Origin: Marsupella aquatica
Taxonomy: Eukaryota; Plantae; Marchantiophyta
NCBI GenBank assembly: GCA_973895155.1
Contig: OZ316892.1
Span: 21,639,619-21,703,618 of the forward strand
Direction of reading: 5' to 3'
Length of the DNA stretch: 64,000 nt
Shown: positions 1 to 64,000 of the stretch, piece by piece
How the letters are laid out: each line of letters begins with the position of its first letter
Position numbering within the stretch: the first letter of the stretch is position 1
Program-made: the position numbers and the translations under genes
The notes under the pieces: generated by a model
Databases searched by the model: none
What the model was told of the DNA's origin: nothing
What the model saw: only the letters and a program-made list of their open reading frames with translations

Positions 1-879
1 AAGGAACAAAAAATGATTCAATTAAGACAAAAAGAGTTATGAATGAAGAATTTGACAAAGAACACAAACTCAAGTAAAGACAAAGAGAGTAATGAATGAT
101 TACTTTGGAATAAAGTACAAGAAAACATCAACTCCAATAAAGACAAAGAGTATTATAAATGCTAGGAAAACTTTGGTATTTTACTATGCAAGGTTCTAAT
201 TAAAAATTAAGAATGAAGTTTTTTTCTAAGTGAATGCAAATAAGTATTCCAATCCACTAAAACTTATGTGAACATTAGAGATTTGGGAATGAGAGAGTTG
301 GAGTAACTATTGCTACTTAAATTTGTTGAGATTCAAAAATATTAAAATGACTAACTCATGAATTCATGAATCATTTCTAAGGGAGGGTTACACTTTGAAA
401 ATAATAATATTGTAATTGGTTTGTGTGAGATAGATTAAAGACAAACAATTCATTACAAGACTCATTTGAAATTTTTAGTCTATATATGAAAGTGTTTTAG
501 ATATTTTTGATTCCAATCAACTTTAAGATGATATTTTAAGGATAAACTAGACAAATGATCTCTTGAACATGTGCAAGTGCATATTGTTAAGATTGAAAAT
601 AGATCGTACGAAGATTAATAATTTATTATGGTTCATTTTATGTTTTGAATGGCTCAAAATGATAACATATTTTGGGCATTTTTTCCATCCATGAAGATTT
701 TGCAGAGAAAGGGATAGTTTTTAGGTTCATTTTGGGACATTTTTGAGCTTTTTGCGCTTTTGGAGCAAAAGTTCTTTTAGTTTGGGTTTATTACCCATCC
801 TTTTTGGCTCCTTGTTACACGGTATGCACACACAAGGGGTGACTTAAAACCCCTTTAAAAAATAGTCAAACATAAGGAA

Positions 880-1911
880 AAGTGTCGTTACACACCTTTG
901 TCGTTGTCGTTTACACGAGAAAAGTGAACGCCATCGACGGGAAAAGTTGCCGAATTTCACCGGCACAGTCTGCTACTCCAGCAGAGAAAAAACTTCCATC
1001 ACGTTGCCTTCACTTTGTGCCAAGTGCCAATCCCAGACTCAAAATGACCGCTTTGTCGCAATTTCACCGTTGAGCCCTAGCACTTAGCATTTCTTCCTCT
1101 GAGTTGGAGTCACGACATGAAAACCCGGTTCAGATGGGAACAAGCTCCATAGCCTGTAAAAAAATCTGAACGCCTCTTTCAATCATCACGATGCACTCAA
1201 TAACCACTTGGCAACAACCCAGCTACCGAAACGATCAGCTTGCTACAATCTTCAACTTGAGCTATAACATGCAATGCCTCTGGCACCGCATAGCTCACCC
1301 TATTGAAAACACAAGCTCTGGTTTCTCCCCCGTAAAACTGTCAAACACAAATAAATCCAGAATGACACAAACTCTGATTCCTCTGCACCACGGATACCAA
1401 CCAATGAGTTCTATACACCAATAGAAATCCCTCTCACTAATCCTATCCGATCAGCCACACAATTCAAGTTTTGTGCGATGAAACTCCAAATGCAACATCG
1501 ACACTGAACGCTGGAAAAACCGTCATGAAAAACCTCGTCACCTCCCAGGCATGCTCTGATACCAATTGTTAAGCATAGACGACAATTGCAACGGCAAGTC
1601 CATGAACCATCCAACGCACAAGAGCCGACATAGAGAGATATGTGGTTCACCTCCTCATGAGGCTACGTCCACGGGAATACTCATGAGCTTTACTGCACTC
1701 TAGGCCGACCGGCCATACCAAGCATCCACCACGCAAGCTTTCTCTATCTCTCAACTAGCTTTGTAACAATGAGCCTGAGTTCCCACTCTCCAAGCAAACA
1801 CCGTTTGGTTATAGAGTGTGCACAGCATGACTAACCTAACTAAGTCTGCAACTAAGGTTAGCCTTAACTACTGTACAGTCGTAACTCTAGACCTAAGAGT
1901 AAATCCTAACA
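880..1911 (-). mobile_element. 5' end of a Ty1/Copia LTR retrotransposon: LTR 1567-1911, Met-tRNA PBS 1553-1564, untranslated leader
   Basis: LTR is bounded by TGTT..AACA (345 bp). GCTCTGATACCA is the reverse complement of the PBS TGGTATCAGAGC. The LTR is closely similar to 58363-58707 and to the reverse complement of about 59570-59910, which precedes a Copia gag-pol. Left limit is approximate. Confidence 0.85.
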
Positions 1912-3094
1912 AGCTCTCTCACTTGCCAAATCCTGCCAAACAGCAGCCCAACCGTGTTCAATCTCCCAAGGGAACTTGCATTGGGGAGGCAAGGCCAAGT
2001 AGGTGAGGAGGTAATTGAGTTCCAAGGGTGCTTGGCCCCTAGGTCATCAGTGGGGAAAACTGGGAGTTGGTTGCTAGTGTCGGGGCCATTCTGGTCCCGG
2101 CGTGTTGGGACAAGCTTTAGGACAAGCTACGCTAATTGGGCCATGAGCATGTCCTGGGGTCAGGGCGGTCAATTGGTGATGGATAGGTACAAGGGGGAAC
2201 CCGGGCCGCGCCCAAGGAAGGAGCTATTCTGGATGAATAGTGGGTGTAGGTTTTGGTTCCAACTTATGGCATCGGGATGACCTATCGCTGACCTATTTAC
2301 CAACATCTTGTTGAGCTTGAGTTAGGATTCTAGACTTGGTGAGTTCTAGATCCTGAAGGGTTACTTACCAAGGTGCTTGATTGCTTGTGCAGACAGTGAG
2401 GACCGTTGAGTAGCAGTCGTGTTGGAGAGCAAGTGTGGCTTTGTATGGGAGAGGCCGCTGGCGGTGTAAGAGGGCACTGGGTTGCTTGCTTGAGGTATTC
2501 CGTGGAGGCGTTCGAGCACCAGGGGCACTTAGACCACGTGAGTGCTGGGATTGGTGAGGGCATTGGGTGACACGGTCCACCACTTTGATGCAAGACAATG
2601 GTCTTGGGAGTTCCGAGATCAAGACGGGTTCTTACCGATTGGTTGGTTGCTTGTGCAGATAGTAAAGACCGTTGAGCGACTGTTGTGCTGACAAGGGCAA
2701 GTACAGCTTTGTATGGGAGGGGTTGCTAACGACAAGGAGTATAGTCGGAGAGAACTTGCCCCAACATTCCGTGTTAGTGCAAGGTTCAACTTGTTTCAAG
2801 GTTGAGAAGCGAGTTTGGACGGGCACGTGGTGGGAGGTCCACCACTGTCATTATGTAAAGGATCTTGGGTCCAGGCAAGGGCCAAGGCGGCAATCAGGCA
2901 CAACAGGTTGGGGTGAGGAGGTAGGGAGAGCTACAAGGAGGGAGCCGGGCCAAAGAGGGACTCATTGTCTTTGACTTTGGGCACACGGTTCTTAAGATGG
3001 GGAATTGGGGGGAGTTGTGGCTCCCTTGTCAGGTTGTAGAGGCCCATCATTGTTGGTCCCTTGGAGATTGCAATAGGCAGTTGTCATTCAATCG
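1912..3094. mobile_element. Degenerate repeat/TE remnant, left half; it continues at 29836-30561 after removal of the Mutator-like insertion
   Basis: TSD TTCAATCG(G) at 3087-3095 recurs at 29827-29835. Contains a diverged ~266-bp direct repeat (2364-2890). No credible protein. Confidence 0.5.
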
Positions 3095-3296
3095 GAGGTT
3101 TTTCTCCATGACAGGAAACAGGAAAACATAACAGTAAAAGAAGATAGGGTTATACTTTAAACATTCGCCATCCATCAATAAAAATAGGGTTCGAGAGAAC
3201 AGTTATAAAACGAAGTTCAAAAGTAAAGCCTGAGAAAAATGGCTCCATGTATTAGTAGGATGTATTATCAGCTAGAAAGGTGAGGTTCAGAAATAC

Positions 3297-4838
3297 TTGG
3301 GCGCACCAATTGGGGTGGGGCTGCAGACAGAACAGCTGCATAAATTCTGTTTAGACAAGATCAGCTCTCGTCTTTCTACTTGGGTAAACAAGCTATTGTC
3401 ATTCACAGGTAGAACCCTTTTGGTTAAGCATATTTTGCAAGCAATTCCTATATATCATGTGATGTACTGTAAAGCCTCTGCTAGTCTGGTGAAGAAGTTG
3501 ATTGCTCTTAGTCGAGATTTCTTATGGGGATACAATGCCATAGGGGGAAGGAAGATCCCCCTGGTGGCCTGGGAAAGGCTGGCACTTCCTAGGGTGGAGG
3601 GGGGTCTGGGATTTAAGGACTTCAGAAGCCACTCAGATGCATTGCTCTCCCAATGGTTCACTAAAGCACTTAACTCCCCGGACCTAGAATGGTCTAGAAT
3701 GCTTGCTGCAAATCTGGCTCTGATGGGATGGATGAACTACAAAGTGATCAGACAAAATCGATATTCCTTTCAAGACCAGCTATTACTGTGTACACCAAGG
3801 TCATATAGTGGCCTTCCATATACAAGTGGACTATGGAGGAGTTGGACGATGCTCAGAGTGCACCTGTCTTTTGAACCTGGCAGGCTTGGGGTTCCGGCGC
3901 GATGGAGCATCTATGACACCTTACATTGCCTTGCAGGATTCCACTCCCATTTGAATGAGGCCATTGTTGGGGTTGCTACCATTTGTGGTAGACTAGGAAT
4001 GAGATCTATTGGGGACGGATGGTCTTTGGAGGATAGAGCCTGGAAGGAACTCCCAATGAGATGGCACAGCTTGCGGGGTTTCACTACTCAGCACCGAGCA
4101 CTTGCACACTCATTCCTAGAATACCTGTGGAACACCAATGAATGTAGGACTGACTTTTACCTATATGCCAAACAATGGAGGTGGGCTGACAAAACAGAGA
4201 AGTTGAAGGATTTCAGGGTGGATAACTGTCGTGTTTATGAATTCCTGCGGCCCAAAAGCTCAAATCATGATCACCTTAACTGGATCTGGTCCATTTCTCG
4301 ACCTGAATTGAGATGGAACTTGGGGTGGTCTAGACTGTGGGGCTCTGATTTGCCAACCAAGGGCAAGACATTCATCTGGAGAATTATTGTTGGGGGTCTA
4401 TTCACGGGTGCTAGGGCACTTAGAATTGGTGTGAGCAATGGTGATTACAAGGTGTGTAGCGGTACCTTATAGACCATCCCCCACATGTTCTTTGGATATG
4501 CATTTGCTGTGAGGTGCTGGGGACTCTACCACTGCTTCTTACGTGAGCTGGGCTTACCAATTGGCCAGGGGCTGCTGACTTTGTTGGACTCTGCTTATGG
4601 GAGGGACCCTGAGCAGATTGCCAAACTATTTGTCTTGCAACAGATTTTATGGAGGTTGTGGCTTGGTAGGAACTCCCATATGTTCAATGCAGGTGGTAGA
4701 CGTACATTTGATATGGGCCTAGTGCTTTCTAAGGCTGCTGAGTGCTTGAATGTTGTGAGTAGATGCTCACCCCCTGGTAGAAAGAACACCTGGTTGTGCC
4801 GGGCAAAAGATAGGATTGACAGTTTACATAGGCTCTAG
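3297..4838 (+). pseudogene. LINE ORF2 C-terminal part (RT thumb, zf-RVT) with an in-frame stop at 4470-4472
   Basis: ORFs 3297-4472 and 4485-4838 are in the same frame. LWGSDLPTKGKTFIWRI...C..TL*TIPHMFF is typical of the plant L1 zf-RVT region. Confidence 0.85.
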
Positions 4839-7009
4839 CTTAGTGATGGCAGGGGCTGTATTTCGACTGGTGGATGACCCTGTGCCCACAAATGGATTAG
4901 AATGCGTGATTAGTGTCACCTGCTTATCAAACAATTTACACGACAAATACATATTTACTCCTACTAAAATCATTTGTTATCATATGACGGGAACGTGGAG
5001 GGATGCTATTAGGATTCTATTGCATGTAGGATGAGTATGTTTATTTATGCTCCCGGAAATATAGTTTTTGATCAAGTCTATCGACTAGTCCCGTTGCTTT
5101 TGATCAAGTCCCATGGACTACGCCACACACACACTCCTACTGGTCGTTGGTGGAGTGTTGTCACCACCCCCCCCCCACTCACATGGTCGACCCATCCGTG
5201 CAAGTATTCTTTAGGCACTTCTTGGGGAAAGAACACAATCGTGAACCAGACAAGATAATGCCACACCAAAACTTGAGGAATCAAACCAAATCCATATATT
5301 TTGGCAAAACGTCGTAACACATTGCAAGGACAACCCGGCCTCCTGCCGTCTACCCAACTACTGCCTCACTGGGGCAAGTGCTACACCTCTACCTCACTAC
5401 TCTGGCTTGATTCCCTCTTCTGGCTATGAGCTAACTTCCCTAAGCAAACACTAGACTGAGTTCCCCCCCTAACTACTCTGGGGCTCTCCCCCTAAATACT
5501 CAAAATAACCCACCAAAGCACCCGGTCACAAGGATGGCGGCTTACCCTAGCGGCACCGCTAAACCCTTCACTAAGAAACCCCTAAACTAAAAGCATGCGG
5601 CACACACATGCTTCTAAAACCCTAAATCCTAAACTAACAATGGGGCCGACGGTGCCTTCGACGGCGCCCCAACGTTACTCCGTGAACCATGAAATTGCAA
5701 GGAACCCCACAATGGCCGAAACTAGGCGCCCTTCCAGTTGCACTTCTGATTTCACCCTTGGATAGCCCTCCTCCTCCTGATCATGAATCACTCAACCGCT
5801 CTTGAAACGGACATCGGACGACCAAGTTATGGCCGTTTCAGTATCCCATAAACCCAACTTCACCGGGCCCTAACTTGCTCATCCTGGCTCCGTTTGAGGA
5901 ACCCTGCCTCTTGTTGGAATCAGCTCCGCGAGCTCTTTCCAACAAGCCCGTGAGTGACTCCTCACAAAAAAGTTGGAAAGTCAAGGGGCCGTACAACCAC
6001 GTCCGTACGACCACTCTAATCCTCCTCCTCTTCACTCACGGTGCCCTGGCTTGAGCCCCGTGAGTGGGCCTCCTTATCACTCTCCACTGGAGTGAGTGCC
6101 ACTTCACTCCTCTTCTTCTTCACCGGGGTACTCCTTGTGCTAGTGCTCCCCTGTTTCCTCAAATTGGCCAAGGCCTGCCACGCCTTAATGTACCCTTCAC
6201 CAATGGTGTTCTTCCATAAGGTCGCCTCTTCATCGGACCGCAACTCCAACGGTAAAACCTGCCTGGTGGCCATGCACTAGTATATTTTTGGTCTCTTTCC
6301 GATACTCAAATCGCGGCTTCTTTGACCCGTCCAAAACTGAACGCATCGGAAAAATTCCGATATTAAACCCATCGTAATTTCCGATTCAAAATATATCGGA
6401 ACTAAAGGTACCGATGTAAAATGCATCGCAAACTATATCCCATACCAGCACTATTGGATAATGTCCAAAATTAATAGCATCGCAAAGAGACGACAAAAAT
6501 AAGGCTTTAGCTTCCGATGCAATAACACTCAGACCTGAGGCTCATTGGAAAAACAAACGGACATGGTCCGATATTTAAAACAACGGACATAATATTGGGA
6601 AAGATATTGCTTCGGAACCTAGGTGCGATAGTAAAAGTAACGGAAGGTGTCCGAAGGTAAGCATATCGGACCCCTCCTTCATCATTTTTTCCGAGAGGTC
6701 CGATGTTTTCTAGAACGGAAAAATGTTTCCGATAGGTTTTGAATCACATGTGTCCCGTCACTTTCAATATCGGAAAGAGGTTTAGTTCTCCGGCCGAGTA
6801 CCGATGCCTGTGCGATGTAGATTCCATGGGATTGACAATGGGACATTGTATTGTGGTCATGGTTTGATTATGGATTTTTGTAGCAATATAGTTTATGCAA
6901 TGGTAGAGAGTGAGAACACATGAAATGCCGATAAATATGTAATGCCAATAAAATAGCCACAAATAAGATGGTAGGGGTTAGCTACGCCTTTGATGTACTA
7001 GATATTGAT

Positions 7010-10000
7010 CTAACTAGTGGAGGGAATGTCAGTATCTTCCACTATAACTACATTAGGTCTATCGTGGACGATGGATCGTGATCGTGGAATGTATGCCATG
7101 ACAATGCACCAATATGAGTCATCTGGATAGGGTAGGTAAAAACATTGTTCAAGGTGATGGGGGAACGCAAAGGGATTTGAGGACCTCCAATTTGAGCTGA
7201 TGACACTATTTGCGGTTGTCTTCAACCGGGTAAAACCGCATGCATCATCTTCACATGTCCAGTTGTGGCCCACAAGATTCATCTTGAACCATTTGCACTT
7301 TAATACCACTTCCTCCAAAGTAGTATGTGCATGGTACTTTATGGTAAGGATTTCCTCAATCTTTCCATAATGGGCGACGGTGGACCGAATGGGATTCCTG
7401 TCTAATGTGCTACTCTGTGAATCCTGGGTGAACCAACCCATCACGCCACAATCTTGTGTAGCTGCCCTCTTCTCATCAAGTCGTTCAACACGAAAATGTC
7501 TCCCCTTGGACCACATGGCTATCCGAGTCGTGACTATAAGTAGTGGACCATGAATCAAGGTACAAAGCTTATCAGTCACCTTTGGGAAGTGTGATATGCT
7601 CTCCCCAATACCCACCAAGGCATCCACTTCTAGCATCTTTGACTTCATGTATGGGTGAAACTTGGGCAATAATCGTGGTCGCCGACTGTTTTTCTTCTCC
7701 TCCTCATAAAATGTTGTCCACTCCCCTACAACCTCTGGTGAATTATACAACATAAATGTTGTGAGCTGCAAACGCTCCGTTGAGCTCAAGAGACGCTCTC
7801 CTGATGCCCCAGTGAGTCTATCATCCTCATAGTCCGCCTCTCGCGCTGCCTTATGTATCCATCCCCTAGGAGCGTTAGGATCTAGTATGGCAACTATGTT
7901 TGTACAATAAAACATACTCTTTGCTCCAAGATGACGCTCTGCGATGCTACCTTCCACCCTAGCGCGATTAGAGACGTACGACTTCATCACCCCCATATAA
8001 CGCTCAACCCAATACATCCATCGACAATGCACTGGGCCTGCAATTGCAACCTCATGCACTAAATGTATGAGAAAATGAACCTGGCCATCAAAGAAAGAGG
8101 GAGGGAGTGCCTTCTCCAACTTACAAATAACCTCTACTCCAAATATCTCCATTGCAGCAATTTCATCCTCCTGTACCTCCTTCTGACATACCCATCTCAA
8201 AAGCTTTCCCAATGACCAAAGGGCATCACGAAGTTCCTCACTACCCAATCCAATAATCGCAACTGGAATGACATGTTCTAGTAACCGATGATAATCATGT
8301 GTTTTCAAGTAAGATGGCCATTTTGGAGAATCATCCCCCCCAAATGCTTTTCGGAGATTTGCGCCATAACCTGTGGGAAACCTCATTGACCCAATACGTC
8401 TGCAAAACTCAGTGCGCTCTGCCCTAGTCAAAACCCAAGGTGGATGGATGCTAGGGGGGTCTCCAGGGGGGTCCAAAGATGGCCAAAAACCAAGAAGACC
8501 ATGCATCCCCATCTCCTCACAACTTTCTCTCCAATTGTGGTTCTTCTCCCCATATAGATGACGAATCAATGACCTCCCCACATTCCCCTCAATGTGCATC
8601 GGATCTAACAAGTGATTAATGGGCATCTCTGACCAATATGGCAACTGTGATAATGCAGACAAATGGGTCATGCCACATCTGAGAAATTGTAATGGATCAT
8701 CTGGGTCTTGAACTCTTTGCCATACCTCTCTCCAATATGCTGGATCCTTTCACTGAGGTTGAGGACGGGTATCAGGTTGGCCCTCATCAGTGTCATACAG
8801 GAAGTGGTCACTCCTCCAAGGATGGTCTGTTGGAAGATATTTGGTATGACCAATGTAAACTATCTTCCACAAAGTAGTTGACTTGCGTCTTGCCACTCCC
8901 TCCAAATCTGGTCCACATGAAGGGCAAGCTCGATAGCCTGATGTTTGCAATCCAGAGATATATCCAAACCCTATGATTGGTCAAGGGACAGCCAGCCAAT
9001 GAAAGAAGGTTAGAGAAAAGAATACAATTTTTAATTAAGTGCAAGATTGATGAAATAGGGTTAAATTAATTGCAAGGTTTACTGTGATTACTTGGTAAAT
9101 CATGCATGGTCCACATAAGAATGGCCTTGAGGGTGAATGCGCGAGATAAACCTCCAGTGTTGCGACGTCCGTCATAACAATCCAAGTCTCCCCTCCAAAG
9201 TTGCAAAAGCTCATCAATCAAAGGTTGCAAGTAGATGTCAATCTTTTTTACTTGCTAAGGACCGGGGATGATCATTGAGAGTAGTAGATGACCTTTCTTC
9301 ATGGCCATCCATGGAGGGATATTGTAGTTTGTTAGAACTACTGGCCATACTGAATATGGTTTTGCTTTACCTGCCAATGCAAAAGGGCTAATACCATCTG
9401 CTACCAATCCAAGTCTCACATGTCGTGGGTCAGTTTTGAACTCACCCCATCTATCCTCTACAAATCGATTGGCAAGAGAGTCAACCATCATTCGCATGGC
9501 ACTGGAGTCTGTACCCATATCAGAACGATGTTGTGAGTGCCATACCATATACTCAGCCAACTCTGCACAACGGTATTGATTTTGCAATCGAGGGATGAGA
9601 GGAAAATACCGCATAACTTTTTGAGGCACCTTCCCTGTCAACATGTCATCACGGTACCGCGGCTTCTCACACTCAGGACATATGATTGCATTTTCATGCT
9701 CACCCCTAAAAAGAATGCAGTCATTTACACATGCATGTATCACTTCATACTTTAGACCAATGGACTTCAACACCTGTTTAGCCTCCTTCCAAGACCTTGG
9801 CATGTTGTTGCCTGGTGGTAAAATGCGATCATGTAGGGTACGAAAAACATCATCCAAAAGTAGGTTGCTGGCCCCATGTCTTTGTTGCACATTCAACAAT
9901 AACATTATTGCTGAGAGCCGAGATAACCTACTCCCCTCAAATATGCGAGTACGAGCATGACGTTGAGCCTCTTCCCATTCCTTCTGCTGGCCCCCCCTAG

Positions 10001-10232
10001 AAGGATGAGTGGTGTTGTCGTCGGTTAAACCCATGTCCTCCATACCAATATCAGCATCATCTTCATAAAATTGGTTCATGAGCCCATCGATGGCCAGCTC
10101 ATCTTCAAGCCGATCTTGGGTAGAGTCATCATCCTCATGTTGTACCTCATTCTCCTCCCCATCATTGGCCACCATGGCCTCAACAAGGTGTTGCCGCATA
10201 GCTCGTGATATTACCCCAATATCAGGCACCAC
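7010..10232 (-). pseudogene. CACTA Tnp2-type transposase (Transposase_21, DUF4218/DUF4216-like regions), spliced and frameshifted
   Basis: Motifs IHACVNDCILFRGE..CPEC, RYFPLIPRLQ, LGLVADGISPF, YSVWPVVLTNYNIPPW, LDPMHIEGNV, LKTHDYHRLL, PPSFFDGQVHFLIHL, GPVHCRWMYWVERYM. Confidence 0.92.
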
Positions 10233-10361
10233 ATATTGATTCTATCATACAACATCAATGCATGCAATCTCATCAACATCAATATTGTGAACAACCAATT
10301 ATCCAATGTTAAAAATGGAAAAGAATCCGATATATATATGTATATATGTAAGTCCAAGAAA

Positions 10362-11652
10362 CTATCTTGGACAGGAACGTAGGGACAATTTTGGTGCATC
10401 CCACTCATAATCACACAATAACTCCTCACCAGCTCTAATGGTCCTAACAGCGACCATCATGATGTGATCATCCATATGTTTCACAAAATATGGAGCTCTA
10501 GGTGGACCAAACATCTGGATCCACTCTACATTAGCCTCCAAATCTCTACCTCTACCCATGGTACTATTGATGTACCCTGCTAAATTACAATTCCGAACAG
10601 GGTCACCATCAATCATCCTACAATGCCACGGCCTAGTGAAGACCTCGTCTGGGTCTGAGTCCATCCTCAATGCGTACACCCCCCAACTTGGGTGTTGACA
10701 CAACAAAATGTTCCAACTCTTAGCGTTGTATACAGCTCCAATGTAAGGGAAAAGGTGCTCTCCATCATAGCCACGTCTCCATGGCTTTGGAGGGACAATA
10801 ATGTCCTCCAAAGCATATAGACCATATCCTATATCAGCACCAATGGAGGAATCTTTCACTATCCAAGAGCGACCCCATATCTCAATCGGTTCATTAATAG
10901 GAATGTAGTCTGGAAATTTGAAGAGACTAGGATCAAAGTCTTTCAAAACGTTGGTTGCCCTACCAGTGAGATAAGATGCTCCAAACCGTCCGTCAACCCC
11001 AATATAATCTACATTGTTGGATGGTCGGGCACTGCCTAACACCTCCTCCCTGTTGTCTACCTGTTCCAGTGGCTCATATTGCCGTCTACGTCTGCGAGAC
11101 CGTGGTCGTGTACATAGGACTCTTGTACACCCAACCTCCGATCCAGAGACCGGTTCACCCTCTACATGCTCAACTATGGGGATAGGAGCAAGGGGGCTAA
11201 GAGGTGGATGGGCAAGGGGGGATGCAAGCAAGTCCCTTGCCCTTGCTAGAAACCCTTCTAGCCACACAACATCATCAACCAAAGGAGGTGGGGGTCTACG
11301 AGGCACCTATTTCAACACACAATAAATTAAGTAGTGTTATTTGAATGCAAGCTAATTATACAATATTTCACCAATTGCCATTTCATGAAATGAAAGGGGG
11401 GATGTATGTATAATTATTTACCTGGCTAGGCAAATAACCTGGCATATCACCCTCATGGCGACCATAGTTCTCAATGTGCTCACAAGTCTCCCAGGCATGT
11501 CGAACCACAAGTCCCTTGCATCTCACACACCAGCAAGGTATGGGCCCTAGTGGAGCACGAGGATGGTCAAGAGGAGGGGGTGGAGGAACCTCCCCCTCGG
11601 ACAAGCTCGTGTCAGAGTCTGAATCCAATGTGGAACTATCGGATGTAGACAT
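10362..11652 (-). CDS. CACTA-borne two-exon ORF: transposase-associated Zn motif (11422-11652) spliced to a SET-domain-like exon (10362-11306)
   Basis: Exon 1 has PCWCVRC...CEHI. Phase-0 GT..AG intron at 11421-11307. Exon 2 has GYGLYALEDI, NLAGYINS..ANVEW and VAVRTIRAGEELLCDY, which match SET motifs. Confidence 0.7.
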
Positions 11653-12822
11653 CTACATACATATCCAATTCAACATGTAAGTTAGATTAAACAACTTCTT
11701 GTGTCGATGTATATACAAACATAATTAAGGAGATTTACATAGAGAGACATTGCCCTACGTACCTCAATGATACCTGCGCTTTGCTGTGCCTATTGGGCTA
11801 TATTCTCGACACACAAAGTGTGGGATATCCAAAATCTCTGCAAGGTGGGCATTTCAATAGTGAGCTAAGTGAAAAAGTGCATGACATGCACACCTCGGCA
11901 AACGATGTGTCAAACTTGCCAAAGTAAACCTCTATGTTACAACTTGAGGAGAATACATGGATGGGCCAAGAAACATCATACCTCTTGGCCGCGCGGTCTA
12001 ACGCTATGCATAGTGCATTATCAAAAAAGACTACCAACCCTCCTCAAAAAAACTAATTAGCCTACCCCTCCATGCCAAAATCAAGGTACTGCACATCATA
12101 TCCAAACACAAACATTAGCCTAACAATGGTTTCACGTTATCATAAGAAAATGTACAACACTATCCTCATAAAAACCCTAAACCAATGTCTCAAGCAAGAC
12201 TATATAAGAATTGCATCATTATAGCCTAACATATTAGGTATGCACAACCAGAGTAAAATTATCCCCCAAAAAATGAAAATCAAGAACAAACCCAAAAAGT
12301 ATCCGTGAAGAAGGAACTAGTATGCACAAGAGTCACATGCACGTCACGGTCACCCTCCCAATGAGGTATGTATCACCCTACATTAAAAAACCTGTCAATT
12401 CAAATGGAAAGAAAATGTTAACACAACCATACCCAACCCAATTTCAAAAAACCCCAAAACTCTAGAATCCATACCCAATTCAACCCAAACTAAACACATT
12501 CCACCCCCTTTGGGAAAGAAAAGGTGCATCCGAAAGAATTCTATAAGGGGCCCGATACTATAAGAAATGGACAAACCTTGGCAAACAAAAGGCAACCCAT
12601 TAACACCGAGGGGTCCGATGTCAAACATATCGGAAGGTCCGATACCAATACCGATGTTCTCGGCTTTGGAAAGTCCGAAGCAATTTGCATCGGACGCAAC
12701 AGGCCAGATTTCAAAAAAGAAGTCCCGACGCTGGTGCGAAGACCTGCGAGTCGGGACAAGCTTCGCACTTGACACTTAGGCTATTGCCGAGGCTGGGAGG
12801 GGAGCTCAAAGGAGGAGGGGAG

Positions 12823-15331
12823 ATGGTGGGAGGCGAATCTGGTGGTGGGGATGGGGCTGGACCTTCTCGGGCATACGATGAGGTGATGAAGGAGATTTTT
12901 GTTGCTAGGGCCGGGTTGAGTGTGGAGGATGCAGCTAGAGTAGTCCCGCTTTTGCAGACCTTGTTTGATGCCTCAAAGATTGAGGCTGAGAAAGCTGTTG
13001 TAGCAGCCATTGCAGCTGCAAAGAAGAAAAAGAAGGAGGCAAAGAGAAGCAAGGCAGATGCAGAGGAGTCTCTCTCTCCTCGAAAACGAGAGAAGAAGCT
13101 TCGGAGGGAGGCTAGGGAAGCTAAGAAGGGGCGAGTAGAGGAGCTCAAGCGAAAGGAAGCAGAGAGAGCTTTGAGGCCTGAGCTACCCCTAAACTCAGGT
13201 GGCTCTCCATTACCCAAGGGCTACAATCTCTTTCGCAGCCAATTCAAACAAGTGGTGCGGGCCAATTTGGGGCCATTAGATTACTGGGGCAAGAAGAAGG
13301 AGGAAGAGAAATCCAGAATTTGAGAGCAAGTGAAAGAACGATTCAAGAACGGGGCACACATTGACGATAGGTTCTTGAACAAGAGGATATCGGCCTCACT
13401 CTCAGACATGCAAAACCATCAAAGAGAGAAATTCAGGAACTACCTTGCTGAGATGCCGATGGATGCAGAGGTGGTCAGGGAGCAGGGCTGTCCAGATGCG
13501 CTTTCCTCAGATGAGTGGGCAGCTTGGCTTGAGGAGGAACTAGCAGTCCGAGCCTGGCTGCAAAAACGTCACTACAATCTTGAAATCAGCCTGGCAGAGG
13601 AGAAGAGGAAAGCTGGAGAGGAAATTGACATCCTCCCTCTCCAACAGATGCTACGACAGTGGCATGCACAAGAGGTAAGACTCCCCAAGCCACCAAAGGA
13701 CATCATAGCAGCTTTGCAACGAGTGCAAGGTCGACCTGTGGTCACTCACCGGATGGGGCAAGGCGGCTCCAATCAACTGAAGGCCAAATTTGTAAGATTC
13801 CTCTCCCTCCTCCCTAGCTCCTCCCCCCGACCACCTGACCTTCTATTGCGAAGAGTGACCGTTTTTTTGCCTCCAAATGCTTTAAACCCTTTGTGGCCCA
13901 ATGGTGTAATTTGCTCTCGGCCCTGTGCTTTCCGATAGGTGTCCGATTCTTTCTGCATTGGACCCGACATTGGACCTCTTGTTATTCATTTTTTGCCACT
14001 AACGTTCCGAGGCAGTTCCGATGCTAAGACAATCGGATGGAGAATCGGACCCCTTGTGGAAAGCTTAATTATCAGGTTTTGTGGCATTTTTAGGGGGCTT
14101 ATAGCAATAGTTTAACTCGGGTATTAGGTTTAGGGGTTTCATGATTGAGTAGCACTTTGTGGAGCTTTTTAAATTAGGGTTAGTTTTGAGAACTAGTTTG
14201 ATTAGGGGTTTATATATAGGGTATAGGATATGTATGGGTATGTGGCCGGGGTCCTATTTTAAATTAGGGTTTACTATGATAACAGTTTTAATGAGGCGTA
14301 TGTAGGGTGTGCATTATGGGGTCCAAGATTGCTTGGTTTCATGCTAATGGGATATTTTGTTTGGGACTGTAAACTGCCAGGAAAGGGAGTGGGGTAGACC
14401 TATTGGGCCATCCGAGAGGGATTTGGCAAAGAGGAATGGACCCCGCGCTCTTAAGCGCCACCTTGAGGATGAGTTGGGAGAGGTTTGTGTTCCCCCTAGG
14501 TTATGAAAATGTTTTTGGTTATGGTGAATTTGTTAGAGTTTTGGAGGCCCTATATAAACAAATTTAACAACAATTTAATCCTAGCTATGTATTGCGTAGG
14601 AGGAGGAGTCAGGATCGGATGAGGAGTCAGGTGGGGCAGGTGATGAGGATGCAGGTGATGAGGATGGTGGTGATGAGGATGGTGGTGATGAGGATGGTGG
14701 TGATGAGGATGCTGGTGATGAGAATGCAGAGGATGCGGCAGGGTTGGTGAGAGTGGCCACGGTTACCCCTATCCCTCATGTTGCCCCCACATCAGCAGAG
14801 GGTGCTGGTTCACATGATGCTGATGGTGTGGGCTCCCATCATTCAGCAGCATCACGGGGTGGTAGGCCCGGGCCGTCAGGGGGAAGTAGAGGTCGTGTGG
14901 GACCAGGCCATCGGTCAGGGGTACATAGTGCACCAGCTGGCCCTCCACGACGAGGGACTAGTGACATACAGGATGGTGGTTCTAGGGGTCGAGCGCCATC
15001 TCGTGAGTCTGGTGGGAGTACAACACGGCACGGGCCAGAGACAGCACATGCAGGTGGAGCATCCCATCACTCGCGTAGGTCTACCGAAGAGGGCTCCTTC
15101 CACTCTGCTGTGTCGGGGGTGGTGGGACATCTGTCTTGCCTGAGCACCATAGTGGTGCATCTAGTGGTTCAGGGTCTAGACCGGCATCAGGCCAACCCAC
15201 GCCATCCACTGAGCAGGTGGCTGCCACGGTTGTGGATAGCCACCAACATGAGGGGTACCTGTACCCCGCCCACGCTCTCGCCCAAAGAAGAAGGGAAGCA
15301 ACACACCTTTTTAGAGGTTTGTGGTACATAG
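12823..15331 (+). pseudogene. CACTA ORF2 (TnpA/Transposase_24-like), divergent from the transposase, with a stop and introns
   Basis: ORFs 12685-13323 and 13330-13938 are in frame across one TGA. CPDALSSDEWAAW and THRMGQGG motifs. Donor GTAAG near 13792. Acidic/low-complexity exon from about 14600. Confidence 0.55.
14630..14730 (+). repeat. 15-bp minisatellite GGTGATGAGGATG(G/C)(T/A) encoding GDEDG/A
   Basis: About 6 tandem units directly visible. Confidence 0.85.
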
Positions 15332-18300
15332 TGTCTGATAGCTTTGATTAGAGGTACCACATAGTGTAGGCCAGTTAGAGCGTCATTTTGGTGTTTCATG
15401 TAGCCGTCACCGGCCCCTATGGCTCTATTGCCTATCTGCTCATTTCATTTTGTACATATTGGGGTGTTCCCCATTGTGAAAACCTGATATTTAATTCAAC
15501 CACTACCTTGCTTTGAGCATGCTCTTTGGACCCTATTTTGTCAATCTCAGCCTGAACCCTAAACCTAAACCCCCAAATGATTCCCATGAATCCAGTATTA
15601 AACCCCCACAAACCCTAAATATCCATTATTAGTCAATCCGGTGACCTAGCTTATATCCGATACCATACGCTACAGAACTTCCAAAGTAAAATATTTTGGA
15701 CCCCTCCTCCCAAATGTCCGATATTTTCAGCATCGCAATTTGCGTTACAAACCACTACGGATGTCCCGATACGTATTGCTATGCAAACTCCGATATGTTT
15801 TACGTCGGACTATCCCATATAAAATACATCGGACCCTTGATATTACCTTGCTGTAGCATCTTAGTATCCGATGAAATTAGAATCGGACACAAATTATCCG
15901 AAACATCCAGTAACGGATGTACCAATTGTTTCAGCAATGAAAAGTCCGATGGATGTCCGATTGTCGATATCCGATGAATGAAGTATGGGAAATTGCGAAG
16001 TAAATCACATTGGACGCCTCATTTTTCCGCGTCAAAATTTCTGAAAAAGTCCGATGTTGTTAGGATCGGAAAAAGGGCCAAAAATGTACTAGTGATGGGA
16101 GTCCCATGGGTGACAGATCGGGGTGGCATCCCCGGGGTCCCCGTGTTGACCTGAGCTTCTCGTAATGATTTACGTACCTCCCTGAGCTTCTTCTCTATGC
16201 TCTTGCTCTTCTCTTGACTCTTCTTGGCTGCATCCAACAGGGGTCCATACTTCCCACCGACTTCCTTCACCACCATCTCAATGGCCCTGGAGATCAAATC
16301 CGGGGAAAGTGTGGAGCTAGGTGTGCAGGGTCTCTTCCGTTTCCCCAGACTCAAGGCCTCACTCCTCTTAGTCCTTGTCTCAAAGATCACCATTTGACTC
16401 CGTAGTGCTCCCACCTGGGCTCTTAACTCCACCACTTCTCCAGAATTCTGCTTCTCTTTGGCCAATGCCTGTTTCAATACTCCAACCTCTTCCGCTTCCT
16501 TGGCCTTGGTGGACAAGGCTCCCTTCAAGTTGGAGATCTCTACGTGAGCTGCTTAGAGAAGTTTAACCTTCTCATGAATGGCCTCCTCCTTGGCCTTGAT
16601 CACCTCCTTCATAGACAGGGCACTCTGCTCCAAAGTCTCTACTCTGGCGGTGGCCTGCTTGAGAGAACCTCTCAATGCGTGGACTAGCTTGAGTCCCTCA
16701 TGGACTCCCTCCCGGAATTCCCGTAACTCTGCCAGGTAGACATCAAGAATGTCGTAGACCAGGGGCTCCTCCGGATCTCCCACAAGTGATTCAAGCCACT
16801 CCAATGTGGAGTCCTCATCCTGGTTTTCTTCCTCTCTATTATCATCCCCAACCGTTGACGATGATCCCTCCGTTAGTTTCCCCACGATGGTAGTGGCAAT
16901 ACTCCTGATTTCCGTGGTAAGGGATGATCCAGAGTCTTCTTGTCCCGGGGAAACAATCCACCCTTCTGCTCTGGCCAGAAAAAATGACCCCATCAAGTGT
17001 GCAGCCCCACCTGGTTTCACACTCCCGGGATCTGCGTCCAATAGCTTCTTCAACCCATAGTACCACCATCCGTACACATGGGCTGGATAGTTCTTGATGT
17101 CCATAGCTACCACAAAATGCTCTCCATTCACCACCCCGGATTGCACGTTACCTAGGACCCGTTGATGAACCTTGGCCAGAAATCCCTTGTGCTCAGCATC
17201 CTTGACGGCGGAAAGAGGAATGGAAGTAGTGGAGGTGGGATTAATTACCCAACCGGCCACCATTGTCAACGTGAGTTCTCCCCTTATGTTCCGAGGTGTG
17301 AATGAGAATTGCTGGTTCTCCAGAAATAGAAGCTTACCTAACTCCACATGGGGCACTACCCGTTGGAGACATTCAAAGTAGATTCCTTCCGTACGTAACT
17401 CCATCCCGGCCTCAATGTTCCAACTCTTCCCCGAAGGGATTGTAATCTCCACCTTCATGAACTCCGTGAGCCCGATGGCTTGAAAAATATTCCTACAATC
17501 CTCCATCACCTTGGCGGAGGTTTTGGGATAAATTTGACAAAAAACCCTCCTACTCACTGGTGCAGAACTTGCCGCCAGTCCAGTACTCATTGTAGTTTCT
17601 CTCTCTTTTCTCTCTCTTGCAATCAAAGTCTCAACGTAGTCATGGTAAGTAGCCTTGTATCTTCGAATGTGTGCCGCACTAAACTCCTATTGATCCAGCA
17701 TCCATGCATCCAGAAATCAAATCCTCAATCACCAAATCCCGTCACCCGTAGCAATGTCAATTCCCTGGCCTGAAACGGCCCCTGTATCATGATCAATCAA
17801 TTACCCTCAATTCCCTCAGAAGCCACTCCGTGCTGCTGCCGCCAATGCCTGGAAGAATCATGCCAACAAGCCCCAACAATTGACCATGAGAAAGAGCTTC
17901 CAGAATAATTGTAAAATGTGGAGAGAGCTTTCGGCAATGAGAGAAATTGCTTTCGGCAGAGTAAGAAGTCGCGCAAAGAGAAGGGAGGGAGAAAAAAAAT
18001 GAATACAAAGGAAAGGGAAGTAAACCCCTTTCTTCACCCTCCTCATCAATTTTTTTTCTCCCGGCTCCCCTCACGCCATGCGCCCTGGCTCGTGGCCCTA
18101 TGAAGGGCTCGCGTATGCCGACACGCGGCCCTCCTCACCTACCGTCCCCGCACCTCACTGCAGGTGCCCAGTCCTCCAAGGTTGGGGGAATTTAATTCCC
18201 CCCCTTTCCTCGCAGCCCCTCATGCGGGCCCTTCCCACGGGAGCTTAATTGCCCCCCCCCACTCCGCGACCTTCTCCTCCTGGCGCCGGCCGCGGCCCGG

Positions 18301-19463
18301 TTGCGCTGTGCCCCGGCTTGCCTCGCGCCCCGGCTCGCGCCCTCTAGCTCACGGCGCCCTCCCTATGCAAGGGGCTGGGTCTCCCGGCGCCACCTGGTTA
18401 CTCGCGGGACATGCTCGGCTCGCCCCATGCCAGGCCACTTTAAGGGGCATTTAATCCCTCCCGCAGCCTCCTTCATCGACGGCCTCCGTAGCGCTCTGCT
18501 ACCCCGGCCTCCTCACATAGTACTCACGGTGCCCCATAATGGGGAATTTTAATTCCCCCCCCCCCAAGGCTCTTTTTACAAGGGGGTCTCAACGATAGCT
18601 CAAGCAAAATGGTAAGTCCTATGGGGTTGGCCCTAGCGCTTTTTAAGGTCCCAAAATATTTTCCCGCTTAGGTCACCGCAAATCTTAGAACTGTTACGAG
18701 AGAAAGAATATAAAGTCACCCGGGGCATCATCAACCTACAATGGTGGAATTAACTAAAAAAAATTAAAAATGGCTTATTTACAGTGGCTATTAACAAGGC
18801 ACACCCCTCTGCAACCCATTATTTGTGGTTTCAAGTGACGGGGACCCCGTCACAATTAGGTCTTAGCTGTGGTCCTGACAGGAGACCCCCTCTTCTCATT
18901 TGCTACTGCTATTCTCTCCAGACTTGCTGATTTTGGTTTGTCTTGGTGACGGCTTCTTTTGTACCCCTTGGGTTCCCCCCCCCCCAAGGGGGGGTTGTCT
19001 TGTTTTGCCGTGTGGCTTGTTTGCCCTGCCCGTGGGGTTTTTCGTGGGCTAAAACTATTTATAAATAAAAAATCAATTCCAAGGAGTAGCGCCTGGCGCT
19101 ACTCCAAAAAAAGGTGTCACAGAATCCAAAACATCTAGGAGGTCGGGTAAGAACAAACTAATCCCCAAGACACTCGTTGTCATTGACATACAACTCGGTC
19201 TATACTAAACAAAGTCCGAGAAACAAATCCGACTAGTGAGTGTCATTGTGGAATAAAAGCTATGCAAGGTGACGATACCTCTTACAACTTTAAACTCCAG
19301 AATATGTAGAGATGTCGCGAACAGTGAATCAACTTAACAACTAAAAAGTTGTATCCTACAAACTGAACATCCCGAACAAACAAAATCCTATCTCCTTTGT
19401 TCTTAATAGCGATAGCGCCGAGCGCTATCTATCACGAGAGTGTGCAAAAAGACTTCCTAAAGA

Positions 19464-19934
19464 TCAGGATATCGACGATCCACACTCATCATCGAGTCTT
19501 GCATTGAACCGATCTTCATCTTGATGAAATCCATCCTCCCGCTTAGCAAAAAAACGCGGCCCTGGAAGGCGACTCCTAAGCTTGCAATTCGGTATGTTCG
19601 AATCAGAGAATCCAACTCGCCCAGTCCACTGTTGAATGTCCCTACAAAATTGCATCCTTCCAACCCCATAGTGATCAGAAGGGTCCGGATCGTGAATAGA
19701 GAAACGCTCTCAAAAATACCGGGGAGGCGATAAATGAGCAGAAGGAATAGATTTTGATCGGAAACTTATCCCCTCGTCGGAGGCTAGCCACAGTTGATTC
19801 CGCTCAGTCGATGTCTCAGAGTGAGTAGTATCTTCAATTGGGAAGTTCGGAAACAGATCACCATCCGATGCTTTGCCCTCAAACTTCACGAGGCGGGAAG
19901 TCCTCTCTTGTTTCACCTGCTTCCCTTTGTCCAT
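19464..19934 (-). pseudogene. ORF3 of Mutator-like copy 1 (156 codons, one internal stop), unknown function
   Basis: MDKGKQ...ETSTERN..DEGIS...PPRYF*ERFSIH...GRVGF. Same length as, and alignable to, 56730-57200. Confidence 0.6.
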
Positions 19935-20360
19935 GGTCACTACACGAATGACTTTTTGTCTCTCAAAGGACTTGACACCAAAAAGCGCAAATGGCAAAGG
20001 CCTCCAAGAGCTCCTACAAATTGTCGAAAGGAGAGGGACGAAAGGGGAGAGTCTAAATGAAATGACTAACGATGCAGTTTTGAGCAAGAGAAAAAGTTTC
20101 CGTTTCATCACGCATACAGAGAAAACGCCAGTCCATTGAGATCAATGAGTACCACAGGCAATGACATTACGGAAGGGAAACAAACACTTGTACGGGTACT
20201 TCCGTTGAATTAAGTATTTCAGTACATTTGTCCTCCTGAAAGAATATACGGAACATCATACATTGCCCACCTTGTCTTAATCCAGCTTCACGTCATATGA
20301 ATAATAAGTAGCGTCGGGTGCTACTATTTTGGAGGGGAGAATTGACCAAACGGTGAAACT

Positions 20361-20420
20361 CTAATCTAATCTAATCTAATCTAATCTAATCTAATCTAAT
20401 CTAATCTAATCTAAGCTAAT
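20361..20420. repeat. (CTAAT)n microsatellite just downstream of the ParB-MTase stop codon
   Basis: 10 perfect units at 20361-20410 plus degenerate units. Confidence 0.95.
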
Positions 20421-20425
20421 CAAAT

Positions 20426-23400
20426 TTAATCTGCACACTCTGACCCACTACTCTTCGATCTATCTGTAGACTCTGCTTCATCGTCTACAAATTCATTCCG
20501 TGCCATGTCGTCGACAAAAGGATGATGGATAAACTTCCGATCCGAACCTCGTCTCAATTGCAAGCCTTTATTCTCCCAAGTCAGGGTTCTCCTGCTCTCT
20601 TCTTTGTGAGCGGCATACTCGGCGTAGGAAGGCAATACAAATGGTTTCTCCGGGGTAATGAGAACCTTCCTTGAAAATTTCCTTCGTAGGTGAAACCTCT
20701 CGCAAACATTCCACTCGGACCTGCGAGTTGGTTAGAACACTAAGTACGTGGCTTTAATTGATGTGTCTAAAACAAAACAAAGAAAACAAATAGTAAAGTA
20801 ATGTGAAGGAGCTTACGGGCATTACTCTGAGGAATCTGAATCATCTATTTCTCCTTCTGCATTCCCCTCTTCCTTCTTCTCTTCTACATTATCTACATCT
20901 TCACCACCATCCACATCACCAACATCGGCTTCTTCTTCTTTGGAATCAAAATTCAGAACATAACAAACTTTGTCCTTAACTTTTTTCCCCTGGTCTTTGC
21001 TCGGACCAGCCTCATTCACTTCTTTGGGGAGAAGAAGATCAGAACGTCTTTTCAGCAATGGACACAAATTCCTTGCGATTTTCAATCCCAAGAATGAAAT
21101 GGCCACAGAAGTCACCCGCAACAAATGTGCTCCCAGAACCAACCGTCCAATCCATAACAATATCTCCCGGATGCGTAATTAACTCAAGGACAGACTGCAT
21201 GAAGCCGATAGGCAGACGAGCATTCCCAGCAAATGCACCTTCAGGAGAAGGATCATTCTTGAGACTTTGCAATCCAATGAGATTCGTGATTGAAGGGTCT
21301 TCAGTTACAGACAAAGGCTTGAACTTTACATCCTTTGGAACCCTGACTTTCGATGTAACCCGACTGAAGATGTCAAGTCTTAAGGTGAAAACCTGTGAAG
21401 TAAGTAAGAAAAATGAGATATATAACAAGGGACATGGGTAGCGCCTGGCGCTACCAAAAAACCAGACGAAAAATAAAGACTTTAACCCTAAACTCAATAT
21501 TGTGAAATTGAATATATGACTAGCGCCAAGCGCTAGCCAAAAAGGTAATCAATGATGAGGATAATTACCTGACAATCGCTTTTGGCCATGTACATTGGGA
21601 CGCCCATTACAACATTGAGTGTTTTTAGGCACTGGAACTTCTGGGACTCTTGGCTTGCGGAAATAACTTGGGAGATCTGGTCGTACTCCCCAGTGTGCAA
21701 AACTGCTAACAATCCATCATCGGCTAGAAATGGGTCCATGGCCCAAAAAAAGGAACCTACAATTTGGTGATCCGGGACATTCCACTTTGGCGACTTCCGG
21801 TGAAGCAAAGAAGGTCTTAGCCCCGTTGGTAAATACACAAACCCCGCATCTACCCCAAACGCTCTTAACTTCCCTCCCCTTACAACGCCTTTCTCGCGGA
21901 GACCAAGTGCCACTAAGTCTTTCCCCCACTTTTCAATAGTCATCACCCATGCGGGTTTGGTCTCATTTGTAAACACAGATTCAAAAAAGTCCATAACACT
22001 GGACTCAACAAACTTATGACGTCTAACCTTTGAATTGAATCGACCAACTTCTCGTTGGACCCCGGTGGACGCAATCGAACCAAGATCGTGGTTCTTCTTC
22101 TTCTTTTTCCTTGTGCTCGTGGCATCAATAGGACGAGATACGTTGGCATTGGTTGGAGGAGTTTGTTCTTCCGAGGCGTCAGCAGCCTCCGTGTTTGCTT
22201 CGGAGAGCTCTGGGGTGATGGTCGTCTTTGCATCTTGCGTTTCTTCTCCCTCTGATTTTCTTCCCCCTGTAAAAAGTATGAATAGAAATTAATTAAGGAA
22301 ACTATACCAGCGCCTGGCGCTAGCCATCCAGTGTATCCATAAATTGGAACAGAATTATGAGTATCTATCTAACATTTCAAAGTAGCGCTTGGCGCTAACC
22401 AAAACTATGAAAAAAACCAGAAGAACAATAAGTTGAACATCTTACGTTTTCTTCCAGATTGTGTCGACGGGCTATTCAATCCTGTATCCATTTTTACTTT
22501 CGCGCGTGGCTTTCGGCTTCGGTCAACATGTGTGACTTCTGTCTCGCAAATTTTTTGAAGCTCAACCGCTGAAGCTTCCACATCTCCCACTAAACCTTCC
22601 TTCATTTCTGACAGCAATTTGCAAGGAACTAGAGATTTGGACAATTTCAGAAAGGAGTCTTTCTCAAATTCATCAAAAGGTGTATCCCACTTATCAGTAT
22701 CAAGGTACCACAGACACTTTGCTCTCTCCCACTCAGAAAGGTCATGCAGAGGGTTGGTTCCATCTGTCAGATACATACAATAAACCTCGCTGAATGCATC
22801 CCCATCCATGACAGACCACTTCTGGAATGCAGGAGGGTAAGCCCAGAAGTATTCAGGCGAAACGCTCTCCATGGACATGAAGAACCGATAAAGATATCTC
22901 TTTGCCCCGCTTCTGGTTTCATGTAGTGAAATCTCTTTCTCCCCATACTTTGAAGCCCACATTGTGTTGAAGAACTTGGCCTTCACAATATCTCCGTAAA
23001 TTCTGAAATCATTACAAACGCTCTGGACCAAACCATCAAAAGTATCTACTCCTCCTGTCACAAGTTGTTCGGGAGGCATGATCGATTCAACTTGCCTGAG
23101 AGCAGTCTGCAACATCCCTATTGCAATTCCTTCTATCCAACTCCACATGTGCCATGTATGACACCATTGCTTCACAGGTTCGTCATTCACACTAGGTGGA
23201 TGGAAAAATTGTTTTCGAAGTTCAGGTGTGCAATGTGCCACAAGAAGAGTAGAACGCAACTTTGGATCCAAAGTGGAGACAGCAGTGAAGAGTCGAGCAC
23301 AATCCATTGTACAAACAACGGACTTTGCTTTCTGTTCCCGCTTGTTCTTTTCTGTAAGAGTGTACATTTCTGCACAAGTTGACAGAAAATCATTGAATTC

Positions 23401-24602
23401 AGGACTTAGGAGAGGAGTAATCTTTGAGGTCTTCACGCTCCATTCCTTCGTGGCCTCCTTCATCATCGCTGCGTGACGCTTAGCGACCTCCTCCTTTGAC
23501 CATGGCCTTCCTTGAGAGTTTGCGGTTGCCATGTCCATTTTGAACTGGAGAGAGTATGACTTGATCTTGTTCTCACACAAGATGTAAACAAGAGCCTCCA
23601 AAGGCATCTTCTTGGTATACCAAGCGCCTTTCCTTGTCTTCGCTTGAATCGCCTCGAATCGTTTGAAGCTTCCTGTGTCAATGATCGCCTTATAATAATC
23701 AAGGTCATGGGACAGAATTTGATTGATTCGATTTGCATCCAAGATCCATGATGATTCTACCACCGCTTGTCCCAATCTGAAACCAAACGGAAGTCATCAG
23801 CACCAGGCACTAGCCAAACATCGACAAAAATATTCATTCTTTTTGACATTCAATGAAAGAAAATGATGGAACTTACTGATTGACTGTGTGCATTGCAGCC
23901 TCAATCTCGATGAGAGAGCCTCGATCTCCCTTGAATACAGTGCAAAGCACACGAGGATGGTACTTGATATTTTTGGGGTTTTCATCCGTGATCTGTAACC
24001 AAGAATAGAGACGATGATTCCCGTCAAATACACAAAACATCTTGTCTTTTAAGACAAGAAACTCGGGATCCACTTCGCAATCCGCTTCAAATTTCTCATT
24101 CTGGGAAACCCATACAACATCCCAACTCTCACGAATTTTGGGTATGCAAAATTGGATAACCCCTTCAGAATCAGCGGGTTGCACATAGAACCGCATCCCT
24201 ATGGAGGAGTTGTAACCGGAACTCCGAAATGAATCTTTGAGCTTCTTGATCGAAGCACTCTCCTTCTGCAAAGTCTGAACGACTTCCATGTTGACTAAGC
24301 GGCAAAGCGGTATATGGGGGGGATTCTTAGGCTCTCCTCTGAAATCAGTCCCAAATGACATCGCATGTTTCGCAATCACATCACCCATCGACAGAGCCCC
24401 TTCGCTTCTGTCCTCCATCACGAAATCGCTGAAATTCTCCATGGCTCCTTGTTTCTGCAGATGAGTGCAAAGCACTGTAGACTATTTGCCCAATATGTCA
24501 AAGCGACTGCGATGCAGTTGAGCGTGTAACTCTCCAAGTGTAAACAGAACCAGAGAATGAAGTCTCGGATGTCTCAAAATTATCGGGAGAAGTATTGTCC
24601 AT
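20426..24602 (-). pseudogene. 5-exon ParB/Srx-like + helical region + N6A/N4C DNA-methyltransferase-like fusion gene (copy 1, a few lesions)
   Basis: VFDGNHRL near 24010-24030. VDAGFVYLPTGL (motif-IV position) near 21830. PFLADDGLLAVL and LITHPGDIVMDWTVGSGSTFVAG..GHFILGIE (motifs X/I/II) near 21080-21180. GT-AG introns at 23876-23777, 22445-22267, 21568-21393 and 20816-20721, all conserved in copy 2. Confidence 0.75.
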
Positions 24603-25316
24603 CTCTGGATAAAGAGTAGAAGGCGATAAGGTTTGGAATGTTCTTAGCCAATCGTAGAGGTCTGCAACGTTATCCTGCGACCGGATAGATGAGCTCCACG
24701 TCGCAAACAGACAACACGGAGCACGTTCTTTCCCGGAAGACAGAGAGGACAGCGAATCTCAAAACATGATCGGACCTGTCGAATTGGCCTTTCACATGTA
24801 AAAGATCCATCAAAGACCGTCGATCAACTTAAATATTTACTTTTCATGATGAAAAGAAACAGCAAAAAGAGCGACGACACCAATAAGAAAGAGACACATG
24901 TCACATGTTCTAAATGGTCATGATGAACAGAACCAAAATTATCTAAATGACGTCTCTAAATCTTTGCCACTTTAGGGATAAAATGGTCACTAAGATATGA
25001 AGTTACCATTATAAATATCCGTTGGGTCACAACAGCGGACAAGTCTGTATAATAGCGCCTGGCGCTATTATAGAAATTACACCTAAATCACCATTAAGTT
25101 TCATACATTTCCATAATCACGCTGGGAGATATTAAGGGCCCTTACCATAAAAATAAGCCCATAACATAATAGCGCCCGGTGCTATTATTAAATCATTTAT
25201 GAAATGTCATTTCATTCCCTAAATACAACAATGGTCGTAAATTTCTTCGCTTTTTTGACACGTAAATATGTATTATTAATGATAGCGCCAAGCGCTATCA
25301 ATGTTGTGGGTAAATA

Positions 25317-25629
25317 GGGGTATTTACAAACGACAGGAAACAGCAAACAATAACAAAAAAAACTGGTAATAGGAAAATGAGTGGTAATTTTTTTTGAATT
25401 TTTTTTTTTCAAATTTTTTTTTTTTGCTAGCGCCCGACGCTGGTAATGCTAGCGCCCAAAGCTAGCCAAAAAATGTTGTAACTTAGATTTTTTTGGAAAA
25501 TGAGACTTTTTAGAAAATATTTTGACATGATTATTTTTCCTGGTAACAGTAACTTTTTGCTGGTAACAAGAAAAATTTTCCTGGTACCAGTAAACCTGTT
25601 TCCTGTTTACTGTCACGCGTGCCATACCC
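25317..25629. mobile_element. 313-bp MITE of the same Mutator-like family, nested in the copy-1 intergenic region
   Basis: Ends GGGGTATTTACAAACGACAGGAAACAG and (reverse complement) GGGTATGGCACGCGTGACAG match the copy-2 termini. 9-bp TSD GGGTAAATA at 25308-25316 and 25630-25638. Contains two palindrome copies. Confidence 0.85.
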
Positions 25630-25938
25630 GGGTAAATATATCTCTCATCTCGTCATATTTTTGCGTTCATCTCCACCTATTGTGTGGCATGAAAAAAGAG
25701 ATTTTTGCTAGCGCTTGGCGCTACTAATATCCATTGCTGAAGATGCCGTTAAACTAACGGAAACATTTTGCTTCCAACGGTCATCCGCCGCCATTCTTTG
25801 GTCACTTTTCCGTGGCATCAACGGTAATTAAATTGGAATTCAAATTGTCATATGGTGGTTTCTTTGTTGAAGTTTCTTAGAAGCAGTGAAATAAGAAACT
25901 AAAACTATCACGACACTCTCATTTTACCATTGTGGTCA

Positions 25939-28900
25939 ATGATATTCCGCAATGCAGCATGTAATTAGAGTAAGTCGTCCGGCGATAGGTGAGGTGATTA
26001 CCGTACCTGTGACCAATCGACCAGGTACTCAATGCGTTAGTGAGAATTATCTTTCCGCAAGATTTGATGTCTGGAGGAAGGATATTGATAATTGACAGCT
26101 CATTTCCATTACAGTCAAGGAGAGAAATTTTGGGAGTTGCATATTGGTGTCGATTACTCTCTATACCTCAAAGGAAAAGATGATGTTCGTGTTAAATTAG
26201 AGAAGGTAATTGCACCGAGGGAAGTCATCGATCTCACATCTGAAGGCGAGGACTCATTCCTTGGATCTCCTTTTTTGATGAATGTTGGAAACATTAAGAG
26301 AGAAGAATCGGTTCCAGTACATCAGGGGAGCTCGTCGAAGGAACGGGTTCCTCCTTTTTTTCCATGATTGAACAAAACAATTAGTGGATCTGATACACTT
26401 CTTTTAGCTTTGCCTCTAACTGTCGTCTATAGGCAAAGCGCGTTAGATGCACTTTTGAAATCATATGGACAAAGTGAGCTTTCTCGCTTTGTTAAATCGG
26501 AGGTTTCACGCACGAGCAAGTGGAATTGCTTCCCATAAGTTATAATGGCAATGTCATATTTGAGCTTCCACCTGTTGATTGTGTTGGTTCAAAAGGAAAG
26601 CGTCTCCTTAACATGGACCGGTCAAAGGATTGCTATCTATGGACTAGAATTTTCCCCACTTCAGCCAATGTCTTACCCTAAGAAGATGTGGGAGTTTGGC
26701 AAGGTTAGTTGTAGCGGGTCACTAGAATGTCGGAACAATTCATGCGAGTTTTATATCAGAACCAATGGTAGGAATTGTTCATCTTGGGAAGGGACCCCTA
26801 AGTTAGGAGGTCAACATTGTCCAGGAAAGTTGATTGATGCAGGAGGGATTGTTTGTCGTTATTGTCTGCAGCTCCCATTTTTTCTGGACTCTTGCCCCAC
26901 AAAAATGTTCTACATGTACCCGCAAGTCATGCTTGATTCGGTGACAGTGCAACATATGTCACGCCTCGCAATCCACATGGGTGTACATGATCATCCATGT
27001 CGAAAGATTTGGTCTAGAAGTTCAGAGAAAATAGCGGTCGAGGAGATTCGAAAAGAGCACTTGAAGAATCCTTCTTCCGCGCCTTGTGTTGTGAAAAATG
27101 CAGTGACTGGATCTTTGAAGGATGCACTAGATGAATCTGTTCATGACATTTCAAAGATGGAAGAGACTGAGATTTGGCAGTCACTTATGCTTGTTTCCAC
27201 TCCACAGAAATTCTCTGCCTTGTTTAAGAGCGTCCGGAAAGATCAGGCTGGTCGTGGAGATCTTGAATATCTGGTTCGAATGCAAAAGAATGTGAGGTTT
27301 CCATTTGTTCAAAGGTATCTTCTTCCGGGGCAAGGCTGCAAGGAGGACCGTGCTCATATTTTCAAAATGACAATCAAAGGTCATGGATCCGGAGTCAATC
27401 TACTTCGACAGATGAAAAAAGGTGGGCCACTTGAAGGAGCATGGGTGAGTTTTGATGTCATGCATCGAATGTCTAAAGAATGGAGCACTTTCAGTGCCCA
27501 CGTCTATGACCACAACTATCGAGCATTATGTACGATATTTACGTGCGAGCTGAAAGCGAAGGACACTGAATCTCTTGAGAAAGTTTGGAGATTGATGATT
27601 GAGGTCGCTTTAGAAAATGGGTTACATGATGTTCAAATTCACGGATTCATGGCTGACAATGCTCATGCGGGATGGCTTGCGGTGAGAAATGTTTTCTTTG
27701 GGGGCCATCCAAATCCAGAGAAGGAGAGATCAGACGCTTTTCATTTTTACCAATCTTTGCATTGCCATTCCATCGAAGGAGTGTTGGAAGACAAACGTGC
27801 AGAGCATCGAACCCTTTGGGATAAGCTCAGAAATGCATCAACTTTTGTTGAAGCCTATAGAATCTCCAGAGAGATTGATTTATGGTGGAGATCCGGAAAT
27901 TGCGTTCCTGGAAAGCTTTGGATGCTGCAAGGATTGATCTCTTGGTGGGTTGTAAGATGGCGACAGTGGGGAAATTTTATCAGACTTGTGAGTATGACAT
28001 TGACATGGCCTTTTCATTTTTCAATATCTCATATACTTCTAAACTAGCGCCGAGTGCTCGTTCCTAGTTCGAGAACGGATGTTGATTTGTGCCATATTGA
28101 TCTTCTCAGGAAAATTATCAACATTGATTCTCAAATCAAAAGGAGTAGGGCTGGAGGCCACGCTTTGGTCTCGTGAGAGGATTACAACACCCTGTTCTTC
28201 AAGGAAACTTATCTCCAAGTTTGACAGATTTGTTCCTTTCAGTATTGGCAAGGACACTAGATAAGGAGGCAGGTTTGCTATACCTCGACGCGGGCGACTC
28301 TTCTACCAATTGCCGTTGGGGCAGAACCACACAAACTCTGCATGAGGTTCTCCTCTGAATAGGCGATGTGCTTTGACAACAACTTCGATGACACCAGCAT
28401 TGGAAGGATATCCAACCTTCTTAATCCGATTTTGACACTCATCACAATCGCATCTCCCTGACAATGTCCCGTTACACTATGGGCCGGGCCCAAGTCTTGA
28501 AATTCGACAAAGATGCCAAGAACCGGGATCAACGTCCATCTCCAAAAGCGACGTGTCAGGGACGACTGGATTTTGGTTAAAAGAGACTTCTGGTAATATT
28601 GAAGATGCTCCACCTCGACCAGAAGGAGGTGCATCCTGCATGTCACCCGGGTCTTCTTCACTCCCAGTCAAATCGATCGGTGTTTCAGGAGTTCTAAGTG
28701 GAATATGAGAAAACTGAGTAGAGCTCAGATTTCTCCGTTTCAAACCCCGTGTATTTGGTGTTGTTATCAGAATTGTGACAGATTTGGTTACAAAATCACC
28801 GTTCAATGGAGAACTCCTCTCCAAATCGAATTCCGCCGCATTAGCTAGTAGAAAATTAGAAGCCTCTTTGAACAATCGAGGGGACCCAGCCTGATCTGCA

Positions 28901-29574
28901 GAACGGAAAGCTAGTTCAAAAACCGTAGGACCTGTACCTCTATGTAACCCATCACGATAGGCAGTATAGGCGGCAATTTGGGAGATTGCTCGATTGTGGT
29001 TAGTTTTGCACCCCTCAAATAAACCTACAGTTTTCTTCCCTTGCCAAGCTTTCATGATACCATGAACTGCCTCAGATCCTGTGCAATTGGGAATCATCCC
29101 TCCTTCTTGTGCACTTTTGCTCTGTAGGACGGCGAGGGTCCGTCTCGAACTAGGAACGGACGCCCAATGAACCCCAGATCAAATCTTACTCAGGAATATC
29201 ATAGAAGGATTGAATCTGCTGCTAAGGAAATGATGACTCTCATCACAGAATTGGACGTCTCCTTAGGGAACTCTTATGGGAAACGATTCCGCATCCAAAC
29301 ACACGCTCATTTGAGGACGGCAAACACTTACTGAGTGCAGATTTGCATATTCTCATGCTGCTCTTGTGAGGATTTGTTTCGTCGGCATTCTCAAGGAAGA
29401 CCTTTCATGCCTTGTAAGCATTTGTACTGGGTTTACAAAACGGTCTTTAAGCTAGATCCATTGGATTCGATGTTACCAAGCCAACCAATTCTTACTATCA
29501 GTGAACTCCAGTACATCTTAGGAATGAAGAATAGCATGGTTTTTAGGAATTCTGACCATTCTAGTAGACGTTGA
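25939..29574 (+). pseudogene. GCM-like Zn domain / MULE-type DDE / SWIM transposase (copy 1), frameshifted, exon 2 partly inverted
   Basis: C..SLEC..NSC...CRYC...C...HMGVHDHP (GCM/WRKY-like). SFDVMH, FMADNAHAGWLAVRNVF, DAFHFYQ and NCTGSEAVHG (MULE D-D-xxH-E pattern). CSCEDLF...PCKHLYWV (SWIM). Confidence 0.8.
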
Positions 29575-29835
29575 ACGGGTATTTAGTCAATGATGTTTTG
29601 TAACGGTAACAAACGTTTGGGTAGCGCTCGGCGCTAGTAAACGTGTCTTCCGACAATTGTTGTTTTTCCCATCATATTGGACTTCATGTTGAAATTGACC
29701 TCATTGGTTTTGTAGAGAATTGTGCCGTGTTTTGTGGATGATAGTACCAATTCTCCTGTTTTGTTCCACTCTTTTTCCTGTTATGATCATTATTGTTTCC
29801 TGTTTCCTGTCATGGAGGTTGGGCCCTTCAATCGG

Positions 29836-30561
29836 AGGTCGAGATGGCGTCATGCACCGTAGTCATAACCTTGGGCTTGGGGCGAGTTGGGCCGGCCGCA
29901 CTTGGTCACCTCATGGTCAGGCCTCGCTCGCCGGGACGGGGCCAGGGCTCACTCCTCCCTAACTTGCTCGGTGGTCCCTCCTCTCCACCCTTGCTCGTCC
30001 CTCCCTCCTCCTCGCCCTTGCTCGTCACTCCTCCCTCCCTCCTCCCTTGTCAGGCCTCCCTCCAACATAGGGCCTGGCTCCATCGTTGAGGCTAGCTTGG
30101 ACCTTGCTCCTACCTAGCTTGCTTGTTGTCAGGCCCCGTCGTCAGGCTGGTTGGGGCGCATCCAGAGAGAGGGAGTCAAGAGTCGAGTGGAAAGGGAGGG
30201 GAGTTAGTCAAGTGAGGAGGACGGAAGTCAAGTGGGCGGAGTTTGTCAAGTTGCCGGCAGGACTTGGCTGTGGCGCGCTGTGATGGCTGTCCGTGCAGCA
30301 GGGCCGGCTGTGAGGCTGTGAGGCAAGGCAAACAAAGCAGAGTGACTCCATGTCGGGCTCCATGTTGCCACGGCACTGTAATTAAAGTAAGGGCCGTCCC
30401 CAGGGCCGCGGTTTCTTTCAATTGAGTTTTTTGTCTTATTTATTCCATTTTTTCTGTTTTCAGTTTTTCTCACCCTAAAAGCCCCGGGAACTTTAAAGGA
30501 CAACCATTGTAAAAACACGTGCAACCCATTATTATAGTTTTTGATTGTTTCAACTCTAGTG
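29836..30561 (-). mobile_element. Right half of the remnant hosting copy 1, ending in a possible CACTA-type terminus (CACTAGAG on the minus strand at 30561)
   Basis: Contiguous with 1912-3094 through the TSD. CTCTAGTG at 30554-30561. The other terminus is not visible. Confidence 0.35.
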
Positions 30562-30960
30562 CAGCAAAGTCTTTTTCTCCTTGAGCAGTCATGTGGATCA
30601 AGCTGCAATTGAGGAAACACTTTGCAGTTTGCAAACATACCTCTAGGGACCACAAATCAAATTTAATGAGCAGAACGTGCCCCAGCAGTAGGATGTGCAC
30701 TCCACCTGGGCCTGTCAATGGCAAGGCAGAGATTTGTAAGACGCGTCGGCAGAGCTGGCGCCCAAAGCCATTAACAACAAGGGAATGTAAACTCTATGTT
30801 AGATGCAGACATGTGGCTTGACAACTAGCATATATCTTGTTTTGCAGCACTGGTAAAACTTAATGGCAACTTGGAAACACAATGAATAGGCACTCAAGAA
30901 ATTCAAGTTATTGGGGCACTGGCTGCAAAAAATGGGGGAGCACACACATCCCAAAACATT

Positions 30961-31170
30961 TATGAATATAGCATGGACCATTATAAATCATTAGGGGCAG
31001 TTGTGGAGCATGACTTCCTGGCAGGATATTAAGGATATAGCATGGACCTCCACAAATCATTGGGGGCAAATGTGGAGCATGACTTCACTTGCAAGAGATT
31101 ATGGATATAGCAGAGGTTATGGATATAACATGGACCTCCAGAAATCATTAGCAGGGACCTCCAGAAATCA
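30961..31170. repeat. Diverged ~68-bp tandem repeat (about 2.5-3 units)
   Basis: Recurring ATATAGCATGGACC..AAATCATT.GGGGCA..TGTGGAGCATGACTTC. Confidence 0.7.
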
Positions 31171-32062
31171 TTGTGTTGTGTACCGATTTAGTTGTCAGTT
31201 GGTACATTATGCTCCTAGACATCACCGACAGACTCGAGAGCACCGATAGTAACGATCTTCGTTCTGATTGCGACTCGTATTGGATCCAGGTACCACGAAC
31301 GAAAATTTTGTGCTACAATCAGAATTTCATTCTACCGTGGGGCTCAGTGTAAGTACTCCTGGACCCCATCAACACCTCGTGAACCTCCGTCATTGCTTGT
31401 TGGAAATGTGATATTACTCTAGACAGGGGGTTTAATTCGGTGGCGGCATCTAGGCCTGTCGGGACGCTTGATTGAGAGGATTTTCTTTGCTTTCGTTCAT
31501 GCTGCCATCTCAATGTACAAAGTCAGTGTTTGTGCCGATGTGGCTCTGGCGTCAGGGTATCTGAGGAGTTTTTCCAGCTTTGGTCCCATTTCTTCTCTGC
31601 ATCTTCTTCTTCGTTTATTCTTCTGCTGCTGTTCATTCCTGGATATTGCCATCTCACATTGGTACCTGCTACATTGACAAGAACCTCTGTTTTTCTCTGG
31701 CGATTGTAGTTAGGGTATCAGACAAGTTTCGCAAGCTTCCGTTTTGTTTCTTCCGCTTCTTCTCCGTCCGTAGGCTTTGGGTGCTTGTCACTTGTACTAC
31801 AGTTGTTGTCATTTAATTGCTAGGTTCTGTCCTGGATTTTGAAGGGAGATTCCGAGTCATTTCTCTAATTCGTCTTCGTCCATTGGTTTGTTAAATTTGG
31901 TTGCTTCGCTGATTAGCTGATTAACGTTGTAGCTCTTTGACCATCGTTTTTATCCTGGGATCGCATATGGTACAGGCGAGGAAAAGAATCATCGTTCCCA
32001 GCATTTCCAGAATTTGATGATCAGACGACTGAAGTAGGCGAAGACGACCATTCCGACCATCT

Positions 32063-32716
32063 ATGGCTTCCGCGGTGGTGATATGGCTGCATGGGCTAGG
32101 CGATACCGGTCCCGCAAATGAGAGATTGCAGACTGTTTTCACCCAATCTTTCATGAAGGGCGTCAAGTGGGTGTTCCCCACAGCTCCGACTCAGCGGGTC
32201 TCGGCGAATTATGGAGCGTACTCGCCATCCTGGTTTGACATTTCGGAGCTTCCAGTAAGTGCTCAAGCCCCGGATTTCGAAGAGGGTGTGATGCAAGCCG
32301 TGAGCTCTGTTCACGCCATGATTGACAAGGAGGTGACGCAGGGTGTGAGCGCTGATAAGATCTTCCTGTGTGGGTTTAGTCAAGGCGGGGCTCTTTCTCT
32401 GGCTAGTGCAATGCTGTATCCGGAGAAGCTGGCTGGAACTGCCGTGTTGAGTTGTTGGGTCCCTCTCAATCCGGAGTTCATAACCAAAATTCCAGCGAAG
32501 GCGAAGAACACGCCGGTCTTGTGGCTGCACGGTATGAGTGACAATGTGGTGGATTTCTCAGCTGGGAAGGCTGGTCCTCCCCTCCTTGCTCACGCGGGTG
32601 TCAGTTGCGAGTTCAAGGCTTATCCTGGACTCGGCCACAGCATAATTCACGAGGAGCTGATGTACCTAGAGAAGTGGATTGGTGTTCAGCTACAAAATTC
32701 ATCATCGTCCAGCTGA
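32063..32716 (+). CDS. Alpha/beta-hydrolase: carboxylesterase / acyl-protein thioesterase-like (Abhydrolase_2, SOBER1/APT family), 217 aa, intronless CDS
   Basis: VIWLHGLGDTG, WVFPTAP, SWFDI, nucleophile GFSQGG, HGMSDNVV (Asp) and YPGLGHS (His). Confidence 0.93.
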   Translation: MASAVVIWLHGLGDTGPANERLQTVFTQSFMKGVKWVFPTAPTQRVSANYGAYSPSWFDISELPVSAQAPDFEEGVMQAVSSVHAMIDKEVTQGVSADKIFLCGFSQGGALSLASAMLYPEKLAGTAVLSCWVPLNPEFITKIPAKAKNTPVLWLHGMSDNVVDFSAGKAGPPLLAHAGVSCEFKAYPGLGHSIIHEELMYLEKWIGVQLQNSSSSS

Positions 32717-34450
32717 TGGAGAAAAAGGTCTTTGTTCCGTCTCTGGTGATATTTTTTTCTGCCGAACGTTTTTCCTGTGACCGGCAGTCCATTAATAGAT
32801 TGAACTGGATTTGTGGACAAGTATGTGATGTATTTGTTGCGGTTGTAGATCTGTACATAAATGGTCACTAGTAATCCATAGTCATTCCCTTTTTTTTTGC
32901 AATGACATTATCTCAAAAATCAAGAGTGTCTTGAACAGTGTAACCTTTCTAAGTCTCCTTCGAACTGTGAACAATATCAGGGTTTTAATCGTGTGAGGAG
33001 GGACGCTTGTTAAGTGCACTCTTAAAGCGAATTCAGTCCATAACAAAAAAATGTTTGATGACGAGATTTCACGGGACCAGCAGCATCTCCCACAAAATTC
33101 CCTTGGGCTTGGCACCTTCATGTGTTTTTGTATTTAGGTCGACTCTTCCTCTTAGCAAGTAGGCAAAGTTTCTGAAAACCGTAAGGCAGCCTGGAGTCTT
33201 TCTTGCAAGCTCCGGGAAGGCTGAACAATTTGTTTAACAATCTGAAGCTTCACAGGTGATGGACTGTTAATCAGCATGTTGGTATATCAGTGTGCCCTTT
33301 GTGATCAATAATGTTGGTGGTAAGGATCCAATCTCCAACAACACAAAAGTGGCGAGCAAGCCTCCTAACTACTAACCAGCACTGCAATTTACCGCAAAGA
33401 TCGAGCTCATTTGAAAATAAAGCTGCATGCACTTTAAAGCTTAAATGCTAAACTACGAGGCTCCTCCCCTCACCTACCGGAGCTCACTACTTGCAGCTAC
33501 TGTTGAATTCGAACCCAAAGATAAGATTCAAAATTGTAATGCAGTTGATTGTCAGTCACTTTAATCTTCGGAGGAGGTAATTGCCAAAATCACTTTGCCG
33601 CTTTTCTTCTTTTTTCTTTTTTTTTTCAAAGAGGCCAACGTACACCCGACTTGCTTAACTACGTTGGCAGGTAAATTCACTACCATCTGTTTTGAGATGT
33701 ACTAGTGCGGTTGTTAGTGCGGTTGTTTCGTAGAGTTGAAGACACAACTAAGGGTGATCGGTAGTGTCAGAGGAAGAGCTACACAACAACGGTTCAGCCC
33801 GTAAGGGATACGACGGCTAAACAATGTGATAAGATAAATTTGAGAAGTTCCACTGAATTTCTTCTTATAAATGAATCTGAAGTCACCAAAACATGGTCCC
33901 TCAAAAATTGTTCCACCTCGCAACTGTACACTCGCTACAACATATACAAAATTCTCTCTGCGTCTTTGGCCAGAATAGATGTGCAGACTGTGTCACTACG
34001 CGAACCACATTTTGGGTCCTTTCTTACGCATCTATGTCGCATAAGTCTACTTCCATGAGAAGGGCCATCGTTCTTTAAACCTACAAGTCCCACGAGGGAA
34101 GTGCATCCGATTACACAGGTCTCTAGATATCACCCTATACTTGGCCATCGTCACAACTTAGAAAAAGTTCAGTGTTCCCACAATTTTACCTCGAATCACC
34201 ATCACAGCAGAACCCGCCACCCTCGCATTGCTGGGGTGCCGTTGGATGGGAGGAAAGAATGGTGTTGAGCATAATAGGATCTTGTACATGACAAAGTATA
34301 CAAGCAACCTACACACCAAAGGCCTGGATGCCGTGTTTGCATACACAAGTAGTTAATGGCCCCAGAACATGTCAATTTGACCTTCCTAGTGACAGCTATT
34401 TATGCTCTACACGACGAAACCCAGTACCTCCTTTTGCCATCAGATTCTTT

Positions 34451-37400
34451 TCAGCGAGCGTCAGGGGGACGGAGTGGAGGATAGTTGTTGCCAATTCCAC
34501 CTGTATCAAAGAATGCATCCCTTCCCATTGGTGGGCCTTGCCTGTTGTACCAATTATTGACATAGTCTGAGTACCTGAAAACCACGCCAGAAACTACTGA
34601 GCACACATCCTCTGCATCTTCCAATGGAGCCTATCAAAGCACAGACTAGAAAACGTTTTCTTCAAAGAAGAATCAAATTTAAAGTTTGCAAGACAACACA
34701 AAATTGAAGACGGATCAAATCGGGCATTTCCAGCGACCACTTCCACCAGGGATCCATTAAGGGACACTGAAATGGATGGAATCAGAGTACAATATTTCAG
34801 ACATCGCAATTTTAGAGTTCAATTGGCAAATCCTACTGGAAATGAATTTGAAAACATACTGGTCTTCCGGAAACCCCATCCCGGCGCTCCTCCCTCTCCA
34901 GCTTGGACCGTAGCCAGGGTTTAACGAATTGTGGAAAAAAGGACCAGGGCCCTGACAGGATAGTGGCACAAGAGTTTAACTTCAAGACTTACGGAAGGAT
35001 GCCACAGGCAGCAGGTCAGATTTCAGTTAGAAAACTTGTTTTAAATCACCTGCTGATAGCCATTGTTGAACTCTCTAGAATTTCCATGCCGCTGAAGATA
35101 GTCTTCATATGTCTGCAGAAGCATGAAAAAATATCAGTGACAACCGACATCAGCATACCAAACCATACCTTTAGAGGGGAGCTTATCACCGTTAGAATAT
35201 AGATAGAACTCGTAACGGCTTGTTGATAATGTAATTTCTCCCATCTGACTACAAACTGCAATAAAAACGTACAATACTGCTGATGATATCGGCGACAACT
35301 TCAAATAGAATATATGAACCTACTTAGCACCTTTATTAATCCCTATCATGTGAAGCCCAAACATTTGATATGCAGGACAGAAATTCACCATATTCAACAG
35401 GTCCTCCTCCATTGGCACGTCTGCACTGCGGCCTCTGCTCCTGCTGCGTGTCCGATCCCTAATGATGTTTCTTTCCAAGGGTCTCCGCTCTTGCCTAGGC
35501 CTCTTCTCCCTCTCATTGTCTTGTTCCTTGTCCAAACTCCTCTCCGAAGAAGCCGGGTGGGGAGACTGAGACTTCGACCCTCTATGTTGCTCCAACGAAT
35601 ACGACGAGGCCTCGATTGAGAACCCTCCAGACATCCGACTTAGTGGGCCTGATGATAATGATTCATTATTAACTCCTTGAGGAACTCGTGACGCATAAGC
35701 AGCAGGAAAGGCTGCTCCCTCACTCCGTCTGGCACTAAATTGTTGTCTAAATTGACTCCCATCTGGCAATCCTGGTGATTCCTTTCGTCTTCGTTTCAGT
35801 GAGAAAGAGGTAAGATCTGCCGCAGTAACTTTCCTGCACACATTTCTTTCGGTGTCAGGCACGAAAGTGAGTCTACTGACTTCTTACGAAACGCAGGTCT
35901 TTCAGAAAGTTGCGAGTCTGCGCTGGAATGTTCAGACTTATTCTCACCGTTTGGGCCTCCCTTCCCTGTCTGCACCCTCGTCTATCAGAGCACAAAGCGC
36001 CTGACCAACCTCTTCAGCGAGCTCCTGAAGCAATGAAAAGATTCATCAATGTCGAATATTGCTCCATGGCCCCTAAACTGGATATTTATTTTCACAGCCC
36101 AGGTTTTGCTAACAATAAACCTTCCGAGGTCCAGTGTTTAAGTAGCCAGGCAAACGAAGATAAAGAAAACTACAGAAAGTCTCCCAAAATCTTGAGAAAT
36201 ACTTTACCTGGCAATCTCTGCTGATCTTCACAGGCTTGAAGAAGTTTAGGGGATTTTTGAGATGTACAGTCTTTTGAAATGGCAAATCATAAAGGCGCAG
36301 CCAATCAACGCTAAAAGAACCTCCCCACGGATTTGCGCCTTCATTGGCTTCGCTCCAGACATTAGCCCTTCGTCGACCTATTGGTGAAGTCATTTGTGCA
36401 TATCCTTGAAAATGGCCACTCATATTTACACTGAATACTAGGAGCACACGATCTGCAGTCTACATAAACCAACAAACGGGGCTTGAGAACAAGCCAAGTG
36501 CAGTAAAGAGTGAAACCAGTACAGTCACATATTGAAAGAGACAGCTTTAAGCACGAAGGGGATGATGAATAGACCTCAAATGCTTCATTTAGAACAGGTT
36601 CATTCATGGCTTGCGTTGCCCAAATTCCATTCTCGACCGACTTCGCTATGTTGTGATGGTTTAAGCTCTTTATGATAAAATATTTTGTCTTGTAAACTTT
36701 GCTTCCTTTCGACCCAGTGCGGACCAACGATGAACTTGAAGACTGTTTGCGTCTTTCAGTTTCATGGGCTCTCTCTTTCCCATCATGCCCTGAATAATAT
36801 ACAGAAGAGATACTATAAGTCAACGTTACAAACATCCGGTTTTAAAAAGACAGACATCCAATGGGAAGACCAAAGATGATCAAAGTGCGAAATTACGAAA
36901 GCCGAAACTAAGGAAGACATGAACTCAACCGCACAACCAACAGGCATATGAGAGGGCAGCTTATAAACTAACTCACACAGCACAAGGTATCAAACAATCA
37001 CACCTAATTAGCCACTTCAAACACGACTCTTGTGAGAGAGCATCCGGCACAAAATGTCTTAAACACACATCATTAACAAACAGCCACTAACTACCAAATA
37101 TAATGAGCTTCAGCTTACCCGGATCTCGAGTAGAATGTGAGCGATTCGGATGTTTGGAACGTAAGGTGCTTGTTCCATTTGATGTGTTCCGATTAGTCTC
37201 TCCGAAGGTCTTTGGTGAACCATCCTGCAGGATTATTATAAGGGAGATGACTGACTAACCAATTCGCGTAACGGTATTTAATCTGGCCGTTCTGTTGCCT
37301 CTTCAAACTTATCTCCGCCTACCCATGGATATTTGGACTAACATATCCAGCACTGCTTTGATAGCTGCAACTGACTAACTTTCAAGTATGATATGAAAAA

Positions 37401-38000
37401 GGACCAAAACTTACATCCTACAATAGTAGCTATCAATAGAATTTGAATCAAACTAATAATTGTTTAATTGTATTCTACTTGGTCGAACGATGCCCGTGTT
37501 TACAAATTCCAATAAAAATGTAAAGAAGACCAGGCTAGTCTCAAAGAGTGTATCAGGGATTATCGTACAAGTCAATTAGACCACGCAAACCTAACCCTCT
37601 CAGCCTTTTGGTTTGAGAGCGAGCTACCTCAATTGATGTTGGCTTCACGTCATCCTTCTCAGCTGGCTGATTTGCATCATCCTTCGAGGATGCCTTAAAA
37701 ATAAGAAAGGATTCAGTTTCAAACCCCCCTCCCACAAGTGCTTGCTTCTCTAACAGCTTCCAAAACAGAAGTAAACTCGCAAACACAGTAGCTTTAAACT
37801 TAACAAACCATGTCTTACTTTTCATGTTACTTCATGAAAAAGTGAGAACAAACAACAGATTGTAAGCGAAGCGCTTGCAGTCACTCAGGTTCACAGACAA
37901 AAGCAAACAGTTTATGGTAGAATGATAGCCAACGGCAATATGATTTATATGGCTGCACTAGAAGGGTAGTAAAATCTAGAAGCACAACGTGTCTCACCAT
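34451..38000 (-). CDS. YTH-domain m6A RNA reader (YTHDC/ECT12-like), multi-exon
   Basis: YFIIKSLNHHNIAKSVENGIWATQAMNEPVLNEAF | VLLVFSVNMSGHFQGYAQM..W...WLRLYDLPF..HLKNPLN..KPVKISRDCQ | ELAEEVGQALC. GT-AG exons traced by eye: ATG at 38000, 37693-37628, 37224-37119, 36789-~36575, ~36460-36208, ~36024-35949, 35833-35389, ~35112-35050, ~34952-34860, last exon ending TGA at 34451. 5' UTR exons probably reach about 40.4 kb. Confidence 0.88.
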
Positions 38001-38268
38001 GGGACATCGGATCTGATCATATAAAAACTTCTGTGGTGTAATTAGTGGCTTCAGACTCTCTGCAATGTTTTAATGACCACTTGCAACATCAGCTTGAATT
38101 GAAGTGATACCGTCTGTTAAAGCCTGACAAAAAAATTGACAGAAGTTCATATTAATCGAAGACTCCAGTCTCCACAGCAATCAAGCGAAGCATCATCCTC
38201 TATAGTTCACTTTGGTTGACAAAGCAGGAAGTTTCGTTCGTTAGTAAACAGCAAACAGCAATAATATA

Positions 38269-38326
38269 CCATGAAAATGCCATGAAAATGCCATGAAAAT
38301 GCCATGAAAATGCCATGAAAATGCCA
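38269..38326. repeat. (CCATGAAAATG)x5 tandem repeat in the YTH gene 5' intron
   Basis: Directly visible. Confidence 0.95.
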
Positions 38327-41300
38327 AGTACGGACGTTACATTAAGTAGCAGCTTCCCCTCTTCTGCTCAACAATGCCCCACTCCCCAAATTAGAATTGA
38401 TTTTACTTTGCCAGCCGCATTTCCAATCACTTTTGACCACGAAGAATTTGGCTAGCTCCAATAACAGCAGATTAGGTCACACACGCAAGGATGTCCCTCG
38501 TGTTACTTGAATCATCGCAGCTAATAAAAAAGATCGTACAGCTAAACAGCGTTTTCAGACAGGGTAAGATCAATAGTATGATTGACACTCAATTGGCTCA
38601 GGACATGCAAGTTAAGGGTGATTACGTAGAGAATAAACTAGGACGCCATACCCACATACGCACTACTGTCTGTCGGTGACAAGGCAATGTGCTGAGCAGA
38701 TCCATTAGCAGTAACCCAGCAATTAAACAAAATCTGAGTGACAACGACGAATCCTTATCATGGTTCTGCGTGGATGAGAGGAGTCTTGGTCTCCTGTACG
38801 AACAACCACAATCCGAATGTTTACAAACTATTAATCGAGACCACAATTCGAAAAGTTGAGGTGGAATCATTCCACCAAAAACCAACTCCGTCATGCACAT
38901 ATATGTTTAGATATAAACCATTAAGCAGTTTCTCACCATAGTGAAGATGACAAACAATAAGAGCATTAATCCATCAAAGAACTGTTGAATAGACTACTAC
39001 AACTGAATATATTCATCTGTAAATTTATAATATACAGTTCCACTGTCTTACTTCCTAACCTTGTTTCTTCTGTCATTGTCTGTTAGTCATGGAGTGTCAT
39101 CCTTTGTAAATTTATTGGCCATAATCAATATACACACATCGTAACTTTCTATCGATGATTACAGCCCCGCATTCAAACAATGCCAAAATTCCCTTTGTTA
39201 AAAAAATTATCATGCTTGATAACGTTCGTGATAGACCATGATCAAGCTTTCGTGACCATAATCCTTGATCAGCATTATTTGGTGTGTCCCCTACCAATTA
39301 GGTCAATCATAAACTGCACCTCCGACAAAGTGATAATTGTAGGTCTCATTCCTCCCGTCCCAACCACCCCATGGAGTGGCACAGTCCGTAGGCCCCAGAT
39401 CATTCCATCCTTTGCATTAGCTGGCTCGGAAGTTTTGATATCTGCCAAAGCACAGAGAGAAGAAAACAGACTTCAACACAGTGAAAAGGCGATCAACAAC
39501 TTCAGGTTTATTCGTCAATTGCAATGACTCCCCCATAAAGCCGGCTGTATAACCTGTATAGTAGAAGCAAACGAGGGAATATGAATCGACACATCAAACG
39601 CAATGTCAGCGTCTTCGTCCGTATAGGGGGAGAGAGAACTTTGACTCTCCATGACGGACTTCCAAGGTTTAAGGTCATTAATGAGCAGCATTGTCTACAT
39701 AGAATTTTTGGGCTGTGCTCTAGCGCCGTAATTTCTCCACGCTGTAAACAATCTCTCCGGAATGTCTCTAACCTCCCCCCGCCCCCTTCAGCTAAAGTTT
39801 AACACAGATTTCAAACTTCAAACAGAAGGCGGACTGATTCGCAAACCTCAAAAAATACCTAAGCGCAATAGCCATAGACATCCTTGCACACTCCCCTCCC
39901 AGACACGGAATTCAGACGTATCGCACCTACAAACTTCTCAAGACCGATCAGAGCTGACTTTCAAGAGATTCTCCTTCGGCCAAACTATTATAATGCAACT
40001 GGAGAATCGAAATCCTTATCCTTGCCATGCGGATTGCCAATTCGCACGACCAATTGAATCAACTAAGCCACGGCAAAGGACTGGAATTATATCAAAAGTC
40101 CACCTGATATAACAACCAGCTCCACAGAAATCCTTCACACTGTCCCATAATCTCCACAGGGAGCCTTAAGACTGCATCGCATTATCACATGTTCCCGCCT
40201 CAGAACAAGAAAGAGATAACCCTAAACCCTGCCCTGATATTTCCACGTGACCCTTCTCGAATTTGTGGCAGAGAATTTTCTGATTTTGTGGGGAATTCTC
40301 CCTAGCTACAATTCTAAGTTCGGTTCCGTCTGGTTCGATGAGCAGCCACATTCAATTCACGCTTTTCGGCCACATTAGGAAGTGCTCTGACGATCAACCT
40401 TCACAACGAGGTGAGCAAAATCGAGAGCGAGAAAGAGAGAAAAACTTCTGTGCTGGACACTTACAAGCGATTCTTACACCCGTTCGCTTTCGAGGAACAG
40501 CACGGGGGCGCGCACATGCACAATGCGGTGTCGACAATTTACATGTGAATCGGTGGTTGGATAAAGACGGACCTCTTTGCCGTGTCTTCGTCTTTCCTCC
40601 ATCCCTTCTTTCTCCTTCTTTCTTCCTCTTTCTTCCTTTCTTCTCGTTAAGACTCACTGTGCTCACACTCCAATAAATGCAGGGATGCCTTTAGAGCAGG
40701 GGAAGTAACAACCTGGTAATTTCCACGTGTAGGGTAACCTGTGTGGCCTAGAGGGAGCTATGGGCTCTTAGGCCTGAGGGGGGGAAAAAGACATGTCAAA
40801 GCACAATTGTACCTGAGTTACTTCTCAGGACATAAAATGCACTTACTACCTGGACAAAATCATTATGGGTTACCAAAATATGTCCCCCCTATAAGGGTGG
40901 AACATCAAAAATAAATAAAGCTGTAACCAAAGTGTTACTGGAGAACCTTGACACACCCTAATAGGGCATGTCAAAATAGCGCCATAAAGGAGGTACGGGC
41001 AGGGACATAATACCCCGCATAATACCCTTTTATGGCCAGGACAGAACTCCTTACTGGTTACCTAAATGCACAACCTGCCCAAGAATCTTATGTCTGAAAA
41101 AATTGCAACCATGAGACTTGTTTTATGGCTGTAATTTGATACGCCCTCTAGTGTACTTGTGTACTTGTGTAGGGTAACCTATGGCCTGGAAGGGGTTATG
41201 GGCTGTTACACCCAAGGGTGGTGAGCCTGAGGGAGTTACGGCCATGGCCCTGGTAACTTATGGCCTGGAGGAGGTTTCTATTAATTATGGATTAACTCTA

Positions 41301-44300
41301 TCATCTGAGTGATTACATTAGTAATTTGATTGATATTGGTTATAAGAATATGAAGAAGGGGGGCACTGGGGAGTTATGGACTGTTAGTCCACAGGGTAGT
41401 GAGGGTGTGGGGGCTTCAGCCATGGGTTCAAAAGGATAGCCCTACACACTTTTTTTCACATAAGATTTTTTGAAACTTTGAGACTCTATGAGAATGGCTG
41501 GGGACTATGAAACTTGAAGCCCTCCGGCCAGGGGGTTACAGCTGGGGACTTCCCTTGAACTACAAGGAAAAAGCGAGGAGGGGGCTATGTACATAGTAAG
41601 GTTTTGTTTACAGTGCCATGTGGGATATAATGCCCCAAAAAATGAGGGGTATAATAGCGGTGACAGGAAACAGGTAACAGAATTCCTGTTATCAGGTAAC
41701 TCTTAACTGGTAACAGGAAAGTCTTATGGTAAAAGTGTACTTTTTGGCTAAGTTTGCCAAAAATTAACGTCATTTTCCACCACATCATCAAGTTGAATGT
41801 CTTCTTAGTGCCAAATGTGACGCAGTCAGATATAAGCCAAGGGTGTGGTCACAGCTGCAAAGAGAGGTTCCAAACCGAGTGTCCATCTGTTCTACATGAA
41901 TAATGTCGTCATAGAATATCCCCGCTATTTAGATACAGCATCATTTCAGAACAGTCCAGTTCAGAAAGCGCAGTTCGGCCTACGAGAAGGAAAAATAAAA
42001 TCCATGCAGGGATGGAGTAATTTATGGTGGGACCCACCCTAAATCCAGTTATAGGCTTAGACAACCGATCGGCGAAGAAGGGTTCTGGCATTTTCAATAT
42101 TGGAGCTAGACAGAGTGTGAAAACTAGCGCCAGGCGCTAACAAAGCTTTAACAGGGACAAAAGTTTAAGTTAAGGGACAACAACATGACAATAACCAGAT
42201 AAAATTCAAAATTTAACAATATTAATGTTCTGGAACCAGCGCCAGGCGCTCACCAAAAGCAAGAAAAAACCAGTGTAATATCCGTTGACTACAGACAAAA
42301 AGCATAGTATCCGTTACGAAAAACGACAGTCTCTAGAATGTCGTGTTACTCTACAAACCATTCGCGTTCTGCCTATCTAGCACGAGTCTGACTTCCGCAA
42401 CTGTGAAAATGGGCTGGCTACACAGGGCAGACTCCTCTACATGAAACTTGAAGACATTTATAAACACCCAATACAAATGTTTACAAGGCATATATGGCTT
42501 GCCGCGAGAATGACGACGGAAGAAATCCTCACAAGAACAGGTTGGGAAGACGCAAATTTGGACAAAGTAAGTGTTCGGGGATCGAAGGTTCTCGTGGGTC
42601 CAGATTTTGAATTGCTTCCCAAATGCAATTCCAATACCCACATCCCACTCGCCATCCAGAGCCATAGCTTCTTTCCGAGCCGACTCCATTCGTGTACTGT
42701 GAGCAAAAATTAGATTTGATCGATGTCTGGAGTTTCTCCCATTCCTGGTCTGAAGGCGTACGTTGGGGTTGGCGAAATTGATTCTTTCAGGAAATGCATT
42801 TACATTAATTCTCAAGTCGAATGGAACAGGTGCATCTCGAGACGTCATAGCTGTTTGGACCATCGAGACTCCCTGTGCTTCAAGGAACTCTACCTCGGCA
42901 GGTGACAGGTTGGTCCCTTTCACAACTGGCAAGATATCCGGAACAGGAGGAAGGCGTTCAACACCACGACACGGATGGCTCTTGTAGCATGTTTTGTTTG
43001 GGTAGAACCATATCATTTCTGCAATGGGTGTGCCTCTGAAAATTCGATGTCCGCTGACAACAATGCCGACAACACCTGCTGCCAAATGGAACCCGACTTT
43101 TTTGACACAATTTCGACACTCATCCCTCTCAGAATTTCCATGCAAAGTCCCATTGCACTGAGGCCCTGCCCCATATTTGGCCGTCCACCGCAAATGCCAG
43201 GTCCCTCTAGGAACGTCCATTTCCAAAGGAGTTGACTCTGTCGGCAAACGTTGAAGAACAGCCGGAGCACTGAGTGGGGGTTGCGATGGTGTTGCTGTTC
43301 CTCTGGCTTCAGGGGTGTTCGCAAGGGAATCACTTCCATTCGTTGAAGTGTCGCTCCCGCCGAGGTCGACTATGGGATCTATTACATTTGCGGGAAAGGA
43401 AGTGAAGGCGGTGTTGTTGAGATTCTTCCGTTTGAACCCTTGAGTATTTGGTGTAGTGATGAGAATGGTGTCATGCCGATGGGAGTCTTGTGGCGAGACA
43501 ATCCCAGTTGCAAGTCCCTTCCTCTTAACCGACTTTGTGACAATATCTCCATTCAGAGGAGAGCTCCTATCCAGATCCAAATCAGCAGCGTTGGAAAGAA
43601 TCATGTTGGTTGCTTCTTCAAATAACTTGGGTGAACCAGATTGGTCTGCGGATCGAAATGCTAATTCCCAGATAGTTGGCCCCTTCCCTCTATTGAGTCC
43701 CTTCCGATATGTGCTGTAACCCGCAACTTGTGACAGAGCTCAATTTTGATCAACTTTGCATGCTTCAAAGAGACCCACCATTTTTTTGGTAGCCCATGCT
43801 TTCATGGAGGCGTGCCTTGACTCTGACCCGGTACAGTTTGGAATGAGCGCACCTTCTTCTGCACTTTTGCTCTGAAATCAAATCCGTCCAGACAAAATTT
43901 ACTTCTTTTGTATAAGCAGCGCCAAGCGCTAGCAATGAGTAGGAGATAATAAAAGAAGGTTTATCGGTACAAGTTTTTTTTTTGGTAATGTTTGAAGGTT
44001 TTCTGAGTGAAAAGTAAAGAAGCACCTGGCGCTAGTATAAACACACTGAGGTTTGACTAATAAAAGCATCAGGAAAACTTACCACACAAATGAAATTCCC
44101 CCACTGACGCCATCGAACAACCCACCAAGATATCCAACTCTGCAACATCATCAGCTTTCCTAGGACACAATTTCCTACTTGCCACCACAACACGATTTCC
44201 CTCAAAACTTGATACGCCGCAACAAACGTTGGAGCATTCCGCAGTTTCTCCCATAGTTGCCGATGTTCTGGTTGCTTACCCTCCAGAACTCCTTCTGTAG

Positions 44301-46152
44301 AGTGTCGATGGAAAGACTGGTAAAAGTGAAATGCATCAGAGCGTTCACGTTTAGGGTCTGGGTGCCCTCCAAAAAAGACATTGCGAACGGCAATCCATCC
44401 AGCTTGAGCATTGTCAACCATAAAACCTTGAATGACAACGTCCTATAACCCATTTTCCTTACCAACCTCAATCATAATTCTCCACGCTTTCTCAAAGGAC
44501 TTCGTGTCTTCAACTTTTAGTTCGCATGTGAAGATTGTACAAAGAGCTTGGAAGTTGTGATCGTAAACGTGTGCATTGAAAGTAAACCAGTCGGTTGTCA
44601 CTCACTTCATCACATCAAAACTCACCCAAGCTCCTTCCAATCTTCCGTCGGGTTGCATCTGCCGGAGAAGATCTACACCAGATCCATGACCCTTGACTGT
44701 CATTTTGAATATATGGGGCCTATCTGCTACACAACCCTGACCCGGCAGGATGTACCTTTGGAGGAAAGAAATGTTATTTGACCTTTGCATCCGAGCTAGG
44801 AAATCTAACTCACCACTACCAGCCTGGTCCATTCGAACGCTTCGACAAAGCGATGCAAATTTCTAAGGGGTAGACTATACCATGAGAGACTTCCAAATCT
44901 TCGTTTCTTCAATATCTACTATGTCGTCGACATTTTCGCAAAGAGCTTTCACGAGCGAATCGGTTGCGGAATTCAAAATACCAGTCGGCTTTGCTAGAGG
45001 ATTGGCTTCATGATTTCTTCTTATCAAATCCTCAGCTATCTTCTTAGCGCTCCTCGTAAAAACTTTCCTACTCGGGTGGTTATGCTCACCTATATGAACT
45101 GCGAGCTGAGACATGTGACTACAGGTCTCTGTATCAAGAAGGACTTGAGGGTACATATAAAACAAGCGAGCAGGGCAAGACTTCACACAGAAAGGAATCT
45201 ACTCACAATAGTGACAGACTACACCACCCTCTTCAATCAACGAACCTACCATGTGCTGGCCACTGAGTTTAGGAGCACCATGCCAGGCCTTTGCATTGCA
45301 TCTCTTCTTTCGTTGAAAGTACTCACAGGACTTGTTCCTGCACTCAATGAACCCGGTACACATAACCTTACCAAATTCCCAATGTTTCTTTGGATGCACG
45401 TTCGCAGTTGTTGGAAAAATTCGGTTCAAAATGTAACAATCTTTGGCACGGTCCATGTCACGAAGTCTAGGTCCCTTGGAGAGCGTTCCCTCAATGGGAG
45501 GCAGTTCAAATACAACATTTCCGTTGTACTTGTCTGGCAAACAAGGAACTTGCTCATGCCGGAAGTCCCCTGCCGAGATAAATCTTGACAGTTCAATATG
45601 TCCCGTGGCCTTGAGTAAGGCGTCCATTGCACTCCTCCAATAGACTTTATGACCAACTTCGGAGGTAGCTGTGATGCCTAGCCAGGAATCACTGGGCTAG
45701 TTTAAGGGGAAAAGGGAAGTGTACCCTAGAAACACCTTAGTATAGTTACATAAATAAGGAAAATATAAACAATTAAGGGTGACTATGGAACTCGAGCCGA
45801 GGCCGGAAGTAAGGACGCCAGGGGAGAGAATACGATTAGGGTTAGGGCACGCTAAGTGCCGGCGGCCAGGGGTAACCAACGGGAGGGAGAACCTTAGGAG
45901 GAGAGGGGTAAGGACCACTCGCGGGGAGTAGTGGCTCATTTCCAAGCACGCACTAGGCAGGCGACTACGGGAGGCCAACTACTGTCAACTGCTTAGGCAA
46001 GCGCTCAGGGTGGGAACAGATACCGACTATCAACTCGAGAAGGGTATGAGCAACGTCAATCAAGCGGCACATTTTTGGGGATGCCTGTTCGAACGGGCAA
46101 CTGAGTACATTGGGACTTACGAGGACGAAGAATCGGAGAGAGCAGCTCGAGA

Positions 46153-47811
46153 ATGGCAGGAGCTTGCCCGATTGTGGAGTTGCAGAAAGCTGCTTTCTTA
46201 GGAGGGGAACTCATCAAGGCTGAATTCCTGTGGACGCCTACTGGCAACGAGCTAGATGACCTGTTGTTTTGTGAAGATAGAGTCGTCGGCATCCGAGAAG
46301 CCATCAAACGCTGCAACAACATACACTGGGAGTTGAAGGGTAGCACGGAGGGGTGGACAAAGGCAACCGTGCTAGGAGAGACATCCACGGGAGCAGAGAT
46401 GAAGAGGAAGGGGAACAACAATGAAGAGGCCACCCCGGCAAAAAGAACAAGGTCGGCGGCACCAAAGAAGCCAGCAGAACAGCAGAGCAGGAGGCAGAGA
46501 GAAGCCGAGGAGGAGGAGGTCGACCCCATCAATGTCATTCCAACAAACGATGACACCTGGAAAGGCTGGGCGGCGACCCTACCGAAGGAAGTGCAATTAC
46601 ACTTTGCACGGGAGGAGGATGCATGCTTTACAGCTATGCAGACCAAGAAGTACCAAGGCTTCATGGCCGGATCCGGCTTGGAAGCCTTCGTAAGATTACC
46701 ATGGCTGAAGCCGGAGGTGCCGGACTCAGACTTGTTAGAATTCGTGGAATCATGGGAGTTCGAGACCAATTCCACAAGGGTGTATGGGAAGGAATTCTAT
46801 CTCACTCCCCGGGTGATTGCTGAAGTGTTTGGCTTGCCGATGGGTAATAAGACCAAGGTTGATACTAGGAAGACCTTACCTGACAAGGAGTTTTGGTCGT
46901 TCCCAGGACCATCAACAAGGAATGGCTTCTTCCGGAACACCTACACCAACCCGCACATCAGAGAGATGATCGATTTCTTGCGGGTAACCACGCATTGTAA
47001 CTTGCCGAGGGCAGAGATCGGCAAGGCTCAGGTCTACCTGGCAGAAAGGCCAGACCCAAGCCGGGATTACAATGGGTACCTCCTCAACCAACTGAAGAAG
47101 ATCTTGAAGGAGGAACAGCAGGTGATCGGCGTGGGAAGCATGTCCCGGCTTGGCTATCACATGCCACTGTTGTGCCGGTATGCCAGAAGTCAAATCTTTG
47201 CCCCAGTACTTCCTCTATCGGCAAGAGCACCGGAGGAGGTCTCGAAGCAGACGCCGGCAACGGAGAAACCCAACCCGCCCGACAGTCCTACAATCGAGCA
47301 GGTGTTTAGGCCAAGGACGGAGGACTTGCCGATGCAGCAACCAGGCATGCAGAATCTGCTGAAATTGCTGGAGAAGGAAAAGAGAACGGCAACGGCAACG
47401 GCAACGGCACCAATGCAGGACACTGCTCTAGAGGTGGGCCTAAGCCGGCTTACAAGGGAAAACCCCTTTACTGGGGTCAAGGAGAGAAGGAGGCCGGAAC
47501 ACGAGCCGGGAGTCCGGATGTATGTCGGAGCCTCAAGTCCCGAAGCCGAGGAAAAGCAGGCCGTAGCTCCCGGCCACGACAAGGAGAACAAGAGATCAAC
47601 ACGGAAGCCGGAGGAGGAACCAAGACCGGTGAGAAGTGAAGCCGTGTTCACAACAAAACCAGGAGAACAGCGGGAGAAGCCGGTAGTCCAAGCCGAGGAG
47701 GAGGCGGTAGAGGACTACAGCAATGATGACTCCGGCTACGGGTCGGATCATCATGTTCCACGAGTAAGGACCTGTGGCTGGTTCATCCCCACGCTCCCAA
47801 GAGTAGTTTGA
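46153..47811 (+). CDS. Retroelement accessory protein (Ty3/gypsy accessory/env-like region), probably starting at ATG 46026 via a frameshift
   Basis: 552-aa ORF. GLEAFV..P...LLEFVESW....TRVYGKEFYLTPRVIAEVFGLPMG resembles plant gypsy accessory ORFs. No gag/pol motifs. Confidence 0.55.
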   Translation: MAGACPIVELQKAAFLGGELIKAEFLWTPTGNELDDLLFCEDRVVGIREAIKRCNNIHWELKGSTEGWTKATVLGETSTGAEMKRKGNNNEEATPAKRTRSAAPKKPAEQQSRRQREAEEEEVDPINVIPTNDDTWKGWAATLPKEVQLHFAREEDACFTAMQTKKYQGFMAGSGLEAFVRLPWLKPEVPDSDLLEFVESWEFETNSTRVYGKEFYLTPRVIAEVFGLPMGNKTKVDTRKTLPDKEFWSFPGPSTRNGFFRNTYTNPHIREMIDFLRVTTHCNLPRAEIGKAQVYLAERPDPSRDYNGYLLNQLKKILKEEQQVIGVGSMSRLGYHMPLLCRYARSQIFAPVLPLSARAPEEVSKQTPATEKPNPPDSPTIEQVFRPRTEDLPMQQPGMQNLLKLLEKEKRTATATATAPMQDTALEVGLSRLTRENPFTGVKERRRPEHEPGVRMYVGASSPEAEEKQAVAPGHDKENKRSTRKPEEEPRPVRSEAVFTTKPGEQREKPVVQAEEEAVEDYSNDDSGYGSDHHVPRVRTCGWFIPTLPRVV

Positions 47812-48069
47812 GGAGACCCGAGCCAGCAGAGCAGCCCCGAGTCTCCCCCACCAGATGTCGCTCCCCCGAGCTTTGACGGCATAAAACAAACGGCGCAGGA
47901 ATTTCAGGAGCAAATCAGGGAGGAAGAGGAGGCAGCCCTGGCTAGGGAAAAGGATTTACCAGGAGGAGAATGGCCAGAGGACATCAGGCGGCTTGCAGAA
48001 AAACGAAGCATCCCTCCAGCCACAATAGAAGGAATCCGCAAGGCGGCTTGGGAGCACAAGCCACGGTGG

Positions 48070-49482
48070 ATGATGCCGATGACTTCTACTTCCTCCACCT
48101 ATGCTAAAAATAGAGCCATGGAGTACGGGGAAATGTGTGGAGAGCTGGCGCTCAGCATCTTTGGGGAAGAGTTGGAGCAAGGACCCTTTTTTCAGAGGGA
48201 GATGTTGGAGAAGCACCAATTAGAAGAAGCAGTGGCTTTGGAAAGAACCAAGAAGGACGAGGTCATCCGTCGGCTCAAGGCAAGGGAAGCTGAAATCAAA
48301 GACCTGAGGGCGGCCAAGAAAGCCCAAGATGAGCTACGGATTAAGCGGCATGAGCTAAATATCATGCAGGGCCAATTGGATACCGCACAGTCTGATAATC
48401 GGATTATCGAGAATAAATTGACTCGAACCCAAGAAGAGTTGGCCGATGCGATCAAGGAGCGGGAGAAGTGGAAGCGAGAGCTGAGGGATGCAGAGGAGGC
48501 CCACATAACAGCCAACAACCGGGCCAGGGCGGAGACCCAGAGAAGGGAAAGGGCATTGAAGGAGGAGCTCGAGGTTATCCGCGGAGCCCTTGAGAAGGAG
48601 GCCGAGTTAGGGAAATCCTATCAAGGGATTATTGCGCTGCAGCAGGAGCTTGCATCCCTGACGGCCAGCTTCAAGGCCGACCTGCGTGAGAAGGACAATA
48701 TGCTCGATCAGACTTACGCCAAGATGAACCAGATGGAGTCTGTCATCATTGCAGAGCTCGACAAGGAGTTAAGAGCGACCCGGGAGGAGAGAGCTGCATT
48801 TAAACAGGAATTGGAGGAAGCCCAAAAGGAGCTGGAGGAGGCGGGCAAGGACCTGGACGAAGTGCAAGAAGAGTTGGAGGAAAGCACGCGGAAGCTAGAG
48901 AACTTACAACGACGAGCCGACAACCAAACGGAGCGGCTGAAGAAACAAGCCGCAGTATTTAAGTGCTTGGCTTCATCAGGGCCAACTCAAATTGAGGCCA
49001 CTAAGTTACCAGGAGTGGTACTGGCCGAAGGACAAGCCGCGCCATTTGCACTAGTGCCGGAAGTAAGTGGGAAGGGGAAGGGGCTAGCTGTCGAACCAGA
49101 AAAGAAGAAGAAGCGGAAACCTTCAGGGTCAGGGAGTAATACGGCTCCACAGACCGTGGTGACCAAGGAGGTAAACCCAGCACCGACCTCAGGCAGGGTT
49201 ACGGCAGAGGATCCAACTACCCTAGAAGAAGGGGATGACAAAGCCGAGGCCAGGATACTCGGTAATGAAGCCGAGGTACCCAATCCGCCACTTGAGTGTG
49301 CAAGGGAGGCCGTAGCCGAGGCTGATGTTGAAGCCGATGCCGTTGCCGGGGGTGGACCCAGTCAGGCCGATGGAGAGTTGACTCAGTCAAGGGCAGGTAA
49401 TCTGTCAGAGAACGAACCTACGGCAGTGGCTGAGGTGGAAGCATTGGGGGCATCCACTGAGGAACAGCCACCGCTGCCATGA
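48070..49482 (+). CDS. Long coiled-coil protein with acidic tail, possibly the C-terminal part of the preceding ORF
   Basis: 470-aa ORF, E/K/R/L-rich heptads, with a KKKKRK basic patch. Confidence 0.55.
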   Translation: MMPMTSTSSTYAKNRAMEYGEMCGELALSIFGEELEQGPFFQREMLEKHQLEEAVALERTKKDEVIRRLKAREAEIKDLRAAKKAQDELRIKRHELNIMQGQLDTAQSDNRIIENKLTRTQEELADAIKEREKWKRELRDAEEAHITANNRARAETQRRERALKEELEVIRGALEKEAELGKSYQGIIALQQELASLTASFKADLREKDNMLDQTYAKMNQMESVIIAELDKELRATREERAAFKQELEEAQKELEEAGKDLDEVQEELEESTRKLENLQRRADNQTERLKKQAAVFKCLASSGPTQIEATKLPGVVLAEGQAAPFALVPEVSGKGKGLAVEPEKKKKRKPSGSGSNTAPQTVVTKEVNPAPTSGRVTAEDPTTLEEGDDKAEARILGNEAEVPNPPLECAREAVAEADVEADAVAGGGPSQADGELTQSRAGNLSENEPTAVAEVEALGASTEEQPPLP

Positions 49483-51732
49483 CGGTGGTGGAGGGCCGCT
49501 CCTTTCAAGGAGGGCAGACGTGGAGGGAGGAGGCGTGAGTGGGCAGGGCGGGCTCAGATCTCTAAGTTTAGGATTAGGATCAGGACTAGGAGGCGGCCCT
49601 GACACTTAGCTTAGTGGGATTGCGGTTCCACTGGTAAGAGCAACACTTGTACTCCTGCCTCGCTGTACATAGGTAGATTCAGTTAGGTAGATTTAAGCTT
49701 ACGCTGCAAGGAATTAGGCGGATCCACTACCAGGATAAGTACCTGGGCAGCAGGGAGCTCAGGGCCTCTTCTTTAGCAAGTTTTTAGTTGCACCAGCCGG
49801 GCTGGGATCAAGTAGTCAGAGAAGCTCTCGGTTAGTCATACAGTGATCCTTGTGTATATTCATGTTTCCTCATGCCTAAGAGCTGAATAGAGTTGGCCTC
49901 ACGGCTTAGTTCGCAGAGCTTGTGTATAAGATATACTGTTTGTATGGCAAGTGCATGGTATGACTCAGTCAGAAGGAGTCATTTTGCTATTTGTGTGTCG
50001 CATTAACTTGTGTGAAGAGTGCCCACATCAACTAATAGAGGAAGGAAAGTAAGCAAGAGAGTGAGAGTTGGATGTGTCGAGCTGAGAGAGGTCTTAGCGG
50101 CTTAACCAAGCCTATTGGGGATCATTCCGGCGGCGGAATCCAAATATACCTAACAAGACGGAGGGGAAGACAAGGGAAGGCCTAGATTAGGCCGGCTACG
50201 TATCTCATGACCCGATGAAGGATCTGTCCAGTATATGTGTGTAAAATGTTAATAGTAGTAGTAGAAGGAGGTTAGCAGCGTCCCATGCCGCTAAGCCGCG
50301 GAAACGGCCTCGCCAAGCGCAAAACCCGCAGGAATCGGCTTGTGAAGGGGGGTTTCTGGGGTTTAGGGAGCCATGGGACGCACCACAGTAGCCACCGGCT
50401 CATCCTTAGTTAACAAAAGCGGGAACCGGAACTTTGTATTGCGATGGAGGAGTGGGTCCAACATCACCATCTTCACTGTCAGATATGTCAACAACAACAA
50501 CAGGAATGTTCCCAACTGCTGGTTTCGGAGCAACACGTCTGACATTAAGCGTGTAACTAAGCCCGACATTCATATGCCAAAAGCGTACTCCCTCATCTAC
50601 ATTGAATGCCGCAGCCCGTTGAAGTTCTCCACTCGTCGATTCCTGCGGAATAATGGATTCAATATCATTCATCCTCAAATCAAATCTCCCGCAAAGGTAG
50701 GTTTCACTAACTTGCTTGTAAGCATCAAAAACTTGCACAGGGATCTTGACGACGTCTCCAGTACAAGCACGTGTAATTACAATTGAGCGAGACATTGTGG
50801 AGAAAATGAAGGAATCAACAAAGCGAATTCCTCCCAAATGGAATGCTTATACTAATGCGTGAAGACGACTGACCGTTATAAAAGTCGTTTAAATACGACA
50901 TAGAATTGTGTCCGTTGAAATCATAAATGTAGAGTTTGTCCTTTTTGCCCCGGTAAGTGCGGGTGTCAAGGATATTTATTGTGTCAAAATGATTACATAT
51001 AGGCCAAGGTAATTCACATGATTTCAGCAGCGCTTGGCGCTACCAAAAATTCCAGCATTTATAAGGTTAGAATTCAGTCACACACCAGACTAGCGCCGGG
51101 CGCTAGCATTGCGGTGGACACCAATAAGTCTTCCTTTTTGTATCTAAAAAACCAATATCGTCCAAATTTAAGCACAATTCAGGGACATATGTACTAGCGT
51201 CGGGTGCTAGTATTGGAACACCATATTTAAGGACCAAATGTGAACGAAATTAAACTTCCTATGCCTAAAGTTCTTCATTTTCAAAAAATTTCACATAAAC
51301 TGGGACCAAAAACAGAACCGTGAATAGCCCACGGAATGGGTAGCGCCGGGCGCTATCTATTGAACACATTTCACTTTATGACCAATGTGGGTAAAGTTTT
51401 ACTAGCGCCCGGCGCTAGCAATGCATTGCCAAGTTTCAGTAGTATGGTCAACGGTAATATTTAACGGTAACTACGGTTAGCGTGATCTTCACAAAAATAG
51501 TTTAGCGGATTTTACATTAATATTTGTCATAGTTCTTAGATTGTCGCTTTGTTTTAACGATAAGTACTACCCAATTTCATCGTAACGTCTCTTAAATAGA
51601 TTGCATGGAGGGAGATAGCACTGATCAATCGGGTATAATACTCCATCAACTGTTAATTTGGTACGGAGATTCAGTACTCGATCGTGAGATTTGTAGTGTA
51701 CGACTATTCGTACAACCCTCATTGCGAGAGAC

Positions 51733-54700
51733 GATGGATGCAGTCCCCTCCTTGTCGAGGGGGTCTAGTGTTGTTGGGGATCATGATCGTGGCTATTGCA
51801 AGTCTTCTAAGTCTTCATTTTCAGGTTCAGTGTATACACGTCGAGTGACAAGGTCAAGCGCATCGCTTGTTCCCATCTCAAGTAATTCGTTTCCAAAGCC
51901 GACACGAAAAAAGATGGAGAATGTTGACACATTTGCAATCGGAGATGTCTCGTTCTCGGAGACCGACCTTATTTTGAAACATGTCCTGTTCTTTGGGAAG
52001 GATTTCCGAGGGTTTAACAGAGCCTCCTAGGATTCCGCTATGTCGGTTGGTGCACATGGAGGTCATCCGCACTTTGCAGAAAGATAGCTCCTCCATTGAC
52101 AAGTTGAAAGATTCTTTTTGTAGTATGGGATACAATTTGTCGATAGGAAATGAGGTTTTATGTTCAACCGACGGACGCTGACGGTGTGACGCTCACTTGC
52201 ACACAGGAAATTTGTGATAGTTGGGATCCAATATGGATATCCAAAAACAAAAAGTTCGAGGAAGAATATGCGGCAGACCCCGATTTTCTTGTTCTGAAGG
52301 ATAAGATGTTCTCAGTTTTTGACGGGAACCATCGGTTGTACTCCTAGATGCTTGTCACTAAGGAAAATCCAAAAAACACAAAATACCACCCACGAGTGCT
52401 CTGTACTGTCTTCAATGGGGACAAGGGTTCACTGATTGAAATTGAAGCGGCGATGCACACCATGAACCAGTAAGTTTGTCTTTTTAGCATATCTTGGAGA
52501 GGAATTGTTTTATGAGCGCCCGACGCTGCTTAAATGTTTTTCTAATTGCTTTCTTTTCCTTCAGGCTTGGACAAGCCATGGTCAAACCGTCATGGATCCT
52601 TGACGCAGATCGAATCAAGAGGATTTTGATTCACAACCTGGAGTACTATAGTAAGCTCATCGACCCTGCAAATTATAAGAAGTTTGAGAAGATCAGGCTG
52701 AAGACGTGGAAAGGATCCTGGTACACGAAGAAGATGCCTCAAGAGGCTCTTGTGTATATTCTATGTGAGAATAAGATTAAATCATATTCTAACCAGTTCA
52801 AGCTTGACATGGAGTCCGCTGCGGCCCTAGGTACCCCTTGGTCGGCCGAGGAGGTTTCCACAAGGCATGCCATAATGATGAAGGAGGCCACCAAGGAGTG
52901 GGCAGTGAAAACATCAAAAATCACTCCTTTGTTGAGTCCAAATTTGAGGACTTTCTGTCTATGTGCGCAGAAATGTATGTTGTGACAGAGAGAAATAAGT
53001 GAGAGAAGAAACCAGATACCATCTTGTGTACGATGGACCAAGCCTGGAGGCTTTTTACTGCTGTTTCTGCACTCGACCCCAAGCTCAAGAGTACTTTGCT
53101 TGTCGCCCATTGCAATCCTGAGCTCCGAAGGCAATACTTCCATCCAAACAGCGTCAATGATGATCCAGTAAAATAGTGGTGTCATACCTGGATTACGTGG
53201 AACAATGTAGAGGGGATTGTAGTGGGGATGTTACAGTGTGCTTTGAGAGAGGTCCAACAAATCATTCCCAAGAATCGCTTGCAAGCTTGGGCATGTGAAT
53301 CTTTTGAAGCTCTCATTGATATAGTTACTAATGATTTCAAGAGATATGGAGACTTGGTGAAGAGTAAGTTTTTTAATACAATGTGGCCTTCAAAGTATCC
53401 GCACAAAGAGGACTACTCTTTGAAGAACCAGAAGCGAGCAAAAAGGTACCTCTACCAATTTTACATCCACATGGAAGTAACTAGACCTGATTACTTCTGG
53501 GCATATCCCGTCGCTTTTCAGAAGTGGACAGTAATATCAGCATGTGACAATTTATGTGATTTGTACTCTATGTACCCCGCGGAGGGAATTTTCCCAGCGA
53601 GACCTTTAAGTGAATGGGAGAGAACCCACTATCCATGGTACCTAGATACAGACAGATGGGACTCGCCCTTTGATCACCGAGAAAAGGATGCTTTCCACAA
53701 GCTCTCTAAGTCCCAGATACCAGTCAGTATTGTTTCTGACATGAAGCTGCATGGACTAGCGGACAATGTAGATAAGTCCACAACAGAATTGCAAATGAAC
53801 TGTGAGACGACAGTTGTTCACGTTGACCGAAGCCGAAAGCCTCGCGCAAAAGGGAAAGTTGATACTGCTGTCCCAAGTGAATCAACAAGGTCCGGGAAAA
53901 AATGTAAGTATAATTTTTAGTTCTTTGGTTAGCGCCTGGCGCTGCTATGCCATTCAATATATGTTAGATTGCATTTGTCTCATTTGTTCCATAAATAGAT
54001 ATATTTCCTTCCATCTCTTCAAGAAAGTTTGGCCAGCGCTGGGCGTTAGTATACTTTGCATTTTTCATACGCTCAAAATCTAACATCGCCTTCCATTTGA
54101 TCAGGGAGAAAGTCAGACGCCATCGGCAGTGGCGATACAAAGATAGATGCCACCCCAGAGGCATCTGAAGCCAATACAGGGCCTCCATCTGACCCACTTA
54201 CACCCGTCGAGAAAGGGAAGTCAATTGCTCCAGTAGATGCGGTCAGTACTAGAAAGAAGCAAAAAAGGGCAATTGAAGGTGGATCCTCCTCCGCTCGGGA
54301 AAGTGCGGCTGCAACGGGTGTTCAACGTGAAGTTGGTGACTTCAAAAACACTCTTTCAAGGCATTGCATGGTTGAGTCTAGCATCTCAGAATTCTATGAC
54401 ACAACGTTCAACAAAGAGGAGAAGCCTGACTGGGTAAATGGTGTAGAGAAATGGGCAAAGGACCTCATGAAGTCGGGATATCGAGACAAGGGAATTGTCT
54501 ATGGGGGGAAGGAAAGATCCCTTGGAGTACACGCGGGATTCATTTACCTTCCTACGGGTCTGAAACCATCACTGCTAGACAGAAAAGTCCCAAAATGGAA
54601 TACCCCTGACCACACACTGGTAACATCATTCTTTTGTGGAATGGACCCATTTTTATCAGATGACGGAATGCTAGCAGTTTTGCATAATGGGGAGTACGAT

Positions 54701-55875
54701 CCTATGTCTCAGGTTATATCCGCATGTCAGGAATCGAAGAAGTTTCATTGCATCTCCACACACAATGTTGTTATGTCAGTTCCTATGTACGCGCCGAAGA
54801 CTGACTGACAGGTAAATTCCAAGACATGATCTCTATTTTTTACACTCAAAAATGTGTATGAATGCAAGGAATGACATATCATTCTTGGTTTATCTCGCAG
54901 ATATTCACGCTCAGGCTAGACATCTTTTGCCGAGTATCTCAGAAAGGGAAAGTACCCAAGGACTTGAGGTTTAGACCTCTGTCTATTACAGAAGATCCCT
55001 CCATCACTAATTTAATTGGGCTTCCAACTCTCAATATAGATCCAACACCTGAGATGGAATTCGCAGGGAATGCCCGTTTGTCGGTTGGATTCATGCAGTC
55101 TGTGATAGAGCTCATCACTCGGCCTCGGGATATTTTCATAGATTGGACAGTTGGTTCAGGTAGCTCTTTCGTAGCTGGAGACTATTCTCGGAGGTTTGTA
55201 GTTGGACTGGAGAATCGGAAGGATTTTGTTGAAACTGGTTCCAAGGTGTTCTTAAATCTACTCTCTTCTAAGGAAGTAGAAACCTTGCCTCCCCCAATTC
55301 AACCACCAGAAAAGAAAAAGAGGGACAACTCCGGTCTGTACTTAATTTTGACTCCGATGATGAGTCAAGTGGGGGGACAGCAGATGAAGTGGACGGGGAG
55401 ACAACTCAGGGGGGGTAAGGAGCAATCTGCTGGCGAGAGTGATAGCGATCACTCTTCTGAGTAATGTTCTGAAACTCGTAAGCTTCTTTCTCTTTTCCAG
55501 CTCCTTCATGCATTTTGTGCTATTGATTGTATCTTTCAATCGGTTGTCTTACTTGGTTATCTACCTAGGTCCGAATGGAATACCAAAAAGCGCTTCCAAC
55601 TCAGAAGAAAAGTTGCACGTTTTGAAATGGATACACCAGAGAAACCATTTGTTTTGCCGTCTTACGTTGAGAACACTGCAAGAAAGGAGGATAGTCAAAG
55701 GACTTTGTGTTGGGAAAACAAAGGTCTCCACCTTCAAAGAGGAGTTGACAGAAAGTTTGTTAGAAACCCGTATGTAGATGATGTTTCTAAGAGCAAGTAT
55801 GTCGATGATGAAGCAGTATCTACGGACAGATCACAGAGCTCTGAATCGGAAACTCAATCAGAAACCGATAATTGA
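51733..55875 (+). pseudogene. 5-exon ParB/Srx-like + DNA-methyltransferase-like fusion gene (copy 2) with several frameshifts and stops
   Basis: VFDGNHRL at 52315-52338, VHAGFIYLPTGL near 54530-54563, LITRPRDIFIDWTVGSGSSFVAG..RRFVVGLE near 55110-55213. Introns at 52470-52564, 53904-54104, 54812-54900 and 55478-55568 match copy 1. Start codon is approximate. Confidence 0.75.
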
Positions 55876-56565
55876 TGTATATTTCTTTTCCAACTTTTAC
55901 TAGCGTCGGGCGCTGTTATGAAAGGACATATATTTCATTTCATATGCTCATAATAAAATTCTAAAAACCACTTGTTGTCTTCAGTAGCGCCGGGCGCTGT
56001 TATCTCGGGGGGGTCACTATATGAAGGGTCATACATCACGTGCGATGGTTTGGGTCATTTATGACCCCCCTAAGTCACTTTCTAGAAAGTTGTACGGCAC
56101 CAATCATGTGATGACACGTATGCATTTTGCAATTAAACAACCCTATATTTCCATAGAAGACTTAATAAGTCTTCCGCCAAAACCATTTAAATGGCCCTAT
56201 ACTTTGTCGCACATGATATGCCACTTCCATGGAAGTGACCCCCCCGAGGCTGTTATCGAGATACATGTATTTCTTGTATAAAAGGTTTTAAATTGGTCTC
56301 TTCCTTTAGTAGCATCGGGCGCTCCCCAAATGTGCACGTTTTTCTTCGAACATTTACATCATAATATTGTTCATGCGTTCTATTGCCATCCTGTCGCCAT
56401 TCGTATATTGTCGTTATGTAATTAAGTCGGGTCTATTTCAAAATAATCGTATCGTGATTAGACTGTTGACTCAACGGTCCTCTACCCGTTGAAGCTCGCA
56501 TGTTATGGGTGTCCACCGATCACCGTCCTTTGGTAGTCACTATATCAACCTTTTGGAGTTACTAG

Positions 56566-56728
56566 GTCGATAAAGGTGCTGACCTTGTCGATAAAGGTGT
56601 GGACATTGTCGATAAAGGTGCAGACATTGTCGATCTGGTTGCGCACTTTAAGGCAAGGTGAGAACGTTGTCGAGCTGGGTGCGGACCTTAAGGCCAGGTG
56701 CGGACGTTGTCAAGCTGTGTGCGGACCA
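56566..56728 (+). repeat. Degenerating 19-21-bp tandem repeat (GTCGATAAAGGTG.GGAC.TT) upstream of ORF3
   Basis: About 8 units visible. Confidence 0.8.
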
Positions 56729-56729
56729 C

Positions 56730-57200
56730 ATGGAGAGGAAGGAACCAATGTCGTTGGACGAGATGCTTGCTTTCTTTAGTCCTTCCCGAGTTCGACCGGT
56801 GGAGAGCCACTTCAGCTCCTTCGAATCAGTTTGTGTCGACACTAAGACCGAGACATCGACTTTTTGGAACCGTAATTCTCTTCCTTATGACGAGGCGATT
56901 AGTCTTGGGGAGAGAAATATTCCGTGGATTGGCGACCGACAGACTCCACGCAAATTTGCGGATCGGTTCTCGTTTCATGAAGTCGTTCCTGCTGATGGTT
57001 AGCAGCCCATTGAACGTCGGGTGCAAGAGCGATTGGGGCGCATCGACTTCCTTAATGCAAATTTTCCGGGCCCCGGCCAAGCTCATGCTGAGCATCAAGT
57101 TCCCTCTTCAAATTATATTCGGCTCAGGGGTTTTGGATTCAAGAGAAACTACAAGCGGGCGAGGGCGGGAGTCGATGATGACTATCAATCACAGAGCTAA
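56730..57200 (+). pseudogene. ORF3 of Mutator-like copy 2 (156 codons, one internal stop)
   Basis: MERKEPM...ETSTFWN..DEAIS..IP...PRKFADRFSFH...G*..GRIDF. Homologous to 19464-19934. Confidence 0.6.
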
Positions 57201-58362
57201 AGGTGTTCCAATCGCAGGCGCTTAGGTTATTTTGGAGTGCATCCCTATGGCGATTAGGTTTCTAGGCAGTGATATTTACGCTAGCGCCGAGCGCTGCTAA
57301 AGCTGGATGCTTTCCATCTATGTTTTTCAGTACTGAATGTTTTGTTAGGATTTGGTCATCTGGGTAATCTGTTTTTGCCCATTTTGATAGGAAATGCTTT
57401 TTGGATCGACCCATTTTCCTCTCCATGGCGTTACACATGGAAGGGCGGGATGATTTGTAGTTTTAAGCTAGCGTCGGGCGCTACTTATACTCATTGCTTT
57501 CCGTCGCCCATGTAATCTTGGTGATATGTTTTTGCCCATTTTTGAAGTAAATGAATTTTGGATCGGCTCAATCTCCAATGTCTGGTTTTCCTCTCAATGT
57601 CGTTAAACATGGATTTTGGGATTTTGAGGTTTAAGCTAGCAACGAGATCCAGATATTGTTGTTGTATGACCCTGCCTCTGTTGATTTGAATTGCCTCATT
57701 TTCAGCCGCTCATTGTCTTCTCGATTGGGGTTACTTAGATTTTCGTTGACTTTTCCCTTCTTCTATGAAACCCTACAACCTTTCCATTCGCTTCATTGAT
57801 ACCAACGCTGGGTATTGGTAATCATCGCAAATTTGGGTCGGACTACCTGACGGGATATTTCCTCAGGAATGAGACGGTTTTAATGAAAATGACTCAAATG
57901 GGCTTTAATTTTGATTGTTTGGAATCCTTTTTTTGGTCCGATGTTTTTGGTTTTTACCTCCAATTCTCCTGGTAACGGTAACTGTTTCCTATTACTGTTA
58001 CTGTTTCTTGGTTCTTGCCTTTTGTAAATACCCCAAAAATGAGGTTTGGCTCGATTTCTGAGGTGCTGTTATTGCCCATAATGCTCTTGTAACAGGACCT
58101 TAATATATTTAGAGGTGTAAGAGATGTTTACTTTTATTAACTTTAGTAAAGTGAGGAGAATCTTCTGAACTAATGATCCAAATCTTGAGTGTGCATTCTT
58201 CCCAAATAATCTTTCAAAATTTACAAAAGGAAATTGTAAAGGGCAGTAAGTAGAGGGTAAAATCCATCCTTTCTTGGGGATTCGAGGCCACTTTGCTTAA
58301 GAGGAGATGGATTATCAAGCTTTAAATTGAGGTATTGTATGGTGCAAGCAACTAGGAGTATG

Positions 58363-58707
58363 GGTTGAGCATAGACGACAATCGCAATGGCAAGCCCATC
58401 AACCATCCAACGCACAAGAGTTGACTCAGAGAGATACGTGGTTCACCTCCACATGAGGCTACGTCCACGGGAACACACCGGAGCTTTACTGCACTCTAGG
58501 CCAACCGGCCATACCAAGCATCCACAACACAAGCTCTCCGTATCTCTCAACTGGCTCCGTAACAATGAGCCCGAGTTCTCCCTCTCCAAGCAAACACCGC
58601 TTGGGTATAGAGTGTGCACAGCATGACTAACCTAACCAAGTCTGTGACTAAGGTTAGCCTTACCTATGGTACAATCGTAACTCTAGACCTAAGAGTAAAT
58701 CCTAACA
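58363..58707 (-). mobile_element. Copia solo LTR (345 bp)
   Basis: Closely similar to 1567-1911. 5-bp TSD GTATG at 58358-58362 and 58708-58712. Confidence 0.92.
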
Positions 58708-59569
58708 GTATGGTGCTAGCAAGGAGTCAGAATATTGCTACCAAATCACAAGTTTGGTTATTAGTGTGTTTTGATTTTGTATTTATACTTAATTTCTAAG
58801 ATTCCATGTGGCTTTTTTTAGCAAACTAGCAAACTTGTGACTAGCAAACTAGCTAATTTTGATTAACTTTAGTACAAGTAAAGGGAAGTCCCAAAATTGG
58901 GTTTTTTTTATGACACAAAAGTTAAGATATTTGAACCGGCAAGTTTTGGCTTGCTAGGGACTAAGTCTAAGTTTGCTACTGAAGCGGTGTCCATTTAGCA
59001 GGGTTGTTTCCACATATGAAAAAATAGTACAGTACTATGAGAATTTTTTCCCTTTCAGTAGGAAATATTTTGTGTTTGCTCACACACTACAACTATCGGT
59101 TTAACTTGGCAAGTGCAAACTGGAGAAACTGTGGTTTAATTGGAGAATTCATGGCACTGCTCTATGCAAGCAACATAGTTATAATTTGGGGAACCCTGGC
59201 AGCCTGGCGAGGGGTTATGGCCAATGCCCTTCAACAAAAATACCAATTTCATGAGGAGGGTTTAAGTTGGGACAGTGTTATAGTGCGGAAATTAGTTTCA
59301 ACTTGCTATGCTGGTAATGTAGACATAGACAAAAGGCTTTGGGACAATTTCTTTCAATTGACTCATGCAGTTTACTGTGAGAATGCCTGATGTCTTGTGC
59401 ATGTTTGGAGTCCTTGATTGCCTCATAATTTTAGGTTTGGTCTTTGATGTTACATGCAAGTGCAACTTACTGTCGGGTGTAACTTGCTATTTTTACAACC
59501 CCCTCCTCTCTTTTTTTCTTTGTGGTTTCAAGAGAGGTACCCAGCTGTAACCCCTTTGCCAGTCTAGCC

Positions 59570-62500
59570 TAGCAATTCTACTCAAGGTCTAGGGTTATGA
59601 CATGTAACCATAGTTAGACTAACAGTAGTCAGAGACGTGGTTAGGTTAACTAGGATGCACACTATATGCCAAGCGATGTTTGCTTGGATAAGTGGAACTT
59701 AGGCTCATTGTTATGAAGCCACTTGAGAGATGAGGAGAGCTTACACTGTGGAGACTTGGTATGGCCGACGGGCTTAGAGTTCAGTAAAGCTCTCTTGTGT
59801 GTTCCCGTGGACGTAGCCTCGAGGAGGTGAATCACGTATTTCTTGTGTTGACTACTTGCGCGTTGAATGTGTCATGTGCTTACCGTTATGAGTGTCGTCT
59901 ATGCTCAACAATTGGTATTAGAGCATGTCTGGGAGGTGACATTGTTCGTGATGAGATTTCGTGATGGTTTTTTCCAGCTTTGAGTGTCGGTGGATTTCCC
60001 GGAGTTCCGTCGCATGGAACTTGGAGTTTTTGGGCTCAGCGAATAGATCGGGGCAAGGGCTTTCTAACGGTGCAAAGATATTGTTGAACGGAGATTGTGG
60101 TGCGGAGAGATCTAAGTTTTTGTCGTTCTGGAATTTGTGAAGAAAGTTGGCAACATTCGTGTTCGACGGTTTTTTGGAGGAGGGACCAGAGTTTGTTTAC
60201 TCGACGATGTGAGCTCTACGATGAAGGAGACGTCACATACTATAGCTCCGCTTGTAGATCGGGACGAGCTGGTCGTTTTGGTAGCTGAATTGTTACCAAG
60301 TGAGTACCGTGTGCGACGAGACAAGAAAAAGAAGCGTTCTGATTTTTTGACCGGCTATGGAGTCTTCTTTTGCCTGAGAGGGATTTCTCGTCGTTGCGCT
60401 TGGCTCTGAGGGAAAGACGTGAAGTACTTGGGCTGAACGGAGAGATCACGAAGAGGTGATCGTTTTGAGTCCAAGATTGACGGTTTTGCCCATGGGAGGA
60501 AGGAGTTCTGAGTTTTTGTCACTGATTGACCAGAAAACGGTGTGGGTGCGCAAATCTTTCCAACCCACCGACATCACTTTCTGATTCCTCACCGTAATCC
60601 AAACGTTACAAGGTGCAAGCTCTTTTCGTTTGATGTCCACAAGCATTTTTGGATTTCTTACGGGCAAATTTTTTGTTTGAAAAATACTCCATTTAGGACT
60701 CTCTCTCTCTGTAGAGACCTCCATTGCACATTGGAGAGAAATTATTTTTGGGCCCTTACCGGTGATGAGTGTGGATTTGGCTCCTTTCGGGTTAAACCCT
60801 TTGTATTGTTGGGGGCCATTTTTCTTTAGGGTTTTTTTAGGGGGTTTCTTAAAGGCCCCCACGATCCCCTCCCTCGCCCGTCGCTCCCCTCCCTATACGC
60901 CCGTTGCTTGCCCTCCCGGGTACGCCCATTTTTAGGCAGCCACAATCGCGACTAAGGGCTTGGTTGGTGCTAAACCCTCCCACCCAGAGTTTTTTTTCCT
61001 CCCCGCCCATCGGCTGGCCGCAGTACGCCCCCCACCCCTCGTGCCCGGTTTCTCCTTCCCGACGACTCCTTTCGGAATTGCGGCTGCCCTCCGACCCCGA
61101 CTCAGGTGGATGCGGCTGCCGATACCGCCGCCCCTCCTACCCCCCACACCTGGCCCCTATACATCCATGTTTTTCTTAAGGGGATCCATACCCCCCGTAA
61201 AGCATTTAAATTTTTTTTCCTTTTCCCGGTTTCTGATTGGCTATAGCATCCCAGGACCTGCCGCCCTCCACTTTAACCGCTTGGACAGGAGGAACGGCCC
61301 CGTGTGAGCCCTGCTACTCTGTGCAAGAATATTCCCAAAAAATAGAGAGTGTGTTTTTGGCCGTCCGTCAAAGATTCCGTCCGCCGAACGGTAACTTTTT
61401 TTGTTCATCTTTGGCAAGTTGCTAGCCATCGGAGTTGGCAACGTAGTGCATAAATTGAATTGCATTTCCGATGTCGGGTACTAGTTCACTTTTTGGTTAT
61501 TCCCCGAGGTGGTCAAAACGGGGAAGAATTCCAAGTTTTACCCACCCCGACCGAAAAGTGAATAACTTTTATGTCGAAGTTTGATTTCAATTCTGGTTTT
61601 TCAGCATTGGAGAGCTAGGCTTGTGGGCTACGCAGTGGTGATAAGTTTTGAGTTTTTTGAAGAAGTTGAAAAAAAGTCATTTTGTATTGCATTCTCACAT
61701 GAGTGATTCGGAGGAGATTTTTGAAGAAGTGGATCTTGAAGCACGAGGATCACCACGACGGTTTGAGGAGGAGAGAGAGGAGCAGGAAGAAGCGCACGTG
61801 ACACCGGTACAATCACCGTTGCAGCAAGTAGAAGGGATTGTGAAGGAAAAATAGATGGCATCCAGGTTCGGAAGTATCAAGTTTGAGGTGGAAAAGTATG
61901 ATGGGTGTACGGACTACTTGCTCTAGGAGAAGTAAGTGAAAGGAGTTCTTTGCACTATGGGCCTAGATCATCTTCTCTCTGTGCGAGAGATATACGATGA
62001 TGAGGAGAAGATTCCACTAAAGAGATGGAGGCAGGAACAAGTAATTGCAATGAATGTAGTGATACTTTATCTGAAGCCGCATATCATCAAGAAGTTGGAT
62101 GACTACGTGGATTGTGGATCTCTGTTCAAAGCTCTAAGGGAGAAGTACTATTGGGAGGATGCATTAGATCGATTGTACAAGAAGTCTCTCTTAATGAGCT
62201 TTAGGCTCAAAGAGGGGAATAAGCTCTAGGATCACTTGGATGAATTTGATAGCCTAGCTGTTGATTTGTCTAATCTTGGTAAGGGCGTTGATGAAGAGGA
62301 CAAGGCCTTGCTTCTTCTCAGCTCCTTACCCCCATCTTATCAGGGTTTGAAGCAGGTTCTCTTGTATAGGGACTTGAAGTCTATTTCATACAATGAGGTG
62401 GTAAGCTCTTTGCTGTCAGATGATGCACAGAAGAAGTTGGGTCAAGCCCAGACAGCAACGTCATCTGGTGCTGCCTTGAATGTGAATCGTGAGAGGTCAC

Positions 62501-64000
62501 AGCGACATCCCGAGCAACGCACGAATGACAAGGGACGAAGTAAATCTAGGACAAGATTTGTTTCAAGGGGGAAGTCCCAGGAGAGAAAGCCAATAGTCTG
62601 TTGGAAGTGTCACAAGGTTGGTCATGTTAAGAGGGATTGTAAGGGTAAGGCAGCTGAATCTTCATCAGCCAATGTGGCTAGTGCTGATGGAGAAGTTGAT
62701 TTACTCAATGATGAGTATGTTTTATGAAGTCAGAAGTATGCCCTATGCACATCATCTAGGAGAACAAATGATGTGTGGATTCTTGATTATGCTTGCTTCT
62801 TTCACATTTGTTATATTTGTGAGTATTTCAATTCTTATTTTGTGTCAAACGGTTCAGTTTTGATGAAAAATGATCACTCCTGTCGAGTTGAGGATATTGG
62901 GTTTGTAAAGATTCAAATGTTTGATGGCATTGTGCGCACAGTGTCCGGAGTCAGGTTTGTACCTGGCATGCGTAAGAATTTGATTTCACTCGGTGTGTTG
63001 GATATAAATGGTTATCAATGGCGAGTAATTGATGGTGAACTTCAAGTCATGTCGAGAGATACAGTGATTTTGAAGAGGAGCAGACAGAAGAATTTGCATG
63101 TGTTGCAAGGCAATACAGTATGTGGAGAGACCAATGTAATGAAGTCTCACGAGGAAATGACTCAATTGTGGCATTCACGGCTAGGCCACATGAGTGAGAA
63201 GGGTTTGGCTATCTTGCGGAAGAATGGGCTCATTTTTGATTTGCAGTCTTGTAGATTGGATTTCTGTGAGCATTGCATTTTTGGAAAGCACATCGTCGTG
63301 CTTTTGGTGCTAGAACTCATCGTTCCAAAGCGGTTCTTGAGTACATATATAGTGACGTGTGGGGACCATCCCCGACTCCCTCACATTCTGGAAAATTGTA
63401 CTATGTATCATTTATTGACGATTACTCAAGATTTGTATGGATTTATTTCATGACGCATAAGTCTGATGTCTTGTCCATTTTTACAAAGTGGAAGGCTCAA
63501 GCGGAGAATCAAACAGGAAACACTGTTAAGTGTTTGGATACAAGGGTGAAGAGTCTAAGGTCAGACAACGGCGGGGAGTACACTTCAATAGAATTTGAAG
63601 AGTATTGTGCAAAACAGGGGATAACTCGTCATCTCACCATAGTTTATACTCCGCAACATAATGGTGTCGTTGAGAGGCTCAATCGAACACTATTGGAGTG
63701 GTCACAGAGTATGCTGAGCCAATCAGGTTTATCACAAGAATTTTGGGCAGAAGCTATCAATATTGCAGCTTATTTGGTAAATTTTTCTTCTTCTAGTGCA
63801 ATCAATTTCAAAACGCTATTTGAAATGCGTCATAAGCAGCAAGCAGACTATCATGGCTTGGTAGTTTTTGGAAGTGATGCATATGCAATCACACCAAAGC
63901 AGAATAGGACCAAGTTGGATCCTACGTCCAAGAAATATATTTTTCTTGGGTATCAGAGTGGTGTGAAGGCCTACAGGCCATGGGATCCTATTGCCTATAA
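59570..64000 (+). mobile_element. Ty1/Copia LTR retrotransposon: 5' LTR to 59910, PBS 59913-59924, ~1.9-kb leader, gag-pol running off the window
   Basis: LTR is related to 1567-1911 and ends in CA, followed by AT-TGGTATTAGAGC. The LTR 5' end is degraded, so the start is approximate. Confidence 0.9.
61855..64000 (+). pseudogene. Copia gag-protease-integrase with stops and frameshifts
   Basis: KFEVEKYDG, LLLLSSLPPSY, Zn knuckle CWKCHKVGHVKRDC, WILD.A..FHI, LWHSRLGHMSEKG..CEHC, SDVWGP, RSDNGGEY, TPQHNGVVERLNRTL. Confidence 0.92.

Follow-up and report, generated by a model that had tools for sequence, protein, structure and literature searches.

A Mutator-like transposon family in a liverwort with a ParB- and methyltransferase-like cargo gene and dispersed palindromes of its own

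Why should a plant transposon carry a gene that joins a ParB-like domain to a methyltransferase-like domain, and with it a set of palindromes dispersed through its own DNA? The question is raised by a stretch of 64,000 nucleotides of Marsupella aquatica (the window), in which two diverged large elements and a MITE had been described from the letters alone. The observation was largely borne out, since ends, target site duplications (TSDs), layout, introns and palindromes were all found (Table 1). In keeping with the claim of common termini and 8-9-bp TSDs, the duplications measure 8 bp in copy 1 (TTCAATCG), 9 bp in copy 2 (AAAAATGAG) and 9 bp in the 313-bp MITE (GGGTAAATA), and G stands first at all six ends; 15 variable bases follow, and then a core resembling GACAGGAAACAG. 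Copy 1 had been placed at 3096-29826; the element is real, but it starts at 3095 with its 8-bp TSD, which becomes 9 bp if the start is taken as 3096, and it holds nested elements whose LINE fragment spans 3276 to about 5035, with a poly-A-like end at about 19070. An empty MITE site was present in public contigs from two of four runs. The two large copies have the same layout in inverted orientation, with 66-71% DNA identity over long coding blocks. Both are decayed, and in both the transposase gene stands head-to-head with a five-exon cargo gene.

Table 1. Positions of the elements, genes and palindromic sites in the window.
Feature	Position	Strand	Remarks
Copy 1, whole element	3095..29826	none	TIR-like ends, 8-bp TSD
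Copy 1, own DNA	3095..3275 and about 19075..29826		
Copy 1, left terminus	3095..3140	+	inverted repeat I23
Copy 1, right terminus	29781..29826	-	
Nested foreign TEs	3276..19074	none	LINE fragment, unclassified insert, CACTA; 15.8 kb, missing from copy 2
Nested CACTA	6275..16094	none	3-bp TSD ATG, Tnp2 transposase, SET-domain ORF
Copy 1 ORF4	19450..19931	-	small, broken; common to copy 2, 42% over 52 aa
Copy 1 cargo exon E ("ORF3")	20426..20720	-	FVDDEA-type acidic motif at end
Copy 1 cargo exon D	20826..21392	-	SAM-binding half, then acidic tail (frameshifted); PF01555
Copy 1 cargo exon C	21569..22266	-	linker and motif-IV half of methyltransferase fold (YLPT)
Copy 1 cargo exon B	22446..23776	-	helical domain with predicted ParB-type HTH, further conserved helical domain
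Copy 1 cargo exon A	23877..24602	-	predicted ParB/Srx-fold domain, DGNHR
MITE, same family	25317..25629	none	313 bp, 9-bp TSD, two palindromes, inside copy 1
Copy 1 transposase gene	25940..29560	+	broken; segment 28060-29145 inverted
Copy 1 palindromes (16)	19088..29635	none	at most 2 mismatches, two in MITE; core starts 19088, 19414, 20310, 21440, 21522, 22309, 22384, 23799, 25054, 25171, 25284, 25429, 25451, 25710, 28046, 29623
Copy 2, whole element	41647..58034	none	ends, 9-bp TSD
Copy 2 transposase gene	42354..50850	-	split by insert 45697 to about 50400
Copy 2 cargo gene	51734..55875	+	exons 51734-52469, 52565-53903, 54105-54811, 54901-55460, 55569-55875
Copy 2 ORF4 region	56720..57230 (approximate)	+	similarity to copy 1 ORF4
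Copy 2 palindromes (17)	42126..57482	none	at most 2 mismatches; core starts 42126, 42238, 43918, 44021, 51029, 51092, 51196, 51342, 51404, 52515, 53931, 54035, 55902, 55986, 56311, 57283, 57470

Mutator-like elements (MULEs) make TSDs of 8-11 bp, and their transposases are marked by (C/D)xxH and SWIM motifs. The family shows TSDs in this range together with short, imperfect inverted termini that start with G. The copy 2 transposase carries D, D, DxxH and E as well as SWIM-like motifs; the motifs in the copies read SFDVM, FM[AV]DNA, DAFH, GSExxHxxMK and CSC..CKH, so that a DDE transposase whose second D is followed by (C/D)xxH, and which ends in a SWIM finger, is recognised by its motifs. When the transposase exon pieces were searched against Pfam, the SWIM profile matched at E 0.032, under the cut-off, and neither the MULE profile nor KDZ was matched; Zisupton/KDZ elements also have 8-bp TSDs and SWIM. 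The transposase has a predicted DNA-binding region of its own. Both transposase genes are broken by stops, and further by a 1.1-kb inversion in copy 1 and a 4.7-kb insert in copy 2; the uninverted joint of the copy 1 segment was found in contigs of run X3. Direct linkage of transposase and cargo is that of copies 1 and 2 only; no contig bridging the two genes was found among the public contigs listed.

Conserved intron positions had been claimed for the cargo gene, and its four GT-AG introns do lie at the same places in both copies, in phases 2, 1, 0 and 2, the fourth having phase 2 in copy 1 only in the shifted tail frame. Exon A of copy 1 is open from 24442, the likely start near 24602 being out of frame, and exons A-D provide 982 open codons up to the end of the methyltransferase domain; the copy 2 gene carries several frameshifts. 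The arrangement of transposase, ParB/methyltransferase gene and a third reading frame was also recovered, but ORF3 is the last cargo exon: it was rejected as a separate gene on account of its phase-2 splice to exon D and of the similar NP[FY]VDD motif in which the Riccia models P0112 and P0036 end. Homologues were found in two liverwort classes (Riccia, Calypogeia), with Riccia gene models of 1104-1244 aa. Comparison of the two copies over 921 cargo and 817 transposase codons gave pN of 0.15-0.30 against a saturated pS of 0.74-0.95 in all eight blocks. This dN/dS check, proposed with the original prediction, reveals purifying selection in every block, and all cargo exons are under strong purifying selection. 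Host domestication was rejected as an explanation because the gene sits within TSD-flanked, decaying copies.

An AlphaFold model of exon A, built on the sequence from the window, reached pLDDT 80. A VIA search of 48,161 chains with this model returned 13 rows at Z≥2, all 13 of which we take to belong to the ParB/Srx superfamily, and the best match was KorB (Z 7.0, rmsd 3.0 over 95). The top Foldseek rows were Srx, Noc and ParB, with none at E≤0.001, and an Atlas row gave ParB_N at 0.92, for 11% of members. These models provide good support for a ParB/Srx fold in exon A, where a ParB domain had been proposed from the motif DG(N/H)HR. DGNHR occurs in 35 homologue records and in minor variants in nine more; it occupies the place of GxxRxxA, the canonical CTP motif of ParB. 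With exon A, a single-sequence search for longer proteins and a search against phages returned no match. Two metagenome scans for relatives found none, and profile searches against PDB sequences gave chance rows only. For the model of homologue P0109, three of 50 rows matched residues 183-395 to domains that bind DNA, those of Spo0J (Z 4.4), KorB (4.2) and SopB (4.1); these Z values are at background level for a 906-residue model, and the match begins where that of the N-domain stops (KorB 52-150, then 152-252). A ParB-type HTH after the ParB/Srx domain is thereby weakly indicated. When the 906-residue model was run through Foldseek, neither PDB nor BFVD yielded a match at E≤0.001, and a homodimer prediction for P0109 residues 8-400 scored 0.00, without a verdict either way.

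Judged from its sequence and features, the C-terminal domain has the fold of beta-class N4/N6 methyltransferases, in which motif IV precedes the SAM-binding motif I. PF01555 (N6_N4_Mtase) matches exon D of copy 1 at E 6.1e-8, above the curated cut-off, so that the homology claimed for this part stands, but an active enzyme is not supported. At motif IV both copies have YLPT, the 32 homologous records in which it was read have D[LMI]P[ST], NIPT or YLPT, and the catalytic form [DNS]PP[YFW] (DPPY/SPPY type) was found in none of the 201 proteins searched. The SAM-binding loop is retained (DWTVGSG here, DFAGGWG in Riccia). Because the catalytic motif IV is lost, the cargo protein is probably non-catalytic.

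The palindrome measures 19-21 bp, with the core AGCGC-CNG-GCGCT and the centre CCNGG. AGCGC-N3-GCGCT occurs 20 times exactly and 28 times with at most one mismatch, always within the element cores; a Markov-2 control of 30 windows at the same tolerance gave a mean of 0.17 and a maximum of 1. The nested block of copy 1 contained none at up to one mismatch, and the window holds two weak matches outside the cores. All 33 core palindromes fall in non-coding positions, though 68% of the core is coding. They are single and dispersed, without tandem arrays; in the large copies they keep at least 200 bp from the ends and fill the introns of both genes, and several cluster between the two divergent promoters. 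Orthologous introns and spacers aligned little or no better than shuffles, and where intron 2 and the intergenic spacer scored best, the aligned segments were palindromes; these are conserved where the introns are unalignable. The dispersed palindromes originally predicted thus proved to be element-specific, conserved and non-coding. Of 18 mismatches in the arms, 17 are C>T or G>A, which fits the decay expected from host 5mC.

Our best explanation, tentative and held with a probability of about 0.45, is that a ParB-type accessory protein loads on palindromes within its own Mutator-like element, which it keeps open and active against silencing, its methyltransferase-like domain being likely non-catalytic. 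A dimer would read the symmetric 19-21-bp palindrome through the HTH, a step that we consider probable. The nucleotide-binding N-domain would then enable spreading from intron and spacer sites across the whole element, while the methyltransferase fold would still bind SAM, perhaps also a flipped base, and together with the acidic tail might counter 5mC or nucleosome silencing in a VANC-like manner; the transposase would act on the separate GACAGGAAAC/GTAACAG end repeats. The ParB/Srx fold, the distribution of the sites, the selection and the VANC precedent speak for this explanation. Against it count the difference of DGNHR from GxxRxxA, the background Z of the HTH matches with the empty Foldseek result for that model, the tandem, non-palindromic nature of VANC targets, the two palindromes kept by a MITE without any gene to de-silence, and a linkage of cargo and transposase observed directly in two copies only; no VANC homology was seen. 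A more ambitious form, in which the protein would be a nucleotide-gated sliding clamp on plant chromatin that loads at parS-like palindromes and spreads, its rewired methyltransferase fold shielding or re-marking DNA against 5mC as an anti-silencing system made from bacterial partition parts and independent of VANC, appears rather unlikely. The interpretation first offered is borne out in fold, homology, selection and palindromes, but not in an active methyltransferase, a separate ORF3 or an undescribed combination.

The gene-free MITE, which keeps two palindromes, fits equally well with a transposition helper, that is, a cargo protein that binds the same palindromes to bridge the ends or recruit the transposase; the Myb-like protein of Harbinger and TnpA of CACTA are helpers of that kind. 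The MITE bin also has the top summed contig depth in three of four runs (depth is not copy number), and the genes form a divergent pair with equal selection on both. We nevertheless hold a helper to be unlikely, given that the palindromes of the large copies stand off from the ends in introns of both genes and that the ends carry repeats of their own. Dispersed palindromic operators are a trait of KorB, the best structural match, and several palindromes lie between the divergent promoters, as would suit a KorB-like self-repressor that binds them to limit its own expression and copy number; such a repressor would leave unexplained both the retained methyltransferase fold and the palindromes in the MITE and 3' spacers, and strikes us as distinctly improbable.

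An active methyltransferase of atypical kind, one that puts N4-cytosine or N6-adenine marks on the DNA of its element, would account for the retained SAM-binding loop and for methyltransferase exons constrained as strongly as the others, and the centre CCNGG resembles the CCSGG targets given for bacterial N4C enzymes in the available text of PMC8885841. The same source reports that SPPY changed to APPA kills rotifer N4CMT activity, and with YLPT in both copies and the catalytic form missing from all 201 proteins we judge this reading improbable. It is very doubtful that the transposase or a host factor is what recognises the palindromes, or that they work as hairpins in RNA, while the cargo acts elsewhere: the transposase does have its predicted DNA-binding region, but two-fold symmetry and length would suit a ParB-type dimer, and in an unrelated transposon superfamily ParB-like genes adjoin inverted repeats, according to the available part of bioRxiv 10.1101/2025.02.11.637652.

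ParB-methylase accessory genes of transposons have been proposed from algae, without tests in the accessible portions of those accounts. The family described here offers many natural copies, a candidate site of defined sequence and a cargo frame without a stop over 982 codons, and the liverwort homologues (Riccia, Calypogeia) are close to the tractable model Marchantia. ParB clamp loading and sliding on eukaryotic chromatin becomes testable, and the methylase fold can likewise be tested for being a writer or a pseudo-enzyme. If the preferred explanation were true, VANC would no longer be the only sequence-specific system against silencing, an unrelated second one would join it, and a tool for epigenome editing might follow.

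Bacterial ParB, KorB and Noc with their parS-type sites share with the cargo protein the N-domain fold and probably the HTH, in the same order; they differ from it in that the cargo protein has DGNHR for the CTP motif, a long helical insertion and extra C-terminal domains, and the element lacks a ParA partner. Arabidopsis VANDAL elements are likewise Mutator-like; they too carry an accessory gene, and their short motifs are limited to non-coding DNA (33 of 33 sites here): VANC21 binds such motifs in introns, between genes and in terminal non-coding parts, from which hypomethylation spreads (PMC5735166, in the part available). Unlike the present protein, VANC has tandem, non-palindromic motifs, no ParB or methyltransferase fold in that account, and proven activity (PMC5735166). 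Marchantia MpDN4MT1 (bioRxiv 10.1101/2021.02.12.428880) and rotifer N4CMT (PMC8885841) also represent a bacterial-type beta-class amino-methyltransferase fold in a eukaryote, but both are host genes with SPPY intact and demonstrated activity; they are not transposon cargo, and the available text on them names no ParB domain.

Closer parallels come from algae. Red-algal Plavaka, Zisupton and Mutator elements carry PAG2/PAG3, and the ParB-like PAG3, which in Plavaka adjoins inverted repeats, is proposed to bind such repeats of its own transposon (bioRxiv 10.1101/2025.02.11.637652). A ParB-like accessory protein and a PF01555 methylase as transposon cargo are common to both systems; in the accessible text, however, two separate genes are involved, one joining ParB with a 2OG oxygenase and the other the methylase with SET, and the PAG3 repeats are adjoining tandem arrays, whereas the sites here are single and dispersed in introns and spacers. 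The Ectocarpus element Sola1-1_Ec32 encodes, on the strand opposite the transposase, a single protein of about 1100 aa with ParB-like and N4C/N6A methyltransferase domains, for which binding to the element that encodes it, and modification of that element, have been suggested; the element has a 4-bp TSD and a 282-bp TIR, and green-algal cases are cited there from Iyer et al. 2011 (PMC12477816). In view of these two publications, the claim that the combination was undescribed is not supported. A literature search on ParB, MULE, liverwort and transposase gave the Ectocarpus paper as its only relevant report; searches found none of a ParB-methylase transposon in Selaginella, none joining DUF3723 with ParB and none joining VANC21, H2A.W and disorder. 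The Riccia sorocarpa genome paper mentions neither Mutator, MULE, ParB nor methylase, and the homologue searches matched no algal protein among records with a named source. Membership of Sola was rejected on the TSD of 8-9 bp here against 4 bp. Compared by description, both systems have one ParB and methyltransferase protein of about 1100-1200 aa opposite the transposase; unlike the brown-algal Sola element, the present family is Mutator-like and from a land plant, with 8-9-bp TSDs and short TIRs, and the available Sola1-1_Ec32 account mentions neither palindromic sites nor the state of the catalytic motif (PMC12477816). Since the design was already known from algae, the land-plant version is new but not new in kind; what is new is the Mutator host, the liverwort homologues, the HTH support and the conservation of the sites.

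Shared ends and target site duplications (TSDs), on which the original prediction of a transposon family was based, are genuine. All six termini of copy 1, copy 2 and the MITE (a small non-autonomous relative inside copy 1) begin with G, followed by 15 variable bases and a GACAGGAAACAG-like core, and each of the three insertions is flanked by a TSD. Self-comparison of the window showed the two large copies to be inverted, with 66-71% DNA identity across long coding blocks; copy 1 owes its great length solely to foreign DNA, listed with the other features in the table below. The SET ORF of its nested CACTA element is reminiscent of the SET cargo in red-algal EnSpm-type elements. Contigs of four public runs show that the family is multi-copy, as 1068, 1037, 2340 and 182 of them matched the core of copy 1 at or above 80%. 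The MITE empty site was present in contigs of two runs and the uninverted form of the copy 1 transposase in those of one, while the stop at 29332 is a sense codon in all four.

Features of the window (window positions)
Feature	Position	Remarks
LTR-like repeats and decayed Copia-type gag-pol fragment	1028-1911; 58364-58707; 59585-60479; 61936-63453	window flanks
Copy 1	3095-29826	8-bp TSD
Foreign DNA in copy 1	3276-19074	LINE fragment, unclassified insert, CACTA element with 3-bp TSD
Unclassified insert	5040-6274; 16095-18600	interrupted by CACTA; ORFs 16019-17686 (minus)
Nested CACTA	6275-16094	SET-domain ORF 10362-11306 (minus), Pfam E 8.5e-6
Small fourth ORF, conserved in both copies	19450-19931; 56720-57230	third gene or additional exon
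(TCTAA)n microsatellite	20360-20424	starts at stop codon of cargo exon E
ParB exon	23876-24442	
MITE	25317-25629	within copy 1; 313 bp; 9-bp TSD
Transposase N-terminus	25940-26865; 50409-50850	no Pfam match
Inversion in copy 1 transposase	28046-29159	15-bp inverted duplication at joints; one breakpoint 1-2 bp from a palindrome
Host carboxylesterase gene	32033-32716	between copies; intronless; Pfam E 3.7e-50
Host gene resembling YTH-domain protein (by eye)	35287-36841	between copies
Copy 2	41647-58034	9-bp TSD
Insert in copy 2 transposase	45697-50400	4.7 kb; two long ORFs, 46105-49482; no Pfam match of note, no terminal repeats found

The transposase carries D, D, DxxH and E motifs plus a SWIM-like finger, which we take to be compatible with a MULE. 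Since Pfam returned SWIM alone (E 0.032), the superfamily call stands on motifs and TSDs. By eye, its N-terminus resembles a PB1/ubiquitin-type domain and then a GCM-like cysteine region.

In both copies the second gene, the cargo, lies head-to-head with the transposase and has five exons (A-E) and four GT-AG introns at identical positions. ORF3, previously proposed as a separate gene, proved to be the final cargo exon: exon D joins it in phase 2, in frame in copy 2, and gene models from Riccia end in a similar motif. Exons A-D of copy 1 hold 982 open codons and reach the end of the methyltransferase domain, beyond which a frameshift removes the acidic tail; the copy 2 cargo has several frameshifts. 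Between the copies, all eight blocks gave pN of 0.15-0.30 against pS of 0.74-0.95, at which synonymous sites are saturated. The dN/dS comparison proposed with the original prediction came out in its favor, methyltransferase exons included, at 0.10-0.11 in blocks with finite dS.

The ParB-type domain is supported by structure prediction. A model of exon A, predicted from 59 sequences (pLDDT 80), matched 13 chains at Z of at least 2, all of which we assign to the ParB/Srx type, with KorB best at 7.0; in Foldseek, Srx, Noc and ParB topped the list, none at E 0.001. Atlas clusters similar to the ParB exon included fungal ones of DUF3723, an accessory gene in Starships (0.94, 31% of members). In the model of P0109, a Riccia homologue, the 210 residues following the N-domain matched DNA-binding domains from Spo0J, KorB and SopB in 3 of 50 rows, at background-level scores (Z 4.1-4.4), and its KorB matches fall in the expected order (KorB 52-150, then 152-252).

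An exon B search retrieved 101 proteins at E<=0.001; the 19 checked included eight from Riccia sorocarpa and two from Calypogeia fissa. Alignment searches, which are query-biased, returned R. sorocarpa models in 79/79 and 25/26 results, and in the tree (44 of 84 segments) copies 1 and 2 group together, apart from the Riccia clade. The host is thus probably a liverwort or another bryophyte. Beyond the window, cargo and transposase are linked only indirectly, by P0055, a single gene model among 175 proteins, which fuses a transposase piece to exon B; there both run in one direction, whereas the window copies are head-to-head.

The element cores contain a palindrome of consensus (T)RSTAGCGCCNGGCGCTASY(A), with 20 exact occurrences, rising to 28 and 33 when one and two mismatches are allowed; none lies in coding DNA, which makes up 68% of the cores, and the rest of the window has two matches, both with two mismatches. 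Six orthologous non-coding regions align between the copies at or near shuffle level, and intron 2 alone exceeds all shuffles, owing to a palindrome; the sites were thus retained or renewed as neighboring DNA eroded. C>T and G>A changes account for 17 of the 18 arm mismatches, a pattern that points to decay through host 5mC in these dead copies.

Fold, symmetry and co-conservation make it probable that the cargo protein binds the palindrome, and we consider it very unlikely that the two are unconnected. We favor, at a probability of roughly 0.45, a site-loading accessory protein that maintains element activity: it would load on the element's own palindromes and, by analogy with the Arabidopsis anti-silencing protein VANC, might counter silencing. 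Binding is the firmer of these steps; the latter is taken over from VANC, whose motifs, in the available text, likewise occupy introns, spacers and ends (PMC5735166). That the cargo instead helps transposition is rather unlikely, though the two sites retained in the MITE speak for it. The element ends bear repeats that differ from the palindromes and are the likelier transposase sites. A KorB-like repressor, recalling the best exon A match, is quite improbable.

The methyltransferase prediction held in part. Exon D matches PF01555 above the Pfam cut-off and 99 phage records, N6_N4_Mtase clusters ranked first for the Riccia domain in the Atlas (0.95), and the SAM-binding loop is retained. Both copies have YLPT at the catalytic motif IV, and 32 readable homologous records show D[LMI]P[ST], NIPT or YLPT there; these records are mostly paralogues of one genome and hence not independent. 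[DNS]PP[YFW] occurs in 0 of 201 proteins. In rotifer N4CMT, S and Y of SPPY are required for activity, according to the available text (PMC8885841). An active methylase of atypical kind is accordingly improbable, and a site-loading accessory protein remains our preferred reading.

The combination had been put forward as undescribed. This no longer stands: in the text available to us, Ectocarpus Sola1-1_Ec32 already places a 1104-aa ParB plus N4/N6-methyltransferase gene opposite its transposase, and the study suggests that self-modifying accessory proteins constitute a class (PMC12477816). For Plavaka, Zisupton and Mutator elements, the available portion of a Bostrychia preprint describes ParB-like PAG3 adjoining inverted-repeat arrays, together with a PF01555 gene (bioRxiv 10.1101/2025.02.11.637652). 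In that of Iyer et al. 2016, ParB-HTH is fused to another methylase clade in chlorophytes and chytrids (PMC4738411). Our literature search, which excluded Repbase, Dfam and subscription papers, returned no land-plant report of such transposon cargo. Given these published cases, the combination is known in kind; the family in the window is real and well supported as a variant of the known ParB-methyltransferase cargo design, and its palindrome is an unusually clean candidate site.

Follow-up and report, generated by a model that had tools for sequence, protein, structure and literature searches.

A complete CACTA/EnSpm transposon of 9,820 bp lies at positions 6275-16094 of the window, the 64,000-nt stretch of DNA from the liverwort Marsupella aquatica that was analyzed here, and its transposase gene contains a SET exon that ends in a stop codon. 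The reading we favor, with a probability of about 0.6, is that of a bryophyte CACTA transposon with a stop-terminated SET exon inside its transposase gene, whose pre-mRNA would be spliced in two ways. One pre-mRNA would start in short leader exons and continue into an exon for a zinc finger (the Zn exon). Joining of the Zn exon to the near acceptor at 11306 would yield a 391-residue Zn-SET protein; joining to an acceptor at 10241, with the SET exon skipped, would yield a Zn-finger transposase. Both splice forms are read from the DNA, and the alternative use of these two acceptors, in which the short form would end close to the 120-nt spacer that follows the SET exon, seems quite likely.

Several features place the element in the CACTA/EnSpm superfamily. 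Subterminal repeats are characteristic of such elements, and here TCCGA/TCGGA sites reach 27-29 per kb at the element ends, about 14-fold above the window average (1.9 per kb). The element is flanked by a 3-bp target-site duplication, another CACTA/EnSpm feature, and the empty site (6271->16095) is present in two contigs of run X4. Inverted CAC..GTG (CACTA/G) termini and the motifs C(2)C and H(3-4)H are named for EnSpm in excerpts of PMC12730594; the element has such termini, and its Tnp2 transposase contains both motifs, with two stops in the window copy. The features of the element are:

6275..16094, no strand assigned: element termini CACTAGTA..TACTAGTG, 17-nt terminal inverted repeats (TIRs) with 1 mismatch
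6272-6274 and 16095-16097, flanks of the element: 3-bp target-site duplication, ATG
6275..6800, no strand assigned: left TIR, with subterminal repeats of TCCGA/TCGGA at 14 sites (26.7 per kb)
15650..16094, no strand assigned: right subterminal repeats and TIR, 13 sites, 29.3 per kb
16095..16552, minus strand: 5' portion of the ORF of an unrelated repeat, split by the element, the frame resuming at 6274-6016
12823..15316 (limits approximate), plus strand: divergently oriented, broken, multi-exon second gene, TnpA-like by position only
~12003-11982 and 11837-11763, minus strand: two likely leader exons, placed by alignment with locus L001, with donors at matching places
11422..11652, minus strand: Zn exon, with an ATG directly after AG, a Ser/Pro-rich start, and a CxCxxC..H finger
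11307..11421, minus strand: GT-AG intron of 115 nt between the Zn and SET exons
10362..11306, minus strand: SET exon, 314 codons and a stop, with a helix, a disordered linker, a beta extension, and the SET domain
10242..10361, minus strand: spacer of 120 nt that follows the SET stop and closes with the AG of the transposase acceptor (10243-10242)
9092..10241, minus strand: transposase exon A, phase-0 start NQYVVPDIG, PF02992, with a stop at 9257-9255
7010..8970, minus strand: transposase exon B, PF02992, DUF4218, and weak DUF4216, with a stop at 8752-8750

In each of four runs, 726-4723 contigs, many of them less than 90% alike, cover every one of the 30 bins into which the element was divided, and the joints within these contigs coincide with predicted introns. 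One joint (11659/11662-11759/11760) falls between a leader exon and the Zn exon; two others (13648-13742 and 15319-15446) fall in or near the plus-strand second gene (~12823-15316), for which no significant Pfam match was found. The leader exon at 11837-11763(-) and L001 (about 440-496) have the peptide SPIGTAK in common, and over this stretch the two differ at third codon positions only; it is possibly a conserved upstream micro-ORF. The repeat ORF that the element has split (16019-17686(-), 6016-6276(-)) is similar in style to the ORFs at 46105-49482(+), which are coiled-coil-rich and without a Pfam match.

Pfam matches in the Tnp2 exons are to PF02992 (78.6 and 37.7 bits) and DUF4218 (103 bits), and exon B contains the motifs C(2)C, H(3)H, and WVERY. 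The transposase of the window copy is broken; related contigs lack the stop at 9257, all of them reading a different base there. The window copy has decayed, and its SET exon has private substitutions. The first Met of exon A is codon 15, an in-frame Met at 10199. Upstream of it, at the exon start, a P-x-[IFW] motif is kept in distant families (DNVFPDI, GDPHTPHW, GFDPPEI), and variants in codons 1-4 of related copies (10239, 10230) are synonymous only. Together, the conserved motif and the synonymous-only codons before the first Met argue that the exon is coding there, so that an upstream coding exon is required.

The initial annotation had pointed to an open 314-codon exon with SET motifs (GYGLYA, NLAGYINS, ANVEW, IRAGEELLCDY), situated between the Zn exon and the Tnp2 exons. 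Such a frame, motifs included, is indeed found at 11306-10362(-), preceded by the Zn exon (11652-11422) and followed by the PF02992 exons. Its SET domain spans about residues 95-303. The Pfam check that had been proposed gave PF00856 at 26.6 bits, above the cut-off of 22.4, which disposes of the possibility that a SET match is lacking. Among 43 aligned family members, SET was found in 36 and no other Pfam family in any (E 0.01). The SET domains of the host histone enzymes SUVH, ASH1, trithorax, and E(z) carry flanking pre-SET, SRA, AWS, PHD, or post-SET domains; the 43 members show no Pfam family besides SET. An AlphaFold2 model of the exon product, built on the 43-sequence alignment, has pLDDT of at least 70 at 214 of 314 residues. 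With this model, the best Foldseek E value is 3.9e-7, to SET8 and LegAS4, and the best VIA match (Z 12.1, rmsd 2.9 over 126 residues) is to a COMPASS SET chain, with numerous SET and PR domains only 1-2 Z units away. Among the VIA matches, row 37 is 3bo5, which we take to be the SETMAR SET domain. The named Atlas neighbors of the exon are SET clusters; a PDB search with the single sequence gave only E values of 0.6 or worse. The exon thus encodes a real SET domain, and its model has a SET fold. It resembles SET8/KMT5A, LegAS4/RomA, Set1/COMPASS, and PRDM in fold and in aligned Gly/Tyr/Asn residues, but identity to these is about 19-26% and none stands out, so that the modeled domain is one of no standout SET subfamily. 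The model lies at much the same distance from a wide range of SET subfamilies and PR domains, so that a histone site cannot be deduced from the fold. A viral fold search with the SET gave 19 matches at E <=0.001; none of them beats the PDB matches, and a viral origin therefore cannot be claimed.

SET methyltransferases are marked by a GxG motif, an NH(S/C) motif, and an ELxxDY motif with the final Tyr. In the 43-sequence alignment the first and last of these are present (G160, G162, E295, and Y300 in 41, 42, 43, and 41 sequences, respectively), and Y193 (43), Y211 (40), N247 (38), and N259 (within 38-43) are likewise kept. The Gly, Tyr, and Asn positions align with their counterparts in LegAS4 and SET8 and presumably serve SAM and lysine binding. 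In the NH motif, Asn is kept in 38 of 43, and the His is absent from all 43, with Ser in its place in 42. This replacement, the long insertions peculiar to single families, a small residue two positions ahead of the final Tyr, and a fold that favors no SET subfamily over the others or over PR domains would all suit a SET domain retained for a non-histone or non-catalytic job. Such a domain might methylate a protein of the element itself, either the transposase or the TnpA-like protein, or it might act as a reader or decoy for host chromatin factors. We consider this unlikely, given that the Tyr, Asn, and Gly positions matching SET8 and LegAS4 are near-invariant and that LegAS4, in the alignment with the SET exon, also lacks the His. 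RomA/LegAS4 is nevertheless described as an H3K14 methyltransferase (abstract listings), so the His-to-Ser change does not exclude activity. The SET domain is probably an active SAM-dependent lysine methyltransferase, judging from these residues.

The Zn exon is the candidate shared component of the two proteins. HHalign of its finger against the N-terminal regions of 62 transposases gives 94.6% over 33 columns, an optimistic value because both sets (Zn finger and angiosperm Tnp N-termini) were chosen by their Cys patterns. Homologues of the exon at loci L002 and L003 match PF13963 at E 1e-3 and 1e-4, respectively, both below the cut-off; the Pfam search gave no PF13963 match for L001 or for the window exon. 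In an unbiased, all-frame scan of the window with an angiosperm Zn profile, the Zn exon ranked second at E 0.097, so that the window copy, taken by itself, matches weakly. Among the angiosperm relatives of the transposase, most have PF13963 in the same protein. Thus, the Zn exon is a shortened form of the transposase-associated domain with which ordinary plant CACTA transposases begin. In the fold of a Sphagnum Zn+SET homologue, the finger is a small hairpin-helix unit (pLDDT 58-77) on a disordered tether, and disordered stretches separate it from the SET domain.

The initial annotation had also called for a check of the SET cargo across family copies, and had named as the contrary outcome a single captured fragment in decay. 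A full scan gave 94 SET relatives at 50% clustering; the named ones are proteins of Riccia sorocarpa and Calypogeia fissa, and Sphagnum gene models carry this SET as well. The nearest named relative is from C. fissa (73% over the SET core). For the transposase exon, the best-matching long relative is a Riccia model, which also bears this SET upstream. Among 47 proteins with the Zn finger, which are database gene models rather than transcripts, 27 combine Zn with SET, 3 have Zn, SET, and Tnp together, 17 have Zn alone, and none is Zn+Tnp; thus 30 of the 47 contain SET sequence (Riccia, Sphagnum, Calypogeia, and one other). A metagenome scan from a 10-sequence alignment gave 192 pattern matches and three loci (L001, L002, L003). 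All three independent loci, at 35-45% identity, have the layout of Zn exon, intron, and SET exon; in each, donor and acceptor are both in phase 0 and a stop terminates the SET exon. In L003 a phase-0 transposase exon begins 189 nt after the SET stop; its identity (25.5 bits) was equaled in none of 200 shuffles. L003 is the one locus that clearly reaches the transposase exon: L002 ends 57 nt beyond a candidate acceptor, and L001 ends short of one. Phase 0 at all three junctions is therefore fully seen in two families only (the window and L003), where it is inherited, not independent.

In pairwise comparison, pS (0.63-0.81) exceeds pN (0.39-0.46) in 6 of 6 pairs; dN/dS is about 0.2-0.5, a rough range since dS could be estimated in 3 pairs and is saturated in 3 of the 6. 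The 115-nt intron is unalignable in related copies although the flanking exons align (joints 11320-11419 and 11323-11418), and one X1 contig covers the SET and Zn exons with the intron replaced. In a tree of SET cores, restricted to the 48 of 138 proteins with near-whole cores, the window, Calypogeia, Sphagnum, and Riccia fall in one 39-row clade (99/96), with the window next to Calypogeia and more distant SETs outside; the tree has no named host or viral outgroup. A neutrally decaying host SET fragment caught by one copy would agree with the decay of the window copy and with a stop in the SET exon of L003. It is, however, a most improbable account, because the layout recurs in families 35-73% identical and in three bryophyte genera, and because residues are constrained while introns are unalignable. 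The comparisons instead indicate a real SET exon that is old, selected, and located inside a bryophyte CACTA transposase gene. A distant SET relative from C. fissa, P0148, has weak DUF5763-like Cys/His repeats at its N terminus and lies outside the CACTA-linked clade; it may be a member of this SET family that is carried by a different mobile element.

The splice sites support a shared Zn exon. As initially annotated, the Zn exon joins the SET exon in phase 0: the Zn exon closes with a phase-0 donor, CAG|gtaaat, and the reading frame continues across the AG acceptor at 11306. The donor at 11422 is the top-scoring GT in 11652-10362 (by our own rough weights). For the transposase exon, a TG acceptor at 10230 had been suggested, together with a shared GTGCCT start of both downstream exons. 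Neither suggestion held. The stretch from the SET stop to 10190 contains four AGs, of which TAG|AAT alone combines phase 0 with an open frame; it places the exon start at 10241. Contigs of four runs have no listed variant at 10240-10255; positions 10226-10230 vary widely, with no TG-to-AG variant listed. Related families start the two exons with other sequences, and the duplicated GTGCCT is a coincidence. The central idea of the initial annotation, that one leader exon yields either a transposase or a SET protein, stands as the best-supported model, with the acceptor moved to 10241. It is strengthened by the conserved AG of that acceptor, by phase 0 in distant families, and by the coding-type conservation before the first Met. 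Because the SET exon ends in a stop, the Zn donor at 11422 is the natural partner of the 10241 acceptor. It counts against the model that none of the 47 Zn-finger gene models passes directly from the Zn exon to the transposase with no SET sequence between them.

Two other arrangements of the gene deserve consideration. SETMAR/Metnase has a SET domain and a transposase in one gene, a domesticated host fusion that makes one polypeptide, and a donor inside the SET exon could likewise give a transposase that is a fusion of Zn finger, part or whole of the SET, and Tnp. The SET exon has weak GT sites in phase 0 at 11061 and 11043, and six database models (P0008, P0157, P0167, P0169, P0208, P0218) have SET sequence followed by transposase; P0008, P0167, and P0169 are among the 94 SET relatives. 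These joined models, including the 3 of the 47 above, are database predictions, and their joints fall at differing places and cut the domain. Furthermore, in 4 of 4 genomic loci the SET frame stops a few residues past the final Tyr, and the window has no phase-0 donor after that Tyr. A fusion is therefore improbable; in contrast to the fused SETMAR polypeptide, the window element belongs to a mobile family with a SET stop before the transposase. Alternatively, Zn-SET and transposase could be two genes, the transposase having its own start at the in-frame Met and no Zn finger, much as some Arabidopsis EN/SPM families have separate, tandem TnpA and TnpD (PMC13547354, in part). This we regard as quite improbable: it leaves the conserved motif and the synonymous-only variation upstream of Met 10199 outside the coding sequence, the spacer is just 120 nt (189 in L003), the acceptor AG has no listed variant, and the angiosperm relatives mostly have PF13963 in the transposase protein itself.

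If the two-way splicing of one transposase gene is correct, the shared finger might bring the SET domain to the element or transpososome, where histone-lysine methylation could aid escape from silencing or movement; this is plausible, and we hold it with some doubt. A bolder version, in which an old CACTA family of mosses and liverworts encodes a splice-switched, self-targeted histone lysine methyltransferase that rewrites the marks of its own copies, is speculative and rather unlikely as a whole.

Transposons with SET cargo are already known. The accessory gene PAG2 of red-algal Plavaka, a member of the EnSpm/CACTA superfamily, carries a SET, and SETs have been captured by Helitrons (both in portions of bioRxiv 10.1101/2025.02.11.637652); SET genes also occur in HarbingerS and oomycete MuDR (PMC12730594, in part). 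Like the window element, Plavaka has a PF00856 SET as standing cargo of an EnSpm-superfamily transposon. However, as far as PAG2 can be compared by description, it is a separate gene in which SET is fused to a PF01555 DNA methylase; Pfam found no PF01555 in the ORFs of the element or in its SET family, and the window SET lies inside a Tnp2-type plant CACTA transposase gene with a likely shared first coding exon. The HarbingerS, MuDR, and Helitron genes are also transposon-encoded SET-domain genes, but they belong to other superfamilies and hosts and are accessory genes, for which those excerpts mention no shared transposase exon.

Alternative splicing itself has a precedent in En/Spm, where TnpA and TnpD come from one gene and Spm3 TnpA has anti-silencing activity (PMC13547354; bioRxiv 10.64898/2026.08.24.746577; both in part). 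Maize En/Spm and Arabidopsis EN/SPM3 thus resemble the window element in having one transcription unit for a transposase and an accessory protein. As described in those portions, TnpA is a helix-turn-helix DNA-binding protein and not an enzyme, whereas the alternative product predicted for the window is a SET domain; the window element, unlike En/Spm, has a separate second gene on the other strand. Our literature search, outside of which lay Repbase Reports, subscription journals, and preprint supplements, turned up no land-plant CACTA that carries a SET exon, nor any SET exon in a nested position, and term look-up found no mention of one in the text covered of PMC12885004 and PMC4158355. Within the literature searched, a land-plant CACTA with a SET exon nested in its transposase gene is new.

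The plant transposon anti-silencing factors VANC and TnpA are, in the sources seen in part, DNA-binding proteins; a SET enzyme of a land-plant transposon, if true, would be a direct chromatin writer. Transposon-borne SET domains have until now been merely annotated, in oomycetes and red algae. Liverwort transposons are partly repressed by H3K27me3 (bioRxiv 10.1101/2022.10.24.513474, in part), which makes bryophytes tractable for testing histone methylation by transposon-borne SETs. There is also an annotation trap: many "SET domain-containing proteins" of Riccia and Sphagnum are these transposon exons, and one cluster of such proteins contains 360 sequences.

Other repeats occupy much of the remaining window. 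A second repeat family is present at 21039-24481(-), 26539-29178, 42351-45696, and 52488-55464. It contains a PF01555 N6/N4 DNA methylase (33.3 bits, above the cut-off, at 21039-21548; weak at 54862-55464), a motif at 23873-24481 that we take to be DGNHR ParB-like, and a CxC..CKH motif at 42351-43739, presumably SWIM-like. In this it resembles the ParB and methylase cargo of Plavaka PAG2/PAG3, as far as that is described. Around this family, at 19088-57470, a palindrome resembling TAGCGCCnGGCGCTA occurs in 24 dispersed copies, which are possible binding sites of the family's ParB-like protein. An intronless carboxylesterase (32033-32716(+), PF02230, 171 bits) stands amid repeats and is possibly a retrocopy or captured gene. 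A 100-300-nt repeat occurs in three copies (1523-1867, 58364-58663, 59613-59954), two of them inverted around 58364-59954, and the window also contains a LINE-like remnant (3276-4472) and a copia-like remnant (62230-64000).

Follow-up and report, generated by a model that had tools for sequence, protein, structure and literature searches.

Dispersed palindromes in a two-gene Mutator-like transposon of Marsupella aquatica as candidate recognition sites for its ParB-like passenger protein

Introduction

Accessory proteins that join a ParB-like domain to a methyltransferase are already known from algal transposons, and self-binding has been proposed for them (PMC12477816). In Sola1-1_Ec32 of Ectocarpus the methyltransferase part is of the N4C/N6A type, and the authors' proposal is that these proteins attach to the element that encodes them and modify it; in the passages on the algal ParB-like proteins no dispersed site is named and no test is described, and "palindrom" has 0 occurrences in its main text. 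VANC21, for its part, binds motifs in the introns, the intergenic DNA and the terminal non-coding DNA of its own Mutator-like element (PMC5735166).

The locus described here lies in a window of 64,000 nucleotides (the whole stretch of DNA that was analysed) of the liverwort Marsupella aquatica, where a transposon carries a second, passenger gene and many short palindromes. With Sola1-1_Ec32 it shares an accessory protein of about 1,100-1,200 residues, ParB-like and methyltransferase-like, encoded opposite to the transposase (PMC12477816), but here the element is a land-plant Mutator and not a Sola, the catalytic motif has been lost, and the palindromes are dispersed and phased. PAG3 of the Bostrychia Plavaka likewise has N-terminal ParB homology, and inverted repeats as its proposed binding sites, although these form tandem arrays beside the gene and its partner is a 2OG-oxygenase (bioRxiv 10.1101/2025.02.11.637652), whereas here single sites extend across introns, promoter and 3′ regions and the partner is methyltransferase-like. 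The likeness to VANDAL and VANC consists of a Mutator-like element, an accessory protein and a short, family-specific non-coding motif, which VANDAL non-autonomous elements can share, as the MITE does here; however, the VANC motifs are of 9 bp, share a single orientation and undergo tandem-repeat evolution (PMC5735166; PMC10398659), while here isolated palindromes of 15-25 bp lie outside tandem repeats. In other words, the enrichment of a family motif in Mutator-like non-coding DNA recurs at this locus and the tandem, same-orientation arrangement does not, and Pfam gave the passenger no VANC match.

Bacterial ParB/parS, Noc/NBS and KorB resemble the present case in the ParB N-terminal fold (predicted here) and in dispersed palindromes of similar length, but here the gene is eukaryotic and contains introns, there is no ParA gene, DGNHR stands in place of GxRR, and a methyltransferase-like domain follows at the C-terminus. 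Finally, the N4-cytosine methyltransferases MpDN4MT1a/b of the liverwort Marchantia likewise have an amino-methyltransferase fold of the prokaryote-type beta class, but these are host genes with an intact TSPPY and shown activity, whereas the passenger is without such a motif (bioRxiv 10.1101/2021.02.12.428880); in that preprint "ParB" has 0 occurrences. The main texts covered by our literature search yielded no description of the palindromes of this Mutator-like family.

Results

The element and its two genes

Judged by its sequence, the host element is a two-gene transposon of the Mutator superfamily, present in the window as two diverged, broken copies and a MITE:

3096-29826, passenger minus, transposase plus: copy 1 of the Mutator-like element, 9-bp flanks 3087-3095 = 29827-29835
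about 3270 to about 19000: nested stretch of copy 1, made up of LINE-like and CACTA-like DNA
20426-24442, minus: copy-1 passenger gene, five inferred coding exons (GT..AG junctions and copy-2 homology): 24442-23877 ParB-like; 23776-22446 helical; 22266-21569 and 21392-20825 methyltransferase-like; 20720-20426
25317-25629, unstranded: MITE, a non-autonomous 313-bp derivative with the family ends, a 9-bp target duplication and two palindromes
25943-29535, plus: copy-1 transposase gene with GCM-like zinc domain, DDE core and SWIM-like end, frameshifted
41647-58034, transposase minus, passenger plus: copy 2, 9-bp flanks 41638-41646 = 58035-58043
42351-50846, minus: copy-2 transposase gene, with stops and frameshifts
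about 45700-50400: nested insertion in the copy-2 transposase gene, palindrome-free
51800-55875, plus: copy-2 passenger gene, with the same four introns as copy 1 and in-frame stops

Copy 1, copy 2 and the MITE all have the 9-bp target-site duplication that is typical of Mutator. The transposase, which had no match in Pfam, finds its best fold matches in the ISCth4 transposase (E=4e-4 and 7e-4), of the IS256/Mutator type; it has conserved D, D and DAFH motifs, the last of the C/DxxH form, and its model matches a DNA-bound GCM domain (E=0.027), while the end that we presume to be SWIM-like is so called from its Cys/His pattern. The termini are short, imperfect and G-started, with small internal repeats, and hold a short repeat different from the palindrome; MULEs without TIR exist. 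The copy-1 end at 3097-3147 shows a 67% match to the corresponding copy-2 end over 51 nt, and since the flank match of copy 1 runs to 13 bases, its left end can be placed only to within a few bases. The two copies have diverged to saturation at synonymous sites (pS 0.77-0.98), the copy-1 passenger reading frame is broken after about residue 982, and part of the last exon of the copy-1 transposase, at about 28060-29165, is inverted, the palindrome at 28045 adjoining the breakpoint. No CACTA termini were found in the CACTA-like DNA, and neither a target duplication nor an LTR in the copy-2 insertion. No ParA-like ORF was seen in the element, and between 19457-19762, a third ORF, and 56692-57222 there is no conservation.

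The passenger protein

The splicing of the passenger was inferred from junctions and homology, and its N-terminal domain is predicted to have a ParB fold. Sequence searches in Pfam, NCBIfam and the PDB detected no ParB domain; a PHROG profile gave a ParB-like match (E=0.045), and the language-model neighbours are DUF3723 and ParB_N. For the model of a homologue, P0055 (residues ~146-305), the best three of 48,161 chains were KorB (Z 6.1, rmsd 2.8 over 97 aligned), PadC (5.6) and pNOB8 ParB (5.3), scores that are middling; in a second look the best match was Noc in complex with its site, NBS (Z 7.1), with 202 residues aligned across model residues 146-519 at an rmsd of 7.0, a match absent from the wide chain search. 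This loose alignment is what the models offer for a helix-turn-helix that would read the palindrome. The nucleotide motif of the CTP-clamp ParB proteins is GxRR, instead of which the window exon and most homologues have DGNHR, a motif that we take to be closer to the sulfiredoxin/SerK/DndB types.

Further on, Pfam recognizes N6_N4_Mtase (E=6e-08), profiles match DpnA and CcrM (E about 1e-4), and the motif order is that of the beta class, with the SAM-binding motif I on the C-terminal side. The catalytic motif IV, (D/N/S)PP(Y/F/W), is replaced by YLPTG in both window copies, the same position reads D(L/M)(P/S)(S/T) in 23 liverwort homologues picked by pattern, and no DPPY-type string occurs in the 151 fetched proteins. 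To judge from these residues, the methyltransferase-like domain may be without enzymatic function. The search with the middle exon turned up no relatives of greater length, and DUF6589, which an atlas search proposed for it with low recognition, was treated as noise.

The palindromes and their placement

The original prediction spoke of about 33 copies of a 15-bp palindrome confined to the non-coding DNA of this family, and the copies are all present (all unstranded; matrix and mismatch search):

19087, 19413, 20309 (19087-20323): downstream of the copy-1 passenger
21439 and 21521 (intron 3), 22308 and 22383 (intron 2), 23798 (intron 1) (21439-23812): introns of the copy-1 passenger
25053, 25170, 25283, 25709 (25053-25723): copy 1, between the two divergent genes
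25428, 25450: MITE
28045 (transposase intron), 29622 (downstream of transposase) (28045-29636): transposase side of copy 1
42125 and 42237 (downstream), 43917 and 44020 (intron 43872-44082) (42125-44034): transposase side of copy 2
51028, 51091, 51195, 51341, 51403 (51028-51417): copy 2, divergent genes on either side
52514, 53930, 54034: introns of the copy-2 passenger
55901, 55985, 56310, 57282, 57469 (55901-57483): downstream of the copy-2 passenger

Every listed start matches the consensus TAGCGCCNGGCGCTA at no more than 3 mismatches (7 exactly, 18 at up to 1, 27 at up to 2); at 1 mismatch, 100 dinucleotide shuffles averaged 0.01 matches, compared with the 18 observed. Scored with a 25-bp symmetric weight matrix, the 33 sites reach 16.3-35.1 (leave-one-out minimum 13.7) and the next best window position 5.7, a clean gap to the background that holds no decayed intermediates in the window; a matrix trained on copy 1 and the MITE alone ranks all 17 copy-2 sites at the top of 30001-64000. 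An extra 3-mismatch match at 30068 lies outside the top 48 matrix scores and was rejected as background.

The palindrome is wider than 15 bp, with A/T-rich flanks, a near-fixed AGC..GCT whose outer triplets sit ten bases apart in two-fold symmetry, and a purine at -9 in 33/33 sites; the extended arms at 19083-19105 and 25048-25072 are as they had been quoted. Departures from the core (positions 1-5) are one-sided in 30/30 and mirrored in 0, the arms extend past the core by a sum of 38, where shuffled partners give 19.4 (p=0.006), and the window shows no enrichment of spacers of 0, 2, 3, 4 or 5 bases. An independent micro-repeat, named beforehand as an outcome that would tell against the prediction, was looked for, and the flanks proved unrelated (identity 0.312 over 528 site pairs, 0.309 shuffled), no site lies inside a tandem repeat (35 tandem-repeat rows), and target-duplication-like repeats show no excess (3/33, 2.9 expected).

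With coding limits that we set from ORFs and tblastx, the non-coding part of the element (8,569 bases) holds 33/33 sites, its coding part (14,218 bases) 0 and the DNA outside it (41,214 bases) 0; within the window the predicted confinement stands for exons, nested insertions and surrounding DNA alike. Sites do occur in introns, in the bidirectional promoter region (11 between divergent genes) and in subterminal DNA, as had been described, except that copy 1 starts at about 3096 and not at 19 kb. The terminal repeats are without palindromes, the nearest lying 111 bp inside in the MITE and about 190-550 bp in the full copies, and among the passenger introns, two of copy 2 and one of copy 1 are site-free.

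Spacing, relatives and CpG

Close neighbour sites stand at multiples of about 10.45 bp, that is, at whole turns of DNA, a regularity found post hoc. Among intervals of up to 400 bp, 16/17 fall within 0.25 turn at a period of 10.4-10.5 bp (p=1.4e-4), and for all 23 pairs the best period in a scan of 8-14 bp is 10.44 (p=1 of 4000); the five intergenic sites of copy 2 are spaced at 63, 104, 146 and 62 bp. Copy 2 alone gives p of about 0.001 and copy 1 alone about 0.36 (n=6), and phasing is absent from the 12 intervals of 400-3000 bp.

The palindrome outlasts a divergence that has saturated synonymous sites: two sites hold their position between the copies, in passenger intron 2, and the others turn over. 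A distant relative, L001, whose transposase is 60% identical, carries three palindromes of this kind in the corresponding intron, one of them with 30-bp arms; of the two intervals between them, one, of 90 bp, does not fit the phase. L001 keeps the half-site and lacks the central base, which would rotate the half-sites relative to each other, the spacer differing between subfamilies (0 against 1 bp).

CpG/GpC counts are 751/819 in the element; for the other repeats they are 655/1116, and for DNA of host genes 277/407. At codon junctions the CpG observed/expected ratio is 0.64 in the element, 0.14-0.51 in LINE, CACTA and copia, 0.62 in the nested insertion and 0.93 in a host gene, and because the element equals the nested insertion and lies below this host gene, the low-methylation signal is modest. 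CpG/GpC shows no clean gradient with distance from the sites (0.81, 1.02, 0.92, 0.96, 0.76).

Discussion

We incline, with some reserve, to the view that the palindromes are self-recognition sites for the passenger protein, in a VANC-like anti-silencing that probably proceeds without DNA methylation; so understood, they are selected cis-elements of the two-gene Mutator-like transposon. A passenger dimer would dock on the double-stranded palindromes, the element being recognized through its own protein, and, once bound, would label the element as self along its full length, probably shielding it from host silencing and not methylating it. Dimers on one face of the helix could make cooperative contacts or loop the DNA, and the protein would spread between sites across the exons, which cannot hold sites. 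The anti-silencing outcome would be as for VANC, by analogy, and the MITE, keeping two sites, would profit from the passenger protein in trans. Of what was first proposed, the part with the best support is that a protein dimer encoded by the element would bind the sites, through their symmetry and phasing, the lack of a micro-repeat, the predicted ParB fold and the GCM-like domain; an active methyltransferase is not supported, the catalytic motif being replaced in all copies seen. We counted in favour of the passenger that the terminal short repeats, and not the palindromes, are the usual place for a transposase, and against it the GCM-like domain of the transposase, itself sequence-specific, together with the spacer and phase of L001, the hairpin-like arm and G-U patterns and the post hoc nature of the phasing.

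With a candidate site of 25 bp, its variant in another subfamily, a rule for the spacing and homologues present in many copies in a sequenced liverwort, the locus makes the idea of self-binding directly testable, with the caution that the methyltransferase-like domain may not be enzymatic. If both binding and anti-silencing hold, this would be a second, independently built answer to the problem that VANC solves, and possibly a programmable epigenetic tool. We would suggest only tentatively a wider, eukaryotic ParB/parS-like self-marking, in which the passenger would load at the phased, intron-hidden palindromes and then spread along the whole transposon under a nucleotide switch, the altered methyltransferase would shield cytosines or read marks, sites and protein would diverge together, and unrelated transposon superfamilies across eukaryotes would have adopted the module as a general anti-silencing device.

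It is rather unlikely that the transposase itself binds the palindromes through its GCM-like domain, for transpososome assembly or compaction or for the activation of its own transcription. The match of its model to a DNA-bound GCM domain, the two sites retained in the 313-bp MITE and the helical phasing, which suits any cooperative DNA-binding protein, would all agree with this, and the AtMu1 transposase alone binds its cognate copies and brings about hypomethylation and activation; however, the AtMu1 peaks lie at the terminal repeats (bioRxiv 10.64898/2026.08.24.746577), whereas the palindromes here avoid the termini, which carry a different short repeat.

Hairpins, whether in the pre-mRNA (splicing, export or small-RNA control) or as single-stranded or cruciform DNA, are an improbable explanation. 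Variable position 8, one among 19 that were tested, is complementary in 19/34, where 10.3 would be expected (p=0.002), but the fixed purine at -9 shows no preference for pairing (15/34, 16.6 expected) and the core is without compensatory change. The arm extension (p=0.006) and the 30-bp arms of L001 point the same way as position 8, although template switching at palindromes could lengthen arms without any function. Departures compatible with G-U pairing number 22 to 8 in transcribed sites, 6 to 5 between genes, and 13 to 4 on the transcribed strand of introns (p=0.025), but T-rich introns (40% T) or strand-biased deamination can yield an equal bias. A spacer that differs among subfamilies and an inversion breakpoint beside site 28045 would also suit a hairpin, which, however, needs neither a single fixed sequence nor whole-turn spacing, and to which the 11 sites between divergent genes and the lack of an Rfam match in 50900-58100 are likewise opposed.

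More doubtful still is the recruitment of a host transcription or chromatin factor, or the positioning of nucleosomes: the GC-rich core, the A/T-rich flanks and the 10.4-bp period could serve a rotational nucleosome setting, but the 41 kb that hold host genes and other repeats have 0 sites, and a subfamily-specific spacer rather suits a co-evolving protein of the element. An independent micro-repeat or excision footprint, accumulating neutrally in non-coding DNA, might be seen in the gain and loss of sites between copies and in the long arms of L001, which suggest birth by inverted duplication, but with flanks no more alike than shuffled ones, no tandem repeats, no decayed intermediates and, in the window, no sites outside the family, this origin is already largely refuted and scarcely credible.

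Beyond the liverwort, none of 53 viral contigs gave a locus, and a metagenome scan yielded one locus from 136 candidates.

Palindrome Array and Its Setting

The palindromes are carried by one Mutator-like family, present here as two diverged full copies, both broken by stops and frameshifts, and a non-autonomous derivative (MITE).

Elements and insertions in the window
About 3096-29826: copy 1, bounded by 9 identical bases
Nested in copy 1: CACTA-like DNA, Pfam Transposase_21 and DUF4218
Nested in copy 1: LINE-like DNA, a label read from its ORF, which lacks a Pfam match
25317-25629: MITE, bounded by 9 identical bases
41647-58034: copy 2, bounded by 9 identical bases
45700-50400: insertion of 4.7 kb within the transposase gene of copy 2, with long ORFs of 568 and 556 codons

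All 33 palindrome starts of the original prediction fit the 15-mer at three mismatches or fewer, and at one mismatch or fewer 18 sites are found against a shuffle mean of 0.01; the predicted width of 15 bp, in contrast, was too narrow, as the motif takes in A/T-rich flanks and fixed ±9 positions (−9 is a purine and +9 a pyrimidine in 33/33 sites). The AGC and GCT triplets, their centres ten bases apart, are nearly fixed, while position 8 is free and the centre tolerant. A symmetric 25-bp weight matrix sets apart exactly these 33 sites (scores 16.3-35.1; leave-one-out at least 13.7), the next-best position in the window, 57803, scoring 5.7, and when trained on the left cluster (copy 1 and MITE) its top 17 are all 17 sites of the right cluster (copy 2). 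Position 57803, possibly a decayed 34th palindrome, is separated from 57469 by 334 bp, about 32.0 turns.

The expected confinement to the non-coding DNA of the family was borne out, with 33/33 sites in the non-coding 38% of the element (P about 1e-14; coding limits drawn from ORFs and tblastx) and 0 in the 41,214 bases of the rest of the window. They are divided among introns (11), the space between the divergent genes or the MITE (11), and DNA downstream of genes (11); of the nine introns tabulated, three have no palindrome, and in the others each palindrome is 21-64 nt away from the closer splice site. Synonymous sites are saturated between the copies (pS 0.77-0.98) and every domain is conserved (dN 0.17-0.38); two palindromes hold homologous places in intron 2 of both copies, intron 1 shows turnover of one, and copy 2, whose intron 3 is shorter, lacks two there. 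We conclude that the palindrome array is real and selected.

Helical Phasing and the Hairpin Alternative

The 17 neighbour intervals of 400 bp or less have a period peak at 10.45 bp in a scan of 8-25 bp, and 16/17 fall within a quarter turn at 10.4-10.5 bp (p=1.4e-4), in a post hoc test where two MITE-junction intervals were replaced by the MITE-removed interval, entered as 103 (refined ends make it 104). Over all 23 pairs, with the period allowed to vary from 8 to 14, the best is 10.44 (p=1 of 4000). Taken separately, copy 2 reaches p of about 0.001 and copy 1 (n=6) falls short of significance; no phase is seen in the 12 intervals of 400-3000 bp. Whole-turn spacing belongs to the DNA duplex and would favour proteins on one face of the helix.

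That the palindromes act as hairpins is a less probable alternative with signs in its favour: the arms reach past the core beyond chance (p=0.006), position 8 covaries, and departures compatible with G-U pairing are favoured on the transcribed strand, 13 to 4 in introns and 22 to 8 with downstream sites, although between the genes they stand at 6 to 5, and T-rich introns, strand-biased deamination or template switching account for such signs too. The spacer also differs in a distant relative (L001), a single metagenome contig (1/136 candidates) with a 60% identical transposase, where three palindromes in the same intron of the transposase share the half-site and lack the central base, at intervals of 84 (in phase) and 90 (out of phase). 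Its near-perfect 60-bp palindrome around one motif copy (1172-1231; 30-bp arms) suggests inverted duplication as a way in which sites can be born or mended.

Candidate Readers of the Palindromes

The passenger, divergent from the transposase, has five inferred exons and about 1,150 residues, with many homologues in Riccia. One homologue (P0055) was modelled from a 79-row alignment; the mean pLDDT was 61.5, with high values at about 310-650. When its residues about 140-305 were compared with 48,161 chains, the three best were KorB (Z 6.1), PadC (5.6) and pNOB8 ParB (5.3). In a second comparison the best match was Noc in complex with its DNA site (Z 7.1, rmsd 7.0), and Foldseek by itself yielded no match with E below 0.1. 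Atlas neighbours are ParB_N and DUF3723, the latter a conserved Starship cargo gene reported as of unknown function (PMC9156397). The ParB-like half of the supposed ParB-methyltransferase is upheld as a predicted fold, its nucleotide motif being DGNHR. The other half is upheld as a methyltransferase-like domain, beta-class amino by Pfam and PDB profile, but without the canonical motif IV: both copies have YLPTG there and 23 homologues D(L/M)(P/S)(S/T), and no DPPY-type string occurs in the 151 proteins examined. Since the domain is nonetheless under purifying selection, it probably serves some other role, as a non-canonical or dead enzyme. The last passenger exon (20426-20720; 55569-55875), 65% identical between copies, ends in an acidic FVDDEA-type stretch, kept in Riccia homologues too, which one might speculate to be a host-protein docking motif.

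A less probable rival reading is that the transposase binds the palindromes instead: it carries a GCM-like domain, and the AtMu1 transposase by itself activates its copies, although from terminal repeats (10.64898/2026.08.24.746577). A modelled homologue (P0002) matches the ISCth4 transposase at E=4e-4 and a DNA-bound GCM domain less strongly, at E=0.027, placing the element in the Mutator superfamily. The DNA of the window is eukaryotic, and named relatives of both proteins are liverwort sequences (Calypogeia fissa; Riccia sorocarpa), which makes it likely that the host is a bryophyte. At its N-terminus the transposase carries a further, beta-rich domain (25943-26092; 50655-50804), and fold matches of the homologue model as a whole include UBX/ubiquitin-like chains. 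Near all termini (25533-25614, 29754-29812, 41661-41726, 57962-58034) lie short repeats of the ACAGGAAAC / GGTAACAG type, which form a second class of motif and are putative transposase sites. An independent micro-repeat, named at the outset as refuting, is spoken against by flank identity equal to shuffles over 528 pairs, target-duplication-like repeats at chance level and 0 sites within tandem repeats.

Most likely, though with moderate confidence, dimers of the passenger would bind the palindromes, placed wherever coding sequence permits, touch each other across in-phase neighbouring sites and cover the element. Shielding from silencing would be the outcome, by analogy with VANC21, the accessory protein of Arabidopsis VANDAL elements that protects from silencing and whose bound motifs are found in introns as well as in intergenic and terminal non-coding DNA (PMC5735166; PMC10398659). 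Self-binding has already been proposed for the 1,104-residue accessory protein of Ectocarpus Sola1-1_Ec32, likewise ParB-like plus methyltransferase and opposite the transposase (PMC12477816); Bostrychia Plavaka has a ParB-like PAG3 with adjoining inverted-repeat arrays (10.1101/2025.02.11.637652), and other ParB-linked eukaryotic methylases are listed in PMC4738411. The dispersed, phased palindromes and the lost catalytic motif are probably new here: the literature searched describes neither the former in a land-plant Mutator nor the latter.

CpG Record and Neighbouring Sequences

With palindrome sites masked, CpG/GpC of the element is 0.92, exceeding both the other repeats (0.59, p=3e-10) and host-gene DNA (0.68, p=0.0015); L001 has 93/101. 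Codon-junction CpG (observed/expected) is 0.64, above LINE, CACTA and copia ORFs (0.14-0.51), equal to the nested insertion (0.62) and below a host gene (0.93). These values fit, modestly and indirectly, an element that partly escaped CG methylation.

The 4.7-kb insertion has small CpG depletion, no palindromes, no Pfam match for either long ORF, and neither the target duplication nor the LTR looked for. Contigs of four runs (three studies) over the copy-2 transposase region give many diverged records, whose depth does not equal copy number; at 44024 the window differs from the consensus base that contigs of all four runs mostly carry.

In the last transposase exon of copy 1, 28060-29165 is inverted; an inverted duplication (~19 bases) marks the ends of this inversion, and its left breakpoint directly adjoins palindrome 28045. 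Downstream of the passenger, copy 2 has 21-bp and 40-bp tandem repeats (56566-56727) and copy 1 a TCTAA microsatellite (20360-20432), all without palindromes. A SET-domain ORF (10362-11306, minus strand; Pfam E=8.5e-06) adjoins the CACTA-like transposase. Between the copies lie host genes, an intronless carboxylesterase/thioesterase gene (32033-32716) and a YTH-domain gene (about 35300-36841); another repeat, in three related copies (70-90% identical, one inverted pair), flanks the region at 1028-1911 and 58364-60479.

Follow-up and report, generated by a model that had tools for sequence, protein, structure and literature searches.

A selectively maintained, probably disarmed beta-class methyltransferase domain in the accessory gene of a liverwort Mutator-like element

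The stretch of DNA analysed here (the window; 64,000 nucleotides of contig OZ316892.1 of the liverwort Marsupella aquatica) carries two diverged copies of a DNA transposon and a short derivative of the same family. Copy 1 occupies positions 3097..29826, with nested insertions from about 3270 to 19050 and the target duplication TTCAATCGG(A); copy 2 occupies 41647..58034, with the target duplication AAAAATGAG; and a 313-bp non-autonomous derivative (MITE; 25317..25629) has the same termini, the target duplication GGGTAAATA and two degenerate palindromes. The target duplications are 9-10 bp long at all three insertions, and the element ends are short, imperfect, G-starting inverted repeats of the GACAGGAAACAG type. 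Between 1033 and 2953 contig pieces per sequencing run match copy 1 at an identity of at least 80%, so the element family is multi-copy, and MITE-free (empty-site) contigs were found in three of the four runs. The transposase gene lies at approximately 26500..29571 on the plus strand of copy 1, with an inversion at about 28060-29140, and at approximately 42351..45700 on the minus strand of copy 2, where it is frameshifted. Its product combines a zinc-finger N-terminus, D-D-E-like motifs and a SWIM-like C-terminus; we take the zinc-finger and D-D-E-like catalytic motifs to be such from their pattern. The Cys/His and acidic motifs are conserved between the copies; the transposase has no significant Pfam match, to the MULE or GCM families included, and the SWIM match (E 0.053, copy 2) lies below the cut-off. 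Target duplications of 8-11 bp are given as a Mutator trait (PMC6446971), and the layout described for MULE transposases is a WRKY-GCM1 N-terminus followed by the transposase and SWIM domains (PMC1702500). We call the element Mutator-like.

In both element copies an accessory gene of about 1150 codons lies head to head with the transposase gene, on the opposite strand. It consists of five exons, which in copy 1 are all on the minus strand. Exon 1 (23877..24442) encodes a ParB/Srx-like domain with a DGNHR motif, a weak assignment; exon 2 (22446..23776) a conserved segment of about 443 residues without a family match; exon 3 (21569..22266) a basic/acidic linker followed by the N-terminal, motif IV half of a beta-class methyltransferase fold; exon 4 (20826..21392) the motif X/I/II half of that fold (GNARL, DWTVGSG, GIENR) and an acidic linker; and exon 5 (20426..20720) a conserved C-terminal domain to which no function is assigned. 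The order is thus a weakly ParB-like N-terminus, a middle part without family match, a beta-class N4/N6-methyltransferase fold and a conserved tail. Copy 2 of the gene (51900..55875, plus strand, start approximate; YLPT at 54545-54556) has the same four introns together with several stops and frameshifts. The introns measure 100, 179, 176 and 105 nt in copy 1, with GT-AG borders, and 95, 201, 89 and 108 nt at matching positions in copy 2; the phase-0 GT-AG intron at 21568-21393 (54812-54900 in copy 2) separates the exon with YLPT and FL(A/S)DDG from that with DWTVGSG, all three motifs falling within exons 3-4.

In silico splicing of copy 1 gives an open frame of 982 codons, with DGNHR at codon 140, YLPT at 777, FLADDG at 812, GNARL at 921, DWTVGSG at 946 and GIENR at 967; a 2-nt frameshift near 21040 in exon 4, directly after the methyltransferase-fold domain, then ends the frame at codon 983. 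The gene is therefore damaged in both window copies, and contigs of related copies without the exon 4 shift occur in two of the four sequencing runs. The five-exon model is supported by annotated spliced proteins of Calypogeia fissa (P0009, P0018, P0045), since these join the same gene parts: the end of exon 2 is shared with P0045, and exon 5 can be aligned across both window copies and P0045. C. fissa was the only named organism among 30 looked-up hits and 7 rows.

The two N-terminal exons have few recognizable relatives. We presume the DGNHR motif of exon 1 to be comparable to the GxxR-type motif of ParB/Srx; the best ParB-like match of this exon is the weak one to PHROG 1033 (E 0.045). An hhalign comparison gave E 0.41, and PDB and phage searches returned no match. 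Exon 2 has no family match in Pfam, PHROGs or NCBIfam. Word-based searches for longer homologues, a weak test, found none, and scanning contigs of viral, metagenome and prokaryotic genome origin yielded canonical prokaryotic methylases or unrelated genes; the loci examined showed no match to exons 1, 2, 3 or 5 or to the transposase.

The initial annotation of this DNA, made from the letters alone, had pointed to a methyltransferase-like domain of beta-class order with YLPT in place of the canonical motif IV. The motifs are present in both copies as it described: YLPTG at 21835-21821 (YLPT itself at 21824..21835), FLADDG at 21730-21713 and DWTVGSG at 21152-21132 on the minus strand of copy 1, and YLPTG at 54545-54559, FLSDDG at 54650-54667 and DWTVGSG at 55141-55161 on the plus strand of copy 2. 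Its boundary for the domain at 21860 needs correction, as the domain starts about 170 nt earlier, near 22030. No (D/S/N)PP(Y/F/W) occurs in the reading frame of the gene in either copy, the sole such word in the gene span (24312-24323) being in another frame.

The motif I half is readily recognized. It matches PF01555 (E 6e-8 in copy 1, above the curated cut-off; E 0.0066 in copy 2, below it), M1.HpyAVI (E 2e-6) as well as CcrM and MboIIA in the PDB, and a profile of 17 prokaryotic beta-class domains (hhalign E 3e-8). Searched by itself, the motif IV half matches nothing in Pfam, PDB sequences, PHROGs or NCBIfam, so that structure and register have to identify it; no useful ESM Atlas match came from the exon 3 piece on its own, and a sub-threshold Pfam match of the copy 2 exon 3 reading frame (E 0.079) was treated as chance. 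For the spliced Calypogeia protein P0018, the ESM Atlas model (mean pLDDT 0.50, built without family alignments) found PF01555 clusters in all ten of the matches listed, over about residues 1-260, with 201-223 residues aligned and TM scores of 0.56-0.60 by query. An AlphaFold model based on 24 family and 14 prokaryotic rows (pLDDT 76, pTM 0.72) matched CcrM (E 1e-10; Z 17.7, rmsd 3.1, 199 residues aligned), MboIIA (Z 17.2), N4CMT (16.0), PvuII (15.2) and RsrI (14.5-14.7), this model being biased towards the methyltransferase fold because 14 prokaryotic methyltransferases are in its alignment. In a family-only AlphaFold model the N-half alone was folded with confidence; this model had no Foldseek match, and it aligned with MboIIA 3-104 at Z 4.5, at rank 13 and below unrelated Rossmann folds. 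Together, the structure matches and the motif order describe a circularly permuted Rossmann fold in which the motif IV half precedes the motif I half, which bears out the beta-class order first proposed. The accessory domain is thus shown, at the level of models and profiles, to have a beta-class methyltransferase fold. The proposed special link to N4C enzymes found no such backing: the closest solved matches by sequence are N6A enzymes, and by structure N6A and N4C enzymes differ by no more than about 2.5 Z. No donor lineage emerged from a tree of the motif I half (18 rows, 68 columns), in which the family sat on a long branch relative to the 14 prokaryotic rows.

Whether YLPT occupies the motif IV position was approached in several ways. 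In both AlphaFold models the first residue of the YLPT position (F185 in the family-only model, F52 in the other) ends the catalytic strand and is followed by a helix and a strand. The structural ranges begin with model residue 40 on RsrI 53 and on TTHA0409 35; read ungapped, they put F52 on RsrI 65 and TTHA0409 47, where the profile, likewise read ungapped, has the opening residue of motif IV. With the family-only profile, hhalign set FVYLPTG on CIADPPYN and FLADDG on VKPNGN, weakly (E 0.063), and MAFFT gave the same register of YLPT on DPPY. A family-only matrix run against 17 prokaryotic enzymes, at about 250 positions each, ranked the DPPY register first in 5, among the top 3 in 11 and among the top 5 in 15; after removal of the proline column it was in the top 3 in just 3 of the 17, the test being largely proline-driven. 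Each of these tests is modest and all are mutually consistent. A failure of YLPT to align with motif IV had been named at the outset as a possible refutation; by hhalign, MAFFT, matrix and structure it aligns with DPPY, and we consider that YLPT very probably represents the motif IV position.

A profile search of 1.84 billion representatives returned 40 hits, 36 of which were aligned with two further proteins and the two window exons to give 40 rows. The remaining hits either did not span the site (P0023, P0040) or read, by eye, ALPT and SMGA (P0037, P0038). At the first motif position the aligned rows have Y (12), A (12), F (8), C (3), S (3), R (1) or T (1); at the second, L in 34; at the third, corresponding to the second proline of PP, P in 38; and at the fourth, T (29), N (6) or another residue (5), with Y, F or W in none. 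Intact relatives with a canonical motif had likewise been foreseen as a refutation, and (D/N/S)PP(Y/F) was found in none of the 40 aligned family rows; no TSPPY was seen in any hit to the motif IV half (40 hits). Hit P0039 does contain an SPPY, but in its unaligned N-terminus; the aligned motif of this protein reads STPT, and the SPPY was not counted as a canonical motif IV.

The presence of stops or frameshifts in both window copies raises the possibility that the gene is dead and YLPT the product of its neutral decay, or that the likeness is due to chance; the substitution pattern makes this explanation extremely improbable. Between the window copies, pN and pS are 0.25 and 0.74 in exon 3 (168 codons; dN/dS about 0.09, with silent sites near saturation), 0.19 and 0.78 in exon 4 (117 codons), and 0.30 versus 0.78 in exon 2. 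Among 42 contig pieces of related copies, which retain YLPT, six changes are listed in the YLPT codons, of which five are silent and the sixth, in three contigs, turns Thr into Met. The motif is found in copies with saturated silent sites, in 38 database homologues and in related contigs. Given the absence of the canonical motif from all 40 rows, the retention of P in 38 of 40 and the dN/dS of about 0.09, YLPT is not a product of decay, and the sequence comparisons show that the two catalytic side chains have been lost throughout the family, under purifying selection.

The residues that have changed are those on which catalysis depends in characterized enzymes. In the descriptions of N4CMT and CcrM, motif IV opens with a residue that hydrogen-bonds the target amine, its aromatic fourth residue stacks on the target base, and its second proline forms part of the wall of the cofactor pocket (PMC10406627); changing SPPY to APPA abolishes the activity of N4CMT (PMC8885841). 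The family has lost exactly residues 1 and 4 and retains the second proline. On the SAM side, the family retains the motif I aspartate and glycines (D-x-x-x-G-x-G) and the motif II glutamate; Thr or Ser takes the place of the motif I phenylalanine in six of six sequences, and HPxxKP of motif X is replaced, histidine included, in five of five (GxAR[LM]), both the phenylalanine and the histidine being cofactor contacts in N4CMT (PMC10406627). With residues 1 and 4 of motif IV gone family-wide, amino-methyl transfer has probably been lost, and we consider it likely that the accessory protein carries out no N4/N6 methyl transfer; some activity may remain, as several residues of the predicted SAM pocket persist. 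The early suggestion that the domain is dead or repurposed accordingly looks probable, no canonical motif IV being present in any of the 40 rows.

It could nonetheless be imagined that the methyltransferase is active through a non-canonical site and marks the palindromes of the element, for example with 4mC in CCNGG, so as to shield the element. The whole beta fold, the strong purifying selection and the Ser found at motif position 1 in 3 of 40 rows would suit such an enzyme, as would the prediction that algal relatives by architecture make 4mC or 6mA (PMC12477816). We judge it quite unlikely, since a catalytic residue would not vary over Y, A, F, C, S, R and T as position 1 does, the equivalent double change kills N4CMT as reported (PMC8885841), and the CCNGG centre has decayed in the manner expected of host 5mC (see below). 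Alternatively, the pseudo-methyltransferase could serve as a scaffold or reader that partners an active methyltransferase, or binds SAM or a modified base, and thereby steers a mark to the element. The retained cofactor-side proline, motif I aspartate and glycines and motif II glutamate are in keeping with this, and METTL14, the inactive partner of METTL3, is described as a precedent in the same permuted class (PMC4738411). Neither element encodes an active methyltransferase partner, however, the aromatic that stacks on the target base is missing in all 40 rows, and the cofactor-contacting phenylalanine of motif I and histidine of motif X are replaced in every sequence compared (6/6 and 5/5), all of which makes this an unlikely role.

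The second feature of the locus is a 15-bp palindrome, TAGCGCCNGGCGCTA, of which the window contains 7, 18 and 27 sites at 0, at most 1 and at most 2 mismatches, respectively, as against none in each of 30 Markov-simulated windows. Every one of the 27 falls in non-coding DNA of the two elements or the MITE (introns, intergenic or subterminal stretches), and none in exons, nested insertions or flanking DNA. Intron 3 of copy 1 has two sites (21439..21535, with sites at 21439 and 21521; the 25 others lie elsewhere), and the two sites in intron 2 of copy 1 (22308..22397) occupy the same places as those at 53930 and 54034 in copy 2. The AGC of the arm never varies (54 of 54 half-sites). The CCNGG centre, which the initial annotation had likened to targets of bacterial N4C methyltransferases, lends that idea no support: of the internal parts it is the one conserved least, just 13 of the 27 sites having it intact, and each of the 14 losses is a C-to-T change, as expected from the decay of host 5mC. 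These features would fit a candidate site for a dimer, in which the arms are conserved and host-methylated cytosines decay. A hairpin or cruciform reading was set aside, because outside the shared consensus the flanks showed no significant symmetry (P 0.057). In viral contigs the palindrome nearly always stands alone: among 85 stretches, of which 80 were examined, one contig had two exact sites. We took these occurrences as chance.

What would bind these sites? The AtMu1 transposase is described as binding motifs common to its non-autonomous relatives and activating cognate copies (10.64898/2026.08.24.746577). Because Mutator transposases can bind and activate cognate elements in this way, and because the MITE retains two palindromes, the transposase of the present element, which has a zinc-finger N-terminus, may be the binder. 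The accessory protein, its pseudo-enzyme domain included, would then act elsewhere, for example in integration or target choice, like mudrB. The binding reported for AtMu1 is at terminal repeats, whereas most of the palindromes here are internal and include sites at conserved places in the introns of the accessory gene, and we consider this assignment rather unlikely. We lean slightly towards the accessory protein, and not the transposase, as the factor that binds the predicted sites, as a dimer, by means of its ParB-linked part, the DNA-binding loops of its pseudo-methyltransferase, or both. Its dimerisation we infer from the methyltransferase class alone.

In the scheme that we propose, the accessory protein would be a self-targeting factor that recognises palindromes in non-coding parts of its own element. 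Binding could fall to the weakly assigned, ParB-linked N-terminal part or, alternatively, to the pseudo-methyltransferase with the loop after motif IV, which is well conserved in the family; the corresponding loop of CcrM is described as reading DNA (PMC10406627). Bound protein would keep the element active while leaving the DNA unmethylated. That the domain is the pseudo-enzyme of a transposon accessory protein which binds the palindromes of its own element and aids its activity without methylating DNA is a reading that we hold to be evenly balanced. The outcome of binding could, by analogy, be anti-silencing or activation as for VANC, a tentative suggestion. VANC21 is described as binding a short motif that occurs in the non-coding DNA of VANDAL21 (introns, intergenic and terminal regions), with hypomethylation as the result (PMC5735166). 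The present gene resembles VANC in belonging to a Mutator-like element and in the accumulation of a motif in the non-coding DNA of the cognate element, a likeness of site distribution only. It differs in that the VANC motifs are described as 8-9 bp long and in tandem repeats, as opposed to a 15-bp palindrome, and no sequence kinship is claimed. A more elaborate version, to which we give little credence, is that a bacterial or phage ParB-methylase gene has been turned into a non-catalytic anti-silencing machine in a land-plant transposon. A ParB-like clamp would load at intronic, parS-like palindromes and spread along the element, and the dead methyltransferase would hold DNA or SAM, so that host CG/CHG methylation is kept off; if true, this would be a second VANC-like system, independently built.

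The closest parallels to the accessory gene by description are algal. Sola1-1_Ec32 of Ectocarpus is reported to encode an accessory protein of 1104 residues with ParB-like and N4/N6-methyltransferase domains (PMC12477816), and red algal Plavaka and Mutator elements to carry a PF01555-SET gene and a ParB-oxygenase gene (PAG2/PAG3) beside inverted-repeat arrays (10.1101/2025.02.11.637652). Compared by description, the liverwort gene shares with these the position on the strand opposite a DNA transposase, a similar length, the combination of a ParB-like part (weak here) with a methylase, and the inverted repeats; self-binding is proposed in the algal accounts too, and PF01555 is named there for PAG2. 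Unlike the algal proteins, which are described as predicted methylases, it resides in a land-plant Mutator-like host and its catalytic motif is degenerate family-wide, and in place of the tandem arrays described for the algal elements its palindromes are dispersed in introns.

With CcrM, M.MboIIA, M1.HpyAVI, M.RsrI and M.PvuII, including phage ParB-methylase fusions, the domain shares the fold, the order of motif IV before motif I, the D-x-x-x-G-x-G loop and the acidic residue of motif II; it departs from PF01555 enzymes in having [YAF]LP[TN] at motif IV, GxAR[LM] for HPxxKP and Thr or Ser for the motif I Phe. Bdelloid N4CMT and Marchantia DN4MT1, the latter reported to carry TSPPY (10.1101/2021.02.12.428880), are likewise eukaryotic beta-class N4/N6 folds of bacterial origin. 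These are active host enzymes with SPPY/TSPPY, in contrast to a transposon-borne, multi-domain protein in which the motif is missing; the distinction is drawn by motif and not by a tree. Retention of a methyltransferase fold after loss of catalytic residues also has precedents in METTL14 and in the inactive N6A-methyltransferase domains described in DIRS1 retrotransposons (PMC4738411), which are transposon-borne as well. The DIRS1 domains are of a different, PCIF1-derived clade and part of a retrotransposon polyprotein, and METTL14 is a host MT-A70 subunit, unlike the case here. C5 methyltransferases reported in retrotransposons are a further parallel (PMC5890265).

A literature search, covering sources outside subscription journals, found no report of a ParB-methylase accessory gene in a land plant, nor one of the degenerate motif. 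While accessory genes combining ParB and methylase parts were already known from algal transposons, what is probably new is a land-plant member with a probably disarmed methylase. As judged from the sequence, the accessory gene with its degenerate methylase motif is a real, selected feature, paired with a precise candidate binding site, and the locus thus offers a candidate protein together with an exact candidate site in a land plant. That the methylase fold has been kept in this lineage and the catalytic motif not calls into question the assumption that such accessory proteins write 4mC or 6mA.

The 15-bp palindrome that recurs in the non-coding DNA of both Mutator-like elements was also found in a GC-rich viral contig (L109, 3001-4326), which carries two exact copies spaced 1.3 kb apart whose flanks are symmetric beyond the palindrome itself. 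No match to exons 1, 2, 3 or 5 of the accessory gene, or to the transposase, was found in this viral contig.

Within the elements, the transposase gene of copy 1 differs from that of copy 2 by an internal inversion (28060-29140), the ends of which are joined on opposite strands in related contigs. A CACTA element (6275-16093), with ends CACTAGTA...TACTAGTG and a 3-bp duplication (ATG), is nested here and contains Tnp2 and DUF4218 ORFs as well as a SET-domain ORF (10362-11306; Pfam SET, E 8.5e-6); it is a further transposon, beside the Mutator-like one, whose accessory domain is of a chromatin-modifying type. Nested in both Mutator-like elements are also long ORFs rich in coiled coils (46105-49482 and 16019-17686); they had no match in the Pfam families scanned and probably belong, as accessory genes, to further elements that inserted there.

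Between the two elements lies an uninterrupted phospholipase/carboxylesterase ORF (32033-32716; PF02230, E 4e-50), which may be either a retrocopy or a host gene without introns. The minus strand at 35320-36841 holds exon-like ORFs that, judging by a motif, may form a YTH-domain gene. Three decayed, mutually related coding repeats (1028-1916, 58364-58712 and 59585-60479) also map outside the elements.

In all four sequencing runs with related contigs, summed contig depth in the 11-kb region was far higher at the MITE (25317-25629), a non-autonomous derivative of the Mutator-like element, than anywhere else, and the flanks of MITE contigs were many and varied. The depth peak and the many different flanks therefore indicate that the MITE of this Mutator-like family is probably very abundant.
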